From the IMG/VR virus record IMGVR_UViG_3300033069_001465: DNA of 64,000 bases. One strand, written 5' to 3'. Every line of letters starts with the position of its first letter. Positions within the stretch are counted from its first letter, which is position 1. Source of the DNA: a virus. Lineage: Duplodnaviria; Caudoviricetes. Below the pieces are notes generated by a model. It ran no database searches and was not told where the DNA came from. It was given only the letters and a program-made list of their open reading frames with translations. Positions 1 through 64,000 of this stretch are shown here, piece by piece. Both the position numbers and the translations under genes were made by a program.

Positions 1-235
1 CTATTATTATTAGTAAGAAATAATATGAGAGGCTAGAAAATAATCCTATTATTAGCCATATTAAGTAAAAGACTTTGGTTACATAAAATATGTAATCTGT
101 CAATTTTGATGTTGATAGATGTCTTTGATTAAATTTAACATAAAGTCTATCTTTAAACCTTAAGTGATAAATTTCTGCCCATATAAATAATATGGGAAAT
201 AAATAAAAAAGAGTATGTATAAAGTTAGCTAGCAT
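1..235 (-). CDS. Partial membrane protein running off the window start (MLANFIHTLFYLFPILFIWAEIYHLRFK...FYLIWLIIGLFSSLSYYFLLIII)
   Basis: Manually translated. ATG at 235-233 overlaps the stop of the 225..524 ORF, the frame is open to the window edge, and it has two or more hydrophobic stretches. Not in the ORF track. Confidence 0.6.
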   Translation of the reverse strand, partial: MLANFIHTLFYLFPILFIWAEIYHLRFKDRLYVKFNQRHLSTSKLTDYIFYVTKVFYLIWLIIGLFSSLSYYFLLIII

Positions 236-524
236 CTACTATGATATCTTTTAATTTTATTAGATTGTTCAACTGATATTGTGGTAATCTTATATTTTTT
301 TCTGATAATACCATATTATAAATATCATCACTTACTACTGTTTCTATAACTGACCCAACGACTCTGTCATACTCATTTGGAACATCTTGTATATCTCTAC
401 TATCATAAATATCATTAAGATATTTCCTATATGACTCTACATTAATATGTAGTGATGCACCATCTGGTCTAACTCCCCATCCTCTTTCTGATTCTTCCCA
501 GAATTGTAATAAAACCTTATTCAT
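225..524 (-). CDS. Hypothetical phage protein (99 aa)
   Basis: ORF track; WEESERGWGVRPDG segment; no function recognised. Confidence 0.6.
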   Translation of the reverse strand: MNKVLLQFWEESERGWGVRPDGASLHINVESYRKYLNDIYDSRDIQDVPNEYDRVVGSVIETVVSDDIYNMVLSEKNIRLPQYQLNNLIKLKDIIVDAS

Positions 525-566
525 ATACTCTATTTAAATATTCTATTTAAAAGAATAAATAAAGTT

Positions 567-965
567 TTAAAATCCACCACCATATCTAGTTCCAACTTCA
601 GCATATACCTCATAATCTGCTATTTGGAAGTAAATAAACATCATATCCTGATAATTTTCAACATCTTGGGCGAATACAACTTTTAATCCATAATTCATAC
701 TGTCTAATTCAGGTATAAATGTAGATATTTGTTGCCTGATTATTTCTTCAACAAATGATGCGGAAACTCTAGTTTCATACAAAAGTAATACTAGATCGGC
801 ACCTAAATCTGGCTCACCTAATACTTCACCTTTATTTGTAAATAAGACCATTTCATATTTTTGAATAATGACATTTATAATATCATCCTCTATCAATTGA
901 CCACTTTTATACTTAGGGTGTCCTTGATATCTTATGTAAAAATCTTTAAAGTCTATCGAGTTCAT
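567..965 (-). CDS. gp25: Baseplate wedge gp25-like protein (true start likely MNSIDF at 965)
   Basis: FTNKGEVLGEPDLGADL..LLYE resembles the gp25/GPW core motif; TAATATATA box just upstream of 965; the longer 1142 start overlaps the opposite-strand gene. Confidence 0.7.
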   Translation of the reverse strand: MNSIDFKDFYIRYQGHPKYKSGQLIEDDIINVIIQKYEMVLFTNKGEVLGEPDLGADLVLLLYETRVSASFVEEIIRQQISTFIPELDSMNYGLKVVFAQDVENYQDMMFIYFQIADYEVYAEVGTRYGGGF

Positions 966-970
966 ATAAA

Positions 971-993
971 TATATATTAAATAATAATATATA
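971..993. promoter_or_regulatory. Back-to-back TAATATATA late-promoter-like boxes for the divergent genes starting at 965 (-) and 1000 (+)
   Basis: tatatatta (971-979) and taatatata (985-993); the same motif recurs upstream of more than 25 genes in the window. Confidence 0.6.
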
Positions 994-999
994 CATATT

Positions 1000-1566
1000 A
1001 TGAAGTATCTTAAACGAGTGTTTGAAAACACTACCAATGATGCCGCCCGTATCTTGTTTTTTGATAGATATAAGCAATCTATTTTAAAAAATATTGAAGA
1101 TAATTTTAATATAAATGTATTTGATTTTATAGATGAGTTCATTCATATTGAGGATAGTGGTGTTGATGTTGATATCAAATTCATAATTAATTTTAAAAAC
1201 AGAGATAAATATCCACAAAATAGAAATTTTGATATAGTAAAAAATAGAGGATCGATAAAAAATAATATTTATCAAACTGAACTTATAAATCGAAGAACAA
1301 TGTATGAAAGTCGGTTTGAATATGGATTGACATATTGTGGATACCCAATAGACAAAAATGATATAACTAATAAATTTATTAGTGTTCTTTTTATTAATCA
1401 AAAAAATCCATCAACAAGTATGGGTGATAATTTACATTTTTTGGATAAGTTCAAATATGTTATTTCTGAAATATGTAAAAAATACCAATTAAAAGTTGTT
1501 AAAGAAAATTCAACTATGGAAAAAATTGGATACACATCTTATAATATTTTACTAGATAATATATAA
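1000..1566 (+). CDS. N-terminally tagged hypothetical protein (MKYLKRVFEN...)
   Basis: ORF track; shared N-terminal motif. Confidence 0.75.
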   Translation: MKYLKRVFENTTNDAARILFFDRYKQSILKNIEDNFNINVFDFIDEFIHIEDSGVDVDIKFIINFKNRDKYPQNRNFDIVKNRGSIKNNIYQTELINRRTMYESRFEYGLTYCGYPIDKNDITNKFISVLFINQKNPSTSMGDNLHFLDKFKYVISEICKKYQLKVVKENSTMEKIGYTSYNILLDNI

Positions 1567-1575
1567 ATCATAATT

Positions 1576-2013
1576 ATGAATCATATTCAACTATTTGAGG
1601 AATATTCCAATTACTATAAAAAAATTGGGAGTGATTATGACAGTATAGGTATTGCACCTGACCAGTATACTGAAATATCCGACGATATATTTAATAAAAT
1701 AAAAGTAAAATTATCAGAGAAAAAATTCAATGTTAGTAAGGTAAATATACCATTATCTAATAGATTATTACATCCAGTAGACGTGATTATAGTTGTGAAT
1801 CGAAAAAACGAGGAATCTAATTTTGTATCAGGTAGAATAAAAATGACCACAGATGAATGGTTTTATGTGCAACTAGACTTTGGAACTCTACATGATAATG
1901 GGTCGAATAAATGGCGATATATCAATTTGCGAGAAGCAGATATTTGTGGTATATACAAATGTGACCAATTAGAAGGGTTATCTGGTACGCAGCTTTTCAA
2001 TTTGCCCGTTTAA
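1576..2013 (+). CDS. Tagged protein of the DEWF...YKCDQ paralog family (MNHIQLFEEY...)
   Basis: DEWFYV...YKCDQLEGL motif shared with ORFs at 11246, 42510, 50482 and 51810. Confidence 0.75.
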   Translation: MNHIQLFEEYSNYYKKIGSDYDSIGIAPDQYTEISDDIFNKIKVKLSEKKFNVSKVNIPLSNRLLHPVDVIIVVNRKNEESNFVSGRIKMTTDEWFYVQLDFGTLHDNGSNKWRYINLREADICGIYKCDQLEGLSGTQLFNLPV

Positions 2014-2026
2014 GTTGTTTGACGAG

Positions 2027-3001
2027 TTAGAACAATTCTCTTAATCTTCCTATAACCGTCATCCCTAATACAATCGGATCTGTATTTGTTTCTAATAATT
2101 TTGTATGTTCTGCAATAATATAATTTACCTGAAACAATTTATCAATGTTTTCTCTTTTTTCAGAAAATGACCATTGAATAAAATGTTTTCCAAATAGGTT
2201 AATCATTTCATCTATTTTATCTGGACCAAAGTTGTTCATTAAGAAATGATATATATCTTCATAATTTTTAGATTTGTCATAAATAATTGCATATAGATCA
2301 TTTCTCAATTTGAGATTTATATTTGAATTGGAGGATCCTTCTCCAGTTTCTTTAAAATGTTGAAGTTCATTCATCACTGAACGAAAATCTGGGAAATTTT
2401 TATTAATAATTTTTATTAAATCATCCTTTTTAATATTTATCTTTTCTTCTGGAGCAATTACATCCATTATTCTTTTATAGATGGATGTTTTAAGAAATTT
2501 TTCTTCATCAGCATTAATGCAGTCAAAGTTAATTTGTGTTGATCTTGATTTAATACCATCAGATATCTTATTAATGTGATTTGTATTAAATATAAATCGA
2601 ACATTTCGACTAGAATACTCATCTATGTATGCCTTTAAAGCATCTTGATATTGCGGAGATGTTCTTTCAAATTCATCTAAGAAAACATATTTCATAGAAT
2701 CTTGATCGATCATGTAGTCTAAGTCTAACCCCATATAAACTTTAGAACAGAAGTCATCAATTTTGGTCCTTAGAACATCAATTGAGGTATAGAAGGAGCT
2801 ATTTATTTCTAAGAAAGCTTTATCTTTTGAATATCTACCAATGAGTATTCTGGCTAATGTTGTTTTGCCGGTTCCATAATGTCCGTATAAAATAACATTT
2901 TTCTTAATTCCATCCTCAAATATTTTTTGAATTCTTGGTAGAAGAATAACATCTTCAAACTTTTTAGGTCTCCATTTTTCGCTTAGTAACAGTTCTTTCA
3001 T
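2027..3001 (-). CDS. gp44: Clamp loader AAA+ ATPase subunit (RFC small subunit / T4 gp44-like)
   Basis: EKWRPK..EDVIL, Walker A GHYGTGKTT, Walker B FLDEFE, SRC-like KSRS, PDFRSVMNELQ. Confidence 0.92.
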   Translation of the reverse strand: MKELLLSEKWRPKKFEDVILLPRIQKIFEDGIKKNVILYGHYGTGKTTLARILIGRYSKDKAFLEINSSFYTSIDVLRTKIDDFCSKVYMGLDLDYMIDQDSMKYVFLDEFERTSPQYQDALKAYIDEYSSRNVRFIFNTNHINKISDGIKSRSTQINFDCINADEEKFLKTSIYKRIMDVIAPEEKINIKKDDLIKIINKNFPDFRSVMNELQHFKETGEGSSNSNINLKLRNDLYAIIYDKSKNYEDIYHFLMNNFGPDKIDEMINLFGKHFIQWSFSEKRENIDKLFQVNYIIAEHTKLLETNTDPIVLGMTVIGRLRELF

Positions 3002-3032
3002 AATTATAAATTGATATAATTATAAATTGATA
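3001..3032. repeat. Perfect 16-bp tandem duplication (TAATTATAAATTGATA x2) immediately upstream of the clamp loader start
   Basis: Direct reading of 3001-3016 and 3017-3032. Confidence 0.85.
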
Positions 3033-3044
3033 TAGTTTGAAAGT

Positions 3045-3488
3045 TTATTTAAATCGTGATCCACGATATCTACCCCCAATAAATCCACTACCACCATATG
3101 ACTTACTAATTGGATCCTTTATTTCTAAGCTCATAATAGCATCTATAAATTCTTGAGGTGGTTTATACTTATGATCTCGTACATAGTGTGATACTTTACT
3201 TGGGAATTTATAACATTTCCCATTATATTCAATTTTTTTAACTTGTGATCCCATAAGAACACCACATAATTCGCACTGGTGAAACCCTTTATGTCTTTCT
3301 GAAGTATACTCATCTGAACGTTCTACTGCTTCTAGCTTTTTAATAAATTCTTCAGAAACCTCACCAGTCGTAAAGTTTTCTTCACTCCCGATCCATCCGA
3401 CATTTAGGCATTCTTTACCATGTATACGACCATATGCATATGGAGTTAGGTCTTCATAATAAGATTCAAATAATTTTAGATGTTTCAT
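3045..3488 (-). CDS. Tagged hypothetical protein with an HxCxxC/H putative Zn site (MKHLKLFES...)
   Basis: LNVGW...HKGFHQCELC...HYVRDHKYKPPQEFIDA. Confidence 0.75.
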   Translation of the reverse strand: MKHLKLFESYYEDLTPYAYGRIHGKECLNVGWIGSEENFTTGEVSEEFIKKLEAVERSDEYTSERHKGFHQCELCGVLMGSQVKKIEYNGKCYKFPSKVSHYVRDHKYKPPQEFIDAIMSLEIKDPISKSYGGSGFIGGRYRGSRFK

Positions 3489-3519
3489 TTTAATATATAT
3501 TAAAATGAAACATCTAAAA
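3474..3519. repeat. 46-bp perfect palindrome spanning two divergent start codons; probable bidirectional promoter TTTAATATATATTAAA
   Basis: TTTTAGATGTTTCAT-TTTAATATATATTAAA-ATGAAACATCTAAAA is its own reverse complement. Confidence 0.9.
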
Positions 3520-3993
3520 AAGTTTGAAGGATTTAGTCAGTTCACAATGTATGGAGAAAAATGGAAAGATCAAGCTCCAAATGAACTTACGATAATTAAA
3601 GATAAAGAAATAAGAAAATATCATCGGGAGAATACCGATTGTATTGGTGATTTAGTACAAATAAACTACGTAGCAGATAGTATTGTATATGGTGATCCTG
3701 ATGAAATGGAAATAGATATTTATATGATTAATATAAATAACCAATTAAAATTAAATGTTGATATTACATATGGTGATTTGGTTGTTTCCGAATTTAGTAT
3801 AGAGGCACCACATAAAGTTAGTGTTATTCAATATACATCTTATCATTCTAAATTTGATCCAAGTAATACTATTTTTGCCTTTGAGGATGAATCATTAGAA
3901 GCCTTTATTGCCTTCTTAAACAACTTTGACGGATTTCAATTAACAACTGATGATTTTAAATTTTTAGATAAAAGGGATAATTATTCTCAATAG
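3505..3993 (+). CDS. Tagged hypothetical protein (MKHLKKFEGF...)
   Basis: ORF track; N-terminal motif. Confidence 0.75.
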   Translation: MKHLKKFEGFSQFTMYGEKWKDQAPNELTIIKDKEIRKYHRENTDCIGDLVQINYVADSIVYGDPDEMEIDIYMININNQLKLNVDITYGDLVVSEFSIEAPHKVSVIQYTSYHSKFDPSNTIFAFEDESLEAFIAFLNNFDGFQLTTDDFKFLDKRDNYSQ

Positions 3994-4310
3994 TCAAAGT
4001 CTTCATCAGTGTAAAAAATATCAACATCACCATAATCGGTATTATTGAAATACCATCCTCCCCAATCTGTATCTTCAACAGATTCAGCATTCAATAGCTT
4101 GAATATTTGTTCTTTTACTTCATCATTGAATTCTATATCTGGTATTAATATATCAATATCGTGTTCGGATGTAACTTTTCCTTTCCCAAATCCACCAATG
4201 AGTGATGCATTTTTTGATATATTTTTTTGTAATAAAGACAATGCTTTATTCGCATCATCTATTGTATGCAACTTTTCAGTAATATACTCCTTAAATAATT
4301 TTATTTTCAT
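3987..4310 (-). CDS. Tagged minimal nucleotidyltransferase (Pol-beta superfamily)
   Basis: LIGGFGKG.....HDIDILI matches the hG[GS]-x(9-13)-DhDh signature, with a third acidic strand DVDIF; N-terminus MKIKLFKEY. Confidence 0.7.
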   Translation of the reverse strand: MKIKLFKEYITEKLHTIDDANKALSLLQKNISKNASLIGGFGKGKVTSEHDIDILIPDIEFNDEVKEQIFKLLNAESVEDTDWGGWYFNNTDYGDVDIFYTDEDFDY

Positions 4311-4323
4311 AATACATATTTTA

Positions 4324-4350
4324 TTTATATATAAATCTATGATTGGAGAA
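4324..4350 (+). repeat. 27-bp direct repeat, copy 1 (TTTATATATAAATCTATGATTGGAGAA); duplicated promoter plus first 4 codons of the gp15-like gene
   Basis: Identical to 6856-6882. Confidence 0.9.
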
Positions 4351-4358
4351 TTTCTGGA

Positions 4359-6824
4359 TTAGATACTAATATAGAATCTTGAATTTCCTGATGATATACC
4401 TTGAATCATCTTCATTTCCCCTTGATTAAGCACTATGTTTGATTTTATCTTATCAACAAGTTCATCCAATTCTTCTTTCTTTTTGGTGTGGCTTAGATAA
4501 TTAAATATCTCACTGAAATAATCTACATGATTTCTTCCTTGTTGATGAAAATCCTGTCCATCTATTTTTGACCACTTATCAGCTTGATTTCTAGTTCTTT
4601 TAACTAAATTAAAATAGTTTTGGAACCCCCAATTAAAATAGTAATAAATTAGAGAAACCGATTCGTGTTGATATATATCCATATTAGGAATTATTTGATT
4701 ACCATAGTTCTTTCTGACCTTTGTCCTATTTTTGACCAACCAATCACATAGTTTTTCTCTCTCACTATCATCCAATCTAAAATCCTCTCTTAAATAAGGT
4801 GTTTGATTATATGACTCCATGTTAAATAAAATTCTTATTAGGAATTTCATTTGATCTTTACTGAAACTAATTTTTAGACTGTTCATTAAATCAATATTAT
4901 CAGTTTTAACTAAACTGGTAATCATATAGAGAGTTGATGTAAACCCTAGTTCATCATATCTACCAAATGAGAATGACTCATTTTTTAATTTAGGATAGAA
5001 ATAATCAACTATTGTTTGCGCATCTATGTCTCTTTTATTTCTATCAATTTTTACAACCCACTGTTTTATAGTATTTAGTGCATAATTCGTTGTTGTATAT
5101 TGTGGTAATACTTTTTTATAGAGTCTTAATAGTTCCTCCCTTTCACACAATTCTTTTAATTTAGGGTATCCTGATAAATATTCTTCATCGATATCTAAGA
5201 ATACTGAGGAACTTATTTTATTTTCATCTAAAAATTTATTCATTGCTTCTTCTTGACTAGAGGATGGATTGATAACCAAATCAACTATTTTATCAACGTG
5301 TGATTTTATTTGTGGATATTTTTTAGATAACTTCATCCAAACATTTAATGGATTTGAGTTAAAAACATAACCTAAGTCAAATTTTGATTTTTGTATTAAT
5401 TTTATTAAGCCATCCGTATCGACCTCATACCCATTTAATTTCGCAAATTCTAATATTTCATCTATCTTACTAACATTATTATCTCTTAAGTAGCTAACCA
5501 ATTGATCCCATGTAAATATGTGTGGCCCAACTCCATAGTATTTTAAAACATATAATTGTTGATTAAAATTTAGCCCATAGTTAGAAAAGCTTTCTATCGT
5601 CGAATTTTGTAGTCGATCTATTATATCAATAGAATCATAATCAAATATTTTCTTTAGATCTTCATCTTTTGTATCAAACATTTTTATTTCTCTTGGGAAT
5701 GGATTTAAATTAAATAAATAGTTCATATTTATTTTTTCTCTTAGTTTAAATTGTTTTTTTCTACTAATTATCCATTCTAAGCCCTTTCCCTTTATTTGGC
5801 CGAGATAATTTATCTCCATTTTATCTTGCAGCCCATGATTTTCCATTTCATCTGTAGTGAATAGTTTAAAGTCATCTTGTTTAAATACGGATTTATTTTT
5901 TAGAATATCATCTTTTGATATTCCAAATTCAATTAGGTCGCTTACCGGAGTGTTATTAAAATTAATCTCATCAAATTTAATTTTCAATGAGTCTAATTTA
6001 AACCCCCTATCTAATAGTATCGCTGATAACTTATCAGAATAAATTGATCTATCATCAACTAAATGAGCTGTATAAAGCTTATATCCATAGGTTATTCCTA
6101 TTTTTCTATAATTATCATTTAGATCTGTCAAGAAGGCAACAAATTGTCTATTTAACCCATTATTATAAGAATTAAATGTAGATTGATCCAAAATACACCA
6201 ACTTGTATCACCTGCTAATCTTCTTAATTGGAAACTATCAGAAACTTTAATTATAATTATGTCATTCGCCTTGCTTTTATAAATTAAATCAACATTTGTA
6301 TTCTTAACTTCTCTTAAGATAGATTCGTATTTTAAGTTCTTTTGATTTACAAAAGAGTTCAAAGCATTAGACAATTCAGATTGAGTTTTATATCTTGATA
6401 TTTTCTTTATGAATACGTTTTTATCTTTTCTATCATATAATTTCAAAAATAGAGGATACATATTACTATTTACCAAATCTTTCTGTGTAGAAGGTAACTC
6501 TGATATCATTTGTTTAATCTTCCAATTATTTCTAGCGGATATAATATCATCTTGTAACTCTTCCCATTTTGAATAATTCGTAATGGTTTTGTTTAAGTTT
6601 CTAATATAAGGCGCGGATATTATCAAATCATATAACTCTTTAAGTGACTCAAAGCTAACACCTTGTTCTAGCCACATTTTAACAAAGAATCCTAAATATC
6701 CATTATGATCTTTAGTTAACTCCTTTATGTCATTATATGTTTTGCTATTTTCACCCACCCCAAACTTTCGCAAAATTGATCTGGCTAGTTGTGTATTTTC
6801 AAATAATTTAAAATTATCGATCAT
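4359..6824 (-). CDS. Large tagged hypothetical protein (821 aa) with a T-S-W-C-I (PcfJ-like) segment
   Basis: MIDNFKLFEN tag; LAGDTSWCI...TFNSYN motif; TAATATATA box 4 nt upstream; flanked by 27-bp direct repeats. Confidence 0.75.
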   Translation of the reverse strand: MIDNFKLFENTQLARSILRKFGVGENSKTYNDIKELTKDHNGYLGFFVKMWLEQGVSFESLKELYDLIISAPYIRNLNKTITNYSKWEELQDDIISARNNWKIKQMISELPSTQKDLVNSNMYPLFLKLYDRKDKNVFIKKISRYKTQSELSNALNSFVNQKNLKYESILREVKNTNVDLIYKSKANDIIIIKVSDSFQLRRLAGDTSWCILDQSTFNSYNNGLNRQFVAFLTDLNDNYRKIGITYGYKLYTAHLVDDRSIYSDKLSAILLDRGFKLDSLKIKFDEINFNNTPVSDLIEFGISKDDILKNKSVFKQDDFKLFTTDEMENHGLQDKMEINYLGQIKGKGLEWIISRKKQFKLREKINMNYLFNLNPFPREIKMFDTKDEDLKKIFDYDSIDIIDRLQNSTIESFSNYGLNFNQQLYVLKYYGVGPHIFTWDQLVSYLRDNNVSKIDEILEFAKLNGYEVDTDGLIKLIQKSKFDLGYVFNSNPLNVWMKLSKKYPQIKSHVDKIVDLVINPSSSQEEAMNKFLDENKISSSVFLDIDEEYLSGYPKLKELCEREELLRLYKKVLPQYTTTNYALNTIKQWVVKIDRNKRDIDAQTIVDYFYPKLKNESFSFGRYDELGFTSTLYMITSLVKTDNIDLMNSLKISFSKDQMKFLIRILFNMESYNQTPYLREDFRLDDSEREKLCDWLVKNRTKVRKNYGNQIIPNMDIYQHESVSLIYYYFNWGFQNYFNLVKRTRNQADKWSKIDGQDFHQQGRNHVDYFSEIFNYLSHTKKKEELDELVDKIKSNIVLNQGEMKMIQGISSGNSRFYISI

Positions 6825-6855
6825 ATTTTATATATTAAAATAGGAGATTATATAT

Positions 6856-6882
6856 TTTATATATAAATCTATGATTGGAGAA
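6856..6882 (+). repeat. 27-bp direct repeat, copy 2 (promoter and start of the gp15-like gene)
   Basis: Identical to 4324-4350. Confidence 0.9.
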
Positions 6883-7617
6883 AGATTTAATTTTGAAGAT
6901 GTGTTTTTTCGTGACTTAACAGTTTGTGTTTTGGATACATTAGAAGGTGAAGTTTGGTGGACGAATCGATTTTCATCAGGAGACATAGAAGTTAAGGTTC
7001 CTTTTTATTATTCCATGACAGGAGATGAAAGATTTCTCTTAGATTCTTTTGCTGATGATGTCGTTTCTGATAACAGATATGTAGAGTTAAACACTGATAT
7101 TATACCAAGAGGTCATTTAACAATGACTGGATTTGATATTAAATCAGATGAATTTGCTAATCCAAATGTTTGGCTAAGAACTGTTGTTGAGAACAAAACA
7201 GAAATTAAAAAAGTTTTAACGAAAGTTAGAGCAGTTCCGATATCGGTTAAATACGACTTATCAATTTTATTAGCAAGTGAAATAGATTCTTTTAAATGCA
7301 GTCAGGCAATAATTAATACCCTATGGTTGTATAGGTTTATGTATTTTGAACACAACTATATGAATATAGATGCGGTCATGATACTTCCGGATGCAAATCA
7401 GGTTGAAATTTCAAGAGAGAAGAACCTTACAACTGACAATACTATCAAATTGACAGTATCTTTTGAAGTTCATACTTATTACCCAGCATTTCGAAGTGGT
7501 GATGGGACAACTGATGTAATAAATCCAAAGAAAACCAGATGGTATTTGAATTTAATTGAATCTAGACGAGCCGGAGTTCCATTTGTTTTAGATAATAATA
7601 TAAATAATAATCCTTAA
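6871..7617 (+). CDS. gp15: Tail terminator / tail completion protein (T4 gp15-like)
   Basis: IEVKVPFYY, IPRGHL, AVPISVKYDLSI...SQAII and terminal LTVSFEVHTYYP follow the gp15 family pattern. Confidence 0.65.
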   Translation: MIGERFNFEDVFFRDLTVCVLDTLEGEVWWTNRFSSGDIEVKVPFYYSMTGDERFLLDSFADDVVSDNRYVELNTDIIPRGHLTMTGFDIKSDEFANPNVWLRTVVENKTEIKKVLTKVRAVPISVKYDLSILLASEIDSFKCSQAIINTLWLYRFMYFEHNYMNIDAVMILPDANQVEISREKNLTTDNTIKLTVSFEVHTYYPAFRSGDGTTDVINPKKTRWYLNLIESRRAGVPFVLDNNINNNP

Positions 7618-7690
7618 TAAATAAAAGTGAAAAAAATGACTTTTTGTTTATAATATATAGATTAAGATAAAATAAAAAACAAAATTTACT

Positions 7691-8974
7691 ATGAAGAATA
7701 TTAAATTAGAACTATTTAATTTCAGAAAAAAATTAGGTATTGAGCAAGAAGAAGTTTCCATGATAATTGAATCATATATTGATATGTGTAATGAATTATC
7801 AGAAAAACAAATTGTTACTGCCTTAAATGAAAGACTAAAAACATATACTTTTGATAAAGAGGTTAAGTCACTTCTTGAAACACTTAATCTTGATATGAAA
7901 GAGTATCAACTTGTTTATGAGTTAAAACATTTGTATAATGTTTTAAATGGTAAAAATCAAGGAGAATTATATAGACAACCTATTAACGTGCTTTTGCAAA
8001 CCATCAATCTTGAAAATGATCAAGATAGATTATCAAAAGTTCTTAATGAGTTAGCTATTTATGATTGGGTTCCTGAAATTAAACTTTTTGTTCACAACTT
8101 AACAAAGTCTCCAGAACAAAGAGCTAATTTATTATCAGGTGGTAAAGGCGAATCCATTTTCACAATTGTTGAGCAAGTAGAAGATGGATATCTTTGTTTA
8201 TTAAGAGAATCATGGTTCTTATTATCTGAAAATAATATTGAAAAAACGGCTCTCGAAACTCACGTTACTGATAATGAAAAATTAAGAGTTTTAAGAACAC
8301 TAGAAACTGCTATGAAATATGCAGATATATCTGAAGATAGAGTTAATTTTAGAATTTCTGAAAATCTAACTGTTGGATTATCTGTTTCTAAAAATGGTGT
8401 TATTTATATAAATGATGATGAATTAAATAAGGAAACGACCTTAGAAAGTTTATTTAGTTCTCCAATCATTCCAATTGTTAATAAAAATTTCTATCCGGTT
8501 ATTTTAGAAACTTCGTCTAATTTAGATAAGTTTGTTGAATTAGATGTTGTTAAGAAAATTTCTAATTTAGTAAATCCTTACCTTGAAATTTATGCATTCA
8601 ATTATAAAAATGCTACATATCTTTACAGATGTGATGAAAGATACGGACATTCATTTTTCAAATATGATTCAGCAATTGAGCTAGTAAATGAAGTTAGAAA
8701 TGAATTAAACTATGATTTAACATATTTTTTTGAAAATAAATTAGATGTGGAATTAATTAGTAAAAAGAAATTAGAAGATAAAGAAAGAGAAATTTCTTTA
8801 AAATTAGAAGATGTTAAATTTAACATTTCAAAAGTTAAAACATCCTTAGAATATATCGGCGAATCAAATGTTTTAAATGTTGCTTTAGAAAATCTACAGA
8901 AGAGAAAAGAAGTATTAGAAAATGACTTACAATCAGTTAAAGAATCACAATACAAAGAAAGAGTTAAAGCATAA
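7691..8974 (+). CDS. Hypothetical protein, likely virion/head-assembly, with C-terminal coiled coil (427 aa)
   Basis: ORF track; TAATATATA box at 7651; followed by an intrinsic terminator. Confidence 0.7.
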   Translation: MKNIKLELFNFRKKLGIEQEEVSMIIESYIDMCNELSEKQIVTALNERLKTYTFDKEVKSLLETLNLDMKEYQLVYELKHLYNVLNGKNQGELYRQPINVLLQTINLENDQDRLSKVLNELAIYDWVPEIKLFVHNLTKSPEQRANLLSGGKGESIFTIVEQVEDGYLCLLRESWFLLSENNIEKTALETHVTDNEKLRVLRTLETAMKYADISEDRVNFRISENLTVGLSVSKNGVIYINDDELNKETTLESLFSSPIIPIVNKNFYPVILETSSNLDKFVELDVVKKISNLVNPYLEIYAFNYKNATYLYRCDERYGHSFFKYDSAIELVNEVRNELNYDLTYFFENKLDVELISKKKLEDKEREISLKLEDVKFNISKVKTSLEYIGESNVLNVALENLQKRKEVLENDLQSVKESQYKERVKA

Positions 8975-8991
8975 ATTAAATTAATAAATTT

Positions 8992-9017
8992 AAACCCCTC
9001 ATATTGAGGGGTTTTTT
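8992..9017 (+). terminator. Rho-independent terminator
   Basis: AAACCCCTCA-TAT-TGAGGGGTTT followed by a T run. Confidence 0.85.
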
Positions 9018-9091
9018 ATGCTTATACTAAACTTATTTAATTATATAAATATAAAATATAATTAAACACTCTAAAAAATAATATTATGTAA

Positions 9092-9457
9092 ATGTATCTT
9101 CACAATCGGGACTTATACGCAGAAATTGTCGTATCGAAAGCACAAGGCAAACTAACAAATAAATCTAAACTAATGTTAGAAATCTTAGCCAAGAGAACCA
9201 TCAAAAAAATGAGATATTGGAACAATGATGACAAAATGGATTGTTATCAAAGTGGTTTATTAGATATGTTCGGTAACTGGTATAACTTTAATGAAGAAAA
9301 AAGTGATAACGCCTTCGCATACTTTACCGAGGTTTTTAAACGTGGATTGGCAAAGGGTTTTAATGAAATTTACAAAAAGAAAGGAGATAACGAGAATTTA
9401 ATTAAGGTTATTAGTATCGAGTCGTCAAATGATGGACAGGGACTACATTCTTTATAA
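9092..9457 (+). CDS. gp55: Late-transcription sigma factor (T4 gp55-like)
   Basis: YLHNRDLYAEI...DDKMDCYQSGL..MFGNWYNFNEEKSDNAFAYFTEV matches the gp55 region-2 pattern (NxFAYFT). Confidence 0.8.
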   Translation: MYLHNRDLYAEIVVSKAQGKLTNKSKLMLEILAKRTIKKMRYWNNDDKMDCYQSGLLDMFGNWYNFNEEKSDNAFAYFTEVFKRGLAKGFNEIYKKKGDNENLIKVISIESSNDGQGLHSL

Positions 9458-9468
9458 TATATAGTGAT

Positions 9469-10953
9469 ATGGATTATCACATTTTACTTAAGTCTTTAAA
9501 TTTTGCCAATAGAAGGGAAAATATAATATCAAAAAAATATCCAGACCTTTATAATCAAATAATAAATTATACTAAGGATTTAGTTCCATTTAAGCAAAAG
9601 GTGTATAACTATTTGCATAATATTGATTCCATACCAACTTGTAAATCTTGCAAAAATAAGGTTGGATTTTTCAATAACACATATTCAATTTACTGTTCTA
9701 ATAAGTGTAAAAATTCGGATCAAGAATTTATTGATAAAACTTCTATATTAAGAGAAAGAAGTATGATGTCTAAATATGGTGTTAAATATACATTTGATAT
9801 GTTATCTATCAAGAATAAAATAAAAAACACATTAAATGAAAAATATAATGTAGATAATATATCAAAATTACCATACATAAAGGATAAAATATCAAATACA
9901 AAAAAGCAAAAAACTATTATTGAGTACAATAATAAATCTATAAATCTAATAAGCATAGATGAAAATAGAGTAATGAGTATACTGTGTGATAAGTGTAATA
10001 ATGTATATGAAATAAATTATACAACATATTTACTTAGAATAAAAAATGAACATGATATTTGTATAAATTGTAATCAGTTAAATAATCTTAAAAGTTCACA
10101 TTTGGAAAAAAACATTTCTAAAATTATATCGGATGCTGGTATAGATTTCATATCTAATTATAAAATTGGAAATAGAGAACTTGATATTTACCTACCTGAT
10201 AAAAAAATCGGATTTGAATTTAATGGATTATATTGGCACTCTGAAGTATTTAAGGAAAAAAACTATCATCTAAATAAAACATTATTATTTGCAAAGAATG
10301 GCATAAACATATTTCATATATGGGAAGATGATTGGATATACAAACAGGATATTGTGAAATCTATGATATTAAATAAAATTGGTAAAACTAATAACAGAAT
10401 ATTTGCTAGAAAATGTGATATTAGAGAGGTAGTCGATAATAAAATAGTTAGAGAGTTTCTAACAAAAAATCACATTCAGGGGTTCATTGGATCAAAGTAT
10501 AAAATCGGATTATTTTTCAAGGAGGAGTTGGTTAGTCTAATGACATTTGGGAATCTTAGGAAATCATTAGGGCAAAAAAGTAAAGATGGATCATATGAAT
10601 TACTAAGATTTTGTAATAAATTAAATACAAGTGTTGTTGGAGGGTCTTCCAAACTATTTAAATATTTTTTAAATAACTATCCATCAAAAGAAATTATAAG
10701 CTATTCTGATTTGAGTAGATCTAATGGTGATATGTACTTAAAGTTGGGATTTAAATTATCACACACGTCTCGTCCTAATTACTATTATGTTGTTAATGGA
10801 ATTAGAAAGCATAGATTTAACTATAGAAAAGATAGACTAATTAAAGATGGATTTGACCCAAATAAAACAGAAATTCAAATAATGTCAGAACAAGGATACT
10901 ATAAAATTTTTGACTGCGGAATGCAAAAATGGATATGGAAAAGTGTAAAGTAG
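9469..10953 (+). mobile_element. Free-standing homing-endonuclease-like gene (Zn ribbons + KYGV repeats + PD-(D/E)xK domain + C-terminal domain; Hef-like)
   Basis: CKSC...YCSNKC, KYGVK/KYNVDN repeats, ELDIYLPDKKIGFEFNGLYWHS, HIWEDDW, YELLRFC; paralog at 34110-35684. Confidence 0.8.
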
Positions 10954-11249
10954 TTCACCATAAAAAAGAAGATTATGATGTTCTAATTGATAGAACTACA
11001 AAGTGGGGTTGCCCATTTTCATATAGAAAAGGAACAAGGGCAAAGTATATTTTGCCAACTAGAAAAGAAGCAATTGAAGCGTATCGTGAATGGATTACCA
11101 ATGGTGAAGGCAAATATCTATTAAATGACTTACATGAGCTTAAAGGGAAAACTCTTGGTTGCTGGTGCAAACCTAAGACTTGTCATGGTGATGTATTAGT
11201 TGAGTTGGTGAACAATTTAGATAAACCAAAAGTTGGATTTGATATTTAG
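10935..11249 (+). CDS. DUF4326-like protein
   Basis: VVHHKKEDYDVLIDRTTKWGCPF...ELKGKTLGCWCKPKTCHGDVL family signature; start at 10935 or 10929. Confidence 0.8.
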   Translation: MEKCKVVHHKKEDYDVLIDRTTKWGCPFSYRKGTRAKYILPTRKEAIEAYREWITNGEGKYLLNDLHELKGKTLGCWCKPKTCHGDVLVELVNNLDKPKVGFDI

Positions 11250-11617
11250 ATTATTAGGTCTTCTATTAGCTTAATTAGTCCATCAAATTGGTCACATTTA
11301 TAACTTTGGGAAAACACTTCTTTAGTTTTTTGATTAGTTGCTATAAACCACTCATCTTTGACCTTTTCTACAAACCATTTATCATCATCTTTTATAATTT
11401 CTAAATGCTTAGTTCCTCCCATTACTTTTCTATCAAATTCATAATCTATACAATTATTAAATAATAATTCAATCAATTCACTTTTTTCTTCTGGAGTAAA
11501 TGGTACCCTATTTGTTCCAACTCTTACTCCGGTAGCGCCCATTAATTTTTCATATTCATAATAATCAATTCTTTGATAGTATTGATTTGTAGACTCATAT
11601 GATTTCAAATATCTCAT
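11246..11617 (-). CDS. Tagged DEWF...YKCDQ family protein (MRYLKSYES...)
   Basis: DEWFIA...YKCDQFDGLIKLI. Confidence 0.78.
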   Translation of the reverse strand: MRYLKSYESTNQYYQRIDYYEYEKLMGATGVRVGTNRVPFTPEEKSELIELLFNNCIDYEFDRKVMGGTKHLEIIKDDDKWFVEKVKDEWFIATNQKTKEVFSQSYKCDQFDGLIKLIEDLII

Positions 11618-12237
11618 TATTTAATAGGACAATTTGTTGCACTATAGATATAATCAAAATTTCTTTTAATTGATACACCCAATGCTTTAGCAGTTGTTTC
11701 AACATCTAAAAAACACTCTTGGTCAGATCCGCCAACCATTATAACTTCTTTATTTCTTAGTCTTAAAAATAAATCATAGAGTTTTTTAGGACAATGATAC
11801 CAGACATGTTTGTTTCCGATATAAACAATGATTGTTCCTTCATTTGTTAAAAAGTAATTTCCTCTTCTTAATAAACCCTTACTTTCTTTATTTTTAACAT
11901 CTTGGTATATATCTGGTGATAGTATCTTTTTATAAAAATCAGCATCTACATTATAATTATATCTTTTTTCTATAATATCCTTTTGGTTATTAAATACATA
12001 TAGATCATTATTATTTGGCTTGTCTGGATTCTTATCATATAAATAATCAGTATCTACATTCTTTCCCTCTACATGGTTATCAAATATTTGATAAACAGTT
12101 TCAAATTTTTTACAATACTCATTTAATTGCTTTAAATAATTATCAGTGAAGAATTTTTTAAATGACTTCTGAACATCAACTATAATTAGTATCGATTCAT
12201 TATTATTGATTTCCTCGTATGTCTTTAAGTATATCAT
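11617..12237 (-). CDS. Tagged isochorismatase/nicotinamidase-fold cysteine hydrolase
   Basis: LIIVDVQKSF (catalytic Asp), D-x-H, EKRY (Lys), VIMVGGSDQECF (catalytic Cys); tag MIYLKTYEE. Confidence 0.7.
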   Translation of the reverse strand: MIYLKTYEEINNNESILIIVDVQKSFKKFFTDNYLKQLNEYCKKFETVYQIFDNHVEGKNVDTDYLYDKNPDKPNNNDLYVFNNQKDIIEKRYNYNVDADFYKKILSPDIYQDVKNKESKGLLRRGNYFLTNEGTIIVYIGNKHVWYHCPKKLYDLFLRLRNKEVIMVGGSDQECFLDVETTAKALGVSIKRNFDYIYSATNCPIK

Positions 12238-12247
12238 AATTTATATA

Positions 12248-12679
12248 TTATTTAGGAGAAATAGTTATTATTTGTTTCCATAAAGGGTCCGACACATAAG
12301 CTACCCTATTAGTGCCATTAATTGGAATTTCTCTATAAGTGCTTCCATTTCCTTTTTTAGATATTTGATTATAGTGAATATTATAATTCTTTTTTAATCT
12401 ACTTATTGCAGTTTCAACTTTTTTCTTAACATATAATTGATCCAAGTGATCAAATAAGATAGTAATTTTATATCCTGGAATTCCTTTAAATTTAGAAGAT
12501 TTATTAAATCCTTTAACATTTTTAATGGATTTATTTACTTTGTGACTGACAACTTCTACTTTAATTGGTAATTCATCACCTTTATGATCGTTTAGTTCTA
12601 GAAAATAATCTTCTACTTCCTCTGTGTCATTAAGGTTTTCAAATAGATTAAAGTCTTCAAAAAGATTAAGATATTTCAT
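12248..12679 (-). CDS. Tagged IEDYFLEL-family protein (MKYLNLFEDF...)
   Basis: EEVEDYFLELND...PGYKITI...IHYNQI; paralogous to the neighbouring 12707 ORF. Confidence 0.78.
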   Translation of the reverse strand: MKYLNLFEDFNLFENLNDTEEVEDYFLELNDHKGDELPIKVEVVSHKVNKSIKNVKGFNKSSKFKGIPGYKITILFDHLDQLYVKKKVETAISRLKKNYNIHYNQISKKGNGSTYREIPINGTNRVAYVSDPLWKQIITISPK

Positions 12680-12706
12680 ATATGTATATATTAAAACAAA
12701 TAAAAT

Positions 12707-13516
12707 TTATTTTGTGGGATCAATAAAAAAGACAAATTCGAATACCTCTGATCGAGATGATTCTGATCCGAGGCTGATTATTTTATAAAAAATAACGACG
12801 TTAGGACAAAGTAATATTAGCCTTTTAAATATTGATCGTAAAAAAGTTTTGGAAATAATAAGCCTGCCATCTAGCCAGTAAGCATCATTATTAGTGAATT
12901 TAATAAGTGCAACAATACAATTAACAATTGATTCACAATTTGATCTCATTATATCTGCATTTGTTATGTTACCATATAACAACTCCTGTTTAAATTTTGA
13001 ACTGTCTCCAATAATATTTTTTGTAAAAATATCAAAAGTGTGTTTATAGTGTCCTGTTATAGTTAGCTCTTTATTATATTCTGCCATATCTAAAAAATCT
13101 TCAATGGTATCTAACTCATTATCTTTTAAGGACTCATTTAATTTTCTATTTGAAATTGTGATTGTATATACGTTGTAAAATGGCCCTTCATATATTTGGT
13201 TGTAGTGTATGTGATAATGCTTTATTAGTCTTTTTAAGGCCTGACCAACTATCGATTTTATATAATCTTCTTCATTGGATGCATATGTGATACGTATTTT
13301 AAATCCAGGTAAATATTTATGATCCCATTTTTCTTTTGTCCATTTTTGCCCACTTGATTTATTAGTGTATTTTTCTTTTTTTTCTCTTTTGTGTACCTGA
13401 TGATTGCATATATCTATATGTATATTATGATCACTTAATTCTAAAAAATAGTCTTCTATTTCTTCAATTTCGGACATACTATCATAATGACTATCAAAAA
13501 GTTTGAGATATCTCAT
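12707..13516 (-). CDS. Tagged two-domain protein; IEDYFLEL-family N-terminal domain and internal KLNES junction
   Basis: EEIEDYFLELSD...PGFKIRI...IHYNQI; RKLNES precedes a second domain. Confidence 0.78.
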   Translation of the reverse strand: MRYLKLFDSHYDSMSEIEEIEDYFLELSDHNIHIDICNHQVHKREKKEKYTNKSSGQKWTKEKWDHKYLPGFKIRITYASNEEDYIKSIVGQALKRLIKHYHIHYNQIYEGPFYNVYTITISNRKLNESLKDNELDTIEDFLDMAEYNKELTITGHYKHTFDIFTKNIIGDSSKFKQELLYGNITNADIMRSNCESIVNCIVALIKFTNNDAYWLDGRLIISKTFLRSIFKRLILLCPNVVIFYKIISLGSESSRSEVFEFVFFIDPTK

Positions 13517-13527
13517 AGAATATATAT

Positions 13528-13556
13528 AAAAAAAAGCACTATAATTATAGTGCTTT
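13528..13556 (-). terminator. Intrinsic terminator after the 13580..14176 gene
   Basis: AAAGCACTATA-AT-TATAGTGCTTT palindrome followed by a T run on the minus strand. Confidence 0.75.
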
Positions 13557-13579
13557 CGTTATTATTTTAATTTATTTAA

Positions 13580-14176
13580 TTAAAGTGGTAATTCTTCCTC
13601 TTCATCATCATCTTCTACCTCCTCAAATTCACCTTGTGGCTGACCTTGTGGCTGAACCTGTGGCTGACCTTGTGGCTGACCTTGTGGCTGACCTTGTGGC
13701 TGAACCTGTGGCTGACCTTGTGGCTGACCTTGTGGTTGAACCTGTGGCTGACCTTGTGGTTGACCTTGAACTTGAACAGGTGCTTGAGCATCAACTTGAA
13801 CTTGTGGCTGTCCTTGTAAAGGAGCCTGAGCTTGTGCTTGAACAGGTGCTTGTGCCTGAGCTTGAACAGGTGCTTGTGCCTGTCCTTGTGGCTGTCCACC
13901 AAATAAAGCAGATGGATCTATTTTATCGATGTTTAATCCTTGTTGAAGAACGTGTTTTGTAATTTCTTCAGCTAATTGAACATCTGAGTAGAATTGTCTA
14001 GCATTTTTATCTAATGAGTCTTTAACCTTTTTAATATAAGCGTTTAATAAAGATTGAGGAATATCAGCAGTAACATTGACTCTGTATATATCATCAACAA
14101 TCATTACACTTTCCTTAATGATTTCCTGTAGCTTTCTTTTGTTAGAATAAGATTCAAATTTTCTTATGTGTTTCAT
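13580..14176 (-). CDS. Tagged protein with Gln/Pro-rich repeats and an acidic tail (MKHIRKFES...)
   Basis: (QPQG/QPQV)n and QAQAPV repeats, C-terminal EEVEDDDEEEELPL. Confidence 0.8.
   Translation of the reverse strand: MKHIRKFESYSNKRKLQEIIKESVMIVDDIYRVNVTADIPQSLLNAYIKKVKDSLDKNARQFYSDVQLAEEITKHVLQQGLNIDKIDPSALFGGQPQGQAQAPVQAQAQAPVQAQAQAPLQGQPQVQVDAQAPVQVQGQPQGQPQVQPQGQPQGQPQVQPQGQPQGQPQGQPQVQPQGQPQGEFEEVEDDDEEEELPL
13631..13895. repeat. Coding tandem repeats: 12-bp units (CCTTGTGGCTGA/ACCTGTGGCTGA) and 24-bp QAQAQAPV units
   Basis: Direct reading; explains the spurious overlapping ORFs here. Confidence 0.9.
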
Positions 14177-14230
14177 TTTTAAGAAATAATTTTTTATATA
14201 ATCTATATATTATAATTAAAAAGCGTTTTT

Positions 14231-14734
14231 TTACTTTTTTAGAAGCAGCAATACAATTACTGATACTAACCCACCACCACCAACAGTGAATCCTAAAAAC
14301 TTTTGCCTTTTTAGTTTTTTGATTTGTTTACCATTGTTCGAAATGATAATATCTTTATCCTTAGACTGTTTATCTGCTAATATTTTATCACTTTCATATT
14401 TCGTTATTTGTGCTTTTAGATTGAGTATCTGATCTTCTCGATCTTGTATAACCCCGTTTAAGGTATTTATTTTTAGTTTTAACTCAGCTATCTGTATACC
14501 TAAATTATTGACAACTATAATATTCGCACTATCTAATTTTTCATATTGTGCTTTCGATTGCCTTAATAAATATAATAGATCATAGTCGTTATCAATTTTT
14601 TGAGCTTGTTCTAAAGTAAAGACAACATATGTTTTTCCATCTTTAATATAAGATTGTGGATATTCTTGTTTGACTTGTGCTTCTAATGTTACGAGAGCAA
14701 ATAATCCGAATAATAGAAATAGTATTTTTTTCAT
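14231..14734 (-). CDS. Secreted/membrane coiled-coil protein (signal peptide + C-terminal TM); spanin-like candidate
   Basis: MKKILFLLFGLFALVTLEA-Q signal peptide, heptad coiled coil, C-terminal FLGFTVGGGGLVSVIVLLLLKK. Confidence 0.6.
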   Translation of the reverse strand: MKKILFLLFGLFALVTLEAQVKQEYPQSYIKDGKTYVVFTLEQAQKIDNDYDLLYLLRQSKAQYEKLDSANIIVVNNLGIQIAELKLKINTLNGVIQDREDQILNLKAQITKYESDKILADKQSKDKDIIISNNGKQIKKLKRQKFLGFTVGGGGLVSVIVLLLLKK

Positions 14735-14735
14735 A

Positions 14736-15395
14736 TTAATTTATTTTATTTTTAAGTGAATTTATTAAATCATCACCAACTCTTTTTATTGGTTTTTCGG
14801 TAGCACTTTTGATTTGTGCATTTAAACCATTAACCCCATTCTTTATTTTAGATAATTCATCAAAGGAAGTAGATACTCTTTGTTCAATTAATACCATTCT
14901 TTGATTGATTTCATCAAGTAATTGTAATTTTACATTTGCAGAATCTTCTAGCTTAGTATACTCATATTTTAATGTTTTAATACTATCTGCTATTTTGTCT
15001 CTTTGTTTTTGTATTTGAATTATCTCATTTTTTAGCCTTTTATTTTCTTGCTTATATGTATCAGGTTTTGAGAACCAAAAATAAACTATAACTGATAATA
15101 CAACACATCCCAAAAGTAGATATATTGGCTTAATGCCTTTTAATAGTGATACCACTACTGATTTTCCTTTTGATAAAAGAGATCCCAAAAATGAAGCAAT
15201 TCCTGTTTTAGAAGATGGTGATACACCCTCAGTTATCATTTTTGTTGATGTAGGAGTAGGTTTATCTTCTGGAATAACCACCGTTGATGTGATTTCTTCT
15301 TTTGGTTTGACTATTTTAGTCCTGGGATTGGCAGGCTTTTTAGTTGTTTTTTTAACAGGATCCTTACCTGTATTTGATTTTTTACTTAATGCCAT
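14736..15395 (-). CDS. Single-TM coiled-coil protein; i-spanin (Rz)-like candidate
   Basis: IYLLLGCVVLSVIVYFWF TM followed by about 100 aa of coiled coil. Confidence 0.55.
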   Translation of the reverse strand: MALSKKSNTGKDPVKKTTKKPANPRTKIVKPKEEITSTVVIPEDKPTPTSTKMITEGVSPSSKTGIASFLGSLLSKGKSVVVSLLKGIKPIYLLLGCVVLSVIVYFWFSKPDTYKQENKRLKNEIIQIQKQRDKIADSIKTLKYEYTKLEDSANVKLQLLDEINQRMVLIEQRVSTSFDELSKIKNGVNGLNAQIKSATEKPIKRVGDDLINSLKNKIN

Positions 15396-15492
15396 ATAAT
15401 ATAATAATTTTTATTTTTTGAAAAACTTTAACTATATTTGTAATATATATTCAGTAGTATCATCTACCTTTAAAATTTTAGAAAAAATAGAC

Positions 15493-15993
15493 ATGATTAA
15501 GAAAATAGTATCGTTTGACTTTGATGGAACATTAATCCATACCCCTACTCCTGAATCAGGTAAGCATGAATGGGAGAAAAAAACAGGGCTTTCATGGGCC
15601 GGAAGAGGCTGGTGGGGAAATGCAGAATCTCTTAATACAAATGTTTTTTACCCACCTGTTAATCAGTGGGTTTACAATCAGTTTGAAAAATATCAAGCCG
15701 ATGATAGTAATTATGTTTTTATTGCAACAGGTAGATTACATAGACTTGAAAGACAGGTAAGAAAGGTTTTAGACTTACATGATATTAAGTGTGACTTATA
15801 TTGTAACACTGGTGGAGATACCTTTTACTTTAAATGTCATTTATTCGAAACCTTAATCAAGGCCAACCCACATGCTGATGAACTTATCATGTTTGACGAT
15901 AGGCATGAACATTTACACAAATTTGTTGAATGGGCAAAGAAACAGCCTATTAAAGTGACTATTATTGATGTTATTAATAAAGTAACAATGTAA
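15493..15993 (+). CDS. HAD-superfamily phosphatase (polynucleotide 3'-phosphatase / RNA-repair HAD-like)
   Basis: SFDFDGTL (motif I), IATGR (II), K, MFDDR (IV); ATG at 15493 preferred over TTG at 15418. Confidence 0.8.
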   Translation: MIKKIVSFDFDGTLIHTPTPESGKHEWEKKTGLSWAGRGWWGNAESLNTNVFYPPVNQWVYNQFEKYQADDSNYVFIATGRLHRLERQVRKVLDLHDIKCDLYCNTGGDTFYFKCHLFETLIKANPHADELIMFDDRHEHLHKFVEWAKKQPIKVTIIDVINKVTM

Positions 15994-16220
15994 TGTATAG
16001 TATTGACAAAGATTATATGATCCCTATTGAGGAAATCAGTTGTCCTGGGTGTGGACAAAAATATGGACATCACAATACTAAAGTGGATATAAAGTCAGAA
16101 GAATGCTCTGCTTGTGCTAAAGAATTTAGGAATTCTAAAGAATTAGAATTAGTTGAAGCTTCTTATTTTATAGAACAGGTATTAGGATATCAAAAAATGA
16201 AAAAAAAATTTAATAAATAG
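15993..16220 (+). CDS. Small Zn-ribbon protein
   Basis: CPGC...CSAC. Confidence 0.6.
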   Translation: MYSIDKDYMIPIEEISCPGCGQKYGHHNTKVDIKSEECSACAKEFRNSKELELVEASYFIEQVLGYQKMKKKFNK

Positions 16221-16225
16221 TAATT

Positions 16226-16507
16226 ATGGCAACAATAACAAAAGAACAAGTTTCTACTGAGCTAGAAGAAAAGTTGGGTCAACCTTACTTACTTATTCTA
16301 CATAATGACGATTTCAACACATTTGATTGGGTAATTGAATGCCTAATGAAGATATGTGGTCATGAGTATGAACAAGCTTCACAATGTGCTCACCTTGTCC
16401 ATTTTGTCGGTAAATGTGATGTTAAGAGAGGTGATAAGGAAACAATTTCTGAAATGTATAAGAAATTAAAAGGTGCTAACCTTAGTGCCACAATGGAACT
16501 TGCGTAA
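16226..16507 (+). CDS. clpS: ATP-dependent Clp protease adaptor ClpS
   Basis: LILHNDDFNTFDWVIECLMKICGH..EQASQCAHLVHFVGKCDVKRG is the ClpS signature. Confidence 0.9.
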   Translation: MATITKEQVSTELEEKLGQPYLLILHNDDFNTFDWVIECLMKICGHEYEQASQCAHLVHFVGKCDVKRGDKETISEMYKKLKGANLSATMELA

Positions 16508-18664
16508 TTATAGTTTATAATTTCCACCAAAAAATTCATTACCACTGTTATAAACTCGATTTTGATATTGAGACATCATCCTTCTTTGCCTATTGACGTT
16601 TATAATAGATGAATAATCAGCGGTTTCTTTATATTCAACATCTTTTAATATTGCATTAAAATAGCTAAGTGACTCAGCATCTAAAATAGATGGCGCATAA
16701 TCTTCAACCATTTGTTTATATTCATACTTATTGAATATACTAGAAGTATCAACTAATGTCATTACTGTATCATCATTTCCAATATCTGCGGCATATCTAA
16801 CATTACCAGCTGGTGTAATATGTTTAACAAAGGTTGTTATTTCTCTAACATTATCTTCATTGTTGATAACAAATCTTTTCTTATCCATAGCATCTTGATA
16901 ATCTTTGACCAACATATTTTTATTGTCACCAACTTTTAGTCCTATTTTTTCCTCTTCTGCGTCTGCTTTATGTTTATATCTAAAAAATATAGAAGATCCA
17001 TAGTTATTATTCCCCTCAAAGACATGTGGTAAATGTGCTAAAAATTCATTTCCGTAACTATTTATTTCTAATACAACTTTAAAATTATCGTAATGAAAGT
17101 ATTCAAACGCAATCATATAGAATAGTTCAGCTAGTTGTTTTACTGATACAAGATTTGACCTAAACATTCCTATTTGAACTAAGCAAAAGAAATCACTCAT
17201 TGTACTATAAGTATGCTTTTGCATCTCTATTATTTCTCGTGCCTTAGGAGCAATTTTAAAAATATTAATAACTGAATAGTCCTGACCCAGTCCTTCTGAT
17301 ATATCAACCGTCATTATACCTTTAATCTGCTTTCTTTGAATTGGCATAAACAAATTATCATCATCTACCCATTTTAAATCAGAATAAGAGAATCTTAATT
17401 TTCTATCAAATTCATATATCTCTTCAAATTTATAATTTTTCTTACCAGTTAATAAATGTTCAATAGTACTCTCAGTTAATAACGACCTACTTGAATTAAT
17501 AAATCTCAATCCATATTCTTGATTAAATGCATCCTCACCACCAATATCTTTGATAGCTTCTTCTTTCCATGTTGTTACTTCTGCTAGCATTTGAATTGGT
17601 ATTTGTAATCCTTTTGCATCTATAAACTGAAATGATTTTGCCATAGCATCTGTACAAACCTCATTATTAAAAACAGATATAATGTCTTTTTGTAAATCGG
17701 GATTGAATTTAACATCTATTTTAGTTAGGTCACCAAACTCACTTACAACTTGATTATAGATATCATCTTTTGTTATACCAAGTTCAGCCATTTTAAATTG
17801 ATTCAGTCTATAATACGTTACAAATCTACCAGGTACTTGATACCAATAAACACGCATCGCTCTATAGTTATTCTTCTGTGGATCCCCACCAGGTCTTTCT
17901 GCATCTGTTAATAGCTTATAGAATAGGTTCATACCATTCGGGGTTGATGTAATAATGATCTTAGAGTTTTCAATGGCAGACACCGTTGGAAAAGCTGCGG
18001 TATAGTATGCCTCAATAATATTTGGTGGAATGTGTGCAAATTCGTCCATATATAAGAAGTCAATTGTAAAACCAATCGCTGGTGTCTTTGTTCTAGCAGA
18101 GCTTTTAATTCTACATCCATTATCAAATATAACAGATCTTTGGTTCCAGTTTTTGATTCCTACTTTTAAAAAGAATGGTAGTTGAACATAAATAGATTTT
18201 ATCTTATCAATAATTTCTATTGCTGTATTAGCAATATTCGCAACAATCATGATATTTTTATCATTATTAAATGTAATAAAGTGTAGCATTGTGATTGCGG
18301 CCGATATGGTCTTACCTATCTGTCTTGAACCACAAAGAATACTAAATCTACCACCATAGTATAAATCTAATATATCTCTTTGGTAATCCCTTAGTGTAAT
18401 ATTACCAACACTACCGTCTTCAGTTTTAACTCGACAATATTTTTCGGCAAAATAATGTATATCAACCTTACATCTGATATACTCTTGAAACTCAGCATCT
18501 GTTATCGCAAATGTAATGCCGGCTCTTCTAACACCGACTTCATTTTTAAACCATGGGTTTTGAAACCTTTTGATTACAAATCCATCATTTATTTTATTAG
18601 TTATTTCTTCAACTACTTTACTATTGAAGATAAATTTTTTCTCTTGAACCTCTTTAACTGCCAT
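16508..18664 (-). CDS. terL: Terminase large subunit (T4 gp17-like)
   Basis: LRDYQ, Walker A GSRQIGKT, Walker B YMDEFAH, ITSTPNG, FNQEY, nuclease VDISEGLGQDYS, VLEIN, NDDTVM. Confidence 0.96.
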   Translation of the reverse strand: MAVKEVQEKKFIFNSKVVEEITNKINDGFVIKRFQNPWFKNEVGVRRAGITFAITDAEFQEYIRCKVDIHYFAEKYCRVKTEDGSVGNITLRDYQRDILDLYYGGRFSILCGSRQIGKTISAAITMLHFITFNNDKNIMIVANIANTAIEIIDKIKSIYVQLPFFLKVGIKNWNQRSVIFDNGCRIKSSARTKTPAIGFTIDFLYMDEFAHIPPNIIEAYYTAAFPTVSAIENSKIIITSTPNGMNLFYKLLTDAERPGGDPQKNNYRAMRVYWYQVPGRFVTYYRLNQFKMAELGITKDDIYNQVVSEFGDLTKIDVKFNPDLQKDIISVFNNEVCTDAMAKSFQFIDAKGLQIPIQMLAEVTTWKEEAIKDIGGEDAFNQEYGLRFINSSRSLLTESTIEHLLTGKKNYKFEEIYEFDRKLRFSYSDLKWVDDDNLFMPIQRKQIKGIMTVDISEGLGQDYSVINIFKIAPKAREIIEMQKHTYSTMSDFFCLVQIGMFRSNLVSVKQLAELFYMIAFEYFHYDNFKVVLEINSYGNEFLAHLPHVFEGNNNYGSSIFFRYKHKADAEEEKIGLKVGDNKNMLVKDYQDAMDKKRFVINNEDNVREITTFVKHITPAGNVRYAADIGNDDTVMTLVDTSSIFNKYEYKQMVEDYAPSILDAESLSYFNAILKDVEYKETADYSSIINVNRQRRMMSQYQNRVYNSGNEFFGGNYKL

Positions 18665-18713
18665 AAAGGAATATTCCTATTTTAAATATATATTGTAAAA
18701 TCAAATTTCCCAC

Positions 18714-19325
18714 ATGAGTGCTCAAGAGAAAAAGGAACAAAAGGCAACTGAATTGAAAGATGAATTTGAAAGAATTCAGGAGAATAACAAAGACCTAGAT
18801 ATATCTAAATACCTTGCAAAAAAAGATGATCTTCCTGATTTAGGTGAGATACAAATATATGATTATGATGCGGATTTAACCGAATCCACAGAAAAAGCAA
18901 TGGATCTACTAGAAAGTCTTGTTGACTTATATTTGGGTGATTCTAAGAAGATTCTTGAACATCCCTATATTAGGAATAAGTTAAAAGAAGATGCAATGGT
19001 TTATGCTGAAACTATATTCTTATCTAAGATGACTAGAAAGAACTTTTTAACACAATTAAGACAAGTTGATAACGGTGATAATTCAGCCAGAATGCATGAG
19101 GTTATTAATCAGACAGTAGGCCAAATTAGAGATAATTCAAAATTTTCATCAACTCAGAGAACCGAGTTAGAAAAGTTCTATAAGGAAATTCGTAAAGATT
19201 TAGGATTAAATGAAATTACAACAGAAGCTTCTGCTGAAGAAGCTGAAGAAGCAGAAAGCGCAAAGATTATGGATACTAGAAGTATGAATGATATGATTGA
19301 TAAATATTTAAAAAACAAGGGTTAA
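18714..19325 (+). CDS. Hypothetical helical protein divergent from terL
   Basis: ORF track; shares the palindromic AATATATATT box at 18685-18694 with terL. Confidence 0.7.
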   Translation: MSAQEKKEQKATELKDEFERIQENNKDLDISKYLAKKDDLPDLGEIQIYDYDADLTESTEKAMDLLESLVDLYLGDSKKILEHPYIRNKLKEDAMVYAETIFLSKMTRKNFLTQLRQVDNGDNSARMHEVINQTVGQIRDNSKFSSTQRTELEKFYKEIRKDLGLNEITTEASAEEAEEAESAKIMDTRSMNDMIDKYLKNKG

Positions 19326-20680
19326 TGAATATCACTTTTAAATAGAAGCAAAAAGGTCGAGGACCAAATTTTATTATTTTTTACTTCTGATGGAATATCA
19401 TTTATATCCTCATATTCACTTGTGTCCTCACTATTTTCTGAATATTCATAATCATCAATTATCATATTAGGAAGTCTTCTTTTAATTAGGTTTTCAAAGT
19501 ATGATTTGGAAATTTTACCTTTAAATCCCTTATTTTTCTCAGCATCAATTCTTACACTTAGAGCATCAATTTTTTTTCCTTTGTAGGCACTATATGATTG
19601 AAAATCATAATAAATATTACTTGACCCTAATTTATCAGATATTTCGGTTAGTATATCTTGAATATCCTCAAAAGCCTTCGTCCATTTTTCTAACTCTTCA
19701 TATTTAAATGATTTAAATATTTTCTTTACCTCCATATCTATTTCTGATTCGGATTTATCTCCATACAGATTGAATACACAGCAATTTTTTATAAATTCAT
19801 AAAAATTCGGAGGAATTTCTTCGTAACTATTATTTTCAAATATTTTAAATGATTCAAAAGTCTTAATTAAATTAGAATAATCTATGATAACCTTTTTAGT
19901 TATCTTTTTATTTAAATCATTATCAGTTATTTGATTAACAACTAAAGCTGGTTTGTACTCCGATATATCTTCTTTAATAACAGATTTTAACCCATCATCA
20001 GTTTTTTTCAGTATTGACTTTAAAACTTGATTAGCTTCATCAACAATTTTTATTGTATCATATTGATTATCATATAGATGAACTGTATCATATCTGGTTA
20101 TTTCTTCATCAGTGAACTTATTAATAAATGTTCTATATCCAACTAAATGCTGTAGTAAGAGTTTTATTTTATTATATCTAATATCGTCATCATTTTGATT
20201 ATAGAAAGTTTCAGAAATATAATAGAAGTTTTTAATTTTCAATCCTTCTTCTTTTAGTTTTTTCTCTAACTTATTTAAAACTGTCTCATAGTTCTTTTTA
20301 TTTTGTTTTGAGCAAATGATGTAGATATCATCAGTTTTGTTTTTAAGATGTGTTATATTATTTAAATTGATTTTAAAATCAATATTGTCAATAATATCCT
20401 TGTTTAGGAATTCTTGCATTGATATTCCAATATTTCCAAGGTTGCCATTGCTTAGTTTTAGTTTAACCTTTAGTTTATTAAACATATCAATTGGAAGCCA
20501 AAAGGATTGACCATTATAATCAACTTTATTTCCCTGACTTTTATAAACCCCACTTTTTATTAAATTAAAATCTGATGTTGATATTTTAATAATAGGAATA
20601 TTAGGATTTGTTTTATCAACAATCCATACCATATTATTAATTTTTATCAAAGTATCTATATCAAAAAAATGAGATATCAT
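19322..20680 (-). CDS. Two-part protein: degenerate HAD-like N-terminal domain, internal tag (LIKTFESFKIFEN), C-terminal domain
   Basis: HFFDIDTL, ICSK, LYDN; tag-like peptide near residue 272-283; FEDIQDILTEI in the C-terminal part. Confidence 0.7.
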   Translation of the reverse strand: MISHFFDIDTLIKINNMVWIVDKTNPNIPIIKISTSDFNLIKSGVYKSQGNKVDYNGQSFWLPIDMFNKLKVKLKLSNGNLGNIGISMQEFLNKDIIDNIDFKINLNNITHLKNKTDDIYIICSKQNKKNYETVLNKLEKKLKEEGLKIKNFYYISETFYNQNDDDIRYNKIKLLLQHLVGYRTFINKFTDEEITRYDTVHLYDNQYDTIKIVDEANQVLKSILKKTDDGLKSVIKEDISEYKPALVVNQITDNDLNKKITKKVIIDYSNLIKTFESFKIFENNSYEEIPPNFYEFIKNCCVFNLYGDKSESEIDMEVKKIFKSFKYEELEKWTKAFEDIQDILTEISDKLGSSNIYYDFQSYSAYKGKKIDALSVRIDAEKNKGFKGKISKSYFENLIKRRLPNMIIDDYEYSENSEDTSEYEDINDIPSEVKNNKIWSSTFLLLFKSDIH

Positions 20681-20889
20681 CTTAAATATTTTTTAACATC
20701 TATTTTTGTGTGATGAGGCATGCCGTCAAACCTAGATCCTTCATATTTTTTATCAGTCCATGTAACCCCTCCAGATAAATCTTTATCAAAGCTTTTACAT
20801 TTTGGGCAAACTGTTGGTTTAGTTTCTTCTGTGAACTCAAAGGTGGCTTTACACCATGGGTTTTGACAAACTGCTTTTTTTACATCCAT
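20677..20889 (-). CDS. Small Zn-ribbon protein
   Basis: CQNPWC...CPKC; TAATATATA box upstream. Confidence 0.7.
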   Translation of the reverse strand: MDVKKAVCQNPWCKATFEFTEETKPTVCPKCKSFDKDLSGGVTWTDKKYEGSRFDGMPHHTKIDVKKYLR

Positions 20890-20917
20890 AGATTATATAT
20901 TAAAAAATAAATGCGGC

Positions 20918-21361
20918 CTATTTTACATGACCTTTACTAATAGCAAAATCATATAGAGTTGGCAAATTTAAATATTTATTAAACCCATTTCTGATATCTC
21001 CTAAAGTTTTTGATCTTTTGATTATTTCTACTACCATGAATCCAAATTCTTCTTGAAAGTCTAAATAACATTCTACCCATGGCTTATTATAATGTTCTAG
21101 TAGAAACCATTCTTTATTTCCACCGCTTAACCAATATAAACATTTTTCAGGATCAATTGTTGTGTTATGTTCTACTTCTATGCTCCAAACATCCTTGATG
21201 TCTAATTTCATCATAATTGATACCGCCTCCGCTAAATCTGTAGTGACCTCATTTTTAATTTCAAAGAATAGTTCGTTAGTAGGTTCTTTTGTTATTTTAA
21301 CAACATTACTACCAAATACAAGAGTGTTATCTGTTACCTCTCTTCTTTTTTTCATATCCAT
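20918..21361 (-). CDS. Hypothetical protein
   Basis: ORF track. Confidence 0.65.
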   Translation of the reverse strand: MDMKKRREVTDNTLVFGSNVVKITKEPTNELFFEIKNEVTTDLAEAVSIMMKLDIKDVWSIEVEHNTTIDPEKCLYWLSGGNKEWFLLEHYNKPWVECYLDFQEEFGFMVVEIIKRSKTLGDIRNGFNKYLNLPTLYDFAISKGHVK

Positions 21362-21371
21362 GGGTTGTTTT

Positions 21372-21671
21372 TTATACTCTCACGGAAGGGTCGCCAATAC
21401 CACTTATGAACTTCCCCTTAAAAGTTCCATTTTCAAATATTCCATTTTCCCATCTTCCGTAAAAATTACCATTTTTCCAAATTCCGTAATGCCAATTACC
21501 TGAGTAAAAGTTACCAGAATTCCATATTATTGTTTTGTGAATAATTTCAATGCAAGCATCTTCAGTTTCAGAGTCGATCAACCAATAAAATCCTTCTTTT
21601 TGTAGGATTTTTACTATTTTATGTTCTTCAGTAACGGGTGTTCCGTTATAAACGACTTCTTTAAACTTCAT
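21372..21671 (-). CDS. Hypothetical protein with G-x-W/F-x-x pentapeptide-like repeats
   Basis: WNSGNFYSGNWHYGIWKNGNFYGRWENGIFENGTFKG. Confidence 0.7.
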   Translation of the reverse strand: MKFKEVVYNGTPVTEEHKIVKILQKEGFYWLIDSETEDACIEIIHKTIIWNSGNFYSGNWHYGIWKNGNFYGRWENGIFENGTFKGKFISGIGDPSVRV

Positions 21672-21744
21672 AATAAATGTAAACTTGAATTATATATTCT
21701 TGTTTTTTAACAGTAAAAAACAAGAAGTGGATTTTTTTAAAAAT

Positions 21745-22197
21745 TTATAAATTAATCTTAAATTGAGGATTCTTAGATTTACCAGAGTTAGTTTTAGTGG
21801 ACCAAAAAGAGATCAGAAAATCGATTGCGGATTCTGTGGTATAGAAATCTTTACTTGCTTTTCCATAGGGTTGTTCTTTTTGACCATCAAATTTTTTATT
21901 TAGCTCAAGGTTTTTTGTATTCTCTATTTCACTATCATAGAAATAAATTGATAATTTAAATATAGGTTTATATCCTTCCCCAGTAACTCTTACTTCAGCA
22001 ATAATTTTATTATCATGTATTATTTGGTAATAAGTTTCAGATACTTTCTTTGTTGAGATTCCCCATTTTTTTAATTTAACACTATTACCATCACCAAATC
22101 CCCCAATCACTTTAAGTTTATTGAATGCTTTACTAACTTTAGATGATAGTCCACCCAATAGGCCCTCGTTAAAAGATTTGTAATTTTTTATATTCAT
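21745..22197 (-). CDS. Tagged hypothetical protein (MNIKNYKSFNEG...)
   Basis: N-terminal motif variant; TAATATATA box upstream. Confidence 0.72.
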   Translation of the reverse strand: MNIKNYKSFNEGLLGGLSSKVSKAFNKLKVIGGFGDGNSVKLKKWGISTKKVSETYYQIIHDNKIIAEVRVTGEGYKPIFKLSIYFYDSEIENTKNLELNKKFDGQKEQPYGKASKDFYTTESAIDFLISFWSTKTNSGKSKNPQFKINL

Positions 22198-22295
22198 ATT
22201 GATTACTCAATTTTACATATATATTAAAATCCAGTTTATTTATTTTATGCTTAATAAATTTAATATATAATCAAAATAAATCTACAGTTTTTAAA

Positions 22296-25200
22296 ATGAA
22301 ATATTTAAAATATCATCAAGAATATAGAATGGAGAATCTTAAAACTGACTTTGAATCATCTACAATGATAAGCGAGGCATTTGAGAACGACATAACATGG
22401 GGTGGATCTTTATTAGGAAGGCTTATCAATTCAACATTAAGGAAGATGAAGATTGGATATAACTATACTAAAATAAATAACTTAGTCAAATTATTTAACC
22501 AAGAATTATATTCTTTATTAGAAGACTACTCTTTAAATGATGATGAAAAGAAAAAGCTAAACAACTTATCATATAGAATGTTGTTAGAAGAGATTTATAA
22601 AGAAGTTTCTAGTGAGAAAGATGTTAAAGAGAAATTAAAAATTCTTTTAGGTGATGCTTCAAATATCGGATTAGTAGATAATGTTATTTCACAAGTAGAA
22701 AAAGCTAATTTAGAAAACAAGGAGGTTCTTCTTGAAAAACTAAAGAAATTTAAAAATGATTTATTAGAAATTCAAAAAGGATTAGGAATAGATGGCGAAG
22801 GTGAAGGAGAGGGAGAAGAAAATGCGGATGATGCCAAATCTAATCCAGCAGTTATTTTTTATAACAATTCAAAATTATTATTACAATCAATTTGTAAAAT
22901 ACATAGAGATATTAAGAATAACACAGTTAAATTTGAAAAAGGTGTTAGTGATGAAATAAAAGTTGGTAATGAATATTCCTATACTAATAAAGAAGGAAAA
23001 ACTAATAGAGTTAAAGTTATATCATTAAATAATGTTATTAATATTGGTGATGATAAAGAATATTTAACTAAAGATGATGTTAAAAAGGAACCTATTAAAA
23101 AAGGATTAGTTTCAGTAGCTGTTATGGGATCAGACGGTAAATATACCGCATCTACTGTTGCAGTTGATCCATCTATGCTTAAAAAGACTACTGATAGTAA
23201 AACATCTACTTTTTTTGATGATAAGAAATATCAACAACAAAGAACTAATACATCACAAGAAATTCTAACTAAAATAGAACTAGCAAAGAAAGGACTTTCT
23301 GTATATACTGCCAAAAGAAATAAAGAAAGAGTTAATTTCTATAATAATGAAATTAAAACATACCAAGCAAAATTAGATAGAGTTAAAGGTAAAGAAGCTA
23401 CTAAAGTTCCAGGAAAGGTTTCAACTGAAACAAGACCTGATTATGATGTAACAGCAGATAAAAGAGCTAAAGAAGAAACTAAAAGAATGCATGGTCAGCC
23501 AATGACTACTGAATCTGTTATTAATGAGGAAGTTGATGCAAATCTTAGAGACCAAGAATCTCAAGCTAGATTTTCATGGAATAAAGTGGTTAATGCTTAT
23601 AATAAATCAGGAATTGCTAAATTTGTTCCATATATCGAATCAATAATTGATGTTAATGGTGCTGATAAATTAAAAGAATCTAAGAAAAAAATACTTGAAA
23701 TTGGTAGGCAAGTTGTAATAAACTATGATAATGTTGGTAAACCAATTTCTATGGATGAGCTAATATCTGAAGCTGAGGGAACCTCTGTATCAGATATTGC
23801 TAAGTCTATATCATTATTTGGTAGAGTTTTGTTAGCATTTTCTGAAGATATGGGACTTTTAGGTTCTTATGGCAATTCATATAAATCAGAAGGTGATGCT
23901 GGTGGTGCAGGAAATCATATTAAGTTATTCATCAATTCATTTAATAAAATAAAAGAGGTATACCCATCAATTAAAAAAGAATCAATTGTTAGAGATTATT
24001 CTTCTTTCATATTAATAAAAGAGGAAGCTGACGAAGCTCCTGATAATATTAAGCTTGATGAACCTAAACCTGATGAAGAACAACCAGCAGGACAGCCAGT
24101 AGAACCACAGAATACTGAAGTTCCAGATGAGAGTGATAATAGTGATCGTGTTAAAAAGTCTTGGTTCAAATTCTTTAAAAAAGATGAAGAAAAAGAATGG
24201 AAAGTAACCAAAGAGGATCAACAATTAAGAGATGATATTGAAAAGAAAGAAGGAACTGATATAAAATTATCGAATCCTGATGATGATCATATTATTAAAA
24301 TTGTAAACATTTTTGGAAGAGCATATAAATTATATGCAACTGACTATATTCCATCAGGTCGTCCTAATGGGAAGATATCATTAAAAACAATGAGAGAATA
24401 TGAACACATTGGCCAAGGTGAACCTAAGTGGAGTGCAGAAGGTACTCCTGGTTTTGGACCATGGGCGGCTAAACTTCCATATAATAAATGGCAAGATGGA
24501 ATAACTAAGATATTAGAAGATAAACAATTAAGAAGAATATTAGCTAATGCTAAGTTTGTTTCTGATGCTGAATCTAGCACAAACACTCCAATGAAATCAC
24601 CTGGATCAGGAAAAACATTACTTACATTTATAAATGACTTGTTAAATAATGATAATGGTACTTTTAAGAAGCATAGAGCTATTATATTTAAAAAATATTT
24701 TAATACTGAAGGAAGTGGTGGCGGAACAGCTCAACAAGGCAACTTACCAGATTCGCCTACTTTTGATCCAATTATTTCGAAGGATGATGAGGGTGCAGTA
24801 GACATGCCTTTTTTTAGTGAGCAATTTACTACTGGATTAAAAAACAAAAAAGGAAATATTATAAAGGTTGTATCTAAAGACGATAATGTCTATACTATTT
24901 ATCCTATTACTGCCGGAAGTGATAAAGATCCATATGTTTTATTCAGATATCAAGTGAGTAGTAAGAATAATCCTAAACAATCAATTGCTAGTGATTACGT
25001 CAGAAAGCAAACTGCCAAAACGGAAAATAAAGAGGTCTATAAAACAGATTATATTGAAGATGTGAGAAATAATGGTATTCCTTATTCAAATGATGTTAGG
25101 ATCAACATTGGATTTGCATCTACTAAAGGATTTCTAATTGGTGGTAAATTTCCATTTAAATCAATAAGTGTTGAGGATATTAAGAATAATAATTTTAATG

Positions 25201-25394
25201 GTATTAAAGATTATATCATGGAGATATCTGATATCTATTACCTAATTGTTCCAACACCAGAAAAGAATAAAAAAAGTGGTGATGTAAAGCAAAGAAACAA
25301 ATTAGTTGATGCTAGATTTACAATGACTAGAAATGATGTGGATTTAGATGGTAAGGTTAATAAAATAATAGCAGAATTTAAAAATAAGAAATGA
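22296..25394 (+). CDS. Large tagged multi-domain protein (1032 aa), probable internal virion protein
   Basis: MKYLKYHQEY tag; internal tag-like sites (TTESVINEE, IKKESIVRDYSSFILIKEE); TAATATATA at 22261. Confidence 0.75.
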   Translation: MKYLKYHQEYRMENLKTDFESSTMISEAFENDITWGGSLLGRLINSTLRKMKIGYNYTKINNLVKLFNQELYSLLEDYSLNDDEKKKLNNLSYRMLLEEIYKEVSSEKDVKEKLKILLGDASNIGLVDNVISQVEKANLENKEVLLEKLKKFKNDLLEIQKGLGIDGEGEGEGEENADDAKSNPAVIFYNNSKLLLQSICKIHRDIKNNTVKFEKGVSDEIKVGNEYSYTNKEGKTNRVKVISLNNVINIGDDKEYLTKDDVKKEPIKKGLVSVAVMGSDGKYTASTVAVDPSMLKKTTDSKTSTFFDDKKYQQQRTNTSQEILTKIELAKKGLSVYTAKRNKERVNFYNNEIKTYQAKLDRVKGKEATKVPGKVSTETRPDYDVTADKRAKEETKRMHGQPMTTESVINEEVDANLRDQESQARFSWNKVVNAYNKSGIAKFVPYIESIIDVNGADKLKESKKKILEIGRQVVINYDNVGKPISMDELISEAEGTSVSDIAKSISLFGRVLLAFSEDMGLLGSYGNSYKSEGDAGGAGNHIKLFINSFNKIKEVYPSIKKESIVRDYSSFILIKEEADEAPDNIKLDEPKPDEEQPAGQPVEPQNTEVPDESDNSDRVKKSWFKFFKKDEEKEWKVTKEDQQLRDDIEKKEGTDIKLSNPDDDHIIKIVNIFGRAYKLYATDYIPSGRPNGKISLKTMREYEHIGQGEPKWSAEGTPGFGPWAAKLPYNKWQDGITKILEDKQLRRILANAKFVSDAESSTNTPMKSPGSGKTLLTFINDLLNNDNGTFKKHRAIIFKKYFNTEGSGGGTAQQGNLPDSPTFDPIISKDDEGAVDMPFFSEQFTTGLKNKKGNIIKVVSKDDNVYTIYPITAGSDKDPYVLFRYQVSSKNNPKQSIASDYVRKQTAKTENKEVYKTDYIEDVRNNGIPYSNDVRINIGFASTKGFLIGGKFPFKSISVEDIKNNNFNGIKDYIMEISDIYYLIVPTPEKNKKSGDVKQRNKLVDARFTMTRNDVDLDGKVNKIIAEFKNKK

Positions 25395-25957
25395 TAAAGA
25401 AGTATAGTGATTTTGTAAGGGAAAAATTTAATGTTTACCAGAATGATCCAACTGAATTAGCATCTGATAAGAGCTATTTTAATGAATCGGAATCTGACAT
25501 TAAGGAATTTTTATCCAAGAAGACAACTATTGATAATATTTATAAGACGTATACAGATGAGAAAGATCTAATAAAAAAATTAGCTGCTCAAAAATTCATT
25601 CCTGTAAATACATTTGATAAAAAGAAAATAAAATTTACTAATCCACTTATTGGATTATATGCTTTATCTGCTGAAAAATCAAGAGAACTAAGATCTCTTG
25701 AAAATGAATTAGGTACTCAAACAGATACTTTGTCTCAAAGACAAAGTGCAATAGGTACAAACCCAGACGCAACTGACTCTCTACAAAATGATGTTGCATA
25801 TACTCAAGGGAAGATATCTGATATTAAATCAAGAATCACCAAATTAAAGAATGAGATAGTAACATTGGAGAGAAATACAAGGGACAAATTAAAACAAATG
25901 AAAGATGGTCTAGCTAATAACAAAAAAAAGTTAGATTATTTTATCAAAACCAAATAA
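25391..25957 (+). CDS. Tagged coiled-coil protein (MIKKYSDFVRE...)
   Basis: ORF track; 4-nt overlap with the upstream gene. Confidence 0.72.
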   Translation: MIKKYSDFVREKFNVYQNDPTELASDKSYFNESESDIKEFLSKKTTIDNIYKTYTDEKDLIKKLAAQKFIPVNTFDKKKIKFTNPLIGLYALSAEKSRELRSLENELGTQTDTLSQRQSAIGTNPDATDSLQNDVAYTQGKISDIKSRITKLKNEIVTLERNTRDKLKQMKDGLANNKKKLDYFIKTK

Positions 25958-26020
25958 GAAATAGAAAAAATCTGTTTTTTTATTTTTATATATAATGTAA
26001 CAAAAAATAAAATTTTTAAT

Positions 26021-29000
26021 ATGGCAATTCAAATTGGTAAATACAAAAGACCAGGTATCTTCATAGAAGAATACGATAATTCAATAATTACTAGCCCGAC
26101 TGTTGAGGGAATTAATACGTTGGTTGTTGGGTTTTCCAAGAAGGGACCAATTAATACCCCTGTTCGTTTAACAAATCTAAACGACTTAGATAGCATATTC
26201 GGATCTATTGACAGAGGATTAGAAAGAAAGGGATCTTTCTTTCACAGAACTATCGCTAAGATGTTAGAATCTACTCCGGTATACGCCCTTAATCTATTAG
26301 CAACTGATGACACACTTGACCAAATGGAATATAGATCATTATCAGCAGCTTCTGATAAAGCAAATGATGAATTATTAACTGATTCTTATAGAAAGTTCTT
26401 TAATACAACTGGTTTCTGGAAAAGAGATACTGATGCTTTTATTAACCTAGTAGGTACTACAAGTAACACTATTCTTAATTTAACTAACCTTTCAGATAGA
26501 CCTGTGAGTGTATTTATGTTTAAGACTAAGTTAACAGGGTTTGATAGAACCTTAATTGAATGGTATGGTACAGCAGAGAAAGTTCCACCATATTTAAACA
26601 CAAATGATTACGCATCTGAATACATGGTTGATGCTATTGTTGTAGGTGGTGATTGGTCTAATTATTCAGTTCTATCTGTTGATCCTAGATGGTCAAGATA
26701 CTTTGATTCAACTGGTCTTAAGAAATCAATGATAAGTGATTTTGCCAATGATAGAAACGTTAATTTGTTAGCATATTATGAAGGACTATCTTTAATTCCA
26801 TATTTTAGAGATGGTAATGGTAAAAATATATTTATTGAAAGTATTATAAACAGAGACACTGATAAAACTGGTGTATTCTGTGCATTTGATATTGACTCAT
26901 TTGAAACTGATTATCCAAAAGGTATGGTTGATTTAATTGGTAATAATTTAGTTGGCAGTGAAAACGCAACTATTGATTTCTTATCATATTATGATACTAT
27001 CAATGAAGTTACCGCATTTGGTGATGTTCCTCTTGATAAAACTGGTAATGTATGGGCTATTATTGGTACCTTCTCTTCTTTTAGAACATCAGGCACACCA
27101 GGTAGAACTGCATACTTCTCAGAGGGATATATTGACAGTGTTGAAACTGTTTTAGGAACATATTCAGCATCAAGTGTTAGTGTGAATGTAACATTCACTA
27201 CTGCCACTCCTTACGCTATAATTGGTGGAGCGGCTGTAGATGTTGATACAACGACAACAACATTTACTGTTGCAACATCAAGCTTTACTACTTTAGGAGC
27301 GACATATACATCAACATTGGTATTAAAGAATACTGGTATTATCGAATTGGTTAATGGATCAACTACAAATGTTAAACCATTAGTTGAAGCAACTGACCTT
27401 GTTCTTGGATATGCAACAACATACATATCTGCTGGTGGTGTATTTGGTACACCAACATGGACTGATGTTTGTACAAAATCTACTGGATTTAATGAATTAG
27501 CTCTTACTACTGATTATACTGTAGCAACAGCAAGTAACAGTGTAGTGATTACTTTCACTGATACCGCAGCTACACCAAGTTTAAGAAATTATGAGCAATA
27601 TAGAAGAATTAAATATTTTAACAATCTTGTTAGCTTATTAGATTCAGTAGCTAAAGCTAAAATGAGTATGATTGTTAATGGTAGTACATTAGAAAAACTA
27701 TCTTTAGCTGATGTGACAGTTTCAAATATTGTAACATCAACTACTTCTAATAAGTCATTTACACTATCTGGGCTTTCAACATACACAGATATTGTAACAG
27801 ATGGTCTTTTAGTGTTCTATACTGTAGATGATGAGTTTGTTGTTGGTACTGATACAATTGTTACAAAATCAACTGTAGCAACTACCGCAGAAGGTGTTGC
27901 TGGTAAATATTCTGACTTTTATTTAGATTACACAAATGGTACTATTAATAGTGGTGATTATTTCTACACTAATTTTATTACTGAAGGTGATGAATTTGAT
28001 GTTACTTTTGCAACATCTGGAGCAACTGCCTATGTTACCTTACAAACAACAACTGGAACTTCAACAAGTGGTTGGCCGTCAGTTGGTATGATTCAGTCAG
28101 GTGACTTACTAAGATTTCCAGATTCAGTATTAAACAAAGGAACTATAACCATAGCAACTGACTATACAAATCATGGTAATCCAGTTACAGGTGAATATAA
28201 ATTTGTAGTAAATGGGACTGTTGTTGATGAAACTTTACTTAGTGTAACAAGTGTTTACGCATTAAATTTAAAACACTATACTAAAATATATATTGACAGT
28301 TCTGATAATCTTCAGGTTGAATTTGTTGATGCTGCCGGTGATGCTCTTCCTTTAGATGCAGCAGATACACAACCTATTGACGAATTAGCAAATGCTAAAT
28401 TTGGATTTGATTTATTCTCTGATAAGCTAAATTACAAACAAACATTGGAACTAGTTTATCCAACTGGATATACTACATCTCCTAATAAAGTTCTCGTATC
28501 AGCATCAAGATACACCGAAGTAAAAGTTGGTGATTTCTTAGAAGCTTATGTAGATAATACATTATTAGAAACTGGTGAAGTTCCAAGAAAATTAACCAGA
28601 ATTTTAAGCAAGAAGTTCTACGCAGCTGATACAACTTTAGTTGAAATTTCCTGCGATGCTAGAATTGCGGTTTCAAATTATGGAACAGCACTTAGTCCAG
28701 ATTGGCAGACAACAAGATACACAACTATCGAAGATTATGTAACTACTTATAAGGCTATTACATTAGCTGGATTTAAAGTAAGACAAGCTTCAATTCCTGA
28801 TGGAACTGAAGATAGACAAACAGCTATTTTAAACCTTGTTGCTAAAGGAACACCAATGTTCAACGCTTTAGTAAACAAAGAAGCAATTGATTTTAGATAT
28901 GTTGTTGACTCATTTGGATTAGGATTAATTGAGGGGTCTAAACAACAATTAGTAGATATATGTGGTGATAGATTAGACTGTCTTGGATTCTTAAATATGC

Positions 29001-29794
29001 CTTCAATGAAACAGTTTAAGGCTTCATCTGACCCATCATTCACAAATAGTGATGGTGTATTAGACACATCATTTATCGCTAATGGTGGTGATCCTGAAGC
29101 AAATCCGTCATTCTACTACTCATTCGGTACTGGTAGAGGTACAACTTGTGTTGGATACTTCTTACCTTACTTGGTAATAAATGATAATAGCAGACCACTT
29201 GATTTACCACCAGCAATGTTCGCAGCAACTACATATTTGAGAAAACATAACTCAAATATAACATCAATAGTTCCTTGGACAATTGCAGCGGGTGTTAACA
29301 ATGGTAGAGTTACTGGATTCGATAATGTTGAAATGGATTTTACATTAACAGATATTGAGAATCTTAACTTAGCTCAAATGAACCCAATCGTTTACAAGAG
29401 AAATAGAGGATTTGTAATCGAAACTGAAAACACAGCTCAAACTCTTTATAAATCAGCTTTATCTTACATACACGTTAGAGAAGTGTTGATTGAACTTGAA
29501 AGAGAACTTTCTAGAATGTTACTAGATTTCCAATGGAGATTTAATACACCTGAAACTAGAGCTGAAATTAAGTTGAGAGCAGACGTTATTTGTGAAACAT
29601 ACGTTAGTAAGAATGGCTTATATAACTACTTCAACAAATGTGATGATGAAAATAACACAAATGACATCATAGATAATCAAATCGGTGTTCTTGACACATA
29701 CGTAGAACCAATTAAAGGTATGGGTATAATTGTTAATAACATTACAATCCTTAGAACAGGTGCTATTCAAAGTGGTGGTTTTATAATCCCATAA
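26021..29794 (+). CDS. gp18: Contractile tail sheath protein with a large Thr-rich beta insertion (1257 aa)
   Basis: KRPGIFIEEYD, GFSKKGPINTP; C-terminal PWTIAAGVNNG, MNPI, SALSYIHVREVL, CDDENNTNDIIDNQ..VLDTYVEP. Confidence 0.95.
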   Translation: MAIQIGKYKRPGIFIEEYDNSIITSPTVEGINTLVVGFSKKGPINTPVRLTNLNDLDSIFGSIDRGLERKGSFFHRTIAKMLESTPVYALNLLATDDTLDQMEYRSLSAASDKANDELLTDSYRKFFNTTGFWKRDTDAFINLVGTTSNTILNLTNLSDRPVSVFMFKTKLTGFDRTLIEWYGTAEKVPPYLNTNDYASEYMVDAIVVGGDWSNYSVLSVDPRWSRYFDSTGLKKSMISDFANDRNVNLLAYYEGLSLIPYFRDGNGKNIFIESIINRDTDKTGVFCAFDIDSFETDYPKGMVDLIGNNLVGSENATIDFLSYYDTINEVTAFGDVPLDKTGNVWAIIGTFSSFRTSGTPGRTAYFSEGYIDSVETVLGTYSASSVSVNVTFTTATPYAIIGGAAVDVDTTTTTFTVATSSFTTLGATYTSTLVLKNTGIIELVNGSTTNVKPLVEATDLVLGYATTYISAGGVFGTPTWTDVCTKSTGFNELALTTDYTVATASNSVVITFTDTAATPSLRNYEQYRRIKYFNNLVSLLDSVAKAKMSMIVNGSTLEKLSLADVTVSNIVTSTTSNKSFTLSGLSTYTDIVTDGLLVFYTVDDEFVVGTDTIVTKSTVATTAEGVAGKYSDFYLDYTNGTINSGDYFYTNFITEGDEFDVTFATSGATAYVTLQTTTGTSTSGWPSVGMIQSGDLLRFPDSVLNKGTITIATDYTNHGNPVTGEYKFVVNGTVVDETLLSVTSVYALNLKHYTKIYIDSSDNLQVEFVDAAGDALPLDAADTQPIDELANAKFGFDLFSDKLNYKQTLELVYPTGYTTSPNKVLVSASRYTEVKVGDFLEAYVDNTLLETGEVPRKLTRILSKKFYAADTTLVEISCDARIAVSNYGTALSPDWQTTRYTTIEDYVTTYKAITLAGFKVRQASIPDGTEDRQTAILNLVAKGTPMFNALVNKEAIDFRYVVDSFGLGLIEGSKQQLVDICGDRLDCLGFLNMPSMKQFKASSDPSFTNSDGVLDTSFIANGGDPEANPSFYYSFGTGRGTTCVGYFLPYLVINDNSRPLDLPPAMFAATTYLRKHNSNITSIVPWTIAAGVNNGRVTGFDNVEMDFTLTDIENLNLAQMNPIVYKRNRGFVIETENTAQTLYKSALSYIHVREVLIELERELSRMLLDFQWRFNTPETRAEIKLRADVICETYVSKNGLYNYFNKCDDENNTNDIIDNQIGVLDTYVEPIKGMGIIVNNITILRTGAIQSGGFIIP

Positions 29795-29808
29795 TAATTG
29801 AATAAAAT

Positions 29809-29843
29809 AAAAAAAGTCGAACAGAAATGTTCGACTTTTTTTT
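29809..29843 (+). terminator. Intrinsic (likely bidirectional) terminator with GAAA tetraloop after the sheath gene
   Basis: AAAAAAGTCGAACA-GAAA-TGTTCGACTTTTTT. Confidence 0.9.
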
Positions 29844-29887
29844 AAACATTTGTCCAAAAAAGTTATATAAAAATAAAATAAAAAATT

Positions 29888-30076
29888 ATGCCAACAATTA
29901 GTAGTGGAAACATGAGCGCGGAAGTATCTGAAAAAGTTGATCCAGTATGGGAAAATAAACAATATTTATTAAAGGTTATAATGGATCAATGTCAAATAAC
30001 AACAGAAGATTTAAATAATCAATCAATTGTTAGATCTAAAGTTAGAGAATCCAAAATTGAAAAAATTATTTCTTAA
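29888..30076 (+). CDS. Small protein (62 aa) ending in the R[DE]xK[LI]xxI[LI] motif
   Basis: ...VRESKIEKIIS; bracketed by two related terminators. Confidence 0.65.
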   Translation: MPTISSGNMSAEVSEKVDPVWENKQYLLKVIMDQCQITTEDLNNQSIVRSKVRESKIEKIIS

Positions 30077-30090
30077 TTTTTTTGAGAAAT

Positions 30091-30125
30091 AAAAAAGTCG
30101 TATAGAAATATACGACTTTTTTTTT
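30091..30125 (+). terminator. Intrinsic terminator with GAAA tetraloop
   Basis: AAAAAAGTCGTATA-GAAA-TATACGACTTTTTT. Confidence 0.9.
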
Positions 30126-30145
30126 ATCTTTTTTATATATAGGAT

Positions 30146-30730
30146 ATGAATATTCAGAAGATAAGATTAATTAAAAAGTATCATACAATTATCTCATTTA
30201 TTATCTTCTGTTCCACATTAATATATGGTATATTTAAAATTAATTTACCAATAACATCCGAAGCTCTTTCAAGATTTGGAACTTATAAAGAAACAAATTT
30301 TATATGGATATCATCATTATTACTGATAATTACATCCATATGTATAAATTCTACAACAATATCGGAATGGAATTTGAAGTATAAGAAATTAACAAGATTA
30401 TTATTTAATATAGCAATTTTTGGACTATTTAATGTTGCTTTCATTAATATGGACCACAATAAAACTTTACATAATATATCAGCTGGTATTTTTTTCTTAT
30501 TTTATACTATTTCAATATTCTTTACAGGTATTCAAATGATTAAAAATGATTTTAGAATAGCAATATCCTCGATATTAATATCAATATTAATGTTAATAAG
30601 TATAGTATTTCTATTACATAGAATACAATCTATTTCAGAGATATCATTTATAATATTAAGCTTCCTTTGGAATTTTATTATCATTTATTCAATTGAATTT
30701 AAAAAATTGTTGAAATTATTGGGATTTTAA
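30146..30730 (+). CDS. Multi-pass membrane protein (DUF998/Frag1-like pattern)
   Basis: About 6 hydrophobic helices; ALSRFG, LHNISAGIFF, SE motifs. Confidence 0.65.
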   Translation: MNIQKIRLIKKYHTIISFIIFCSTLIYGIFKINLPITSEALSRFGTYKETNFIWISSLLLIITSICINSTTISEWNLKYKKLTRLLFNIAIFGLFNVAFINMDHNKTLHNISAGIFFLFYTISIFFTGIQMIKNDFRIAISSILISILMLISIVFLLHRIQSISEISFIILSFLWNFIIIYSIEFKKLLKLLGF

Positions 30731-30754
30731 TTCATTTTAATTATATATATCTAT

Positions 30755-31537
30755 ATGACAATAGATGTAAAACAATTTCTTGAAGAAAATCCAAATGTTA
30801 AAAAAGTTGTACTCAATCAGTTTTTTGGACTTGGTGATATACTCTTTATTGAGCCTATTTATAGATATCTACATGATTTAGGATTGGAAGTTATAGCTCC
30901 AATTCAAGATGGATACATATGGATACAAGAACATATTAATTATGTTCATTTTAAAAAAATGTCTGAATATAACATAGATTATGAAAGATTTGAACATGGA
31001 TTATTAATATTAAATGGTAATATTATTGAAGATACACTATACTTACCAACAAGATTTTCTGATCAAATATTTAGAGATTTAAGACCACATGACTCATCCG
31101 CTTCAAGATATTGGATGAGTGATAAATATAGAGTTTTAGGACTACCAGTTGAACAATGGGAAAGTATTAAATTTACAAGAAACTATGAAAGAGAAGAAAA
31201 ATTGAAACAACTTGTATTAAATGATATAACCGAATATGACTTTTATAATCCATTTTTTCAAAATAGCTTAAATGTAAATTTAGGACTAGATGAAATTGTT
31301 AAATGTGATTTACCTTTAATACAAATGAACAAAATAGATGATTATACTATGATAGATTGGTGTGGTATAATAGAGGGTGCTCGAAAGGTTAGTACCGTAT
31401 CAACTTCCTTACTATATATGATACAATCTATATATCAACCTGGAAAAGAATATCACTTATATCCAAGGTTACCAGAAAGATCCTTTTATACAGTAGAAGA
31501 CTTTCTACCAAGTTATTGGATAAAACACGAAATGTAA
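30755..31537 (+). CDS. Putative glycosyltransferase (GT-B / GT9-like)
   Basis: QFFGLGDILF N-terminal motif; IDWCGIIEGARKVSTVSTSL C-terminal motif. Confidence 0.6.
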   Translation: MTIDVKQFLEENPNVKKVVLNQFFGLGDILFIEPIYRYLHDLGLEVIAPIQDGYIWIQEHINYVHFKKMSEYNIDYERFEHGLLILNGNIIEDTLYLPTRFSDQIFRDLRPHDSSASRYWMSDKYRVLGLPVEQWESIKFTRNYEREEKLKQLVLNDITEYDFYNPFFQNSLNVNLGLDEIVKCDLPLIQMNKIDDYTMIDWCGIIEGARKVSTVSTSLLYMIQSIYQPGKEYHLYPRLPERSFYTVEDFLPSYWIKHEM

Positions 31538-31538
31538 T

Positions 31539-32243
31539 ATGAATTGCTTTATAATAATGCACAATAGGCTATCTAATCCAAAAAAGATGGCAGAATTTCT
31601 ATCAGATCATGATATAAATGTTATATTTATAGATAATAACTCCACATATCAGCCATTATTGAATTGGTATGAAGACTGTCCATATAAAGTATATCGATTA
31701 AAAGAAAATTTAGGGCATAAATGCCTTTACAGATCTGGAATTTTAAATGATTATAAAGATCAGCACTATATACTAACCGATCCTGACTTGGATATATATG
31801 ATGTCCCTGATGATTTTTTGAATTTTTTAATGAAAGGATTTAAAAATGTAAATATTATAAAGAGTGGATTTTCGCTTAAGATAGATGATTTACCAAAGAA
31901 TGATTATACAAAAATGATATATGATTGGGAGATAAAATTTTGGCAGAGACCACAAGATGAATATGGATTCTATTTTTCTGAGCTTGATACAACATTTGCA
32001 ATCTATGATAGAAATAGAGAATGGGATGGGTTTATGAGTGATACACCAGAAAATATGACCAGTAACAATTTCTTTCAAGCAGTTAGGTCACCTGAGCCAT
32101 ATTCTTGTAGGCATTTACCATGGTATATTACTCCTGATACTTTATCGGAAGAAGAAGTTTATTATATGAAAACGACTGGAACTTATTGGTCATCTAACTT
32201 TAGAAATATTTTTAAAGATGAATTAAAAAAATATAAATTATGA
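31539..32243 (+). CDS. Glycosyltransferase family 2 (GT-A fold)
   Basis: IIMHNR, IFIDNNSTY, ENLGH, LTDPD (DxD), DTTFAIY. Confidence 0.8.
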   Translation: MNCFIIMHNRLSNPKKMAEFLSDHDINVIFIDNNSTYQPLLNWYEDCPYKVYRLKENLGHKCLYRSGILNDYKDQHYILTDPDLDIYDVPDDFLNFLMKGFKNVNIIKSGFSLKIDDLPKNDYTKMIYDWEIKFWQRPQDEYGFYFSELDTTFAIYDRNREWDGFMSDTPENMTSNNFFQAVRSPEPYSCRHLPWYITPDTLSEEEVYYMKTTGTYWSSNFRNIFKDELKKYKL

Positions 32244-32797
32244 ATAAAATAAAATATACTGACATAATAACAAGCAATGATCTAATTAGAAATGCCCTAA
32301 TAAATGATGAATTTATTGGATTTACTGAGGATTACTTGATTATACATTGTTTAATATCTGAATGGAAACCAAAAAGAATTTTCGAAATAGGAACAAATAC
32401 AGGTAGGGGTTGTTTAATAATGAAAAATGCTTCCCCTGATTCTGAAATAATAACATTAGATATAAGAAAATGTGGAGAAATGTGTCCTCAAGGTGTAGTT
32501 AAAATAGTAGGAGATTCACTAAACTATGACTTTAGTATTCATTATCCAATTGATTGTTGGTTTATAGATGGTGATCATACATATGAAAATGCAAATAAAG
32601 AAACATTACAAGCTATTAAAGCTGGTTCTAAATATATTATTTATCATGATGCTGATTTAGATGGTGTTTATAATGGTATAATGGATGCATTTGGAAGTAA
32701 TCCAGAATATGATTTATATCAAGTTACGAATCCACCATATATTTACTCATCAACTGGAAAAGATGTTACAAGAATCGCATATGCAATAAAGAAATAA
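32240..32797 (+). CDS. Class I SAM-dependent methyltransferase (Methyltransf_24-like, sugar O-methylation type)
   Basis: IFEIGTNTG, TLDI, GDS, FIDGDHTYE, IIYHD. Confidence 0.85.
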   Translation: MNKIKYTDIITSNDLIRNALINDEFIGFTEDYLIIHCLISEWKPKRIFEIGTNTGRGCLIMKNASPDSEIITLDIRKCGEMCPQGVVKIVGDSLNYDFSIHYPIDCWFIDGDHTYENANKETLQAIKAGSKYIIYHDADLDGVYNGIMDAFGSNPEYDLYQVTNPPYIYSSTGKDVTRIAYAIKK

Positions 32798-32798
32798 G

Positions 32799-33461
32799 AT
32801 GAAAATATTTTCAATACATTATAATAAGCCAGAATATATTGAGATACAGAAATCATCAATAGATAAATATGTTAAATTTGAACATGAATTTATAGTAATA
32901 GACAATTCTATTGATATCAATATTAAAAAGGAAATAGTTAATATTACAAATAATTTAGGTATAAAATATTATGATTGTAATAATACATCTCCTTCTGTTG
33001 GGTCATCCTCACATCAACATGCTTTAAGATATTTATTAAGTATTATAAATGATGGCGATAGTATTATGATTATGGATCATGATATATTCCCTATAGATTA
33101 TATTGATGAAAGCTATTACGAAAATTGTGATGTAGTTTGCTTAAATCATATTAAAGGACATGTGATATACCCATGGCCCGGTTTAATTATACTTAATAAT
33201 ATTAGAAATAAAAATCAAATGTCATTTGATCCTGGAAATATTGATGGATTTAATTGTGATACAGGTGGTAATATGCATTATTACATTCGAAATAATAATC
33301 TTAAAATAAAGGAAATTGCAGAAAGACATATGTATCAAGATGAATTATTAATGTCCACAATGGATTATTTATTTATCCACCTAATTTCAGGGTCGGACTG
33401 GAACAAAGATTATGATTTACAGGGTAAATTAAATCTTATAAAAGATAAATTAAAATTATGA
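32799..33461 (+). CDS. Putative glycosyltransferase (GT-A fold)
   Basis: IVIDNS, SSSHQHAL, IMDHDIFP (DxD), DTGG, FIH..SGSDW. Confidence 0.7.
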   Translation: MKIFSIHYNKPEYIEIQKSSIDKYVKFEHEFIVIDNSIDINIKKEIVNITNNLGIKYYDCNNTSPSVGSSSHQHALRYLLSIINDGDSIMIMDHDIFPIDYIDESYYENCDVVCLNHIKGHVIYPWPGLIILNNIRNKNQMSFDPGNIDGFNCDTGGNMHYYIRNNNLKIKEIAERHMYQDELLMSTMDYLFIHLISGSDWNKDYDLQGKLNLIKDKLKL

Positions 33462-34099
33462 TAGAAATAACAAGTAAGAGAATTAAAGGTTCAGGAAAAG
33501 GTGAACAAATGAAATTTCCAACTATTAATTTCATTTTAGATAAATTACCAAATGGGTTAGAACAGGGTCTATATGCTACGGTGGGCCAACTTGGTAGAGG
33601 TGTATCACTTATATCAATAGATAAGGGCAAATATAGAATTGAAACGCATATTATTAATGCAGGTGATAGATGGAATAATAAAATAACAGTAAACGTTGGT
33701 AGTGATTATAATATTAAATTTTTAGATAAGTTAAGAGATCCGAAAAGAACTCGTGATATTGAAAATTTAATTAAGGGAGATCTTGATTTGGCAAAGGATT
33801 ATTTTGATAAATTTAAAACTTGTCTATCATGTCAATTATGTTATATACAAGACTACGGGTATTCTAATTATACAGTTGAAGGTTCTGATATAGGATGTTA
33901 TGCTGACGTATTTGGTGAAGTTGAGTATGATAGTTATTATTCTGAGGAGGTATATAATTCATATGGTTGTAAATATATGTCTCCTGGCGAGCATTGGGAT
34001 TTAGATGTTGATGGTGAGAATGAAAAGCCATCGGATCAATGGATAAAATCCACAGTTAGAGATATTAAATTAGATTATATTTTAAACAAAAAAAAGTGA
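33458..34099 (+). CDS. Riboflavin-kinase-like domain fused to a Cys-containing domain; ends in RDIKLDYIL
   Basis: KGSGKGEQMKFPTINF (cf. RibF GxGxGRxLGFPTAN), GLYA, IETHII, IKFLDKLRDPK. Confidence 0.65.
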   Translation: MIEITSKRIKGSGKGEQMKFPTINFILDKLPNGLEQGLYATVGQLGRGVSLISIDKGKYRIETHIINAGDRWNNKITVNVGSDYNIKFLDKLRDPKRTRDIENLIKGDLDLAKDYFDKFKTCLSCQLCYIQDYGYSNYTVEGSDIGCYADVFGEVEYDSYYSEEVYNSYGCKYMSPGEHWDLDVDGENEKPSDQWIKSTVRDIKLDYILNKKK

Positions 34100-34119
34100 G
34101 AAGAAATTCTCACTTTTTT
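34090..34119. terminator. Bidirectional terminator containing the stop codons of both convergent genes
   Basis: AAAAAAGTGAGAA-GAAA-TTCTCACTTTTTT; TGA at 34097-34099 (+) and 34112-34110 (-). Confidence 0.85.
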
Positions 34120-35684
34120 GTATAGACAAATTTAATGTTTCCACTGTCGTATATTCTATTATATCCTATTTCTTTCATTATTTGAGATTCTGATTTTTGA
34201 GGATCAAATCCATTTTTAACTAATTTATTTTTAGTATAATTAAATCTATTTTTCCTAAGGCCATTAATAACATAATAGTAATTTGGTTCAGTAAATTTAT
34301 CCATAGAAAATCCTAATCTTTTGTACAAATTTCCATTTGACCAGCACCTATCGGCATAACTTACTATATTTATTGGTGAATATTTTCGAATAAAAAATGA
34401 AAATAATTTTGATGCTCCACCAACAATTGTTGTATTTAATCGATTACAAAATCTTAATAGTTCATAATATCCATCTTTACTTTTTTGCCCTAGTGATTTT
34501 CTTAAATTACCAAAGGTCATTATACTAACAATCTCATTTTTATAAAAGAGTGCAATTCGATATTTTGAGATACAATTTCCCTGAATGTGATTTTCATTTA
34601 AAAATGAAATAGATTCCTTATAACTTATTTCTCTAACCTCACAAAGTCTAGCCCATATTCTACCTGATATACCAATTATGTTACTTATTCTTGATTCAAC
34701 TATTTCCCTTTTAAATTTCCAGTCATCCTCCCAAATATGAATAAGTTTTATGCCTTTATCTTCAGCCATATTTGTCTTATTCAAATGATATTTCTTAGAT
34801 TTATATTTATCCGAATGCCAAAATATTCCATTAAACTCAATTCCTAATTTTATATCTGGTAAATAAATATCTATTTCCATTCCTATTGCAGATCGATCAT
34901 TAGGTATAATAATATTACTATAAATAGATTTTATGAAGTTATATAATTGATTTTGAGAATCTGATTCATTGCTAATTTTATTACAGACAGTACATATTGT
35001 ATTAGAATTGGATATCCTATCATTTAACATATTTTTGTGAATGGAAAATTCATGATTTTCTTGACATCTTAATTTATAAATTGATGAATCAACTATTGAT
35101 ATAAATTGAATATTATATTTCTTAACCTTTTCAGATAAATACAATTTTAATTTATCATTTTGGATATTATTTAGGACTTCAGATTTATTAGTCATTGATT
35201 TTGATAAATTGATCCTAGCATCTGGACTTTGTGATATATACTCAAATCCATACTTTTTTAAATTACTCTCCCTTACTTTGTTTTTAGTATCTGATAATGT
35301 AGAAATGTTATCAACACCATATTTTTCCATTATAGATTCATTATATTTCTCTTTAATATATGTATCTTTCATAGGATTGTCAACACCATATTTTTTAATA
35401 CAGGATTGCATCCTTTTATTTTTTATAGTAGTATCATTAGATAAACATTTAGTAGAGCAAAAAGTAGTATAACCTTTTTGTATGCTTTTAAATTTTAATT
35501 TACCCCCACAGTAGCAAACGGGTGGAATTGTTAGTGAATTGATGTGTAGATATAACTTCTCTTTCCATGTAATCTCAGAGAACAAGCTATTAATAAAAGA
35601 GTGAAAAACAGGAAAGTTTTCACTTATCCATTTTTCACTCTTGTTTTTATTTTTATTTGATAATATTTCTTTAATATAATCCAT
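34110..35684 (-). mobile_element. Free-standing homing-endonuclease-like gene, paralog of 9469..10953
   Basis: CYCG..FCSTKC, KYGVDN repeats, EIDIYLPDIKLGIEFNGIFWHS, HIWEDDW, MTFGNLRKSLGQKSKDG.YELLRFCN. Confidence 0.8.
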
Positions 35685-35715
35685 ATTAGATTATATATTA
35701 AAAAATATAAATTGT

Positions 35716-36333
35716 TTAATATCCAGGAACCAAAGGAGGTTGAATTGTAAAGTTTCCGTCAATGTACTCATCAATCCAGTAGTCTGCTACAAATTTAGCA
35801 CCCACATCACTCCAAATTTCATTTGAGTTCCAAGCTAATGATGGAGCATCAATACCTCTTAATTGGGCATTTTGGAAAGTAACTCTTCTTAATACAACAC
35901 CTTTTTTATCGTGTTGGTTAACAATGATTGTACCAATGATATCTGATTTATAATGTAAAGTACCATTTTGAGAATTCCATACTAAATCATACCATGCTTT
36001 TAAAACATTCCAAGTTTCCATTGAGTTTTGATCATTAACGTTTACGTTAAACTTAATATCAAATTCTATGTGTGTTTGACCTGGAGTTGTTAAGAACGCT
36101 CTGGTTGAGTATTTAAACCTCTGATCTTTGATATCAATGTCTTTAGTTAAATCTAAAGTAACACTGTTAGCTTGTTGAAGCATTAAAATTGGATCTCTAC
36201 CTTGCGCTTGCAAAATAGTAGGTAATATGAATGTTATTTCGAATAGATTTAAGTAAACAGGCTCTTGTGGCTTGGTTCCTGGGCCACCTGGGCTCCCTGT
36301 CATTAAAAGTTGTGTAAAATGTGGTAAAGGCAT
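35716..36333 (-). CDS. gp19: Tail tube protein (T4 gp19-like)
   Basis: EPVYLNLFEITF, LKAWYDLVWNSQNG..HYKSDIIGTIIVNQHDKKG.VLRRVTF, FVADYW. Confidence 0.85.
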   Translation of the reverse strand: MPLPHFTQLLMTGSPGGPGTKPQEPVYLNLFEITFILPTILQAQGRDPILMLQQANSVTLDLTKDIDIKDQRFKYSTRAFLTTPGQTHIEFDIKFNVNVNDQNSMETWNVLKAWYDLVWNSQNGTLHYKSDIIGTIIVNQHDKKGVVLRRVTFQNAQLRGIDAPSLAWNSNEIWSDVGAKFVADYWIDEYIDGNFTIQPPLVPGY

Positions 36334-36410
36334 TTTCTTTTATTATTTTTTATAAGTTATATATTAAAATACTTTTTGTCTCTATTAAGTATCTTTTATA
36401 ATGTATATAT

Positions 36411-36848
36411 TTAATACAAAATATCATTTTTTACTATTTCAGTTTTAGATTTTTTTTTAGGAAACATTGGCTTGTATATCCATGCCGAATATCTTTTTTT
36501 ATCTGGATTCCTACCTGCCCAATAATGTCCTTTAGCCTCAAATCCAAATTTTATTAGTCTATCTTTTAATTTTTTCATATCACCAATAAACTCTTTGATA
36601 TTTAATTTATCTGAAATATTTATTAATATTTCAAAGTATTTATCATCCTGATTGTAACTACCAGAGTAGTTGCATACCGAATCATCATCATTTGTATTTG
36701 GCATGTCTCTTTTTTGTGAAAAAAATACCATTTGATATTTATCTGCAATTTGAGCTTGAAAGAAATCTAATATATCATCACAATCACTTTTTGATAGGTC
36801 TAACTTCACCTCACCATTATAACTATCAAATAATTTAAGATATTTCAT
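36411..36848 (-). CDS. Tagged hypothetical protein (start MKYLKLFDSY at 36848)
   Basis: An internal ATG gives the canonical tag; the ORF-track start at 36881 adds 11 codons. Confidence 0.7.
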   Translation of the reverse strand: MKYLKLFDSYNGEVKLDLSKSDCDDILDFFQAQIADKYQMVFFSQKRDMPNTNDDDSVCNYSGSYNQDDKYFEILINISDKLNIKEFIGDMKKLKDRLIKFGFEAKGHYWAGRNPDKKRYSAWIYKPMFPKKKSKTEIVKNDILY

Positions 36849-36877
36849 ACACTGATTGATATTATTACTAGTTAACT

Positions 36878-37135
36878 TCAAAGTTTATAGTCTCTACTTA
36901 CCCTCCAAAGTGGATTTTCATTTCTCGGAGTAGATATTGTATAGTTTATTTTATCTGAGAAGTAATCTTCTCTGACGACTTCAAATAGTAATTGTGTTGT
37001 ATCTGGAAATTCTATTACAACTCCTTTAACAATATATTCATCATTACGAACTGGTTTGCTATAATTACTAGGTGCTATAGATGCCGCCATTGAGTATAGT
37101 GATTCAGTAAATGATAAAAAGTTCTTTATTTCCAT
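36878..37135 (-). CDS. Tagged small protein (MEIKNFLSFTES...)
   Basis: Tag variant; TAATATATA box 5 nt upstream. Confidence 0.68.
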   Translation of the reverse strand: MEIKNFLSFTESLYSMAASIAPSNYSKPVRNDEYIVKGVVIEFPDTTQLLFEVVREDYFSDKINYTISTPRNENPLWRVSRDYKL

Positions 37136-37166
37136 ATATTTATATATTAATTTTAATATATAAATA

Positions 37167-37805
37167 ATGAAATATTTAAAAATATTTGAAGCATATTCTA
37201 TTGAGGACTATCAAAAGGCGTTGAATTCGTTGAAAGATATGGTGAAGAAGAATAAGCCCAATGAAGATATATTAGCTTTTATTAATGTATATTATAGTGA
37301 TAGTGCTAAAAATCTCAATGAAATTAGAATTATGCTAGATAGGATAGAAAGAACGTATGCTCATTATAAAAATTATGTATTTTATAACAGAAAGACTAGA
37401 AGAATTCGAAAAAGAGGAGGTGGATATGAAGATAAAGATGTATCTGATTATAAACAATTTTATATGTTTCAAGCTGAAAATAAGGCAATTTTAGTTTCAT
37501 TTTTAGATAATCAAAAGAAAATATATGATAAAAATATTAACGAAATAAATGATATTGATACAAAGACAATTCAATTTTTAATTAATAAATTATTTGAAAT
37601 ATTAGAATGGGTTAATGAAACAGGTGTAGAGAAAAATAGAATAAAAACTAGTAGATATGCCGGGGAAACCCCAAAGTCAGACGAAGATATACTAAGAGAA
37701 ATTGAGAGTCTTAATGATATGGACTTTGAAAATGAGACTGAGGAGGTTTCAAAAATAATCAGAAGATGTAAAATACAAATAAAAAACGCTATAAACTCAA
37801 AATGA
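37167..37805 (+). CDS. Tagged hypothetical protein (MKYLKIFEAY...)
   Basis: Tag; TAATATATA box 4 nt upstream. Confidence 0.75.
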   Translation: MKYLKIFEAYSIEDYQKALNSLKDMVKKNKPNEDILAFINVYYSDSAKNLNEIRIMLDRIERTYAHYKNYVFYNRKTRRIRKRGGGYEDKDVSDYKQFYMFQAENKAILVSFLDNQKKIYDKNINEINDIDTKTIQFLINKLFEILEWVNETGVEKNRIKTSRYAGETPKSDEDILREIESLNDMDFENETEEVSKIIRRCKIQIKNAINSK

Positions 37806-38656
37806 AATATCTATTAGAATTAAATGAATTTGACTCTGAAAATAGAATTGATCAAATATGTAAGCGTATTGAGAATACCGGTTATATCTCCAGATCTACT
37901 GAAAAAGAACTTGGTGAATTAACAGGAATACATGATATTGTTGATCAAATTTATCGTAAGGTGAATGAGATTTATAAGTTCTATAATAAATTTTCAAAAG
38001 ATTATATAGATGATATATTACTTGAGTTTTTTGAATCAAGTCCCTATACATATAAAATAAATATAGGGGTCTTTTTACCGAAGAAACATTATTATTCAAC
38101 TCATGGGGATATTAATACCAATTTTTTATTTGGTGATAATTATGATAATGCTAATGATAAGCAACAATATTTATTATCATCGTTACTATCATTTGTTAAA
38201 AAAATAAACAAAAAGTCACATAGATTGGCGGATAAACAAAGAGAGGAAAGAAAGAATAACAAATTTTGGATATCACAACCAAGAAGCAGAAAAGTTCATG
38301 TTACAAATTATTTTAAGTATTTCTTATTAATGAAGCCTCTTGTAAATATTGATATTTATCACCGAGAATGGGCAAGTTATTATCAAAATGATACTGAGTA
38401 TTGTTTAGCAATGAATGGATGGAATCAAAAGCAGTTTTCTGCAAATTGGGTAGATGATTCAATAGCGAGTAAAATAAAAAGAAGATTTGACTATATACAT
38501 CCATGTAGTGTTGAATCTGCTTATCACGATTCATATACTTACCGTCAATGGTATGATGGTGAAATTGAAGATGAAGATGGTAATATCATAAGAAATACTG
38601 TTAGGAATCCAAATCCCATATTATTACATGGTATGCTAAATATCAAATTCAACTAA
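37802..38656 (+). CDS. Tagged hypothetical protein (MKYLLELNEFDSE...)
   Basis: Tag variant; ATGA overlap; DYIDDILLEF segment. Confidence 0.72.
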   Translation: MKYLLELNEFDSENRIDQICKRIENTGYISRSTEKELGELTGIHDIVDQIYRKVNEIYKFYNKFSKDYIDDILLEFFESSPYTYKINIGVFLPKKHYYSTHGDINTNFLFGDNYDNANDKQQYLLSSLLSFVKKINKKSHRLADKQREERKNNKFWISQPRSRKVHVTNYFKYFLLMKPLVNIDIYHREWASYYQNDTEYCLAMNGWNQKQFSANWVDDSIASKIKRRFDYIHPCSVESAYHDSYTYRQWYDGEIEDEDGNIIRNTVRNPNPILLHGMLNIKFN

Positions 38657-38674
38657 TTTTCTTATATTTGTAAT

Positions 38675-38986
38675 ATGAGTTTAAATTTACTATCTGAACT
38701 AATAGGGAAAGAAGTCAGTTATATACCGAATGATGACACTGTGGTTATAAATAGATGGAATAAAAATTATACTACGATTGATAAAGAAGGAACTGATGAA
38801 TTAATCAGAGTATTTATCTTGACTTTAGATAGTGGATGCATTGAGACCAATGAAGAAAATTATGTATTAGACTACGAATATATCTCCAAAAACAAAAAAA
38901 AGATACTTGATGATATAGATATGTCAAAGGTAAGCTTGCTATTATCACAACTAAGAGATATTAAATTGAGAAAAATATTATCTTAA
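38675..38986 (+). CDS. Hypothetical protein ending in LRDIKLRKILS
   Basis: ORF track; TATATTTG (Bacteroidota -7-like) at 38663-38670. Confidence 0.68.
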   Translation: MSLNLLSELIGKEVSYIPNDDTVVINRWNKNYTTIDKEGTDELIRVFILTLDSGCIETNEENYVLDYEYISKNKKKILDDIDMSKVSLLLSQLRDIKLRKILS

Positions 38987-39906
38987 GAATCTGCGTATTT
39001 ATCAACCATTATTGAGAAGAGACGATAGAACTTTTTAGAAAATACCTTCTTTCTTTTATTTATTTCTAATTCAAAAGATTTTCTATATTTTTGTATTAAC
39101 ACTTTATCTTCTTTAGAATATATGTTCATCTTAGTTTTTAGAATGTTTTTTAAGTCAAAATATATCTCTTTAAACATATCAGTATAAGAATATCCTGGTT
39201 TAAAATCTTTTTTAGTTATAAGATAAAAAAGACGATTAATATCACTTTCTTTTAAATAGTTTGAAAAATTAAACTCTTTACTTACTTTTTCCCCATTAAA
39301 ATATCCAACCCACCAAGTGTATGTCATATCATCACAGGTATTTAAAAATCCTTTAATTACATCTATAATGAAATCTTTTGATACGGATTTGTCATTAGGT
39401 GATTGTTTTTTTATATCGATTATTTTCTTTAGATAAATATCAAGATCAACATAATATCCATGATATTTCGCCTCAAATTCATCTATATCATAGACATAGA
39501 ATATTTGTTTTTGAACCTTAATTGGATCCTTATCCTTAAGATCCATATTACTAATTAACTTATGTGTTTTGTATATAAAATCATTAAAGTGACTACCCTT
39601 ATTTTTAATGGCCCTTGATAAATGCTTCATTTCATGAAGTAATGTGGAATAATCATTTCTATCTTTAAGTAGAACAGTCATTTCCTTATTATCGTCTGAT
39701 ATAATAAATCTACCTGATGCAGTTTTATCAAATTTACCTATGATTAATTTAAAAAAGTAATTTCCTGATGTTTCATATAATATGAAACTAAATTCATTTT
39801 TATTAGAATGCTTTATCTTCTTATAAATTTCTTGTGCTTGTGATTCGATGTCCTTATCAATTCCTAATGCCTCTGTAATAAACTCAGAAAAGTTTCTAAT
39901 TTTCAT
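38983..39906 (-). CDS. Tagged zincin-like metallopeptidase
   Basis: STLLHEMKH (HEXXH) and downstream DEFEAKY; tag MKIRNFSEFITEA. Confidence 0.65.
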   Translation of the reverse strand: MKIRNFSEFITEALGIDKDIESQAQEIYKKIKHSNKNEFSFILYETSGNYFFKLIIGKFDKTASGRFIISDDNKEMTVLLKDRNDYSTLLHEMKHLSRAIKNKGSHFNDFIYKTHKLISNMDLKDKDPIKVQKQIFYVYDIDEFEAKYHGYYVDLDIYLKKIIDIKKQSPNDKSVSKDFIIDVIKGFLNTCDDMTYTWWVGYFNGEKVSKEFNFSNYLKESDINRLFYLITKKDFKPGYSYTDMFKEIYFDLKNILKTKMNIYSKEDKVLIQKYRKSFELEINKRKKVFSKKFYRLFSIMVDKYADS

Positions 39907-39918
39907 ATATGTATATAT

Positions 39919-40188
39919 TTATAAAGAATATCCAGGATATGTATTTCTAATCTTATTGAAAATTTCTTCTGCATTCTCACCCATTTCATCAAATCGGTCA
40001 TCAATTTTACTATCAAATTCTTTTTCATACCAATCTAATAATTCATTAGCTGCCCAGAAACATTCTGCAGGTGCCTCGCTTCCCCAGCTATAAAATAGTG
40101 TTTTTAAGGCTTTGATAAAATCTTCTTTATATTCACACCCCGTTTCTTTTCCAGAATATCTTTCATTAAACTTATTTAAATGTTTCAT
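39919..40188 (-). CDS. Tagged small protein (MKHLNKFNER...)
   Basis: Tag; TAATATATA box upstream. Confidence 0.72.
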   Translation of the reverse strand: MKHLNKFNERYSGKETGCEYKEDFIKALKTLFYSWGSEAPAECFWAANELLDWYEKEFDSKIDDRFDEMGENAEEIFNKIRNTYPGYSL

Positions 40189-40212
40189 TAATTATATATT
40201 AAGATGTAAATA

Positions 40213-41322
40213 TTAAAAACCTATATCTAAAATAGATAAAATCTCTTTTTCAATATCATTTATATAGTATGGTATTCTAAGTAGAAAAATATTATTATCA
40301 TCACAATATTTTTCTTTTGCTCTATCTCTGTCCTTCCTTTTGTTAAAATTTTCCTCACCACCAAAATATTCAACTATTTCAAAATGTTGAATTCCATCAT
40401 ATTCTATACAAGTATTGTAATCTTGTAAATAAAAATCAAATTTTAATTTATTTATATACATACAATCATCAAATATTTTTTGAAATTCGTAATTTATATT
40501 ATGTTTTTGTAATATAACAGATATTTTTCTTTCACCAATTGTTATATTACACTCCGGACATCCATATCCCATTTTGTGTTCATGTGGAGCTTGTTTAAAC
40601 AATCCATGATTTGGGCAAATTATATTAACCTTTGATTTAGCATTTATATATTCGACATTTGAATAATCATAAAAATTACCATGTATATTTTTTGATGATT
40701 TAATAAATTCTTCAGTCGTGAGTGTATATTTTTTTGAAAATCCTTCAAATCTACATTTTTTACATTCAACATTTGAATATAAATGATTTGAAGCTCTTAT
40801 ATTAAATTCTCCATGTTTTTTACAAATGATTGTTACTTTTGAATCAGATCTAGTATACTTTACTTTTGAATAGTCATATTTTTCACCATATTTCATTTTG
40901 GCCTTCTCTATAAATAAATTGGTTCTTTTGTCTATGTCTTCATTGCTTATTTTATAATTTTCACTTTTACACTTTTTACATGAAACACCATTTAAATGTG
41001 CAATTGATGATATATAGAAATTACCATGCTTTTTACAGGTTATTTTTATTTTAGATGTGTTATTTTTATAATTACTAATATCATATGTATATTCATTACC
41101 ATATTTTTCTAAAAATTTTGATAAAATGATTGATTTGTTTGATCGATTTTCATAGGCGCATTTTCTACATATTCCACCCTTAAGTAATACGTCACTTCTT
41201 ATACTAATTACTCCATGCTTTTTGCAAATTATATCTACATATGATTTACTTTTCACCTTATCAGGCAAAAGAGAATAATCATACTCTTTAGTTAATCTAT
41301 TAATAAAATTTATTTTATCCAT
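40213..41322 (-). mobile_element. Homing-endonuclease-like gene with four YDYS..CxxHG..CxxC repeats (DUF723-like) and a C-terminal PD-(D/E)xK (Vsr-like) domain
   Basis: Repeated ICKKHG...C..C; LKFDFYL...CIEYDGIQHF...LLRIPY. Confidence 0.82.
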
Positions 41323-41387
41323 TTAACTATATATATTAAAAAACTAAATCTAATTTTTAATATATATAATTAAAATAAACTATATAA

Positions 41388-42509
41388 ATGGGTAAAATTT
41401 TATTAATAGGCGACTCTCATCTTGGTATGTCTTTTCCAAATAATTATATAAAGTGGTTAAACACTTCTAAACAATATTTTGATGAGTTCTTAATTCCTTT
41501 AATAAAAAAGGAACTTACTAAAGATGATATAGTTATTCATCTCGGAGATTTGCTAGATAATAGGAGTTTTATTCCTATTGATGTTTTAAATTATGCACAA
41601 AAAATAGTTGAAGAAATTTCAAAAATTTGCACATTACACATACTTGTTGGTAATCATGACTGTTGGCACAAAAGTTCTAGTGAAATCAATAGTATAAGTA
41701 CATTTAAATACATACCAAATGTATTTGTATATGATAAATCTAAGGTAATAAACTATTTAGGAAAAAAAATTTTAATGATGCCTTTTATCGAAAAAAGAAA
41801 TGAACAGGTTGAATTACTTAAGCAACATAAGGGTGCGGATTATTTATTTTGTCACTCTGATTTAAATGGTGCCAAAATGCACCTAACATCAGTAGCACAT
41901 AAAAATACTGACAAAATAGACATTGAAGAATTTAAAGGATATAAAAAAGTCTATAGTGGTCATATTCATATTTTAGATCGACACAAAAATTTTACTTTTG
42001 TTGGAAATAATTTTGAAATGGATAGAAATGATAGAGAGAATCAAAAAGGTGTATTTATTTTAGATGTTATAGAAGGAACCGAAACATTCATACCAAACTT
42101 AATTTCGCCTAAGTTTAAGAGGGTTTATGTTATGAATGAGGGCGATATAGACTCTTTAGATAAGGTGTCTACAAAAGACTATATTGACTTATACATATCA
42201 AATTCACTTTTAGTTAGTAATCGTAAATTAAGAAGAAAATTAGAAATTCTTTTAGAGACAGGAAACTTTGCCTCTGTTGAATATGTTGATGATATCAATA
42301 CGACGGATGCTGAGACTGATGAAGATATTAAACAAAGTATTATTAATGAAAATTTAGATGAGAGTATTCCTACAATACAACTCGAATATAAAGAAGTTAT
42401 TAGAGAGTATATTTTAGCACAATCATATGAAAATGAAAAGATTAAAAATGGTATTGTTCAAGAATACAATGAGATAATTAAAATCTATGATGAGGGGTAT
42501 AAAAAATAA
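41388..42509 (+). CDS. gp47: Recombination endonuclease subunit Mre11/SbcD (T4 gp47-like)
   Basis: GDSHLG, HLGDLLDNR, VGNHD, CHSD, SGHIH metallophosphoesterase motifs. Confidence 0.9.
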   Translation: MGKILLIGDSHLGMSFPNNYIKWLNTSKQYFDEFLIPLIKKELTKDDIVIHLGDLLDNRSFIPIDVLNYAQKIVEEISKICTLHILVGNHDCWHKSSSEINSISTFKYIPNVFVYDKSKVINYLGKKILMMPFIEKRNEQVELLKQHKGADYLFCHSDLNGAKMHLTSVAHKNTDKIDIEEFKGYKKVYSGHIHILDRHKNFTFVGNNFEMDRNDRENQKGVFILDVIEGTETFIPNLISPKFKRVYVMNEGDIDSLDKVSTKDYIDLYISNSLLVSNRKLRRKLEILLETGNFASVEYVDDINTTDAETDEDIKQSIINENLDESIPTIQLEYKEVIREYILAQSYENEKIKNGIVQEYNEIIKIYDEGYKK

Positions 42510-43049
42510 TTAATTATAATAGTATCCTTCAGCACCATGTGGCATTCCAGGCATTCTAATATTTAGATTTGTTCCCCTTTCAATAATATCACAAATAAAG
42601 TTGAGTAGTCCATCAATTTGATCACATTTGTAAAATGTTATTGGTGTAGTCCTATCTGGTATATAATAGCTATATTTAACATAGAACCATCCATCCTCAT
42701 TTTGGGTAATATTCATATCTACATCAAAGAATACATATTTGTTATCTATAATTCCTTTCTTTTTATATTTTAGAATAATAGTATCAAATATATCAGAATT
42801 ATCATAATCTCCATCATTTAAGTCATCATAGTTTAGTAATTTACCATGTCTATCCATAACTACATTTATACATTTTGTTTCACTATCTTCTATAAAGTCT
42901 GTATTTTTATAATCATTAAGTATTTCTGATATTCTACTAGTATATTTCTTTGAGAAGTCCTGTAGACTTTTATAACTTTCCTTATATTCATTATAATCTA
43001 TCTCTGTATATAATTTAGAGTGATCTTCAAATAATTTTAAGTATTTCAT
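42510..43049 (-). CDS. Tagged DEWF...YKCDQ family protein (MKYLKLFED...)
   Basis: DGWFYV...FYKCDQIDGLLNFI. Confidence 0.78.
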   Translation of the reverse strand: MKYLKLFEDHSKLYTEIDYNEYKESYKSLQDFSKKYTSRISEILNDYKNTDFIEDSETKCINVVMDRHGKLLNYDDLNDGDYDNSDIFDTIILKYKKKGIIDNKYVFFDVDMNITQNEDGWFYVKYSYYIPDRTTPITFYKCDQIDGLLNFICDIIERGTNLNIRMPGMPHGAEGYYYN

Positions 43050-43050
43050 A

Positions 43051-43512
43051 TTAGTCGTATGTAGGATCTATCTCCCAGTTAAAAGTATAACCAGGTATTA
43101 TTCGATGTATTATATCATAATACACATCATATGAAAAATCTGCCCAATTTGTATTATCTCTATCCCTTTTATAGAATTCGGCTCCAACCGATCCGTCCGG
43201 AGATAATGCCCAATTCATATCTGAAATATTTTTACTTATCATACTGAATCCAATAATAAATATCGATCCGTCATTAAACACTAAGTGGATACCTATTGTC
43301 GGCTTCCATTCTGTATGTGGAGAATCCATACCAAAAAATTTATAATATTTATTAGCCCATTCTCTATTTAGTGGACCACCAGCCCATTGATTTACACGTT
43401 TATGCATGTATCCAATAGATACTTCAACATTATCTAAATGCAAGTATAAAAAATCAGATAGGGATAATTTTTCTGAAATTGCCTCATTATATTGTAAAAA
43501 TGTTTTAATCAT
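43051..43512 (-). CDS. Tagged hypothetical protein (MIKTFLQYNEA...)
   Basis: Tag variant. Confidence 0.72.
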   Translation of the reverse strand: MIKTFLQYNEAISEKLSLSDFLYLHLDNVEVSIGYMHKRVNQWAGGPLNREWANKYYKFFGMDSPHTEWKPTIGIHLVFNDGSIFIIGFSMISKNISDMNWALSPDGSVGAEFYKRDRDNTNWADFSYDVYYDIIHRIIPGYTFNWEIDPTYD

Positions 43513-44596
43513 TTAGATAAGTGAGTTCAATTTTTTGAGGTGTTGCATGATGCCTCTGCTTAGCCTCTTTAAATACCTTCTCAAACTTCTCTGTATAATT
43601 ACTTAGTGACTTAGGCATTCTATCTATTATTCCGGTTGACATATAAGCCTGTATCTCATCATTTAAAACCGATTCATTATACCCAATCCCAATAATTACA
43701 TCAGAGATTGCTTTTTTCTCTTCCTTTGGTAATGAATTGACTAAATTATTCATCTTTGTTCTATATTCTTTATCTGTATAATAAAATCCATGTGCTAATT
43801 CATGGTCTAATAAATCACTATTAACATCTAGTTCATCTACACCAATTATGTAATATTTATCATTTTCTCTTTCTTTAATCTCAGTGATAATAGATACCAT
43901 TAGATCGTCATATCTATTTGGATCATCAACTTCCTCCATACACTTCTCAATAGATTCTGAAGGTATATTAAATCCACTCCAATCACTTCCATAAGTGAAA
44001 ACATCTTTTTCACCAGTTGGACCTTCGGAGCTTTTATACCATTGAATATATCTATCCCATGTAAATTTATTTCCTTGAAATTCATTTGATGATGATTCAT
44101 AATATTCTTGTAATCTTAAGAAGGTAAATGCTCTTAGTTGTTGTGATTCAATAACAACACAATAGATACCATCAGCGACTTTATATAATTCTACTTGTTT
44201 AAATAGATTTTCTAAATTGTAAGTTAGTAATGCTTCTTTAATAGTTTTTGATTCTGGATTATTTGATATTCCGATTTTAAAATTATCAGGAGCATTCGGA
44301 TAATCATGAATTATAGTATACATGTCAAATTTTTCTAACCTTAGTTTAAATTTTTCTAATTCTTTTAGAAAATTAGAAACATTATCTATCCCACATTTAA
44401 CATCAATGACATAATCACCATGTATATTTTTGAAAATATTATAATATTTATCAATCGACTCATCAATTGTCTTATTCATGATTTCCTCGGAAGTCATTTC
44501 AGGTATATCGAATTTATCTACTATTTCTAAGAATAAATCTGATATATCTTCTGGATTAAATGCATTAAAATTTTCAAATAGTTTTAAATATTTCAT
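43505..44596 (-). CDS. Tagged two-domain protein: IEDxFLE-family domain + KTIKEA junction + HEXXH metallopeptidase domain
   Basis: MKYLKLFENF; EDISDLFLEI; FLRLQEYYES..WSGFNIPS..LLDHELAHG..DEIQAYM. Confidence 0.75.
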   Translation of the reverse strand: MKYLKLFENFNAFNPEDISDLFLEIVDKFDIPEMTSEEIMNKTIDESIDKYYNIFKNIHGDYVIDVKCGIDNVSNFLKELEKFKLRLEKFDMYTIIHDYPNAPDNFKIGISNNPESKTIKEALLTYNLENLFKQVELYKVADGIYCVVIESQQLRAFTFLRLQEYYESSSNEFQGNKFTWDRYIQWYKSSEGPTGEKDVFTYGSDWSGFNIPSESIEKCMEEVDDPNRYDDLMVSIITEIKERENDKYYIIGVDELDVNSDLLDHELAHGFYYTDKEYRTKMNNLVNSLPKEEKKAISDVIIGIGYNESVLNDEIQAYMSTGIIDRMPKSLSNYTEKFEKVFKEAKQRHHATPQKIELTYLND

Positions 44597-44886
44597 ATTG
44601 ATTGTAAAAAATTTTGGACCTCTATGAATTCGTCAGCTATATAATATTCTGCATCATGTTCAGTAAATATTATAAACCAACTATCACATAACTTACTTAT
44701 TAAAATATTGTCTTTGATATATATTGAGCTCTTAGCTAATTTTATGTCTGAAAATTTTGAACATATCCATTTTATCTCGTTTTCAGATAGCTTTTCTCTT
44801 TTAAAAAAGTTCAATTTATCTGTAGCTTCTTCTTGGCTACATCTCTTTGGCATTCTATTTGATTCAAATAACTTTAGATATTTCAT
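44593..44886 (-). CDS. Tagged small protein, divergent DEWF/YKCDQ-family member
   Basis: MKYLKLFES; KLCDSWFII...YYIADEFIEVQNFL. Confidence 0.72.
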   Translation of the reverse strand: MKYLKLFESNRMPKRCSQEEATDKLNFFKREKLSENEIKWICSKFSDIKLAKSSIYIKDNILISKLCDSWFIIFTEHDAEYYIADEFIEVQNFLQSI

Positions 44887-45221
44887 AGATTATTTATTTT
44901 TTGTAATAATCTATCAATTTCGGCATTTTTAGGAATTTCTTTACATATCCAATTAATAACATCAACTGGATTCTCACCCTCTACTATCCTATGCATGAAC
45001 TCTTTATATAAATCATCATCCTCATCAATTACTTCCTTTATTTCTATTTTAAGAGCATTAAAACAAGACCAAAAGCAATCATCCTCACCCATTAATCCAT
45101 TAGTAACAATTTCTGAAAATTGTTTTTCTAATCGTGTTTGCTTGCCAAAATGTTGTTCGACTCTGCTTAATGGTTCATCATCATATGGATTAAATGCTTC
45201 AAATAGTTTTAAATATTTCAT
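44883..45221 (-). CDS. Tagged hypothetical protein (MKYLKLFEAF...)
   Basis: Tag; ATGA overlaps on both sides. Confidence 0.75.
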   Translation of the reverse strand: MKYLKLFEAFNPYDDEPLSRVEQHFGKQTRLEKQFSEIVTNGLMGEDDCFWSCFNALKIEIKEVIDEDDDLYKEFMHRIVEGENPVDVINWICKEIPKNAEIDRLLQKINNL

Positions 45222-45592
45222 TCTATAATTTCAATTTTTATTAATATTTTGTTACCTCTCTCCACTATTCCATATAATTTAGACTTTAAACTAAATCTAT
45301 TTGCAACCTTATTAACATCATTAAGAAATTCACTAACAACATTAGTATCACTATCTATGATAGATGAAACTATATATCCAGGTTTTTTTCTATAAATATA
45401 AGAGTCGGGATATCCAGAATTATTAACACCATTTTTAATATGATATGATCTACTAACACCATCATCTTTTCTATAAACTGCATTAGTTTTTTTCACAGAT
45501 ACTTTCCATTTACTATCTACTAGTTCAAGAAAGTAGTCTTCTATTAAATCAACTGGAGATACCTCATTCTCAAATGTTTTAATATATTTCAT
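45218..45592 (-). CDS. Tagged IEDYFLEL-family protein (MKYIKTFEN...)
   Basis: DLIEDYFLELVD...PGYIV. Confidence 0.75.
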   Translation of the reverse strand: MKYIKTFENEVSPVDLIEDYFLELVDSKWKVSVKKTNAVYRKDDGVSRSYHIKNGVNNSGYPDSYIYRKKPGYIVSSIIDSDTNVVSEFLNDVNKVANRFSLKSKLYGIVERGNKILIKIEIIE

Positions 45593-45937
45593 TTATCTCA
45601 TTAATTTTCCATCTATTATTAGATATAATTCAAGAGTTTCTAAATAAAATTCTTGGCCATCTATTATACATCTATCTGAATTTCCATGTTCTGTCTCTTC
45701 AACATTATTAGGGGCAACAATATTACCTGGATAATTTGGATGTTTATTTATTGAAAAGTTTCTATCAAAGTCTTCCTTATTAGTGAAATTAAAAACTTGA
45801 CAATATTGATCTTCTTTTGAAATATAGAATACGGTCCATCCTTTATAATGTTTTAACTTCTCAACAGTTATGTCAAAGAAATCAAAGCTCTCATATCTTA
45901 AATTAGATATACCTTCATTAAATCTTCTAATTTTCAT
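45593..45937 (-). CDS. Tagged hypothetical protein (MKIRRFNEG...)
   Basis: Tag variant. Confidence 0.72.
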   Translation of the reverse strand: MKIRRFNEGISNLRYESFDFFDITVEKLKHYKGWTVFYISKEDQYCQVFNFTNKEDFDRNFSINKHPNYPGNIVAPNNVEETEHGNSDRCIIDGQEFYLETLELYLIIDGKLMR

Positions 45938-46360
45938 TTATATAAAAAATTTTAAGTTTCCAGATTTTGGTGGAAATTCATCAAAATCAATTTCGTCATA
46001 TCCACCTTTATTCCATAATAATGTGAATACTTCAGGATGTGTATGTCCATGTTCATTTCTTGTTATTCTTAGTGCATATGTTCCTTCAACTTGTGGATCT
46101 GGATAGACTTCTATTTTATTTGATGGATTATTTACATTAACATACATTTCTAATTCCTTAATAGCTTCTTTTGGAAGTATTTTATCGGTATACTTGGACC
46201 AAGGAGCCTCAGCACCATCATTGCCTAAATAGTTGTTATATTTACCATCACATTCGGAACAGCAACAATCTTGGAACTTTTTCTCTGGTGTAAATTTTTT
46301 ATAACACCACTTACACTCTTTTTCTTCCTCAAAATTTTCAAATAGTTTAATGTGTCTCAT
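45938..46360 (-). CDS. Tagged protein with a Zn-finger (MRHIKLFENF...)
   Basis: CKWCYKKF.......CCCSEC. Confidence 0.75.
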   Translation of the reverse strand: MRHIKLFENFEEEKECKWCYKKFTPEKKFQDCCCSECDGKYNNYLGNDGAEAPWSKYTDKILPKEAIKELEMYVNVNNPSNKIEVYPDPQVEGTYALRITRNEHGHTHPEVFTLLWNKGGYDEIDFDEFPPKSGNLKFFI

Positions 46361-46361
46361 A

Positions 46362-46964
46362 TTATTTTCTAAATTTATTTGGAAATAAGTTTCTTAACTC
46401 ATGTCCTTGTGGTATATCTGATTTTCTAATTCCAAATATCTTTTCTTCTGGGCAGGTGTCTTTTCCATCTATATAAAAATTATTATTACAAGCCCATGTT
46501 TCTACGCTTCTATTTAATACCTGACCTACTAAAAATGGAAATCTAACATGAACATGATTAGGCTTCTCAATTCTTGTTATTCTTCCATCTGGAGTTTTAT
46601 ATACATTAAAAGCTTGGGTTTGATTCCTTTTACTAACAAATTTAACTAATATTTCATTGGATTTGGATTCCATTAAATATCCCTCATCATCACCCTTCTC
46701 TAATATTTGTGCATCTAATGCTGCTGAGAGAGGTATTATATGTCCTTCTCCCTCATCTCCCATATATCTTTGACCTTCATCTTCGGATACAACATATCCA
46801 TCTGATGTTAAAGTAACTACATAAAGTGTTCCATACTTTTTAAAATGAACTAAATCACCAGGCCCAATATCTTCATTCTCATCAGTTTCCCAATCAGATT
46901 CGCGCATTTTACCATCCTTATCTACATATAACGCGAACTCTTTAAATAATTTAATATTTTTCAT
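46362..46964 (-). CDS. Tagged two-domain protein (MKNIKLFKEF...; internal YLMES junction)
   Basis: Tag; TTATATATA box 4 nt upstream; first gene of the 9-gene minus-strand tagged array. Confidence 0.75.
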   Translation of the reverse strand: MKNIKLFKEFALYVDKDGKMRESDWETDENEDIGPGDLVHFKKYGTLYVVTLTSDGYVVSEDEGQRYMGDEGEGHIIPLSAALDAQILEKGDDEGYLMESKSNEILVKFVSKRNQTQAFNVYKTPDGRITRIEKPNHVHVRFPFLVGQVLNRSVETWACNNNFYIDGKDTCPEEKIFGIRKSDIPQGHELRNLFPNKFRK

Positions 46965-46975
46965 AATGTATATAT

Positions 46976-47006
46976 AAAAAAAAGAGTCAGAAAAATCTGA
47001 CTCTTT
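46976..47006 (-). terminator. Intrinsic terminator after the RHH gene
   Basis: AAAGAGTCAGA-AAAA-TCTGACTCTTT with a T run on the minus strand. Confidence 0.8.
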
Positions 47007-47160
47007 ACTCCTTATCCTTATTTTGATCCATATACTTTTTAATTAGGTATTCTATTAGCTTGGATTTGTCTAAAAGTTTGATATCTATATGATTTATAAA
47101 TTCTTTATATAGATCTGGATCTATCGTAAAAAATACTTTAACTTTTTTGCTCTTTTTCAT
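47005..47160 (-). CDS. Small ribbon-helix-helix DNA-binding protein (51 aa: MKKSKKVKVFFTIDPDLYKEFINHIDIKLLDKSKLIEYLIKKYMDQNKDKE)
   Basis: Manually translated (below the ORF-track cutoff). Alternating beta strand KVKVFFTID, helix PDLYKEF, turn and helix KSKLIEYLIKKY are typical of Arc/MetJ/CopG. It has its own TAATATATA box and terminator. Confidence 0.75.
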   Translation of the reverse strand: MKKSKKVKVFFTIDPDLYKEFINHIDIKLLDKSKLIEYLIKKYMDQNKDKE

Positions 47161-47192
47161 ATAAGAGTATATATTAGAATATTAGTTTTCTT

Positions 47193-47230
47193 AAAGTAGA
47201 AAAAGTAGAAAAAGTAGAAAAAGTAGAAAA
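47193..47230. repeat. Four tandem 9-bp direct repeats (AAAGTAGAA), candidate RHH operator
   Basis: aaagtagaa x4 between the divergent promoter boxes of the RHH and MTase genes. Confidence 0.85.
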
Positions 47231-47264
47231 TAAATTTTAATATATAGATAAAATAATATTAAAT

Positions 47265-48056
47265 ATGGCTAAAAATAAGAAGCACGAAAATGATAAGTTT
47301 TATACCAAATCACATATAGCTAAATCTTTAGTTGACAATTTAGATATATCTAAGTATGATTTAATTATAGAACCATCTGCAGGAAACGGATCCTTTTTTA
47401 ATATTATTGAATCTGATAAAAAAATAGGAATGGATATATTTCCAGAGTGTGATAATATTATAAAAATGGATTGGTTTGAATATAAACCTGATACTAAATT
47501 TAAAAAAATATTAATAATTGGCAATCCACCTTTTGGAAATCAGGGATCTTTGGCTCTAAAATTTATTAAAAAGTGTGATGAAATAGAAGCTGATACAATA
47601 GCATTTATCTTACCTAAATCATTTAAAAAGGATACTTACAAGCGAAAAATACCTAGTAACTATAATTTAATTAGTGAAATTGATTTACATGATGATTCGT
47701 TTACTTTAGAGAATAAAAACTATAATGTGCCATGTGTCTTCCAAGTATGGGAAAGAACAAGCATTAAAAGAGTTGATGAAATTCTAAGGACAACATCACC
47801 CTATATTAGATTTGTAAAAAAATCGGAATCTCCTGATTACGCATTTAGAAGGGTTGGATTTTATGCTGGAAAAATATATATAGATTATTTAAATAAGTCT
47901 GAACAATCTCATTATTTTATTAAATCTGACAGTCATGTTAAAAATATAATCGAGAATATATTATGGAAACATAATAATACATCAGGACCAAGAAGCATTG
48001 GTAAATCAGAACTCATTAAGGCAGTAGAGTCGATTATTTCTGCCTCTGCCAAATAA
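47265..48056 (+). CDS. Amino-DNA methyltransferase (m6A/m4C, gamma-class motif order)
   Basis: DKFYT (motif X), IEPSAGNGSF (motif I), IGNPPFG (motif IV), AFILPKSF. Confidence 0.9.
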   Translation: MAKNKKHENDKFYTKSHIAKSLVDNLDISKYDLIIEPSAGNGSFFNIIESDKKIGMDIFPECDNIIKMDWFEYKPDTKFKKILIIGNPPFGNQGSLALKFIKKCDEIEADTIAFILPKSFKKDTYKRKIPSNYNLISEIDLHDDSFTLENKNYNVPCVFQVWERTSIKRVDEILRTTSPYIRFVKKSESPDYAFRRVGFYAGKIYIDYLNKSEQSHYFIKSDSHVKNIIENILWKHNNTSGPRSIGKSELIKAVESIISASAK

Positions 48057-48576
48057 TTGTATTTTCCTTTAATACAGTTTCTATAAAATTAGTTCTTGAT
48101 ATCCCACATTGAATTCTTTTTTGCTTTTTATGGTCTCTTTTAAATCTAAGTGAGATGATAGAATCTCCATATAACTGTCCCCATTTATGACGAAAATCTC
48201 TCCATTTATTATCGTCACAATGATCGTTCGATATATTTTTCATTTCAGAAAGCATTGATGATACTATAGTTTTATCACCGAAGTATGAAGTCCATTTTTC
48301 AGCAGATATTAATACTTTATACTCCTCAACTATATTAGATGTTGATCCTTTCCAAAACCCAATATATAATACAAAATCATTATTTACCTCTGATTGTCTT
48401 TTAAAATCACCAAAATCAATACTACCTTTAATACCAATACACTTAATAGATGTTGGTTTGTCCGTAGATGGATCATATGCATCCCATTTTCCGGTATAAT
48501 TAGTATCTTCCATTAGTGATTCAGATTCTATTATTGAAACTTGATAGTTAAATCCATGTTTTTGTCTTTCTGCCAT
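48034..48576 (-). CDS. Putative PD-(D/E)xK restriction endonuclease convergent with the MTase
   Basis: QKHGFNYQ helix, KWDAYD..PTSIKC (D...S-I-K), IDFGD; 3' ends overlap with the MTase. Confidence 0.55.
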   Translation of the reverse strand: MAERQKHGFNYQVSIIESESLMEDTNYTGKWDAYDPSTDKPTSIKCIGIKGSIDFGDFKRQSEVNNDFVLYIGFWKGSTSNIVEEYKVLISAEKWTSYFGDKTIVSSMLSEMKNISNDHCDDNKWRDFRHKWGQLYGDSIISLRFKRDHKKQKRIQCGISRTNFIETVLKENTIIWQRQK

Positions 48577-48592
48577 AATTTTGATTTATCTA

Positions 48593-48624
48593 CAAAAGTA
48601 ATAAAAGTTCACGAATTCATCAAA
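48593..48624 (-). promoter_or_regulatory. Bacteroidota-type sigma70 promoter (-33 TTTG, 20-nt spacer, -7 TACTTTTG) upstream of the putative REase
   Basis: Minus strand: TTTG (48624-48621) N20 TACTTTTG (48600-48593), matching the TTTG-N19-21-TAnnTTTG consensus. Confidence 0.6.
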
Positions 48625-48626
48625 TT

Positions 48627-48653
48627 AAAAAACCGATTGATAATCAATCGGTT
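48627..48653 (-). terminator. Intrinsic terminator after 48660..48977
   Basis: AACCGATTGA-TAA-TCAATCGGTT with a T run on the minus strand. Confidence 0.8.
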
Positions 48654-48659
48654 ATAATT

Positions 48660-48977
48660 CTATTCATCCTTTCCATCATCTGGTTCTACGTAGTACTCTA
48701 ACCAAGATTCTCTCTCATCGTTATATACTTGATCAGCTTCGTCACGATCCTCAATTTCATCTTCTTCCATTATCTCATCCACGGTTCTTAATCCGTGTAA
48801 TCCTTCATAACTTTCATATTCCTCAATCGCAGCATAATAAGCTTCTTTTTCGGCCTGATCCTTTGGTCCTGTAAATGTTCTAATGTATTTGGCATTTCCA
48901 AATCCACCACCTAAACCCGCATATATTTTCCATTTTCTAATCTCAGAAAATTCTTCGAATAATTTAATTTTTTTCAT
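48660..48977 (-). CDS. Tagged acidic small protein (MKKIKLFEEF...)
   Basis: Tag; IYAGLGGGFG...YESYEGLHG. Confidence 0.75.
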   Translation of the reverse strand: MKKIKLFEEFSEIRKWKIYAGLGGGFGNAKYIRTFTGPKDQAEKEAYYAAIEEYESYEGLHGLRTVDEIMEEDEIEDRDEADQVYNDERESWLEYYVEPDDGKDE

Positions 48978-48985
48978 AAAATAAT

Positions 48986-49678
48986 TTAATTTTTATACTT
49001 CCATATAAATCCATAAGCTTGCTTATATACTCCATTACAAACTTGTTTAATTGTCTTTCTGTCGAAATTTAGTTCCCTCTTAATTCTTGATACAGAGTCC
49101 CACTCTTTTATGAAGTTACCATTCATATCAAATTGATATAATGGCCTTTTAATTTTGTTTTTTATAGTACTTAGTTTTTCTATAATTTCTATATTAGAAA
49201 ATGATTTTTTAACAGCATTTGACATTTTTTCCTTAGATTCATTCGTATGTTTTTTATCATAAAATGGATTTTTGTCACCAGTAAACATATCTCTTAGTTT
49301 TTTCTTAGTCTCCTCTTTTAAACATTTACCAATTCTACTTTTTGATATTTTTTCCTTTACAGAATCTAATAAAGCTGGATTAGAATCTCCACCTGCTGTT
49401 ATATTAGTAATATTACCAATTTCCCTATATTTTTTAATATACTCAACCTCTAATAAGAGAGACTCTTCATATGTTAGATTATCAACCAAGATTTCTATTA
49501 TTGGCTTACAATTATCATTTGTTAGTTTATTTATCCAATTTGCTTTATGTGTATTTTGACTTTTGGAAGAATTGATATGTTGAGTAAGTCTATACCTCAA
49601 AGGTTTACATGTTATACCAATATATCTTATTTCTAAGGTATATGGACATCTTAGACAATAAAGCTTGTTATTTCTCAT
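48986..49678 (-). mobile_element. GIY-YIG homing endonuclease with NUMOD3/NUMOD1-type DNA-binding modules
   Basis: LYCL...RYIGIT...RLTQH, E..YIKKY..TNITAGG, NPFYDKKHTNESKEKMS, YQFDMNGNFIKEWDS...AYGFIWKY. Confidence 0.88.
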
Positions 49679-49692
49679 TATTTTAGTTTATT

Positions 49693-50250
49693 TTATTTAG
49701 CTATTATTTCCATCCATTTTGCATCCTCACCATATAGCTTACCTTCTCTTATCTTTACATCTTCAATTTCAAAAAAATTAGAAATGATCTCTTTCCATTC
49801 ACTTGGAGTTAATATTATCTTATTTGTTTTAATATTATCATTTTGAATTTTAACACTCATCAATAATTTTTTACCTATTCTTCTAATCTCCCTAAAGATT
49901 TCATTTAATTCCTCTTTTGTAAAATAGTGTAATCCTAATCTTGAATATACTAAATCAAATTCATTATCACTAAAAGGAAATTTCTTTTTAGTATCATGTT
50001 TAATACAATTTAAACCTTTGTCTATAGCATTTTTTATATACCCATCATCCAAATCAGTGCATGTTACCTTATATCCTTTTTTTTGTAGATATAATGAGTC
50101 TTCCGCATTTCCGCAAGCAATTTCTAATATAGATGATCCCGGATAAGATATGTTATCAATTACATTCATAAGTCCCTCATCTACATTATTATGAATATTT
50201 AGTAGAGAGGATATTGCCTCAAATGTTTTATAGTTTTTAATATATCTCAT
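49693..50250 (-). CDS. Tagged class I SAM-dependent methyltransferase
   Basis: MRYIKNYKTFEA; ILEIACGNA, VTCTD, FPFSDNEFDLVYSRLGLHYF. Confidence 0.82.
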   Translation of the reverse strand: MRYIKNYKTFEAISSLLNIHNNVDEGLMNVIDNISYPGSSILEIACGNAEDSLYLQKKGYKVTCTDLDDGYIKNAIDKGLNCIKHDTKKKFPFSDNEFDLVYSRLGLHYFTKEELNEIFREIRRIGKKLLMSVKIQNDNIKTNKIILTPSEWKEIISNFFEIEDVKIREGKLYGEDAKWMEIIAK

Positions 50251-50471
50251 CTTAATCTTATTTTATTAAAAAATCTTTTTACAGAAAGTATCTCATATTT
50301 AGGAAATGGATACACCTTACCGAATGTGTTTATCCACTTTTCTTCAAAATTCATTATAGCATCATCTTCTGTTCTACCTTTAACTACAAGATTATAAATA
50401 TTATCTTCTATTTTATATTCAATAATATATTTACTTTTAAAAATATTAAGAAATAAATCTATAATCTTCAT
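50247..50471 (-). CDS. Small hypothetical protein
   Basis: ORF track; TAATATATA box upstream. Confidence 0.6.
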   Translation of the reverse strand: MKIIDLFLNIFKSKYIIEYKIEDNIYNLVVKGRTEDDAIMNFEEKWINTFGKVYPFPKYEILSVKRFFNKIRLR

Positions 50472-50481
50472 AAACTATATA

Positions 50482-51813
50482 TTAATTTAAAAATTCAATT
50501 CTAACTATTGATTTAGACAGTATATCTCCAAATAAATCTTGATCCATTATCTTAATAAGTATATTACAATTAATGTGTCTAGCGAATTTTCTAAAAAGAT
50601 AGTCCATCGTATCAATTGTATATCCTCTTATATCCAAGTTACCTTTGGCTCTCCATTTTGGTTGTAATATTTCTATTTTTAAATACGTAACATTTTCTTT
50701 TGATGTATTAATTGTTGGTGATTCTATCTTTTTTTGATGACTATCAAATTTGTTGATTTTCACACTATTAATATAGAGATAGTCTAAATATATATTAGAT
50801 CGACCTCTCCATTGACGATGTAATTCATCTTGTTCCGATTCTACTATATTAATATCTCCGTCATCTAAAAATTCAATAAAATAGTCCTCTACCTCATCAG
50901 GTGACATTGCGCTCTCACGTATTCTTAAATCTACCACTCCTTCATCTTCAAGTAATTCTATTAATCCATCAAATTGATCACACTTATAGTATAATTTTGT
51001 ATTTTTTGTAATATTCTCTCTTTCAACTAAAAACCATTCATCATTTAATTTAAATATTCTGAAAAATATCATGTAAAACCCTACAATATCACTACCTATT
51101 TTAGTCCTAATTTCTATCTTATAAGATGAATGAATTATTAATTTAGACCAATCCTTTTTAAGGACTTTTTCTATTTGATCTATTTCTGACCCAAAACGTT
51201 CTAAAGCATTTACATCCTTGACCATGGATCCGAATTCATTATTATCTATTTGATGATATAATGTATTAAAAGATGCGTTCTCATTTAATGATTCTAATTT
51301 TTCTTTTATCCTTTTAACACTGTCATAAAACTTATTTACTGTATAAGACATTCCATGTTCGGTTGGCGTCAAATCTCTATTAATTGTATCAAGATGTATT
51401 CCATTTGGAGCTACTTTAGGAATAGTTTTATCATTTCTAATGTCACCTATATTTGAATCCAATGATTGAGCAATGCTTTTGAGTATACCTATTTCATAAT
51501 ACTTATTTATATCACTTTGATGACCTTTATTAAACCAATAATCTGAACCTATTCCAAAAAATGGATACCACTTTCCTGCCGCAACATCTTTTTTACCAGC
51601 ATGACCAGATGATAAATAAAATGGAATTCTTATTCCATTTATATCAAATAAAACAATTTTTCTATCTGCATAATCAATGATTTTAGATTTACCCTTGATT
51701 CTATTTTTGGTATAGTGACCATTTGAATCTTTTTCATAAGTTTCATATGGTATTTCTACCCTAATAGCATTAATCTTAGATTCAAATAAACTAAACTCTC
51801 TTATGTGTTTCAT
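50482..51813 (-). CDS. Tagged three-domain polyprotein-like ORF (unique domain + YKCDQ domain + EDYF domain); start MKHIREFSLFES at 51813
   Basis: ATGA overlap with the upstream stop supports 51813; junctions LESLNEN and LRIRES; DEWFLV..YKCDQFDGL; DEVEDYFIEF. Confidence 0.78.
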   Translation of the reverse strand: MKHIREFSLFESKINAIRVEIPYETYEKDSNGHYTKNRIKGKSKIIDYADRKIVLFDINGIRIPFYLSSGHAGKKDVAAGKWYPFFGIGSDYWFNKGHQSDINKYYEIGILKSIAQSLDSNIGDIRNDKTIPKVAPNGIHLDTINRDLTPTEHGMSYTVNKFYDSVKRIKEKLESLNENASFNTLYHQIDNNEFGSMVKDVNALERFGSEIDQIEKVLKKDWSKLIIHSSYKIEIRTKIGSDIVGFYMIFFRIFKLNDEWFLVERENITKNTKLYYKCDQFDGLIELLEDEGVVDLRIRESAMSPDEVEDYFIEFLDDGDINIVESEQDELHRQWRGRSNIYLDYLYINSVKINKFDSHQKKIESPTINTSKENVTYLKIEILQPKWRAKGNLDIRGYTIDTMDYLFRKFARHINCNILIKIMDQDLFGDILSKSIVRIEFLN

Positions 51814-52259
51814 TTGTTTGGCACCCATGGTAGTAAACCTTCTACTAATTTTTTTAATAGATTTATTAACCCATCTATTTGGTCACACTTGTAGTATTCA
51901 AATGTATAATCATCTATTTTATAAAATGTGGATCTTAACTCTTCATCGGTTGGTGATTTTGTAACCATTACTAAAAACCATTCATCATCAAACTTATTAA
52001 TAGATATTTGAACCCCAAGATATTTTAGAAATATAACATCACTTTTAAAGATATTTCTAATTGATTCGGGAACAATATTTTGCACCTCTTTTATCTCTTT
52101 ATCTTTAAAAAAGACACTTTTAGATCTTGAAAATACATCTTGATCATCTGAATCATCTGAATCATCTAAATCAAACATATCATTATATTCATCTACACTT
52201 ATTTTTTGATATAGATCATTAATACTTTCAAATGTTTTATATTTTTTAATGTAATTCAT
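51810..52259 (-). CDS. Tagged DEWF...YKCDQ family protein (MNYIKKYKTFES...)
   Basis: DDEWFLV...YYKCDQIDGLINLL. Confidence 0.78.
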   Translation of the reverse strand: MNYIKKYKTFESINDLYQKISVDEYNDMFDLDDSDDSDDQDVFSRSKSVFFKDKEIKEVQNIVPESIRNIFKSDVIFLKYLGVQISINKFDDEWFLVMVTKSPTDEELRSTFYKIDDYTFEYYKCDQIDGLINLLKKLVEGLLPWVPNK

Positions 52260-52531
52260 TTTAATTTAATAATTTTAACAACTAGATCTTGACTACCTTT
52301 TATCACTCTATGCCAACGTTTCTTCTCAACAAATAATTTAGTTCCATTCATATCAATAGGCAACTCATTATCAAATTGGAATTTCCAATCAGTAGTTCCT
52401 ATAACTTCTACTATTCTATCCTCATCATCCCAATGCCACTGTAATAATTTATCATCAGTATTCTTATTAAATGTTCTTATGTAGGCATTATCTACAATTT
52501 CTTCTTTAAAGGGGTATGGTCGTATCATCAA
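52256..52531 (-). CDS. Small cupin-like protein
   Basis: WHWDDEDRIV...WKFQFDNELP...WHRVIKG His pattern of a cupin barrel. Confidence 0.65.
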   Translation of the reverse strand: MMIRPYPFKEEIVDNAYIRTFNKNTDDKLLQWHWDDEDRIVEVIGTTDWKFQFDNELPIDMNGTKLFVEKKRWHRVIKGSQDLVVKIIKLK

Positions 52532-53489
52532 ATTCTATTTCATCCTTATTCATTTTACAATCATCACATATTCTATCATCTGTATAAATGGATTCACCAC
52601 ATATATCACATTCACCTTTACTCATATTTTCAAATTTTGAAATATAAATATTTTCCTTTATTGGAAGCTTATAAACAAGTAATTTAACACTGGTTTTATT
52701 AATATCATCAACTTCTATATCCAGACCAATTCCATTGAGTCTTTTTCTAAGTTGACTTATATTACTAAAAAAACGACTAATAGTTTCAAGCTCCTTATCT
52801 AATCCATTTTTAAATCCAATATTGACAATAAAATTTGATATCTTATCATCACTTTTTATTTGATCTATTTTAATAATAAATTTTCCACTATCAATGAGAT
52901 CTAACAAATAATCTTCTATTTCTAATTCAATTTCAGATTCTATATGCATTTTATCAGTTTTAACTAAAGTAACCTGTTTTGGTGTCCTATAATATTCTTT
53001 ACCCTTTACATCAATAAGTTTTAAAACTTTCATTATTTTACCCTTGTCTAAGTTAAAATTATATTTGGAAATCAAATCTGTTTTTATTTGAACTATTTTA
53101 GCATTTATGTTTAAATCTGATATATACACCATAGATCCATTAAAAAATCCATGTTGCTTTAAACTTCTATCCATTATTGTAGTATCTATATTATAGAGTT
53201 TTTCATTTTTCCACGGTTGATATCGAGAAACAGAAACACGTCCACTATCACTAACCGTTAGATGACCTTCCTTTTCATATGGCTCTTGATCTAATACACT
53301 TATATTACCTGATTCAAAGTTTGATTCACCACGGTCGGTGTAATGACTATATCGTTCTAAATCAGAGCTTGAATATAACAAGTCCATTTTAAAATCACAA
53401 ATCCAATCTAATTTAACCGGATTCGTAATTTTCTTTTTCTTTTTCTTTTTAAGAAAATCAAAAATATGATACTCTTTAATATATTTCAT
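52506..53489 (-). CDS. Tagged multi-domain protein with an IEDYL domain and a C-terminal re-tagged Zn ribbon
   Basis: MKYIKEYHIFD; LEIEDYLLDLID; IKENIYISKFEN followed by CDIC..CDDC. Confidence 0.72.
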   Translation of the reverse strand: MKYIKEYHIFDFLKKKKKKKITNPVKLDWICDFKMDLLYSSSDLERYSHYTDRGESNFESGNISVLDQEPYEKEGHLTVSDSGRVSVSRYQPWKNEKLYNIDTTIMDRSLKQHGFFNGSMVYISDLNINAKIVQIKTDLISKYNFNLDKGKIMKVLKLIDVKGKEYYRTPKQVTLVKTDKMHIESEIELEIEDYLLDLIDSGKFIIKIDQIKSDDKISNFIVNIGFKNGLDKELETISRFFSNISQLRKRLNGIGLDIEVDDINKTSVKLLVYKLPIKENIYISKFENMSKGECDICGESIYTDDRICDDCKMNKDEIEFDDTTIPL

Positions 53490-54235
53490 CCTGAAAATTT
53501 ATTGCTTTTTTTAATATTTTCGCTCCACTTCAATGGTTGAAAGTTTGTATATTTATTTAATTCATATACTTCTTTCTCATTTTTAGCCCATGATACCGGA
53601 ACAATATGATCTAGTTGCCAATATGTGGCATAGTTATCCCAATTCATCTCAGTTGTAAATTTGGATTCAATGTGAATTTTGAACTCTTCAAAAGTGCATC
53701 CTAGTATCTCAATTGTTTTTTTAGCCTTTTTTGTATATCTAAGTTTAAATGATTGAGATATTAAAGTCCTGATTGAATATTTTAGTTTTATTAAAGGATC
53801 CTTTTTAATATTTCTTAAATATTCATTTATCTTATTTTTATTATTTTTTTGATAATTTTTCCAATATTCCTTTCTTTCTTCGATATTATTTAAATAATAT
53901 TCTCTTTGGTATTCAATCTTTTTTTCTTTGTTATCCAAATAATAGTTTTTAGATTGCTCTAAAATTTTATCACTATTTTCATAATAATATTCTAAATTGG
54001 ATATCTTAAGAACTTCTTTATTTTTTATCCAATATTCCCTATTATAATTTTTTCTTTTTTCTTTATTTTTTAAAAAATATTTTTGTATTTTTTCTTTATT
54101 GTTTTTTCTATATTCAGAAGCTATTTTATTTTCACACTCCTTACAGGAATTTCTATGAAAATCTTTTTTTGACTTATCATTAAAGAAATAAGTTATATTC
54201 TTCTCTATGTTGCACTTTTTACAAACTTTTGTCAT
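53486..54235 (-). mobile_element. HNH/EndoVII-like homing endonuclease with an N-terminal Zn ribbon and Y..NKEK repeats
   Basis: CKKC..CKEC, ILGCT.EEFK.HIES.F..EMNWDNY..WQLDHIVP...YTNFQPL..ENIKKSN. Confidence 0.82.
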
Positions 54236-54249
54236 ATGATATATTTAAT

Positions 54250-55599
54250 TTATCTAGATCGAACAAGGTATTTCTTCACCAAAAGTTTCCAAACCGATTC
54301 CTCTCTATCACCAATTTTAATAGTTTCCTCATTATTTGCTCTTAAATTAATAGAGTGAATTAATGTTCTAATATTCATATCAAATTTAGTTGGATAGTTA
54401 TTCGTAACAAATGTTAGATATTCTAAAGCTTCTTGCTTTTTTTCCATTGTAACATCTGGGGATAATTTTCTCATAATCTCACTCATTCTAGCAAATAATT
54501 CCTTTTTACTTAAATGAACATCAACATGTAATGCCCTTGAAAGTAAAGCATCGTCAAATTTAGATTCAGGTAAATTTGAGATAAATATTATTTGACCAGT
54601 AAATTCAAATTTATTCGGAAGTTTACCACTAGCATCATATGTTTCTTGAATTTCCTTCTCATCCATTCCAGCTGAATCAAATTTATTCCCCTTTGTTAAA
54701 CTAGATATTTCTCTAATTTTATATGTATCTAATGCACCTTTAAGTATATTTATGGATTCAGAATCTTTAAAAACTGCATCACAATCATCGAAAACTATTA
54801 ACCTATGCCTATTCTTAAATAATAACTCATATAACCCAGCAGTTGTTGCTGTGCCTGTTGCAAAGTAATAATGTATATCAGCTTGCATCCCAAGCGACTC
54901 CAAGGTATCCTTGACTGTTCTAGTTTTACCAACTCCCGCATCACCAGATATAACTAATGAATTTGATTTTCCTCTTGCTACTTGAATTGTATATAGCTCA
55001 ATAGATTTGAATATATCAATTTTTAAATCGTCATCTAATTGATTAACCTTTTCACTATCTGTTTCTGCTTTTTCATCATAAGCAATTGCTGCTCTCAATT
55101 GTTCTATTTTTCTTTCTTGGGAAGCTATTGATTTAGGACTTCTTAGTTTACCCAATCTTTTAACTGCTGCTTCTAATTCTTGTCTTGGGTCGTATCCACC
55201 TTCTTCTATATCTAACTCCTCCTTAACTAAAATTGCTGGATCTTTTACAAAGTTTAATATTTGTGGTAATACTTTAGTAATTGATTTTTGTCCTAATTCT
55301 AAAGTATATTCGGGATTCTCATCAAATTTAAAACTTGTCCATATATCTATACTATGAATTTCTGATCTAATGTCATCTTCTATCCAGTTGAATCTGATAG
55401 CTTTAGATGATCTTAATGAAACAAATAACTGTCCACTTAGGAACAAGTCTTTCTTTTGTATATGCCATATTTCCTCATATTCATATAAATCTACATTAGA
55501 GTTTTTAGTAATGTATGATACAATGGTATCTATAGCCTTTTTCTTATCTTCTTGTAAAAAAGCTTCGTTGAATATTTCAAATTTGTTTATATGTTTCAT
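54250..55599 (-). CDS. Tagged protein with a C-terminal AAA+/P-loop ATPase
   Basis: MKHINKFEIFNEA; Walker A GDAGVGKT, Walker B IVFDDCD, LKGALD, IFISN, ALLSR. Confidence 0.82.
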   Translation of the reverse strand: MKHINKFEIFNEAFLQEDKKKAIDTIVSYITKNSNVDLYEYEEIWHIQKKDLFLSGQLFVSLRSSKAIRFNWIEDDIRSEIHSIDIWTSFKFDENPEYTLELGQKSITKVLPQILNFVKDPAILVKEELDIEEGGYDPRQELEAAVKRLGKLRSPKSIASQERKIEQLRAAIAYDEKAETDSEKVNQLDDDLKIDIFKSIELYTIQVARGKSNSLVISGDAGVGKTRTVKDTLESLGMQADIHYYFATGTATTAGLYELLFKNRHRLIVFDDCDAVFKDSESINILKGALDTYKIREISSLTKGNKFDSAGMDEKEIQETYDASGKLPNKFEFTGQIIFISNLPESKFDDALLSRALHVDVHLSKKELFARMSEIMRKLSPDVTMEKKQEALEYLTFVTNNYPTKFDMNIRTLIHSINLRANNEETIKIGDREESVWKLLVKKYLVRSR

Positions 55600-55602
55600 A
55601 AT

Positions 55603-55995
55603 CTATCTTTTTTTAAAATGAATTTTAGCATCTTTTCTAACATAATCATAATTGGTATCTTTTTTAATATTTTTACATTTAGTCCACAATTTTTTACCAA
55701 CATAATTACTACATCTTATTGGAACATCGTCTACCCATACCTTATATCTTTTACCAAAGCATTCCTCCTTATTAGAATAATGATGACCGGTATTTGGATT
55801 TCTCGGATAAATCAATCCAATTTTAATACTATATCCATCAATATCCATCCTAATAAATGGATCCCCATTCACATCAAAATGCTCTTGACTAACATCAGAT
55901 GTTAAACTATCTATAATACCATATACTGTTTCCTCATCTTTATTAAACAACTTTCTAACACCAAATAATTCGTTGATATGTTTAATATGTTTCAT
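55603..55995 (-). CDS. Tagged hypothetical protein (MKHIKHINE...)
   Basis: Tag variant; TAATATATA box upstream. Confidence 0.72.
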   Translation of the reverse strand: MKHIKHINELFGVRKLFNKDEETVYGIIDSLTSDVSQEHFDVNGDPFIRMDIDGYSIKIGLIYPRNPNTGHHYSNKEECFGKRYKVWVDDVPIRCSNYVGKKLWTKCKNIKKDTNYDYVRKDAKIHFKKR

Positions 55996-56074
55996 AATTC
56001 ATATATATTAAAATATAAATCTCAAAGTAAAGTAACCAAACTTAATATATAAGTTAAAATATTTAATAATATTA

Positions 56075-59000
56075 ATGCAGTCTCTCGCGTTTTTTGATAA
56101 GGAAGGAAATTATCTAAACTTTAGATATGACGATATTTCACAAACATATAATGGTGATTTGATGTTTCATGAGAATAGCTCAGATACTTTTAAAACAATC
56201 GGGTTATATGTATTTGAAAAGATACCTTCTTTTGAATACGAATCCAACATATTATCATTAGAAAAATTTCAATTATTCAATGAGTATGGGTTCAATATCA
56301 CTGGTAATAGTTATCAACTACAACCAATTTCAAGAATAGAGGCTGTAAACAATGATCCAAACTTCCGTTCAAAATGGATATATGGTGTCAATTTTGAGTC
56401 TAAATATCCAATTGGATCTGAAGTAATTTTTAATTCTTCCATATTTGAATTTTCTAGTCCATTAAAATCATATACTGTAGTTTCATCAAAGAAAGGTGCA
56501 ATTATGGTTATATCAGGATTAGATAATCAATCATTTAATATTTTATATGAAACGAGTATTGGATTAACTTCATCTTATGAGAATAAAACAATAAGTGGAT
56601 TAAACTCAATAGGAATAAGTAGTTACGTTAATTCTATATTAAATGATAATTTATCATTATGGTCCGAGCCTAAATTTTATTCGATGATATATAATGGTAG
56701 GAAGTTAAATATTGTTAATACTACTAAAAATGATAGTGTTGTTACAGTAAAGAATAGTAATGTATTAGATAAGGTTCATTATCAATATTATGTAGATAGT
56801 CTTCACCTACCAAATAATTCAGATTTAATAATAGAAGCAATTCTTAAAACAGATTTGCCTGAAATTTATAAAGGCCCTTTAACTGTTCAAACAGATAGAA
56901 TAGAATTTGGTAATGATGTTCCAAGAATATTAAAATCTGGAACACAGTTAGTCATAGGAAATTCAACAAATAATACCAATTTTATAAATGTTTCTACTAT
57001 ACCAACTTTCTTAGGTAATACACAACTAACATACTATGCAACTGCCTCACAAGTATTGTATGATAATTTAATATATCAATGTGTTCAAGCGTACACACAA
57101 AGTGGCACTTCAAGTATAAATCCTGGGAGTGCTAGTTATTGGACAAGTAATATAACTTACCTACCAGTCGATGAAACATTAACAGCAGAAACGTTACTAT
57201 ATGGAGAAATATACCTAACAACTAATAAGCTATACTATGGTGTAAGTGCTTCTGGATTAAGTGCATCTAATAACAATGAGCTTGTCTTAGCTTTTGCTGG
57301 AGATAAATATAAAGAAGACTTTAGCTTCTTAAATATTGATTTATATTATTATAATAAAGCATTATATGCTAATTTAAATTACTCATCAGAATATGCAACT
57401 GTTAATTTCTATCATACAAAAGTCGGTGCAACATATAGTATTGGAACAACAATCAAAACTTATGAAAAAACAATTGAAGTTGAGGAAACTCTTAAAACAG
57501 AACTTAACAAAGATATATCTGAAAGATATTCTTATAATATCGTGTTTACTGACATTGATGAATATGGAATTGTAGTTAATATAAATGGAATGGTTTATCA
57601 ACAAGAAGTTCAATGGGTCTATGCTGGACTTAATGTTGATATGGAAAGAACAGTCGATAAAACATTAAGAGCTTGGCTATCGAAACATGCTGTAACATTG
57701 CATAGGTTAGGTATAGAATGTAACTTAGATTATTTAGTAAATTTTCCTTACATATATTTTGATTCTATTGTTTTAAAAACAGTATATCCAAATGTTCCAA
57801 TTATATTTGATGTTCTTGTAGGAACAACTGCAAATTTTTATATACAGCATTCTAATGTTGTTTTTTATGAAATTGGAAATGCGTTATCATTAACTATAAA
57901 CAATAGGGAATATGGTGTAACATTTAGTACAGATATACCGACTACTTTATCTAATTGGATAGATGCTTATTCTACTACATTGGATGATTATAGAATCTAT
58001 ACTTCTTTTATAAATAATACACTATATTTTAATGTTAAAGAGCAAGATAAAACTTTAGACTATACAATTACTGTTGGAAAGTCTAGCCTGCCGGGCAATG
58101 GTTCAGTTAAAATAAATAATAAAATAAAGGGTAATTTAGGAGCATTAATAACATCCAATGCTGTAATATTACTATCAACAACACAGTCAGCAACACAATC
58201 ATTTTATGATGTTAATGGGGCATCCGCTGGAGATACAGGATTTGCCACTGGGATGATAACTGGAATTAATAATACAATCTATCCATTTGATAATCAAGAA
58301 TATAACTTATTAGAAGTAGAAACTGATAGATTAGTACTTAGTTATCAGGGACCTTTTTGGGGAGGAACACCATCTCTAATATCATCCCCGTTTACTAATG
58401 TTTCATTTAGTGGTGGGTTTTCTTATAGTATAATACAAATTTCTGGAACTGGAGGAAGTTCAAGTATAGAGCTGGGAGCTTATGATCAATCCGAATTTGA
58501 TTATTCGTTCGATATTATTAGAGGTGATAGTAGTACCTATACAAGTACATTTATTGGTTCAACAACCAATATGATTGATTTGGTGTATGTTAATACATCT
58601 GAATATTTATACATCTTAGGTGATGCTATAAAAATATATGATGGTCTTAGTGGTGATTATTATGATACAATAGTACTACCTGGTTTATCACAGAGCTTAA
58701 AATTAGTTTATAACAATGTAGATGATTACTTGTATGCATTAACCACCACACGTCTATATAAAATAGAACCAAGTACAAACTTAATTATAAATACTCATAC
58801 TTATTCTGTTCCGTATACGCCATATGATGCAGTTGTAAATACTACAAATGGTGATATCTATATCTCATATTCTGGATATACTTATTTAGAAGTTCTGGAT
58901 ATTTATGGTGTTAAACATGGACTTACTTCAAGTTTTGTTGGTGCTACATATGGTACATATAGATTGGCGTATAATCAATTTGAAGATGATGTTTATGTAA

Positions 59001-62000
59001 CTACATCAGATGATACAGTATTGCGGATAAATGCAACAAGTAGGACTGAATATACAAGTTATTCAATTACAGGTTTACAACACACAATGATATATGAGCC
59101 AGTCGGCAGCTCTATTTATGTAATGGGATCAACTTTAAATCAAATTAACAATAATACGGTTACTGCAATTGTTAGTATATCAAGTGGATTATTTTCTGAC
59201 ATTTTATATGATAACATTAATCAAGAAATTATAATATCAAGAGATTCCTATTTCGGATCTGTTGGTTTAGATAATTCACTTATTTATAATTTAGGTAGTT
59301 TAGAATATGGACAATTAATAATGAATCAATATGATGAAAGGATTTATATGGCTAGTCAAACTAGTAGTGAGGTTATCATAATAGATCCACTGAGTGGAAA
59401 TGTTAAGAATACGATTATACTACCAGCTTCTGCATCAAAACTAACATATAATCCATTAAGAAGATCTATATGGGGTATATTGCCTTCTATTAATCAAATA
59501 GTTGAAATACTTGTTGAGTTATCAATTTTTATAGTTGTTTATCCACCTTCTTACAATGGTATATATGATTCACAATATGGCACACTTTCAGAAGATTATT
59601 CTCCAAAAGGAGGAATATGGTTGAAAACTCGTGATTATATTAGAAGGCCAAGAGAAAACTATATAGGTGAAAACCAAGTTCAATATGTTTGGAGATGGTT
59701 AACTGACGATGTTCCTGAGATGTTTATGTATGATTTTTCTGGTAAACAATTACCTACTACAGGGGCGTATGCTTATATAGGCGAAAAACCGTTAGAAAAT
59801 ATTAATCTTAATAAATATTCCAACAAAGATATAGGTAAAACAGCTTCTTCCGCTTATCAGCAAACAATTTTTAGTGAGATTGTAGAGGATATTGATTATA
59901 TCAATTCAAGTACAAATATATCATATACTCCAGAGCCATTAGAGTTATTCTTAGGATTTAACTCACAAGATGAAGGAACTGTATTTTCTACACTTCTTTT
60001 ATACAAAAGAGAAAATGTGAACTTTTCTATTGTAACAGATTCTTCAAATCTTAATAATATAACATTTTCTGTAGTGTTAACTAATTATGGAACATCTTAT
60101 GGTACAATTACATTGGATTCTAATTCAACCGAAAATTTTTTGTATGATTCTAATGACATTTCAAGAGGATTAAAAGTTGATCAGGAAATAATAATATTTG
60201 TAAAAGATAATACAAATACTAAGAATAAATACATTTCTTTTAATAATGGAATCAGAGTAAAAATTACCGAAATATACTTAAGAGAAATTATTGTTAAGTT
60301 TATAAGTGGAGTGTTTACAGATGAATCAACTACTGTTTCTGATTATCCAACTACTGGAAAACTAACTTATATGACTACTACGTTTAAAGTAATGGATAGA
60401 GAGATAGGTAGATTCTATGTAAATGGTGAAACTGAAATAGAAGATATTCGTTATAAAACCGAATTAACAAATGCTGGTAAAAATATAACAGCAGATGATG
60501 CATTTATATTTAAAACATATGATATAAATGAACAAGGAGTAGATTGGGGATTATTAAATAGAAAGCGAAAAGAAATGTTAATGGTTAAGGATGACATATT
60601 TCCATATGTTGGTTCTTATAAAGCTATAATAAACGCAATTAATTATTTTGGATATAATGATTTAGAATTATATGAATATTATAGAAATATAAATCCATAT
60701 TCTAAAGATTTAGGAAAATTATATAAAGTAGAAATTCCTGACATTTTTGATAATAGTGTTGCTGGCTGGAATGAGAGTGATTTTATTAAGCACACCATGC
60801 CAAATCCTAACTATGAGGATACAAATTTATTTAATCTAACCTACAATATAACTGATAAAGATGGTAATAATGTATTATTATATTCATTACCAGAAGTATT
60901 AATTAAATTACAAGGCTTAAAATATTGGTTACAAAGAAATGTTATCCCTTTATCACATAGGATATTAGATATTACTGGTAGAGCAGACTTTGTTGGACCT
61001 AATTCAATTGTTCATAAAAGTTATGATGCCACTATATTTAATGTTAAACAATCATTATCACCAATTGATTTTAGTGTTAATGAAGCATATTTAATGCCAG
61101 TTAATTCTGGAAGCACAGTTTATAATGTTGTAGTTGATTTTTATAATCAAGCAATTGATTCGATAACAAATTATTTTTCTGTTAATGAAGTCCCTGATTA
61201 TTTTGACTTAAGAATAAGAACATACAAAACATATCCAGAATGGCGTCCATTTAAAACATATCAAAATGGAGATATTGTTTCTTACTATCAACAAATATAT
61301 GAATCTGTCATTGATGGAAATAGAATAAATGATCCAAGAAAATATCAAAATTCAGAATCATGGAATATAAACTTTGATTATATACAAGGTCAGATTGTTG
61401 AGTATAAGAGAAATTTCTACGAGTTTATTGGAACTCAATCGGTTTTATTATCTGGAACAAGTTCAGTTAAGAGTCCTTTTACAGATGTTCTAAATTCACT
61501 AGGAAATTGGACTGATATAACTGAGTGGAGAAAATTAGATTATACCCCGGTTCAAACTATAAATGAATATAGAACTGGCACGCATTCTTTTCTTTTTACA
61601 GTTGATACAAACATTGATCCTTTTATAACATTTGAAGTAACAAGTGATAACGGATATGGTCAAATTTATACATCTAAAAAGAATTATGAGTTAAGAAGTC
61701 TACTCGATATTGATGAAGGAGTGGGTGAATTGGATGAAATAGGGCCAATTAGGGTATATAATTTATTAACAAGTACAACAACAAGTACAACAACAGTCCC
61801 AAGTGTATTAATATATGATTGGCAACCAATTGATGAAATATGCCAGGATACTGGTATTACTACTACAACTACCACGACTACCACGACAACAACTACTACG
61901 ACAAGTACGACAACAACTACCACGACAGTTGTATGTTGTGGACTAACTGTAAGTAGTGCAACCTATAGTGTCGCAAGTAATGTTGGTGTTATAGTTAGTA

Positions 62001-62542
62001 TTTCAGGATTGGCTGATTGTGGATCTTGTAGTGGTATAACTCTTGGATATAGTGCTGATGATATCACATATAACTATGTCAGCATTGGATGTACATCTTC
62101 TTATGAGCTGGCTGTATCAAATACTCAAGATTGGTACTTCAAGGTACTTAAATCTTGTGGTGTTGTTAGCTCTCCTTGGTCTGATGTATATCACTATTTT
62201 GCTAGACCATTAGATTGTACTCTATCTGGAACCTATAGTATTAGTAATACATATACACTTATAAATACAAGTAATACTCCTTTAAATATAACACTAATAC
62301 TATTTGACTTATCAGGCACACACACGATTTTAAATAATGTTGCATTTACAACATCAACATCTGGATCTAGTATTTACTTACCAGCTACTGATGCTTATAT
62401 GTTACAATTATCTATAACTGGTGGTTTAATCAGTGGAACTCCGATTTGTAACGGATCGAATGGCGTGGTATCTGGAACATTTGACTCCTGTACTTGGGGA
62501 AATGTTTATGGACCATTAGAAATAAACTTTATAGCTAGCTAA
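56075..62542 (+). CDS. Large baseplate/tail structural protein (2155 aa) with a beta-propeller-like region and poly-Thr linkers
   Basis: Baseplate-wedge-like IFPYVGSYKAIINAINYFGY..L.LYEYY; YVTN-like repeats; carbohydrate-binding-like W..Y..GDIV.Y segments; Thr runs. Confidence 0.7.
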   Translation: MQSLAFFDKEGNYLNFRYDDISQTYNGDLMFHENSSDTFKTIGLYVFEKIPSFEYESNILSLEKFQLFNEYGFNITGNSYQLQPISRIEAVNNDPNFRSKWIYGVNFESKYPIGSEVIFNSSIFEFSSPLKSYTVVSSKKGAIMVISGLDNQSFNILYETSIGLTSSYENKTISGLNSIGISSYVNSILNDNLSLWSEPKFYSMIYNGRKLNIVNTTKNDSVVTVKNSNVLDKVHYQYYVDSLHLPNNSDLIIEAILKTDLPEIYKGPLTVQTDRIEFGNDVPRILKSGTQLVIGNSTNNTNFINVSTIPTFLGNTQLTYYATASQVLYDNLIYQCVQAYTQSGTSSINPGSASYWTSNITYLPVDETLTAETLLYGEIYLTTNKLYYGVSASGLSASNNNELVLAFAGDKYKEDFSFLNIDLYYYNKALYANLNYSSEYATVNFYHTKVGATYSIGTTIKTYEKTIEVEETLKTELNKDISERYSYNIVFTDIDEYGIVVNINGMVYQQEVQWVYAGLNVDMERTVDKTLRAWLSKHAVTLHRLGIECNLDYLVNFPYIYFDSIVLKTVYPNVPIIFDVLVGTTANFYIQHSNVVFYEIGNALSLTINNREYGVTFSTDIPTTLSNWIDAYSTTLDDYRIYTSFINNTLYFNVKEQDKTLDYTITVGKSSLPGNGSVKINNKIKGNLGALITSNAVILLSTTQSATQSFYDVNGASAGDTGFATGMITGINNTIYPFDNQEYNLLEVETDRLVLSYQGPFWGGTPSLISSPFTNVSFSGGFSYSIIQISGTGGSSSIELGAYDQSEFDYSFDIIRGDSSTYTSTFIGSTTNMIDLVYVNTSEYLYILGDAIKIYDGLSGDYYDTIVLPGLSQSLKLVYNNVDDYLYALTTTRLYKIEPSTNLIINTHTYSVPYTPYDAVVNTTNGDIYISYSGYTYLEVLDIYGVKHGLTSSFVGATYGTYRLAYNQFEDDVYVTTSDDTVLRINATSRTEYTSYSITGLQHTMIYEPVGSSIYVMGSTLNQINNNTVTAIVSISSGLFSDILYDNINQEIIISRDSYFGSVGLDNSLIYNLGSLEYGQLIMNQYDERIYMASQTSSEVIIIDPLSGNVKNTIILPASASKLTYNPLRRSIWGILPSINQIVEILVELSIFIVVYPPSYNGIYDSQYGTLSEDYSPKGGIWLKTRDYIRRPRENYIGENQVQYVWRWLTDDVPEMFMYDFSGKQLPTTGAYAYIGEKPLENINLNKYSNKDIGKTASSAYQQTIFSEIVEDIDYINSSTNISYTPEPLELFLGFNSQDEGTVFSTLLLYKRENVNFSIVTDSSNLNNITFSVVLTNYGTSYGTITLDSNSTENFLYDSNDISRGLKVDQEIIIFVKDNTNTKNKYISFNNGIRVKITEIYLREIIVKFISGVFTDESTTVSDYPTTGKLTYMTTTFKVMDREIGRFYVNGETEIEDIRYKTELTNAGKNITADDAFIFKTYDINEQGVDWGLLNRKRKEMLMVKDDIFPYVGSYKAIINAINYFGYNDLELYEYYRNINPYSKDLGKLYKVEIPDIFDNSVAGWNESDFIKHTMPNPNYEDTNLFNLTYNITDKDGNNVLLYSLPEVLIKLQGLKYWLQRNVIPLSHRILDITGRADFVGPNSIVHKSYDATIFNVKQSLSPIDFSVNEAYLMPVNSGSTVYNVVVDFYNQAIDSITNYFSVNEVPDYFDLRIRTYKTYPEWRPFKTYQNGDIVSYYQQIYESVIDGNRINDPRKYQNSESWNINFDYIQGQIVEYKRNFYEFIGTQSVLLSGTSSVKSPFTDVLNSLGNWTDITEWRKLDYTPVQTINEYRTGTHSFLFTVDTNIDPFITFEVTSDNGYGQIYTSKKNYELRSLLDIDEGVGELDEIGPIRVYNLLTSTTTSTTTVPSVLIYDWQPIDEICQDTGITTTTTTTTTTTTTTTSTTTTTTTVVCCGLTVSSATYSVASNVGVIVSISGLADCGSCSGITLGYSADDITYNYVSIGCTSSYELAVSNTQDWYFKVLKSCGVVSSPWSDVYHYFARPLDCTLSGTYSISNTYTLINTSNTPLNITLILFDLSGTHTILNNVAFTTSTSGSSIYLPATDAYMLQLSITGGLISGTPICNGSNGVVSGTFDSCTWGNVYGPLEINFIAS
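61771..61927 (+). repeat. Poly-threonine (ACN)n coding tracts
   Basis: TSTTTSTTT and about 23 near-consecutive Thr codons; a similar tract lies at about 62763-62792. Confidence 0.9.
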
Positions 62543-62558
62543 AAAAAATATATAAAAT

Positions 62559-63491
62559 ATGTCATTTACAGGATATAAAATTTACTTAAATAGGAGAAGA
62601 TTAATATTAGATGAGAATGGTACCATTTTTTATAATGGTCTAACTTGGTCATCTGATTTAACTGAACCAAATTCAGATATACTTGGTAACGCAATATTAT
62701 CTGGACTTGGACCCTATTTTCCAAACGTATATGATATTACATCCTGTCCGTTAGGAGGTGCATCAACAACCACAACAACCACAACAACTACGCTGCCGCC
62801 TGGATTTATTTTAAGTTTTGAAACCATGCTGCCTGGAAGTTTTCCATCTACACAATCTTTTAGTGCAGGTTATAACTTATCTCCAATATCATCTGTATAT
62901 TCATCAAATGAAAATACAATTATATTAAATTATGGTGAAACAGAAGTGAATTTTTCATTTGAATCATTTTGGAATTCGGGATTTAATATTCCATCCGATA
63001 ACCTATCGGCAATACAATTTTTAGAATCAATATTTACTGCACCTGGATGCACAACCATATTAAATTATTATACACAAGATTCGACTCTATTATGGAATGT
63101 TACAATCACAGGTATAACTGAAAATAAAACTGTGACATTTAGAGAGACGTTACCAATAGAATTTGTGGTAAGTCAACCTGATTTACAAATAAACAGTTTT
63201 GGTATATATGACGGGGTTACCTATTTTAGTGATTACACTGTTAATGCAAATAATTCAAACTCACCAGTGCAATACGGTATTTACTATAATAGATTTCTAT
63301 ATCAAATGTTTAGTACTGCTGACATATTTGTAAATTGTACAAATACTTCAGGTGCATCAACTGATTGTTATAACAATTATTTTGATTTTAATGTATCTAT
63401 ACCAATTGGTACTAGTGAGTATATATTTGGTGGGTTTAATCCAAGTTATTCTACAACAATGCAAATATCAATGCCAGGTACACCTCCTTAA
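62559..63491 (+). CDS. Putative tail/virion-surface protein with a poly-Thr linker
   Basis: ORF track; STTTTTTTTTLPP; beta-rich composition; follows the baseplate gene. Confidence 0.65.
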   Translation: MSFTGYKIYLNRRRLILDENGTIFYNGLTWSSDLTEPNSDILGNAILSGLGPYFPNVYDITSCPLGGASTTTTTTTTTLPPGFILSFETMLPGSFPSTQSFSAGYNLSPISSVYSSNENTIILNYGETEVNFSFESFWNSGFNIPSDNLSAIQFLESIFTAPGCTTILNYYTQDSTLLWNVTITGITENKTVTFRETLPIEFVVSQPDLQINSFGIYDGVTYFSDYTVNANNSNSPVQYGIYYNRFLYQMFSTADIFVNCTNTSGASTDCYNNYFDFNVSIPIGTSEYIFGGFNPSYSTTMQISMPGTPP

Positions 63492-63524
63492 CTATGAAAA
63501 TTAATAAAAAATTTATAAACTAAA

Positions 63525-64000
63525 ATGCCACAAACAACAAGAAAGATATTTGTACAACTAACATCAGCTGGATCTGATACTGGACCTTTTGATGTAAGTG
63601 ATTCATTTGCGAATATTATTGATACAAATGTTCCAAAAGCGGATTTATTATCCCCTGGATATGGAAAAACATATAGTGTAAATTTAAGCGCAACTTATGT
63701 TAGATTACAATCTAATGGATTATGTTCTGGATATACGGATATAAATTTAGATCCTGTTACGATAGTTTCCACAAGTGTAAATTTAAATTGGAATCTTGGA
63801 ACAACTATTGGTGGTAGATTAGTTGTCATAAATAATACAACAAGTACGACTATGCTAACTAAAGATACCAATGGTACTTCTACATTAAGTGGGTCGATAG
63901 TATTGTCTTTTGGAAATTCATATACAATATCCGGAAGATGGACTAGTGGAAGCGGAAATACTATTCGATATAGAGTCTGTGATATGGATAATTCAACGGA
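63525..64000 (+). CDS. Partial structural (tail fibre-like) protein running off the window end (MPQTTRKIFVQLTSAGSDTGPFDVS...)
   Basis: Manually translated open frame from ATG 63525; Thr/Ser/Gly-rich beta composition. Confidence 0.65.
   Translation, partial: MPQTTRKIFVQLTSAGSDTGPFDVSDSFANIIDTNVPKADLLSPGYGKTYSVNLSATYVRLQSNGLCSGYTDINLDPVTIVSTSVNLNWNLGTTIGGRLVVINNTTSTTMLTKDTNGTSTLSGSIVLSFGNSYTISGRWTSGSGNTIRYRVCDMDNST

Follow-up and report, generated by a model that had tools for sequence, protein, structure and literature searches.

In phage T4, the internal proteins IPI, IPII and IPIII carry a capsid-targeting sequence (CTS) (Mullaney & Black 1996; reviewed in PMC9026906, PMC3012670 and PMC5694885), and mutagenesis has assigned CTS residues 4 and 7 to targeting and residues 8 and 10 to processing (PMC9026906). 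These three are the known CTS-bearing internal proteins of T4, beside the putative look-alike gp61.1, and other T-even phages have further CTS-like proteins. Like the phages treated here, phiKZ, 201phi2-1 and SPN3US are giant myoviruses with a prohead protease related to gp21. Theirs cleaves behind Glu, and phiKZ-like heads contain internal or ejection proteins of dozens of kinds (PMC5694885, PMC10052503). Unlike the tag described here, phiKZ-type propeptides mostly exceed 100 residues and do not share one common leader; in SPN3US only 8 of ~50 head proteins are processed (PMC5694885), and no shared tag of 8-13 residues over a large fraction of the proteome has been described for phiKZ-like phages.

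A shared N-terminus in the window

In this work, we have analysed a stretch of phage DNA of 64,000 nucleotides (the window). The original prediction, that 36 starts share an MKYLKLFE-like tag and then diverge, was borne out: all 36 are ATG-initiated open frames of 85-1032 aa with such an N-terminus, and the bodies behind it are mostly unrelated, with few and small paralogous groups. The frames are:

1000..1566 (+), tagged ORF, 188 aa, MKYLKRVFEN, weak variant (PSSM 5.0)
1576..2013 (+), tagged ORF, 145 aa, MNHIQLFEEY (PSSM 17.7)
3045..3488 (-), tagged ORF, 147 aa, MKHLKLFES, then a DUF7919 domain from residue 10
3505..3993 (+), tagged ORF, 162 aa, MKHLKKFEGF; head-to-head with 3045-3488, with a palindromic TAATATATA box between them
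3987..4310 (-), tagged ORF, 107 aa, MKIKLFKEYITE, variant
4359..6824 (-), ORF, 821 aa, MIDNFKLFEN, shifted variant, weak
11246..11617 (-), tagged ORF, 123 aa, MRYLKSYEST
11617..12237 (-), tagged ORF, 206 aa, MIYLKTYEEI; LR756502 ortholog MKYIKTYENH
12248..12679 (-), tagged ORF, 143 aa, MKYLNLFEDF
12707..13516 (-), tagged ORF, 269 aa, MRYLKLFDSH
13580..14176 (-), tagged ORF, 198 aa, MKHIRKFESY; LR756502 ortholog MKHIRQFESY
21745..22197 (-), tagged ORF, 150 aa, MNIKNYKSFNEG, long variant
22296..25394 (+), ORF, 1032 aa, MKYLKYHQEY, partial tag; adjoins the sheath gene; ortholog start MRYLKQREEF
25391..25957 (+), ORF, 188 aa, MIKKYSDFVRE, long variant; LR756502 positional counterpart (without BLAST match) MKYLKGYSSFNED
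36411..36848 (-), tagged ORF, 145 aa, MKYLKLFDSY
36878..37135 (-), tagged ORF, 85 aa, MEIKNFLSFTES, long variant
37167..37805 (+), tagged ORF, 212 aa, MKYLKIFEAY
37802..38656 (+), ORF, 284 aa, MKYLLELNEF, weak variant
38983..39906 (-), tagged ORF, 307 aa, MKIRNFSEFITEA, long variant, of all the nearest to T4 YQEFIAEA
39919..40188 (-), tagged ORF, 89 aa, MKHLNKFNER
42510..43049 (-), tagged ORF, 179 aa, MKYLKLFEDH; downstream end of a series of eight tagged genes packed closely on the minus strand (42510-46964)
43051..43512 (-), tagged ORF, 153 aa, MIKTFLQYNEA, long variant
43505..44596 (-), tagged ORF, 363 aa, MKYLKLFENF
44593..44886 (-), tagged ORF, 97 aa, MKYLKLFESN
44883..45221 (-), tagged ORF, 112 aa, MKYLKLFEAF
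45218..45592 (-), tagged ORF, 124 aa, MKYIKTFENE
45593..45937 (-), ORF, 114 aa, MKIRRFNEG, short variant
45938..46360 (-), tagged ORF, 140 aa, MRHIKLFENF
46362..46964 (-), tagged ORF, 200 aa, MKNIKLFKEF
48660..48977 (-), tagged ORF, 105 aa, MKKIKLFEEF
49693..50250 (-), tagged ORF, 185 aa, MRYIKNYKTFEA, then a SAM methyltransferase domain
50482..51813 (-), tagged ORF, 443 aa, MKHIREFSLFES, counted from the ATG at 51813
51810..52259 (-), tagged ORF, 149 aa, MNYIKKYKTFES
52506..53489 (-), tagged ORF, 327 aa, MKYIKEYHIF
54250..55599 (-), tagged ORF, 449 aa, MKHINKFEIFNEA, then a weak AAA/P-loop match; LR756502 ortholog MKIKKYQAFYEA
55603..55995 (-), ORF, 130 aa, MKHIKHINELF, weak variant

A six-frame scan of the window with the strict expression M[KRNI][YHNIKW][LI][KRNLQ].[FYW][EDNKHQ] gave 22-23 matches. 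Each of them coincides with the first ATG of an ORF (minimum length 40 aa), whereas the 273 ATGs further along gave no match. Counted without the expression, L or I at residue 4 together with F, Y or W at residue 7 is found in 26 of the 76 genes against 1.6 expected, and the same pair in shifted registers in only 0-2 genes. A PSSM built from the strict tags scores 25 of the 36 above 9 bits; the remaining 11 are gapped or longer variants (e.g. MKIRNFSEFITEA, MNIKNYKSFNEG and MIDNFKLFEN), and the weakest tags are those of the ORFs starting at 1000, 22296, 37802 and 55995. Within 16 residues, 27 of the 36 have an [LIVMF]-x-E site, where a rough composition-based estimate, rather than a computed control, would give ~10; nine have no hydrophobic-x-Glu site.

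The tag characterises a lineage of giant, uncultured phages related to T4 and is specific to it. It occurs ~130 times in the 642-kb relative LR756502 and in more than 117 IMG/VR loci; in 596 Gb of prokaryotic genome sequence its frequency is about that of chance. No strict match came from Flavobacterium phage immuto, Melnitz, HTVC008M, PTm1 or pT24, and no cultured tagged relative was found. T4-type genes of the window include gp15-, gp44- and gp47-like genes, a T4-type terminase and the sheath, and in LR756502 the capsid gene is gp23-like (E = 4.5e-28). Four of these serve as untagged comparators:

2027..3001 (-), gp44-like clamp loader
6871..7617 (+), T4 gp15-like tail sheath stabiliser
16508..18664 (-), T4-type large terminase
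26021..29794 (+), tail sheath, 57% identity to LR756502

None of the recognisable T4-like core genes of the window (clamp loader, gp15-like, terminase, sheath, gp47-like) is tagged, and neither is any of its three homing-endonuclease-like ORFs. An absence from enzymes, as originally pictured, is too clean, because the SAM methyltransferase (49693-50250) and the ORF with the weak AAA match (54250-55599; AAA_16 at 26.0 bits, under the 32.6-bit cut-off) are tagged. In relatives, the tag is found on HNH endonucleases, a lysozyme and a PQ-loop membrane protein. Abundant structural genes without it are the sheath in the window and the capsid protein in the relative, and the LR756502 head module contains two tagged ORFs.

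A detachable add-on selected as protein

Our results show that the tag is selected at the level of the protein and behaves as an N-terminal add-on that can be detached. It is the amino acids that are conserved, not the nucleotides, since synonymous codons vary at the conserved residues and the tag codons for Leu, Lys, Tyr, Phe and Glu follow genome-wide synonymous usage. Between phages whose orthologous bodies are 45-60% identical the tag is retained with synonymous change. In one head-module family, tagged orthologs (MKHLRKFEEL plus body) and untagged ones (M[KN] plus body) differ by exactly the tag, which among the tagged is 100% identical, against 45% for the bodies. The DUF7919 Pfam domain begins at residue 10, after the tag; the close homologs found, all metagenome-derived, are tagged, and one distant homolog is untagged. 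AF2 gives residues 1-24 a pLDDT <50, and the tag is predicted to be flexible.

Likeness to the T4 targeting sequence and to a scaffold of relatives

T4 IPII and IPIII start with MKTYQEFIAEA and IPI with MKTFKEF. When an HMM of 148 tags was run over 1,580 T4 ATG starts, IPI ranked 5th, IPIII 11th and IPII 12th, which amounts to about one independent match (p about 0.01) because the three leaders are paralogous. The enriched tag positions 4 and 7 coincide with the targeting residues of the T4 CTS. Common to both are Met1, the M-K start, a hydrophobic or aromatic residue 4, an aromatic residue 7 and usually a hydrophobic-x-Glu end, and both are fused to unrelated, fast-evolving bodies in phages with a gp23-type capsid and a gp21-type protease. 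These comparisons, made on sequences, show that the tag matches the T4 CTS in sequence, register and mapped determinants. Unlike the three of T4, tags number about 36 in 64 kb here and about 130 in the relative of 642 kb; MKYLKLFE, the form that dominates locally, falls short of the length of MKTYQEFIAE, and the cargo here includes enzyme-like proteins.

The motif [FYW]x[EQDNKS][FY][ILV]xE marks in T4 the IP CTSs and the gp23 site FGSFLTE↓A, which we take to be the gp21 cut site, after Glu65. In the LR756502 proteome it is found 59 times, 24 of them in the first 18 ORF residues and 11 in a protease-scaffold ORF, the rest being singletons. A point against a T4-type reading comes from the alignment with the gp23 cleavage site, where the capsid protein of the relative reads LPG instead of LxE.

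Just upstream of the LR756502 gp23-like gene lies a gp21-like protease, which hhalign aligns with T4 gp21 at E = 4.8e-5; its GEFDHP and VSSR pair with GELNHP and VSSR of gp21, motifs that we take to hold the catalytic His and Ser, and 34 of 42 protease orthologs match Peptidase_S77. This gene, studied in relatives, is an ORF of 700 aa with an N-terminal gp21-like domain followed by a helical repeat region rich in (I/L/V)-A-E sites, with 10-12 repeats YSEY(I/L/V)AE (..NIxYSEY(I/L/V)AE..) in a regular 14-residue unit. As in T4 gp22/gp21, the first domain aligns with gp21 and the rest is as expected of a degraded scaffold; unlike in T4, a single ORF comprises both protease and scaffold, and the repeat unit is itself CTS-like. 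Conservation of the repeats extends over 80 IMG/VR relatives, and they also occur in LR745206 and LR756501 (tags MENMLKYQEFINEA and MKKYIEFINEE), and at least six IMG/VR contigs have both exact MKYLK[LF]FE genes and the repeat scaffold; PTm1, pT24 and Lak-A1 have neither the repeats nor the strict short tag. By sequence, the repeats resemble both the longer variants of the tag and YQEFIAE of the T4 CTS. In its spacing, the window's dominant short form KLFE is off by one residue from scaffold YIAE, and the scaffold is not retrieved by a PSSM built on this short form.

Proposed head loading and the competing explanations

In our judgement the balance tips slightly towards the MKYLKLFE-type N-terminus being a T4-like capsid-targeting propeptide that this lineage has multiplied on a huge scale. 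As we infer the mechanism in all its steps, residues 1-8 to 1-13 would form a short amphipathic segment that docks the protein, through a hydrophobic residue at 4 and an aromatic one at 7, on the scaffolding core of the prohead during assembly. This core would be the gp21-like protease fused to the 10-12-repeat scaffold, whose ..NIxYSEY(I/L/V)AE.. the tag would imitate; upon shell closure, the protease would cut scaffold repeats and tags after Glu, and the freed cargo, retained in the head, would enter the host with the DNA. Since the tag closely resembles the T4 head-loading signal, these phages may, if this is true, carry an exceptionally large stock of proteins in the head, ready to be injected. 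The T4-type capsid-loading reading originally proposed is supported in part, by the CTS analogy (HMM ranking, positions 4 and 7, gp23- and gp21-like genes, scaffold repeats, amino-acid-level conservation). The ordinary cytoplasmic enzyme types among the tagged proteins, and the PQ-loop membrane protein in the relative, argue against head loading, and so do the nine tags that have no hydrophobic-x-Glu site and a scale without precedent (~30% of ORFs in the window, ~13% in LR756502).

Such enzyme-like proteins, together with the many unknown accessory proteins that bear the tag and its predicted flexibility, would suit a recognition signal for a cytoplasmic process outside the head, either a degron or chaperone handle (ClpXP-type, DnaK) or a site for the gp21-like protease that times the life of accessory proteins. 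We take the M-basic-hydrophobic-hydrophobic start to resemble ClpX N-motifs, and K-Y-L-K-L-F presumably resembles DnaK-binding cores; this explanation is nevertheless unlikely, as it leaves unexplained why the tag agrees with the T4 CTS in register and determinants and why it resembles the scaffold repeats. More doubtful still is targeting not to the prohead but to some other structure that the phage builds, for instance a compartment for replication or a factory associated with membranes. Giant phages build compartments, and one portable N-terminal signal on a large share of accessory proteins would fit this, but the similarity leads to head-core components and the LR756502 head module includes its two tagged ORFs.

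The shared N-terminus could also be a translation-start or mRNA feature, to which we give a rather small chance. The TAATATATA box occurs 28 times against 10.4 expected, at ~20 genes, with and without the tag, its TATATA core starts 10-13 nt ahead of the ATG, codon 2 AAA is over-used and the tag codons are AT-rich; because many of the tagged genes lie 4-5 nt past the box and are maybe nearly leaderless, their opening codons could be under selection for ribosome loading. However, synonymous codons vary freely at conserved residues, residue order is fixed beyond composition, substitutions are chemically conservative, and operon-internal genes without the promoter box are equally tagged; a translation-efficiency signal is further argued against by the untagged abundant structural genes. 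Least credible to us is a passive, functionless relic, that is, a gene-start cassette of promoter and first codons spread by duplication and recombination in plastic regions, even though tagged genes form tandem arrays, some tagged proteins are paralogous, and promoter box and tag often go together in IMG/VR loci. Against it, the tag is kept while the orthologous bodies diverge, internal occurrences are absent, most bodies are unrelated, and gain or loss falls exactly at the tag border.

The tag in the window and among related phages

Our results show that the 36 tagged starts reported in the original prediction are all real: each of the 36 coordinates is the ATG of an open frame, and each frame has the MKYLKLFE-like N-terminus that had been described for it. 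The strict pattern M[KRNI][YHNIKW][LI][KRNLQ].[FYW][EDNKHQ] matches 22-23 times in the six frames of the window; every match coincides with an ORF's first ATG, and the 273 later in-frame ATGs give none. When genes were counted without any pattern, simply for Leu or Ile at residue 4 together with Phe, Tyr or Trp at residue 7, 26 of the 76 window genes qualified (1.6 expected), and shifted registers of the same test gave 0-2. The same count in LR756502, the 642-kb genome of an uncultured phage related to that of the window, gave 154 of 921 genes against 17 expected, with shifted registers at background. Eleven of the 36 window tags are looser or longer variants (for example MKIRNFSEFITEA, MNIKNYKSFNEG and MIDNFKLFEN), 4 of them weak. 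The tag ends between residues 8 and 13, as set by comparing orthologs with and without it. An [LIVMF]-x-E site lies in the first 16 residues of 27 of the 36 tags and is absent from the other 9, and the long variants end in F-I-x-E, as T4 leaders do. A Sec, Tat or lipoprotein signal peptide was rejected, since no basic N-region is followed by a hydrophobic core some 10 residues long or longer; the 12-residue Kyte-Doolittle mean over the first 36 residues exceeds 1.6 in none of the 36 tagged ORFs (maximum 1.33).

The window has a G+C content of 27% and encodes T4-type core genes, of which the following are untagged:

Untagged core genes of the window
2027-3001: gp44-like clamp loader
6871-7617: gp15-like sheath stabiliser
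16508-18664: T4-type large terminase
26021-29794: tail sheath, 1257 aa
41388-42509: gp47-like phosphoesterase

The claim that the tag spares all recognisable core and enzyme genes stands in part: these core genes and three homing-endonuclease-like ORFs are untagged, but a SAM methyltransferase carries the tag. The sheath is 57% identical to those of LR756502 and LR745206 (635 kb), both from uncultured phages, and its matches in other huge phages and in Tenacibaculum jumbo phages are more distant. The complete LR756502 and relatives in IMG/VR were used as stand-ins for genes lying outside the window.

The strict DNA pattern occurs 24 times in LR756502 and 25 times in LR745206 (reversed-pattern control, 0), and of 973 crude ORF calls in LR756502, a PSSM scan classed about 130 as tagged. 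Exact MKYLK[LF]FE codons are present in at least 117 IMG/VR loci; among the matches listed, nearly all stand at ORF starts and the contigs have 20-36% G+C, and many of the loci have genes, as well as the TAATATATA box described below, in common with the window. A scan of 596 Gb of prokaryote genomes with the exact pattern gave 47 matches, about as many as expected by chance. The strict tag was absent (0 matches) from the deeper relative LR756501 and from the cultured phages immuto (Flavobacterium), Melnitz (Methylophilales), HTVC008M (Pelagibacter), PTm1 and pT24 (Tenacibaculum) and Lak-A1 (Prevotella), the first three being marine or freshwater myoviruses. Because of this distribution, rich in the relatives, near chance in prokaryotes and nil in the other phages, we regard the tag as a trait of one large phage lineage. 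Apart from the tag, a 2155-aa ORF of the window (56075-62542, +) without a Pfam match is 49% identical to a 1891-aa ORF of LR756502; 11 IMG/VR loci have it too, often beside a conserved 192-aa tagged protein.

Codon use, the upstream box and the cargo proteins

At the conserved residues of the tag, synonymous codon use is about that of the rest of the genome: Leu4 is encoded by TTA, CTA, CTT, CTC and TTG, both codons of Lys, Tyr, Phe and Glu are used, and codon 2 alone is skewed, towards AAA. The tag is found on genes 4-5 nt behind the TAATATATA box and also on box-less genes inside operons, whose start overlaps the preceding stop, and it is missing from abundant structural genes such as the window sheath and the capsid protein of LR756502. 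The original prediction had named purely nucleotide-level conservation as one outcome that would refute it. What we found is variable codons, tagged operon-internal genes and untagged abundant structural genes; a purely nucleotide-level signal was rejected on codon usage, and the three observations together make a translation-start bias unlikely as the main cause.

The TAATATATA box is probably a lineage-specific promoter. It occurs 28 times in the window (10.4 ± 3.7 expected), nearly always between genes, for example at 3491-3502, 12242-12250, 37141-37162, 41330-41366 and 56002-56051, and it stands before tagged and untagged genes alike. Its density is 0.35 per kb in tag-holding IMG/VR loci, many of which have genes in common with the window, against 0.04 per kb in prokaryote loci. 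The TATATA core starts either 10-13 nt before the ATG, a spacing that would leave mRNAs with almost no leader, or farther out, at about 24-37 nt, as in the sheath, terminase, gp47-like and 2155-aa genes. Two paralogous ORFs of about 500 aa (9469-10953, +, and 34110-35684, -; 41% identical), each directly behind such a box and matching DUF7487 and, weakly, REase_MTES_1575, resemble mobile endonuclease genes. The tagged genes 3045-3488 (-) and 3505-3993 (+) diverge from starts 16 nt apart; the two ATGs are preceded by the same 30 nt, since each gene start is the reverse complement of the sequence upstream of the other, and 3475-3518 is a perfect palindrome centred on TTTAATATATATTAAA. Between another divergent pair, 47005-47160 (-) and 47265-48056 (+), the gap is filled by four or more tandem copies of a 9-nt repeat (AGTAGAAAA / TTTTCTACT; about 47170-47240) with a TAATATATA box on either side.

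The bodies behind the tag are mostly unrelated, with few small paralog groups in an all-against-all BLAST of the window. Pfam finds no domain in most of the tagged window proteins, the exceptions being DUF7919, the SAM methyltransferase and a weak AAA match below cut-off, and a PHROGs search with ten tagged proteins yielded next to nothing. The tagged cargo of LR756502 includes a PQ-loop membrane protein. In a small head-module protein family some orthologs begin MKHLRKFEEL-(D/N)YSTY and others M(K/N)YSTY, so that the difference is exactly the tag; the tag itself is the same in orthologs with 45% body identity. Every close homolog of the DUF7919 protein (window 3045..3488, -) is tagged, in the short (MKHLKLFES) or long (MKHLKTFKKINES) form, and a distant homolog is not. 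Its Pfam domain starts at residue 10, behind the tag, and in an AlphaFold model built on a shallow alignment residues 1-24 have pLDDT below 50, so the tag is not a predicted part of the fold. The tag is thus a detachable add-on. Some ORFs of LR756502, for example 22663-23577 (residue 126), 539621-541153 (residue 51) and 42885-43721 (residue 95), contain internal tag-like motifs preceded by Met (MKYLKAYKLFES, MKWLRGYKLFTES and MKRIKTYKVFEA), which may reflect the fusion of tagged modules, internal starts or over-extended ORF calls.

Likeness to T4 leaders and to the scaffold of relatives

In phage T4, internal proteins IPI, IPII and IPIII carry a capsid-targeting sequence (CTS). Incorporation of IPIII into the head needs only its first 10 residues; targeting depends chiefly on residues 4 and 7 (Tyr4 and Phe7) and processing on residues 8 and 10 (PMC9026906). 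The concept is established, and T4-like phages load varied proteins with a CTS (PMC9026906, PMC3012670). The megaphage tag resembles it in several respects: the enriched positions are the T4 targeting residues 4 and 7, the tag starts from Met1 at the extreme N-terminus, where a CTS-type leader spans about 10-19 residues, and a single leader precedes unrelated cargo bodies. The sequences are also alike. The leaders of ipII and ipIII, translated from NC_000866, read MKTYQEFIAEA, and IPI begins MKTFKEFTS. An HMM trained on 148 tags, taken from the window and from LR756502, was run on all 1,580 ATG-initiated T4 frames of at least 40 aa and ranked IPI 5th, IPIII 11th and IPII 12th, reflecting the likeness to MKTYQEFIAE and MKTFKEF; because the IP leaders are paralogous, this ranking counts as about one independent success (p ~0.01). 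First in rank, ahead of the internal proteins, was T4 gene 61.1 (NC_000866 18966-19130), a 54-aa hypothetical protein beginning MKTFKEFIKED.

A gp21-type protease and a scaffolding core, as in T4, were found in the relatives only, outside the window:

Head genes of LR756502
225272-227371: protease-scaffold ORF, 699 aa, directly upstream of the capsid gene
227452-229167: gp23-like capsid gene (PF07068, E = 4.5e-28)

The N-terminus of the capsid protein aligns with the T4 gp23 propeptide and has no Glu at the position aligned with the T4 cut. The first ~140 residues of the protease-scaffold resemble T4 gp21. A Peptidase_S77 match was obtained in 34 of 42 orthologs, all below the curated cut-off; hhalign against gp21 gave E = 4.8e-5, with GEFDHP/VSSR aligned to GELNHP/VSSR, and a profile of the protease-scaffold had no match among PDB sequences. 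The middle of the protein consists of 10-12 tandem 14-residue repeats, ..NLDKNI(S/A)YSEY(I/L/V)AE(N/H).., with an (I/L/V)-A-E site in every one; behind them come an acidic stretch and then a C-terminal domain that is conserved. The repeats are kept in 80 IMG/VR relatives and also in LR745206 and LR756501; both they and the strict short tag are absent from PTm1, pT24 and Lak-A1. At least 6 IMG/VR contigs hold exact MKYLK[LF]FE genes together with the repeat scaffold, and the stretch of LR756502 from a conserved 231-aa gene to the putative portal contains two tagged ORFs.

The repeat unit YSEYIAE closely resembles YQEFIAE of the T4 CTS and also the long tags, FSEFITEA in the window and YKEFITES, YSQFIKEA and YNQFINEA in LR756502. 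The LR756502 proteome contains the motif [FYW]x[EQDNKS][FY][ILV]xE 59 times, with 24 occurrences in the first 18 residues of ORFs, 11 in the protease-scaffold and the rest as singletons. The scattered matches of LR756501, where the short form is missing, are N-terminal tags (MENMLKYQEFINEA, MKKYIEFINEE and MKYLEFINEA). In T4 the motif is found in the IPII and IPIII leaders, in gp61.1 and at the gp23 site FGSFLTE|A, which we take to be the gp21 cut after Glu65. The short local form of the tag and the scaffold repeat are spaced differently, and the PSSM gives no link between them; a proposed likeness to the scaffold element KYLDYL(A/S)EK was dropped, as the short-form PSSM scores this element below threshold.

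Readings of the tag

We lean towards the view that the tag is a head-targeting propeptide, and a CTS-type propeptide is its most economical reading. The tag would act as a scaffold-like unit taking its protein into the prohead core, and the gp21-like protease would then cut it off behind the Glu. More tentatively, this T4-related megaphage clade could load about a hundred or more different proteins per prohead through a leader mimicking one scaffold-repeat unit, each virion delivering a large modular arsenal of effectors, made in advance and evolving fast, in which case the scaffold repeat would double as docking site and protease substrate and the tag would be a natural, portable protein-packaging signal. 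The 36 tagged proteins total 8,271 residues, an estimated ~0.9 MDa at one copy each, and a T4 head holds about 1,000 internal protein molecules (PMC5694885); head capacity is no obstacle to packaging.

Several observations speak against a CTS-type propeptide: the scale is without precedent, enzyme-like cargo and, in a relative, the PQ-loop membrane protein are tagged, nine tags lack the hydrophobic-x-Glu site, the capsid protein lacks the Glu at the aligned gp23 cut, and the short form has a spacing unlike that of the scaffold repeat, to which the PSSM does not link it. A complex prediction for the protease-scaffold with a tagged head-module protein scored 0.00, which argues neither for nor against. 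Among the alternatives, we consider it unlikely that the tag serves as a cytoplasmic degron or chaperone handle, and still less likely that it directs proteins to another structure. The codon and ortholog data weaken the two remaining explanations, a translation-start feature, which is improbable, and a passive recombination cassette, which we rate lowest of all.

A literature search on the tag strings found no paper describing the tag, for CTS-like motifs in jumbo phages only papers on T4 and SPN3US came up, and we found no description of a leader shared by much of a giant-phage proteome. If the tag functions like its T4 counterpart, the injected protein load of these uncultured giant phages would be far above that of any known phage, their hundreds of unknown genes would be re-read as pre-made tools present at entry instead of products of post-entry expression, and a simple sequence rule would predict virion cargo from metagenomes. 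Its likeness to the scaffold repeat offers a testable idea of how a CTS finds the prohead core, for which we found no explanation for T4 itself in the reviews consulted. Should packaging prove wrong, an N-terminal signal kept at the protein level on 13-35% of a phage proteome would still need explaining.

In the marine T4-like phages Melnitz and HTVC008M, which lack the strict tag, enzyme genes start with MKKFSEIIEA, MKKFSELTSELIE and MKTLKELL, the first and last on annotated cytidyltransferase-type genes. All three look CTS-like, and CTS-like leaders on enzymes may be more widely spread among T4 relatives.

Follow-up and report, generated by a model that had tools for sequence, protein, structure and literature searches.

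A 46-bp perfect palindrome spanning two divergent gene starts in a Mahaphage-like huge phage: a candidate compact two-way late promoter with probably homogenised arms

Bacterial genomes contain promoter regions with a pseudo-symmetric sequence that are read in both directions (Warman et al., 10.1101/2020.01.31.928960; PMC12825309). In E. coli, such bidirectional promoters have overlapping -10 elements, and their start sites are most often separated by 18 bp (10.1101/2020.01.31.928960). The late promoters of phage T4, which involve gp55, gp33 and gp45, are built on an 8-bp TATA box located at positions -13 to -6, roughly a helical turn ahead of the start, and lack a -35 element, with late transcripts of either polarity being produced (PMC2988020). 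Two further bodies of work concern, respectively, imperfect inverted repeats and protein leaders. Template switching between the arms of an inverted repeat generates multinucleotide changes that homogenise the arms (PMC8604942; PMC7202029), and this process has been described for quasipalindromes in particular (PMC7202029, PMC8604942, PMC13100816). Also, several unrelated late proteins of T4 (IPI-III and Alt) carry a short N-terminal capsid-targeting sequence (PMC3012670). Here we describe a phage locus that can be compared with each of these systems.

The locus lies in a 64,000-nucleotide stretch of viral DNA, called the window hereafter, with a G+C content of 25-33%. The gp44-like clamp loader encoded in the window shares 60.6% identity with its counterpart in LR756502, an uncultured phage of 642 kb, and 57% with the one in LR745206. 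Both phages are members of the Mahaphage clade, whose huge phages infect Bacteroidetes (PMC7162821). Judged from its sequence, the window is thus part of an uncultured Mahaphage-like huge phage. The features used below are the following, by position in the window.

2027-3001, minus strand: clamp-loader large subunit, gp44-like (phrog_168, 6e-50, plus Gp44_lid), the conserved left anchor of the locus.
3045-3488, minus strand: gene A, 147 aa, an MKHLKLFE leader followed by a DUF7919 domain.
3465-3528, no strand: near-palindrome of 64 bp spanning codons 1-8 of genes A and B, with codon 6 as its sole break.
3474-3519, no strand: perfect palindrome composed of 15 nt of the gene A start (reverse complement), the 16-bp spacer and 15 nt of the gene B start.
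3489-3504, no strand: intergenic spacer of 16 bp, read as a shared bidirectional late promoter (predicted).
3489-3499, plus strand: late-promoter-like box of gene B, with 5 nt between its end and the ATG (3505).
3494-3504, minus strand: late-promoter-like box of gene A, with 5 nt between its end and the ATG (3488).
3505-3993, plus strand: gene B, 162 aa, an MKHLKKFE leader followed by a beta-rich orphan domain.
6871-7617, plus strand: tail sheath stabiliser, gp15-like (PF16724, 8.4e-6, plus synteny), the conserved right anchor.
9092-9457, plus strand: gp55-like late sigma, 121 aa (phrog_234, 6.1e-7), 5.6 kb from the palindrome.

In LR756502 and LR745206, the clamp-loader and gp15-like genes are directly divergent without any intervening gene. 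In the window, four lineage-specific genes stand between these anchors, that is A, B, a small nucleotidyltransferase gene and a gene encoding an 821-aa protein. An IMG/VR relative (L006) has B between the same two anchors, on the gp15 strand; a related fragment of 20.8 kb (G001) has no A-B locus, and IMG/VR scans by protein A alone or protein B alone returned no relatives. Gene B is the lone plus-strand gene amid a minus-strand run, and its 3' end overlaps by 7 nt (3987-3993) that of the convergent nucleotidyltransferase gene, with no terminator between them. On the other side, genes A and the clamp loader are separated by a 43-bp gap (3002-3044) in which a 16-nt unit is present in two tandem copies abutting the clamp-loader ATG. 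This gap, possibly a regulatory site of the early or middle class, is wholly conserved in a close relative of the locus, a JGI metagenome contig (L022).

The stretch from 3474 to 3519 is its own reverse complement. The start codons of genes A (3488) and B (3505) are separated by 16 bp, and both ORFs open with ATG AAA CAT CTA AAA, encoding MKHLK. Perfect symmetry ends with an A facing an A at 3473/3520; it resumes beyond codon 6, which reads TTA in gene A and AAG in gene B. By comparing with the rest of the window, we found that this palindrome is the longest, with a runner-up of 24 bp. In 30 simulated sequences of 64 kb (first-order Markov), the longest palindrome measured 18.6 bp on average and 24 bp at most. 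Folded as single-stranded DNA, the 64-nt stretch reaches -21.6 kcal/mol, with a z-score of -10.7 relative to shuffles. Pattern scans of IMG/VR and GTDB contigs did not find the exact 46-bp palindrome, the perfect state being known only in the window, and a variant-tolerant pattern gave zero matches among GTDB genome contigs and IMG/VR. An IMG/VR scan with the spacer and both start codons gave a single match, which is unrelated.

ORFs A and B are both taken as real genes because A matches the Pfam family DUF7919 (PF25535, 1.4e-28) and B belongs to a family for which 245 homologues were detected. The similarity between the two proteins is confined to their first 10 residues. In the AlphaFold model of A, residues 1-24 have a pLDDT below 50; the model of B has a pLDDT of 82.9 and residues 1-6 are disordered. 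Neither fold model had a match in the PDB at E <= 0.001.

The boxes of genes A and B overlap in the self-complementary TATATA core (3494-3499), and the spacer as a whole is fully self-complementary. The form of the box at both genes is TAATATATA, the consensus in the window and its relatives being TTAATATATA. An ATATATA box preceded by T or A and ending 4-7 nt upstream of the ATG was found for 22 of the 38 boxed genes of the window; the corresponding counts are 129/256 in LR756502 and 104/240 in LR745206. In these three sequences the box-to-ATG distance peaks again at 17-28 nt, and values between the two peaks are nearly absent, a bimodality which suggests two classes of late mRNAs, leaderless and short-leadered. 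The box is also present upstream of the gp15-like gene (6871), the terminase gene (18664, minus strand), tagged genes and a tail-sheath-like gene (26021), the latter called from a weak Pfam match below the cut-off. A sigma-70 promoter scan showed no enrichment compared to shuffles. Moreover, the 14-bp core of the overlapped spacer occurs six times in 2.08 Mb of DNA from this phage group, and four of these occurrences are between divergent gene starts, three of them at other loci in LR756502 and LR745206. An overlapped bidirectional box is shared by LR756502 (383488-383506) and LR745206 (362258-362279); the gene on its left is orthologous in the two phages (MKYLNS..) and the one on its right differs, which makes this promoter a possible joint at which genes are replaced.

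The probable reader of the box is the gp55-like sigma encoded at 9092-9457. Its match to phrog_234 is weak (30.7 bits), and its orthologues in LR756502 and LR745206 match the same profile. T4 gp55, for which there is no Pfam family, gave no match in these relatives when used as a direct query, the sigma being found only via the PHROG profile. Given that the T4 box occupies positions -13 to -6 and that the boxes here end 5 nt before the ATG, each transcript would start on the A of its own ATG (3488 and 3505), 17 bp apart, yielding two divergent leaderless mRNAs. Since the spacing is 5 nt on both sides and both boxes follow the promoter consensus, a 16-bp spacer would be forced to be self-complementary. 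The two binding modes of the polymerase would overlap, so that one direction would fire at a time. We infer promoter activity and leaderless starts from this geometry, as we infer the function of the tag and the copying mechanism discussed below from sequence comparison.

The locus resembles bacterial bidirectional promoters in that a pseudo-symmetric region would be read both ways with its key elements coinciding on opposite strands, that binding in one orientation would exclude the other, and that the start sites, about 18 bp apart in bacteria, where the class is marked by a separation of 7-25 bp, are predicted to be 17 bp apart here. It differs from them by its box, which is of the T4 late type and probably read by a gp55-like phage sigma instead of sigma-70, by transcripts that are predicted to be leaderless on both sides, and by a symmetry running 15 nt into both coding regions because proteins A and B share their leader. 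With T4 late promoters it has in common a single A/T-rich TATA-type box without -35 element in front of virion genes, a phage-encoded late sigma together with a clamp loader, and, as predicted, late transcripts of either polarity. Unlike the T4 octamer TATAAATA at -13 to -6, the box here reads TAATATATA (consensus TTAATATATA), and in about half of the genes it is only 4-7 nt away from the ATG, which implies a leaderless mRNA. To our knowledge, leaderless late mRNA of such geometry is not known for T4. A first-pass annotation of the window had already pointed out the 46-bp perfect palindrome, the two unrelated genes diverging with 16 bp between their starts and both beginning with MKHLK, and the box 5 nt before each ATG on both strands. 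All of this agrees with what we observed: the self-complementarity of 3474-3519, simulations never exceeding 24 bp, both ORF starts, a protein likeness ending after residue 10 and TAATATATA on the strand of each gene. The bidirectional promoter that it placed in the 16 bp gains support from the fixed genome-wide position of the boxes and from the gp55-like sigma, its activity being predicted from these.

Leaders of the type MK[YH]LK..FE, with which both A and B begin, are common in this phage, where they presumably target proteins to the capsid. An MK[YH][LI]K-type leader opens each of the 11 close homologues of A, and all sampled homologues of B start with the leader too. The B orthologues of LR756502 and LR745206, which begin with MKYLRKFNE or MKHIKRFLE, are each preceded at 4-5 nt by a late box of their own, and one A homologue in IMG/VR has its own late box within an array of tagged genes. 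More generally, among the A and B homologues with readable DNA (LR756502, LR745206 and IMG/VR loci), each either carries a separate late box ahead of its ATG or belongs to a tagged operon behind one. The T4 capsid-targeting sequence, about 10 residues long with a (Leu/Ile)-x-Glu end, is similar in being a short N-terminal leader on unrelated late proteins; the leader here is predicted to be disordered, and in gene A it ends in Leu-x-Glu (Leu-Phe-Glu). It is dissimilar in that the B leader of the window ends in Lys-Phe-Glu, without Leu or Ile at P3, and in that the leader here is found on well over a hundred genes, compared to a handful, and is known from sequence alone. Another B haplotype ends in Leu-Phe-Glu: at residue 6 of B (codon at 3520-3522), the alternation of Lys and Leu switches the residue expected at P3 of a T4-type Leu/Ile-x-Glu protease site. 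Most members of the B family have Lys at residue 6, and a simple L-x-E cut does not fit the family. A search for a gp21-type prohead protease (PF03420) gave sub-threshold scores of 22.7 and 20.1 bits in ORFs of about 700 aa in LR756502 and LR745206. Apart from the T4 review, our literature search found no described huge-phage tag or capsid-targeting motif.

A metagenome scan returned a single close locus, that of L022, whose B protein is 98% identical. The same A-B locus is present there with an asymmetric spacer of 18 bp and a B protein starting with MKYLKLFE (codon 3 TAT, codon 6 TTA), forming an inverted repeat with one mismatch in 24-nt arms. Among the 45 differences between the window and L022, 7 are inside the 64 bp around the spacer (2.3 expected, P = 0.009), a clustering that is no more than suggestive when counted as 3 events instead of 7 bases. 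There are three variable sites, and at each of them one allele equals the state of the opposite arm: the window has this state in its codon 3 (CAT) and its 16-bp spacer, L022 in its codon 6 (TTA). The three-base difference at codon 6 and the 2-bp indel plus substitution in the spacer are complex changes of the kind that template switching produces. Beyond gene B, the match between L022 (2247-2570) and the window (4028-6310) runs 41 nt past the B stop and then into the 821-aa gene, L022 continuing with the part of that gene for about residues 64-170, where the ORF ends. L022 is devoid of the nucleotidyltransferase gene and of most of the 821-aa gene, an apparent indel of about 2.3 kb between strains.

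Gene calls running through the spacer (P0135, P0140, P0149 and P0150) indicate that the 18-bp spacer exists in four contigs including L022, with either B tag. In this configuration the ATG-AAA-CAT of the neighbour supplies, in reverse complement, an in-frame ATG that adds nine spurious residues to A or B, and these four proteins have falsely extended starts in public gene calls. The exact A protein of the window is found on 3 contigs and the exact B protein on 26. A-B adjacency is seen again in independent assemblies, at the DNA level in L022, and is indicated in others by extended calls or matching contig sizes. Also, divergent forms of A and B (82% and 86% identical; P0002 and P0155) probably share one Logan contig of 7,532 bp; because of this apparent co-location, the pairing of A with B is probably older than the palindrome. 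The leader of the 86% outgroup cluster is MKYLKKFE. If this version is ancestral, every derived change raises the symmetry, the polarity of the changes being taken from protein-level outgroups alone. In one protein (P0151), the Y/L tag goes with a residue further downstream that is elsewhere paired with the H/K tag, and the history of the locus is blurred by recombination or homoplasy.

The 15-nt start shared by A and B is exclusive to these two genes among the 28 tag-like starts of the window. The modal version of the tag uses TAT TTA, so that of the five codons ATG, AAA and AAA are modal and CAT CTA is a rare variant. Two random tags share their first 15 nt with a probability of 0.021 in the window, 0.0076 in LR756502 and 0.0042 in LR745206. 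We scanned three whole genomes for palindromes besides the window (LR756502, LR745206 and LR756501). In LR756502, an independent perfect palindrome of 56 bp (25094-25149) lies between two other unrelated tagged genes (367 and 145 aa). Its 28-nt arms flank the centre of a symmetric 26-bp spacer in which an unconstrained 5-nt stretch between box and ATG is identical on each side, and its 15-mer is limited to that pair among 159 tags. The whole-genome scans of LR745206 and LR756501 gave no start-codon-spanning palindrome, and other divergent tagged pairs, for example LR756502 79800/79818, do not have homogenised arms. A 28-bp palindrome at 479112 in LR756502 was left out of the count, its neighbours being ORFs of only 21 and 49 codons. 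By a rough hand estimate, about 0.1 start-spanning palindromes would be expected among the dozen or so tagged divergent pairs with gaps of at most 70 bp, against the two seen. DNA-level copying between the arms of the palindrome is therefore likely. As in quasipalindrome template switching, there is an imperfect inverted repeat in a close relative (L022), the multinucleotide differences are clustered and have alternative states that are those of the opposite arm, and what results is a promoter with a perfect palindrome. In contrast to the described cases, the process is deduced here from two DNA haplotypes plus protein-level variants with a polarity that is not firm, each arm is the 5' end of a protein-coding gene, and the donors may have been other promoter-tag copies.

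Taking these observations together, we consider with moderate confidence that the best reading is a compact overlapping bidirectional late promoter whose arms were homogenised in short patches. Two overlapped consensus promoters followed by a common leader would already make a quasi-palindrome, and the last step to perfect symmetry would be short-patch templated copying between the arms, either by template switching in the quasi-palindrome or by short gene conversion. Other tag copies, instead of the opposite arm, are an alternative donor of the patches. Perfect symmetry would then be a transient allele without functional requirement. That the constraints alone are enough, with overlapping consensus promoters and a common leader, codons matching by chance and no copying between arms, seems unlikely to us. 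The 5-nt spacing and the consensus indeed force the symmetry of the 16-bp spacer, three of the five codons are modal, two tags drawn at random from the window agree over 15 nt in about 2% of cases, and the locus was picked from very many windows, so that chance is not negligible. However, the 15-mer of A and B is a rare and not the modal variant, the three further genomes yielded another such palindrome, again with a 15-mer private to its pair and with unconstrained spacer bases identical on both sides (2 against about 0.1 expected), and the variable sites toggle between states that match and do not match the opposite arm, including the three-base codon change. The first-pass annotation had instead proposed that promoter and tag were copied as a DNA unit by inverted duplication. 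Copying at the DNA level is plausible, given the private 15-mer and the independent palindrome of LR756502, but a single inverted duplication putting promoter and tag as a unit onto an untagged gene is distinctly improbable. Arms identical over 23 nt and rare CAT CTA codons private to A and B would fit such an event, and a true inverted duplication is possible in LR756502, where the 28-nt identical arms include unconstrained spacer bases. At the A-B locus, the arms agree up to codon 5 and again at codons 7-8, as would fit patches better than one block, close relatives have imperfect versions, and A-B adjacency was probably present in the outgroup with different tags. In addition, the leader is already on 11/11 close A homologues and on all sampled B homologues, and the B orthologues and the IMG/VR A homologue own their late box 4-5 nt before the ATG elsewhere. 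Since both families were tagged and promoter-bearing before the palindrome, the suggested reading of the latter as a snapshot of new cargo genes gaining late expression and tag is not supported, and neither A nor B looks like a newly tagged recipient. The comparison with related genomes that had been advised to find single-gene ancestors thus leads to relatives in which both families already have the leader, to a pair that is probably older, and to an imperfect version in L022.

The remaining explanations give the symmetry itself a role or deny its existence. A symmetric DNA site with its own function, be it an operator for a dimeric regulator or a cruciform controlling both genes, would account for a long perfect stem centred on the promoter with a hairpin energy far beyond shuffles, and T4 DsbA is known to bind A/T-rich sites overlapping late promoters (PMC2988020). 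We nevertheless give it little credit: close relatives do not conserve the symmetry at this locus, scans of IMG/VR and GTDB contigs did not recover the exact palindrome, and a single dimeric reader cannot suit both the window and LR756502, whose palindrome differs in its arms and has a spacer of 26 bp. Even less probable is an RNA hairpin acting as a terminator or as an insulator against read-through entering antisense via gene B. The terminator scan raised a minus-strand flag, and B is a lone plus-strand gene in a minus-strand run; yet G-C pairs number 3 of the 20 counted and the tail has no proper U run, unlike an intrinsic terminator with its G+C-rich stem and U run. The hairpin is also weaker in L022, and where these genomes have genuine bidirectional terminators, the stems are rich in G+C and lie between runs of A and T. 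The probability of an assembly artefact, which had been raised as a concern, is close to nil. Chimeric reads can create palindromes, and the perfect form is known only in the window. However, 46 bp is shorter than a read, the palindrome stands between intact conserved ORFs, and A-B adjacency is confirmed at the DNA level in the independent assembly L022 and indicated in others.

Beyond the preferred reading of a compact promoter with homogenised arms, we put forward a more tentative idea, which we hold to be possible without regarding it as probable. The late box, the leaderless ATG and the first leader codons, about 40 bp in all and present in more than 130 copies per genome, may constitute a dispersed recombinogenic cassette under concerted evolution, serving as a joint for swapping, inverting and capturing cargo genes. 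If so, start-spanning palindromes would be visible intermediates of inverted cassette copying, and the suggestion of the first-pass annotation would be right for the phage group but not for A and B.

The locus offers a clean natural example of bidirectional promoter compression, with 16 bp between start codons and, as predicted, a leader on neither mRNA. On the practical side, codon 3 CAT mirrors the ATG of the other strand and, combined with an 18-bp spacer, leads to false gene extensions in public databases. If arm-to-arm copying is true, a rare homogenisation of a quasipalindrome would have been caught as coexisting haplotypes in wild phage populations, and it would act on the 5' ends of two protein genes. 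For the huge T4-related phages, the locus also suggests that a late promoter, an mRNA 5' end and a protein address tag may form one small DNA unit.

Follow-up and report, generated by a model that had tools for sequence, protein, structure and literature searches.

In the window analysed here (a stretch of 64,000 nt of DNA from a huge, uncultured, T4-like tailed phage), short peptides resembling the N-terminal leader of many proteins stand between distinct domains of larger ones, and the question is what they do there. A sequence-only reading had taken these ORFs for polyproteins that a Glu-specific prohead protease cuts into single effectors. We consider cargo polyproteins cut by a T4-type prohead protease to be the best reading of the ORFs listed in Table 1, with about an even chance of being right, because the evidence from seams and leaders matches the T4 capsid-targeting sequence with its targeting and processing halves. 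In T4, targeting depends on residues 4 and 7 of this sequence and processing after L/I-X-E on residues 8 and 10, and Asp in place of the processing-site Glu blocks processing (PMC9026906).

Each cargo module would normally bear its own two-part N-terminal leader, of which MK-x-[IL]-K-x-[FY] may be the capsid-targeting part, and the following hydrophobic-x-Glu with mostly S, N, A or G behind it the putative cut site of the head-maturation protease. Tagged genes number from dozens to about a hundred per genome, and the tail, terminase and replication genes in the window are untagged. [LIVMFY]xE occurs in the first 18 residues of 82-88% of tagged proteins, compared with 39-48% of untagged proteins, with the leader Glu at position 8, 9 or 11 in most cases. 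In many N-terminal tags of the window, P3 is K, T or S instead of L/I, and P1' is D, E or I, which speaks against cleavage, as does the unusually large cargo that tags on 10-40% of genes would imply. The Tenacibaculum phages PTm1 and pT24 are without the tag; thus, the published virion data of both are of no help here.

Table 1. Fusion ORFs, seams, stand-alone modules and leader (positions are those of the window)
Feature	Position (nt)	Strand	Length (aa)	Description
Two-module ORF 12707	12707..13516	-	269	Seam RKLNES, aa 124-129, nt 13130-13147
ORF 19322	19322..20680	-	452	Conserved ~280-aa protein with 170-aa extension; joint LIKTFESFKIFEN, aa 271-283, nt 19832-19870
ORF 22296	22296..25394	+	1032	Adjoins tail sheath gene; tag-like internal IKKESIVRDYSSFILIKEE, aa 559-577, nt 23970-24026
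ORF 43505	43505..44596	-	363	Leader, EDYF-type module, seam KTIKEA (aa 117-122, nt 44231-44248), HExxH domain
Two-module ORF 46362	46362..46964	-	200	Seam YLMES, aa 96-100, nt 46665-46679
Three-module ORF 50482	50482..51828	-	448	Leader; N-domain, aa ~22-180; YKCDQ module, aa 187-302; C-module, aa 307-448
Seam 1 of ORF 50482	51277..51297	-		LESLNEN, aa 178-184; L-N-E-N between N-domain end and YKCDQ module start
Seam 2 of ORF 50482	50911..50928	-		LRIRES, aa 301-306; I-R-E-S between YKCDQ module and C-module
ORF 52506	52506..53489	-	327	Weak EDYF-like middle module; C-terminal zinc ribbon after IKENIYISKFEN, aa 277-288, nt 52626-52661
Stand-alone tagged YKCDQ paralogue	51810..52259	-	149	BLAST and alignment to ORF 50482 middle module
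Further stand-alone YKCDQ paralogue	42510..43049	-		
Further stand-alone YKCDQ paralogue	11246..11617	-		
Stand-alone zinc ribbon right behind tag	45938..46360	-		MRHIKLFENFEEEKECKWC
Stand-alone tagged EDYF-type module	12248..12679	-	143	Iterated HMM search
Further EDYF-type member	45218..45592	-		
Further EDYF-type member	36411..36848	-		
Further EDYF-type member	44883..45221	-		
N-terminal leader of the lineage				MKYLKLFE-type; consensus MKYLKLFE/MKHLKxFNES, in two parts

All eight peptides quoted in the sequence-only reading were found, at most 1 nt from where it had placed them, and all lie between distinct domains as proposed, at module borders set independently by stand-alone or shorter homologues. 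Its claim that the tag recurs internally holds for the second half, hydrophobic-x-Glu-[S/A/N/G], and mostly not for the whole tag, since the MKYLK half and the P2 Phe are mostly gone at internal seams. Five seams aligned in register with the leaders of stand-alone homologues show this pattern, with a hydrophobic P3, Glu at P1 and a small P1', and with P2 Phe and MKYLK mostly absent. With a PSSM of the full 11-residue tag, the best internal match in the window scored 9.3 bits (median maximum of shuffles, 9.8), compared with 16-28 bits for N-terminal tags. Internal matches were likewise not in excess in LR745206, a 635-kb relative, after removal of mis-called starts, which account for most of its strong 'internal' matches. 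Because these matches were not above chance in either sequence, recurrence of the whole tag was dropped as an explanation. Bare [LI]xE[SAN] inside window proteins is also at chance level (46 observed, 36.9 +/- 5.8 expected, P 0.08); the count of this loose motif is by itself uninformative, but its placement at seams is not random.

The three modules of ORF 50482, the true start of which is probably Met6 (MKHIREFSLFES), all have tagged stand-alone forms: P0019 for the N-domain, P0099 for the YKCDQ module and P0103 for the C-module. The ends and starts of these forms place the borders at residues 179, 187-302 and 307. Two-module relatives (P0082 and P0155) and fused orthologues (P0001 and P0152-P0154) were also found. 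At seam 1, which is conserved in P0001, P0153 and P0154, SLNEN is in register with SLFES of the P0155 leader. At seam 2, where P0099 ends at residue 302 and P0103 begins at residue 307, RIRES lines up both with KFNES in the leader of P0103 and with KLFE[DNS] in the profile of the EDYF family, and orthologues have SISES, MIREN, MIREG and KINES. The pieces had been said to match paralogues elsewhere in the window; this was true of the YKCDQ module (BLAST E 7.5e-8, 1e-4 and 0.004), whereas the EDYF match is limited to the first ~32 residues, comprising leader and acidic helix (hhalign probability 63%). The AlphaFold model of aa 165-448 (pLDDT 77), by which the boundaries of this ORF only were checked, has both seams in linkers. 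Seam 1 is at a helix end with pLDDT below 50, and seam 2 is in a 14-residue linker between two helices with a moderate pLDDT of ~70, not clearly disordered, which counts against cleavage. The domain borders of the remaining fusion ORFs come from homology alone. The N-domain is widespread and also lies inside giant proteins of 1.6-5.8 thousand residues. No relative of ORF 50482 was present in LR745206, LR756502 or the nearest virus record, and viral-contig scans with this ORF gave no match.

Relative to P0155, the N-domain of ORF 50482 appears to have been inserted between MKHIREFSLFES and ..KLESLNEN, and P0082 resembles a recombinant of the two YKCDQ modules of the window. Both observations would fit a joint at the DNA level, in which the DNA encoding the leader provides short homology for recombination, the seams are mechanical and the peptide has no role there. 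We regard this explanation as highly improbable, because leader codons vary synonymously (Leu TTA/CTA/TTG/CTT/CTG, Lys AAA/AAG, Tyr TAT/TAC), so that it is the peptide that is conserved, with low identity of the DNA, and because old seams retain the motif despite diverged flanking DNA. These synonymous differences and the retention of the motif at internal seams in diverged lineages support selection on it as a peptide, in line with the earlier argument, made from its internal position, that it works as one.

Other ORFs are also fusions of modules that stand alone with the tag elsewhere, as had been supposed, and split and fused forms both occur in relatives. The paralogue ORF 12248 aligns with aa 1-124 of ORF 12707 (E 9e-19), the seam RKLNES aligns with LKLFDS of the ORF's own leader, and the second half opens with an EDYF-like helix. 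The C-terminal half of ORF 46362 corresponds to a stand-alone tagged protein of LR745206, W01_242588 (106 aa, MKHLKSFNEGTLPEKE..., E 1.5e-39); the seam is inside the 16-residue leader of this protein, and LMES is kept in the L007 orthologue. In ORF 43505, the EDYF HMM spans aa 1-121, and the HExxH domain has an L007 orthologue that opens with a tag, MNHIKLFEEFNN-LLTY, where the window protein has SKTIKEA; the register is shifted by about 3 residues. Ambiguity in the alignment register of ORFs 46362 and 43505 is another point against cleavage. In ORF 52506, ISKFENM-SKGEC is in register with IKLFENFEEEKEC, the N-terminus of ORF 45938; ORF 45938 carries the tag with the same zinc ribbon N-terminally, and two L007 proteins carry it internally, with ENIKKFEDF and NMKNIKSFEAF before the ribbon. 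The fused ORFs had no significant Pfam or PHROG matches, and no function was obtained for them or for the N-domain from Pfam, PHROGs, PDB sequence search or ESM Atlas.

ORF 19322 is without an N-terminal leader, and thus its targeting would require a C-terminal or internal signal; this also weighs against cleavage. Its orthologues stop right after the motif, with the C-termini ..LKKTFESFIYKRY in LR745206 (283 aa) and ..LIKAFESFKFGK in LR756502 (282 aa). Viral-contig scans with the C-terminal extension of ORF 19322 and with the second half of ORF 12707 gave no match. In ORF 22296, an acidic linker directly follows IKKESIVRDYSSFILIKEE, and in its orthologues the corresponding place is taken by KILKTFESFVSVILESE (PSSM 16.8 bits) and by ..YAKFISINEA, with an acidic stretch after each. 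That ORF 19322 orthologues keep ..[IK][KT][TA]FESF.. at the extreme C-terminus, and that a long, amphipathic, tag-like stretch is retained within ORF 22296 and its orthologues, would also fit a binding peptide that is independent of position. Hydrophobic-x-Glu-small might be such a short linear motif without cleavage, for example a docking site for a chaperone, scaffold or hub protein of the phage; since every module would need one copy, it would be retained at N-termini, seams and C-termini alike. We consider docking quite unlikely. From docking, one would not expect tagged proteins to avoid L/I-x-E internally, as described below. Nor does it suit the about 10 copies of the motif that the protease gene has in its scaffold-like half, the scaffold being the classic location of protease sites in T4 (PMC9026906). 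C-terminal motifs suit cleavage as well, since T4 Alt undergoes processing at the C-terminus too (PMC9026906).

Cutting at the seams is supported indirectly, by the protease-scaffold gene of relatives, the processing half kept at seams, the depletion of L/I-x-E and the AlphaFold linkers. The placement of the seam motif was analysed in the YKCDQ family, which is absent from LR745206, with seams sampled blind to the motif. [LIVMF]xE[SANG] was found no more than 21 residues past the module end in 9 of 12 independent seams, compared with 1.0-1.9 expected, a count reached in none of 2000 shuffles. The remaining three seams have TLEA, IAEK and SFEA, so that Glu is present in 12 of 12, and the flanking modules are only ~30% identical. 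The motifs are placed inconsistently by hmmalign because the spacer between them and the module core differs in length by 4-10 residues. One possible explanation is that these are plain gene fusions with relic leaders, produced from neighbouring tagged genes by stop-codon loss or small deletions, that the seam motif is a remnant of the downstream gene's leader, and that the multi-domain chains are never cut. This is a serious rival, to which we give a rather low probability. Full internal tags at no more than chance frequency and the degenerate state of the majority of seam motifs agree with it; the end of ORF 42510 resembles a decayed seam followed by the first residues of a lost C-module, and tandem paralogue arrays and tight gene packing would ease such fusions. 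However, neutral decay should lose the Glu and the hydrophobic P3 as quickly as the P2 Phe, yet the Glu is retained at all of these diverged seams, and relic leaders leave unexplained why L/I-x-E is specifically depleted in tagged proteins.

This depletion is seen in the bodies of tagged proteins, in which 15.3% of Glu residues have L/I at -2, compared with 19.6% in untagged proteins (odds ratio 0.74, P 1.6e-8). Bootstrap rate ratios were 0.73, 0.75 and 0.82 in three data sets, which come from related phages, and the effect is moderate, a further reservation about cleavage. Neither L/I-x-D/K/N/Q nor the reversed motif was depleted in tagged proteins. Depletion of L/I-x-E provides a new, cheap computational test for any phage with a Glu-specific head protease.

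The protease gene is outside the window and known from relatives only, which also limits the cleavage reading. L043, a near-identical relative that has 74% of 31-mers in common with the overlapping end of the window, carries Portal_T4, a head maturation protease and a Gp23 capsid protein. Its 721-aa protease matches phrog_207 'head maturation protease' (E 3.9e-30) and PF03420 (E 8.6e-5), the latter Pfam S77 match, at 22.5 bits, being under the curated cut-off of 27, again a point against cleavage; PF03420 is also matched in the relatives W01 (E 1e-4) and W02 (E 2e-5). Through these relatives, the lineage has a prohead protease of T4 type (S77, assemblin-like). In L043, it is fused to about 10 scaffold-like repeats, YSEY[IL]AE[NSH]LDKNI, and 10-11 copies of Y[IL][AS]E[NSHD] lie in the scaffold-like half of the gene. 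Three phages have VLEN and INEN conserved within the N-terminal 45 residues of their Gp23 homologues. The scaffold-like repeats and the Gp23 homologue thus carry the same predicted cut site as the seams.

The closest parallel is T4 (IPI-III, Alt; gp21), with which these phages have a head gene set in common (portal, Gp23 capsid protein, protease, terminase and gp15). T4 likewise has a short N-terminal leader ending in hydrophobic-x-Glu, with targeting and processing halves that are here predicted from sequence, one leader on unrelated, fast-evolving small proteins, and a scaffold with many copies of the site. However, T4 has a handful of tagged genes instead of dozens to about a hundred, the leader consensus differs, and here the protease is fused to scaffold-like repeats. 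In-frame cargo fusions that keep the processing half at each seam are not described for T4 in the cited literature. Polyvalent proteins (Iyer et al. 2017, PMC5512222) combine several unrelated conflict-type domains in one chain presumed to travel with the DNA, and that paper itself makes the analogy to polyproteins. At least two unrelated domains per polypeptide are also present in ORF 50482 (three modules) and ORF 43505 (EDYF and HExxH). Polyvalent marker domains (MuF, ART, zincin-like MPTase, ParB-like, PBECR and others) were found neither in the fused ORFs by Pfam and PHROG nor in four giant relatives bearing the N-domain. Furthermore, release of polyvalent proteins was proposed to occur via embedded peptidase domains (PMC5512222), unlike the leader-derived head-protease sites here, where chains are small (200-1000 aa) and modules are also single tagged genes.

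The very large phages phiKZ, 201phi2-1 and SPN3US also have a Glu-specific head protease with many substrates, some cut multiply, and their head and inner-body proteins are cut at [S/A/G]-x-Glu (PMC10052503, PMC5694885). There, P3 is small and not hydrophobic, the sites remove long propeptides that are fragmented and discarded, and no common short leader or fused stand-alone modules are described (PMC10052503, PMC5694885). In polyproteins of RNA viruses and retroviruses, too, a viral protease acts on a single product at short linker motifs and yields separate functional proteins, although cutting is predicted here; these polyproteins are unrelated and serve whole-genome expression, whereas capsid cargo loading would be the purpose here, where modules also exist as genes of their own. 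Candidate cleavage motifs in exposed inter-domain linkers, as in viral polyproteins, are present in ORF 50482, the sole ORF modelled.

For targeting, cleavage, packaging and injection, we infer the following course. When tagged modules fuse in frame, the seam would retain the second part of the leader and drop the first, and the single N-terminal leader would bring the entire chain into the prohead core. The protease would then cut after Glu, at the leader and at every seam, and the released small proteins would remain in the head and enter the host along with the DNA. As the pieces are separated again, fusing and splitting of neighbouring cargo genes would be cheap, which would explain why both forms are found in relatives. 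In a broader version, to which we give somewhat less than an even chance, the head-protease site has become a universal joint in this megaphage lineage: with ~100 leader-bearing proteins per genome, modules would fuse and split freely, L/I-x-E would be purged from their bodies, and effectors would be delivered in bulk. If this is true, a tailed phage would be using a polyprotein strategy to deliver effectors into its host in bulk. If the seams are cut, a short leader and a three-residue site would suffice for loading many proteins into, and releasing them from, a phage head, which would provide a simple sequence rule for predicting from metagenomes what virions carry, and a natural way to design T4-type capsids that deliver several proteins. 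Cutting at seams would also make it understandable that huge phages could hold a large and rapidly changing repertoire of injected effectors.

The window (G+C 27%) carries genes for a T4-type large terminase, a tail sheath, a gp15-like sheath stabiliser and a gp44-like clamp loader, and its terminase shares 65% identity with the counterparts in the uncultured phages LR745206 (635 kb) and LR756502 (642 kb). A strict N-terminal leader, M-[KRNI]-x-[ILV]-[KRNQ]-x-[FY] (e.g. MKYLKLFE), starts 24 of the 78 called genes, and a form one residue shorter starts about 8 more; the tail, terminase and replication genes are without it. One of the proteins with this leader ("tagged" proteins) has a long repeat region (see table). 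Two paralogues of about 500 aa, 41% identical to each other, are probably mobile endonuclease-type genes, and a ClpS homologue, an N-degron adaptor, adjoins the terminase and is kept in both megaphages.

The sequence-only reading held that the tag recurs at borders (seams) between fused modules, and all eight of the peptides it quoted were found in place. As a bare pattern, [LI]xE[SAN] is nothing unusual: beyond the first 20 residues, the window has 46 occurrences and shuffles have 36.9 +/- 5.8 (P 0.08), and both terminase and sheath contain it. Scanning the window with a whole-leader position matrix gave no internal excess either: the top internal match, NLIKTFESFKI, scores 9.3 bits, compared with 16-28 bits for N-termini and a median best score of 9.8 in shuffles. 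An apparent excess in 921 ORFs of LR745206 was mostly due to mis-called starts. Internal copies of the complete tag are therefore not notably frequent in the window or in LR745206, and this part of the claim had to be given up.

Seams can be defined by homology. ORF 50482 (ORFs are named by start coordinate) consists of an N-domain, a YKCDQ-family module and a C-module. A library-wide HMMER search found fused orthologues (P0001 with 68% identity), two-module relatives (P0082 and P0155) and three stand-alone tagged proteins (see table), and both quoted peptides, LESLNEN (seam 1) and LRIRES (seam 2), fall exactly in the gaps separating the coverage of these three. Both split and fused forms, which the earlier reading had proposed to look for among relatives, therefore exist. 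In ORF 12707, RKLNES comes after the part covered by paralogue 12248 (residues 1-124). The HExxH domain of ORF 43505 begins MNHIKLFEEFNN-LLTY in its orthologue on the syntenic contig L007, at the place where the window protein has an EDYF module and then SKTIKEA-LLTY; the L007 protein is in turn fused at its C-terminus to an orthologue of ORF 44883, with the joint ..NVSENFNPYDD, where the stand-alone form has MKYLKLFEAFNPYDD. The C-terminal half of ORF 46362 is a stand-alone tagged protein of 106 aa in LR745206 (E 1.5e-39). In the orthologues of ORF 22296, an amphipathic, tag-like stretch is conserved; its last residues are ILES or INEA, and an acidic linker comes next. In ORF 52506, ISKFENM and a zinc ribbon align in register with the N-terminal part of ORF 45938 (IKLFENF..EC..C), and two L007 proteins have the ribbon too, preceded there by ENIKKFEDF and NMKNIKSFEAF. 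The fusions and the seam motif are real.

Orthologues of ORF 19322, a conserved protein that is possibly HAD-like, have 282-283 aa in both megaphages and stop just past ..TFESF.., so that the window protein runs on for 170 aa past the motif. These relatives carry the tag-like peptide at the extreme C-terminus (..TFESFIYKRY or ..AFESFKFGK), possibly a C-terminal version of the signal. Such a copy would fit a docking motif that acts independently of position, an explanation we regard as improbable.

By semi-global alignment, five seams are in register with a stand-alone leader: RIRES with KFNES, SLNEN with SLFES, ISKFEN with IKLFEN, RKLNES with LKLFDS, and NVSENF with KLFEAF (the register is ambiguous in ORFs 46362 and 43505). 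What persists is the Glu, with a hydrophobic residue at -2 from it and a small residue directly behind it; MKYLK and Phe are mostly gone. As an unbiased sample, we took 58 database relatives of the YKCDQ family, with 12 independent seams downstream of the module. [LIVMF]xE[SANG] is present within 21 residues in 9 of the 12, where composition-matched shuffles expect 1.0-1.9 and 0 of 2000 reach 9; the other three have TLEA, IAEK and SFEA. Judging from the alignment, the C-terminal tail of ORF 42510 looks like a seam that has decayed, together with the beginning of a C-module that was lost. P0155 (314 aa, from a Logan contig) has a duplicated seam, ..MIREGYSMPPDEIQDYLLEDERIITQLDIKEGYSMPPDEIQDYF.., which points to slippage or recombination there. 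On the related contig L005, a leader-only mini-ORF precedes a YKCDQ module in a different frame; this may be a pseudogene with a frameshift, or else the assembly may be at fault.

Features of the window and of related sequences, with their locations
Feature	Location	Description
Protease and scaffold-like fusion	L043:14753-16918; LR745206 198546-200669; LR756502 225272-227371	tandem repeats of 14 residues (10-11 copies); long acidic stretch
P0019	ORF 50482 residues 6-179	stand-alone tagged, 185 aa
P0099	ORF 50482 residues 187-302	stand-alone tagged, 149 aa
P0103	ORF 50482 residues 307-448	stand-alone tagged, 164 aa
N-domain of ORF 50482	aa 22-180; 51288-51765 (-)	IPYxT...PFYLSxGxGGK...GKWYPFFG...GDIR
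ORF 19322 and relatives	19322-20680 (-); L001:18471-19322; L002:18488-19336	conserved ~280-aa protein, N-terminus xxHFFDxDxL
ORF 42510	42510-43049 (-)	tail NLNIRMPGMPHGAEGYYYN aligns with DLRIRESAMSPDEVEDYFIE of ORF 50482
Split leader and YKCDQ module	L005:755-790 / 784-936	MKHIKKFIFEY and stop, then module
Tagged repetitive protein	13580-14176 (-)	198 aa; long (Q/P/G/V/A)-rich repeat (QGQPQVQPQ...), acidic tail EFEEVEDDDEEEELPL
~500-aa paralogues	9469-10953 (+); 34110-35684 (-)	weak DUF7487, MTES_1575 nuclease and Mom-like matches
ClpS homologue	16226-16507 (+)	93 aa; PF02617 E 6.8e-17

Residues 165-448 of ORF 50482 were modelled with AlphaFold from a 47-sequence alignment (mean pLDDT 77; YKCDQ module 93-97). 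Seam 1, at the end of the last N-domain helix, falls in the sole stretch with pLDDT below 50, and seam 2 lies in a 14-residue linker (pLDDT about 70) from the last helix of the YKCDQ module to the first helix of the C-module. Thus, in this ORF, the only one modelled, the motifs do not fall inside folded domains, a placement that would have refuted the sequence-only reading. The N-domain has more than 600 relatives, many of them within giant proteins of 1.6-5.8 thousand residues with Pro/Ala-rich linkers; Pfam, PDB sequences and the Atlas gave no match for it, which makes it a widespread domain that has yet to be described.

A DNA pattern for the leader has 53 matches in LR745206 and 62 in LR756502 (controls 0-1), and only 1-2 in the Tenacibaculum phages PTm1 and pT24. 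The Leu, Lys, Tyr and His codons of the leader vary synonymously. Together with conservation at internal positions, this variation supports selection on the peptide, in line with the earlier proposal that the motif works as a peptide. The variation also weakens the explanation of the seam as a purely recombinational joint, which seems very improbable.

A near-identical relative locus from a 99.6-kb JGI contig (L043), with an identical copy of one window protein and 74% of 31-mers in common with the overlapping window end, extends past the left edge of the window; there it encodes Portal_T4, a 721-aa protease protein and a Gp23 capsid protein. With matches to phrog_207 (E 3.9e-30) and PF03420 (E 8.6e-5, below the cut-off), the N-terminal part of the 721-aa protein is a head maturation protease; the middle of the protein has about 10 tandem repeats of YSEY[IL]AE[NSH]LDKNI, an arrangement also found in LR745206 and LR756502. 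In all three phages, VLEN and INEN lie within the first 45 residues of the capsid protein. T4 gp21 cleaves after L/I-X-E and breaks the scaffold up into numerous fragments, replacement of the Glu by Asp blocks processing, and Alt is trimmed at its C-terminus too (PMC9026906).

If tagged proteins meet such a protease, selection against accidental sites would be expected. Beyond residue 20, the observed/shuffled ratio of [LI]xE was 0.93 in tagged proteins versus 1.17 in untagged controls of similar size (window and LR745206), and 0.92 versus 1.10 in LR756502. Tagged proteins had no deficit of [LI]xD, [LI]xK, [LI]xN or the reversed E.[LI], and [LI]xD was raised if anything. In the pooled data, L/I stands at -2 for 15.3% of the Glu residues of tagged proteins and for 19.6% of those of untagged ones (odds ratio 0.74, Fisher P 1.6e-8); with Asp, Lys, Asn or Gln in place of Glu, the ratios lie at 0.91-1.07. 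Bootstrapped by protein, the [LI]xE rate ratios in three data sets, which are not fully independent because all come from related phages, were 0.73 [0.53-1.00], 0.75 [0.64-0.85] and 0.82 [0.71-0.94] (Asp 1.0-1.1).

Cutting of the fused chains by the prohead protease would account for the selective keeping of the motif at seams, for the repeats in the scaffold, for the avoidance of sites and for the way in which split and fused forms freely replace each other. It is the best-supported mechanism, and we hold it with about even confidence; the main rival, that the fusions stay uncleaved and the motifs are relics, appears rather unlikely. The system is functionally similar to polyvalent proteins, whose proposed release is through peptidases embedded in them rather than through the head protease (PMC5512222). 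In the 10-residue T4 capsid-targeting sequence, residues 4 and 7 target and residues 8 and 10 process (PMC9026906); similarly, the full leader is found here at N-termini and the processing half alone at seams. Compared with published systems, what we see here is a new form of capsid targeting and processing of the T4 type.
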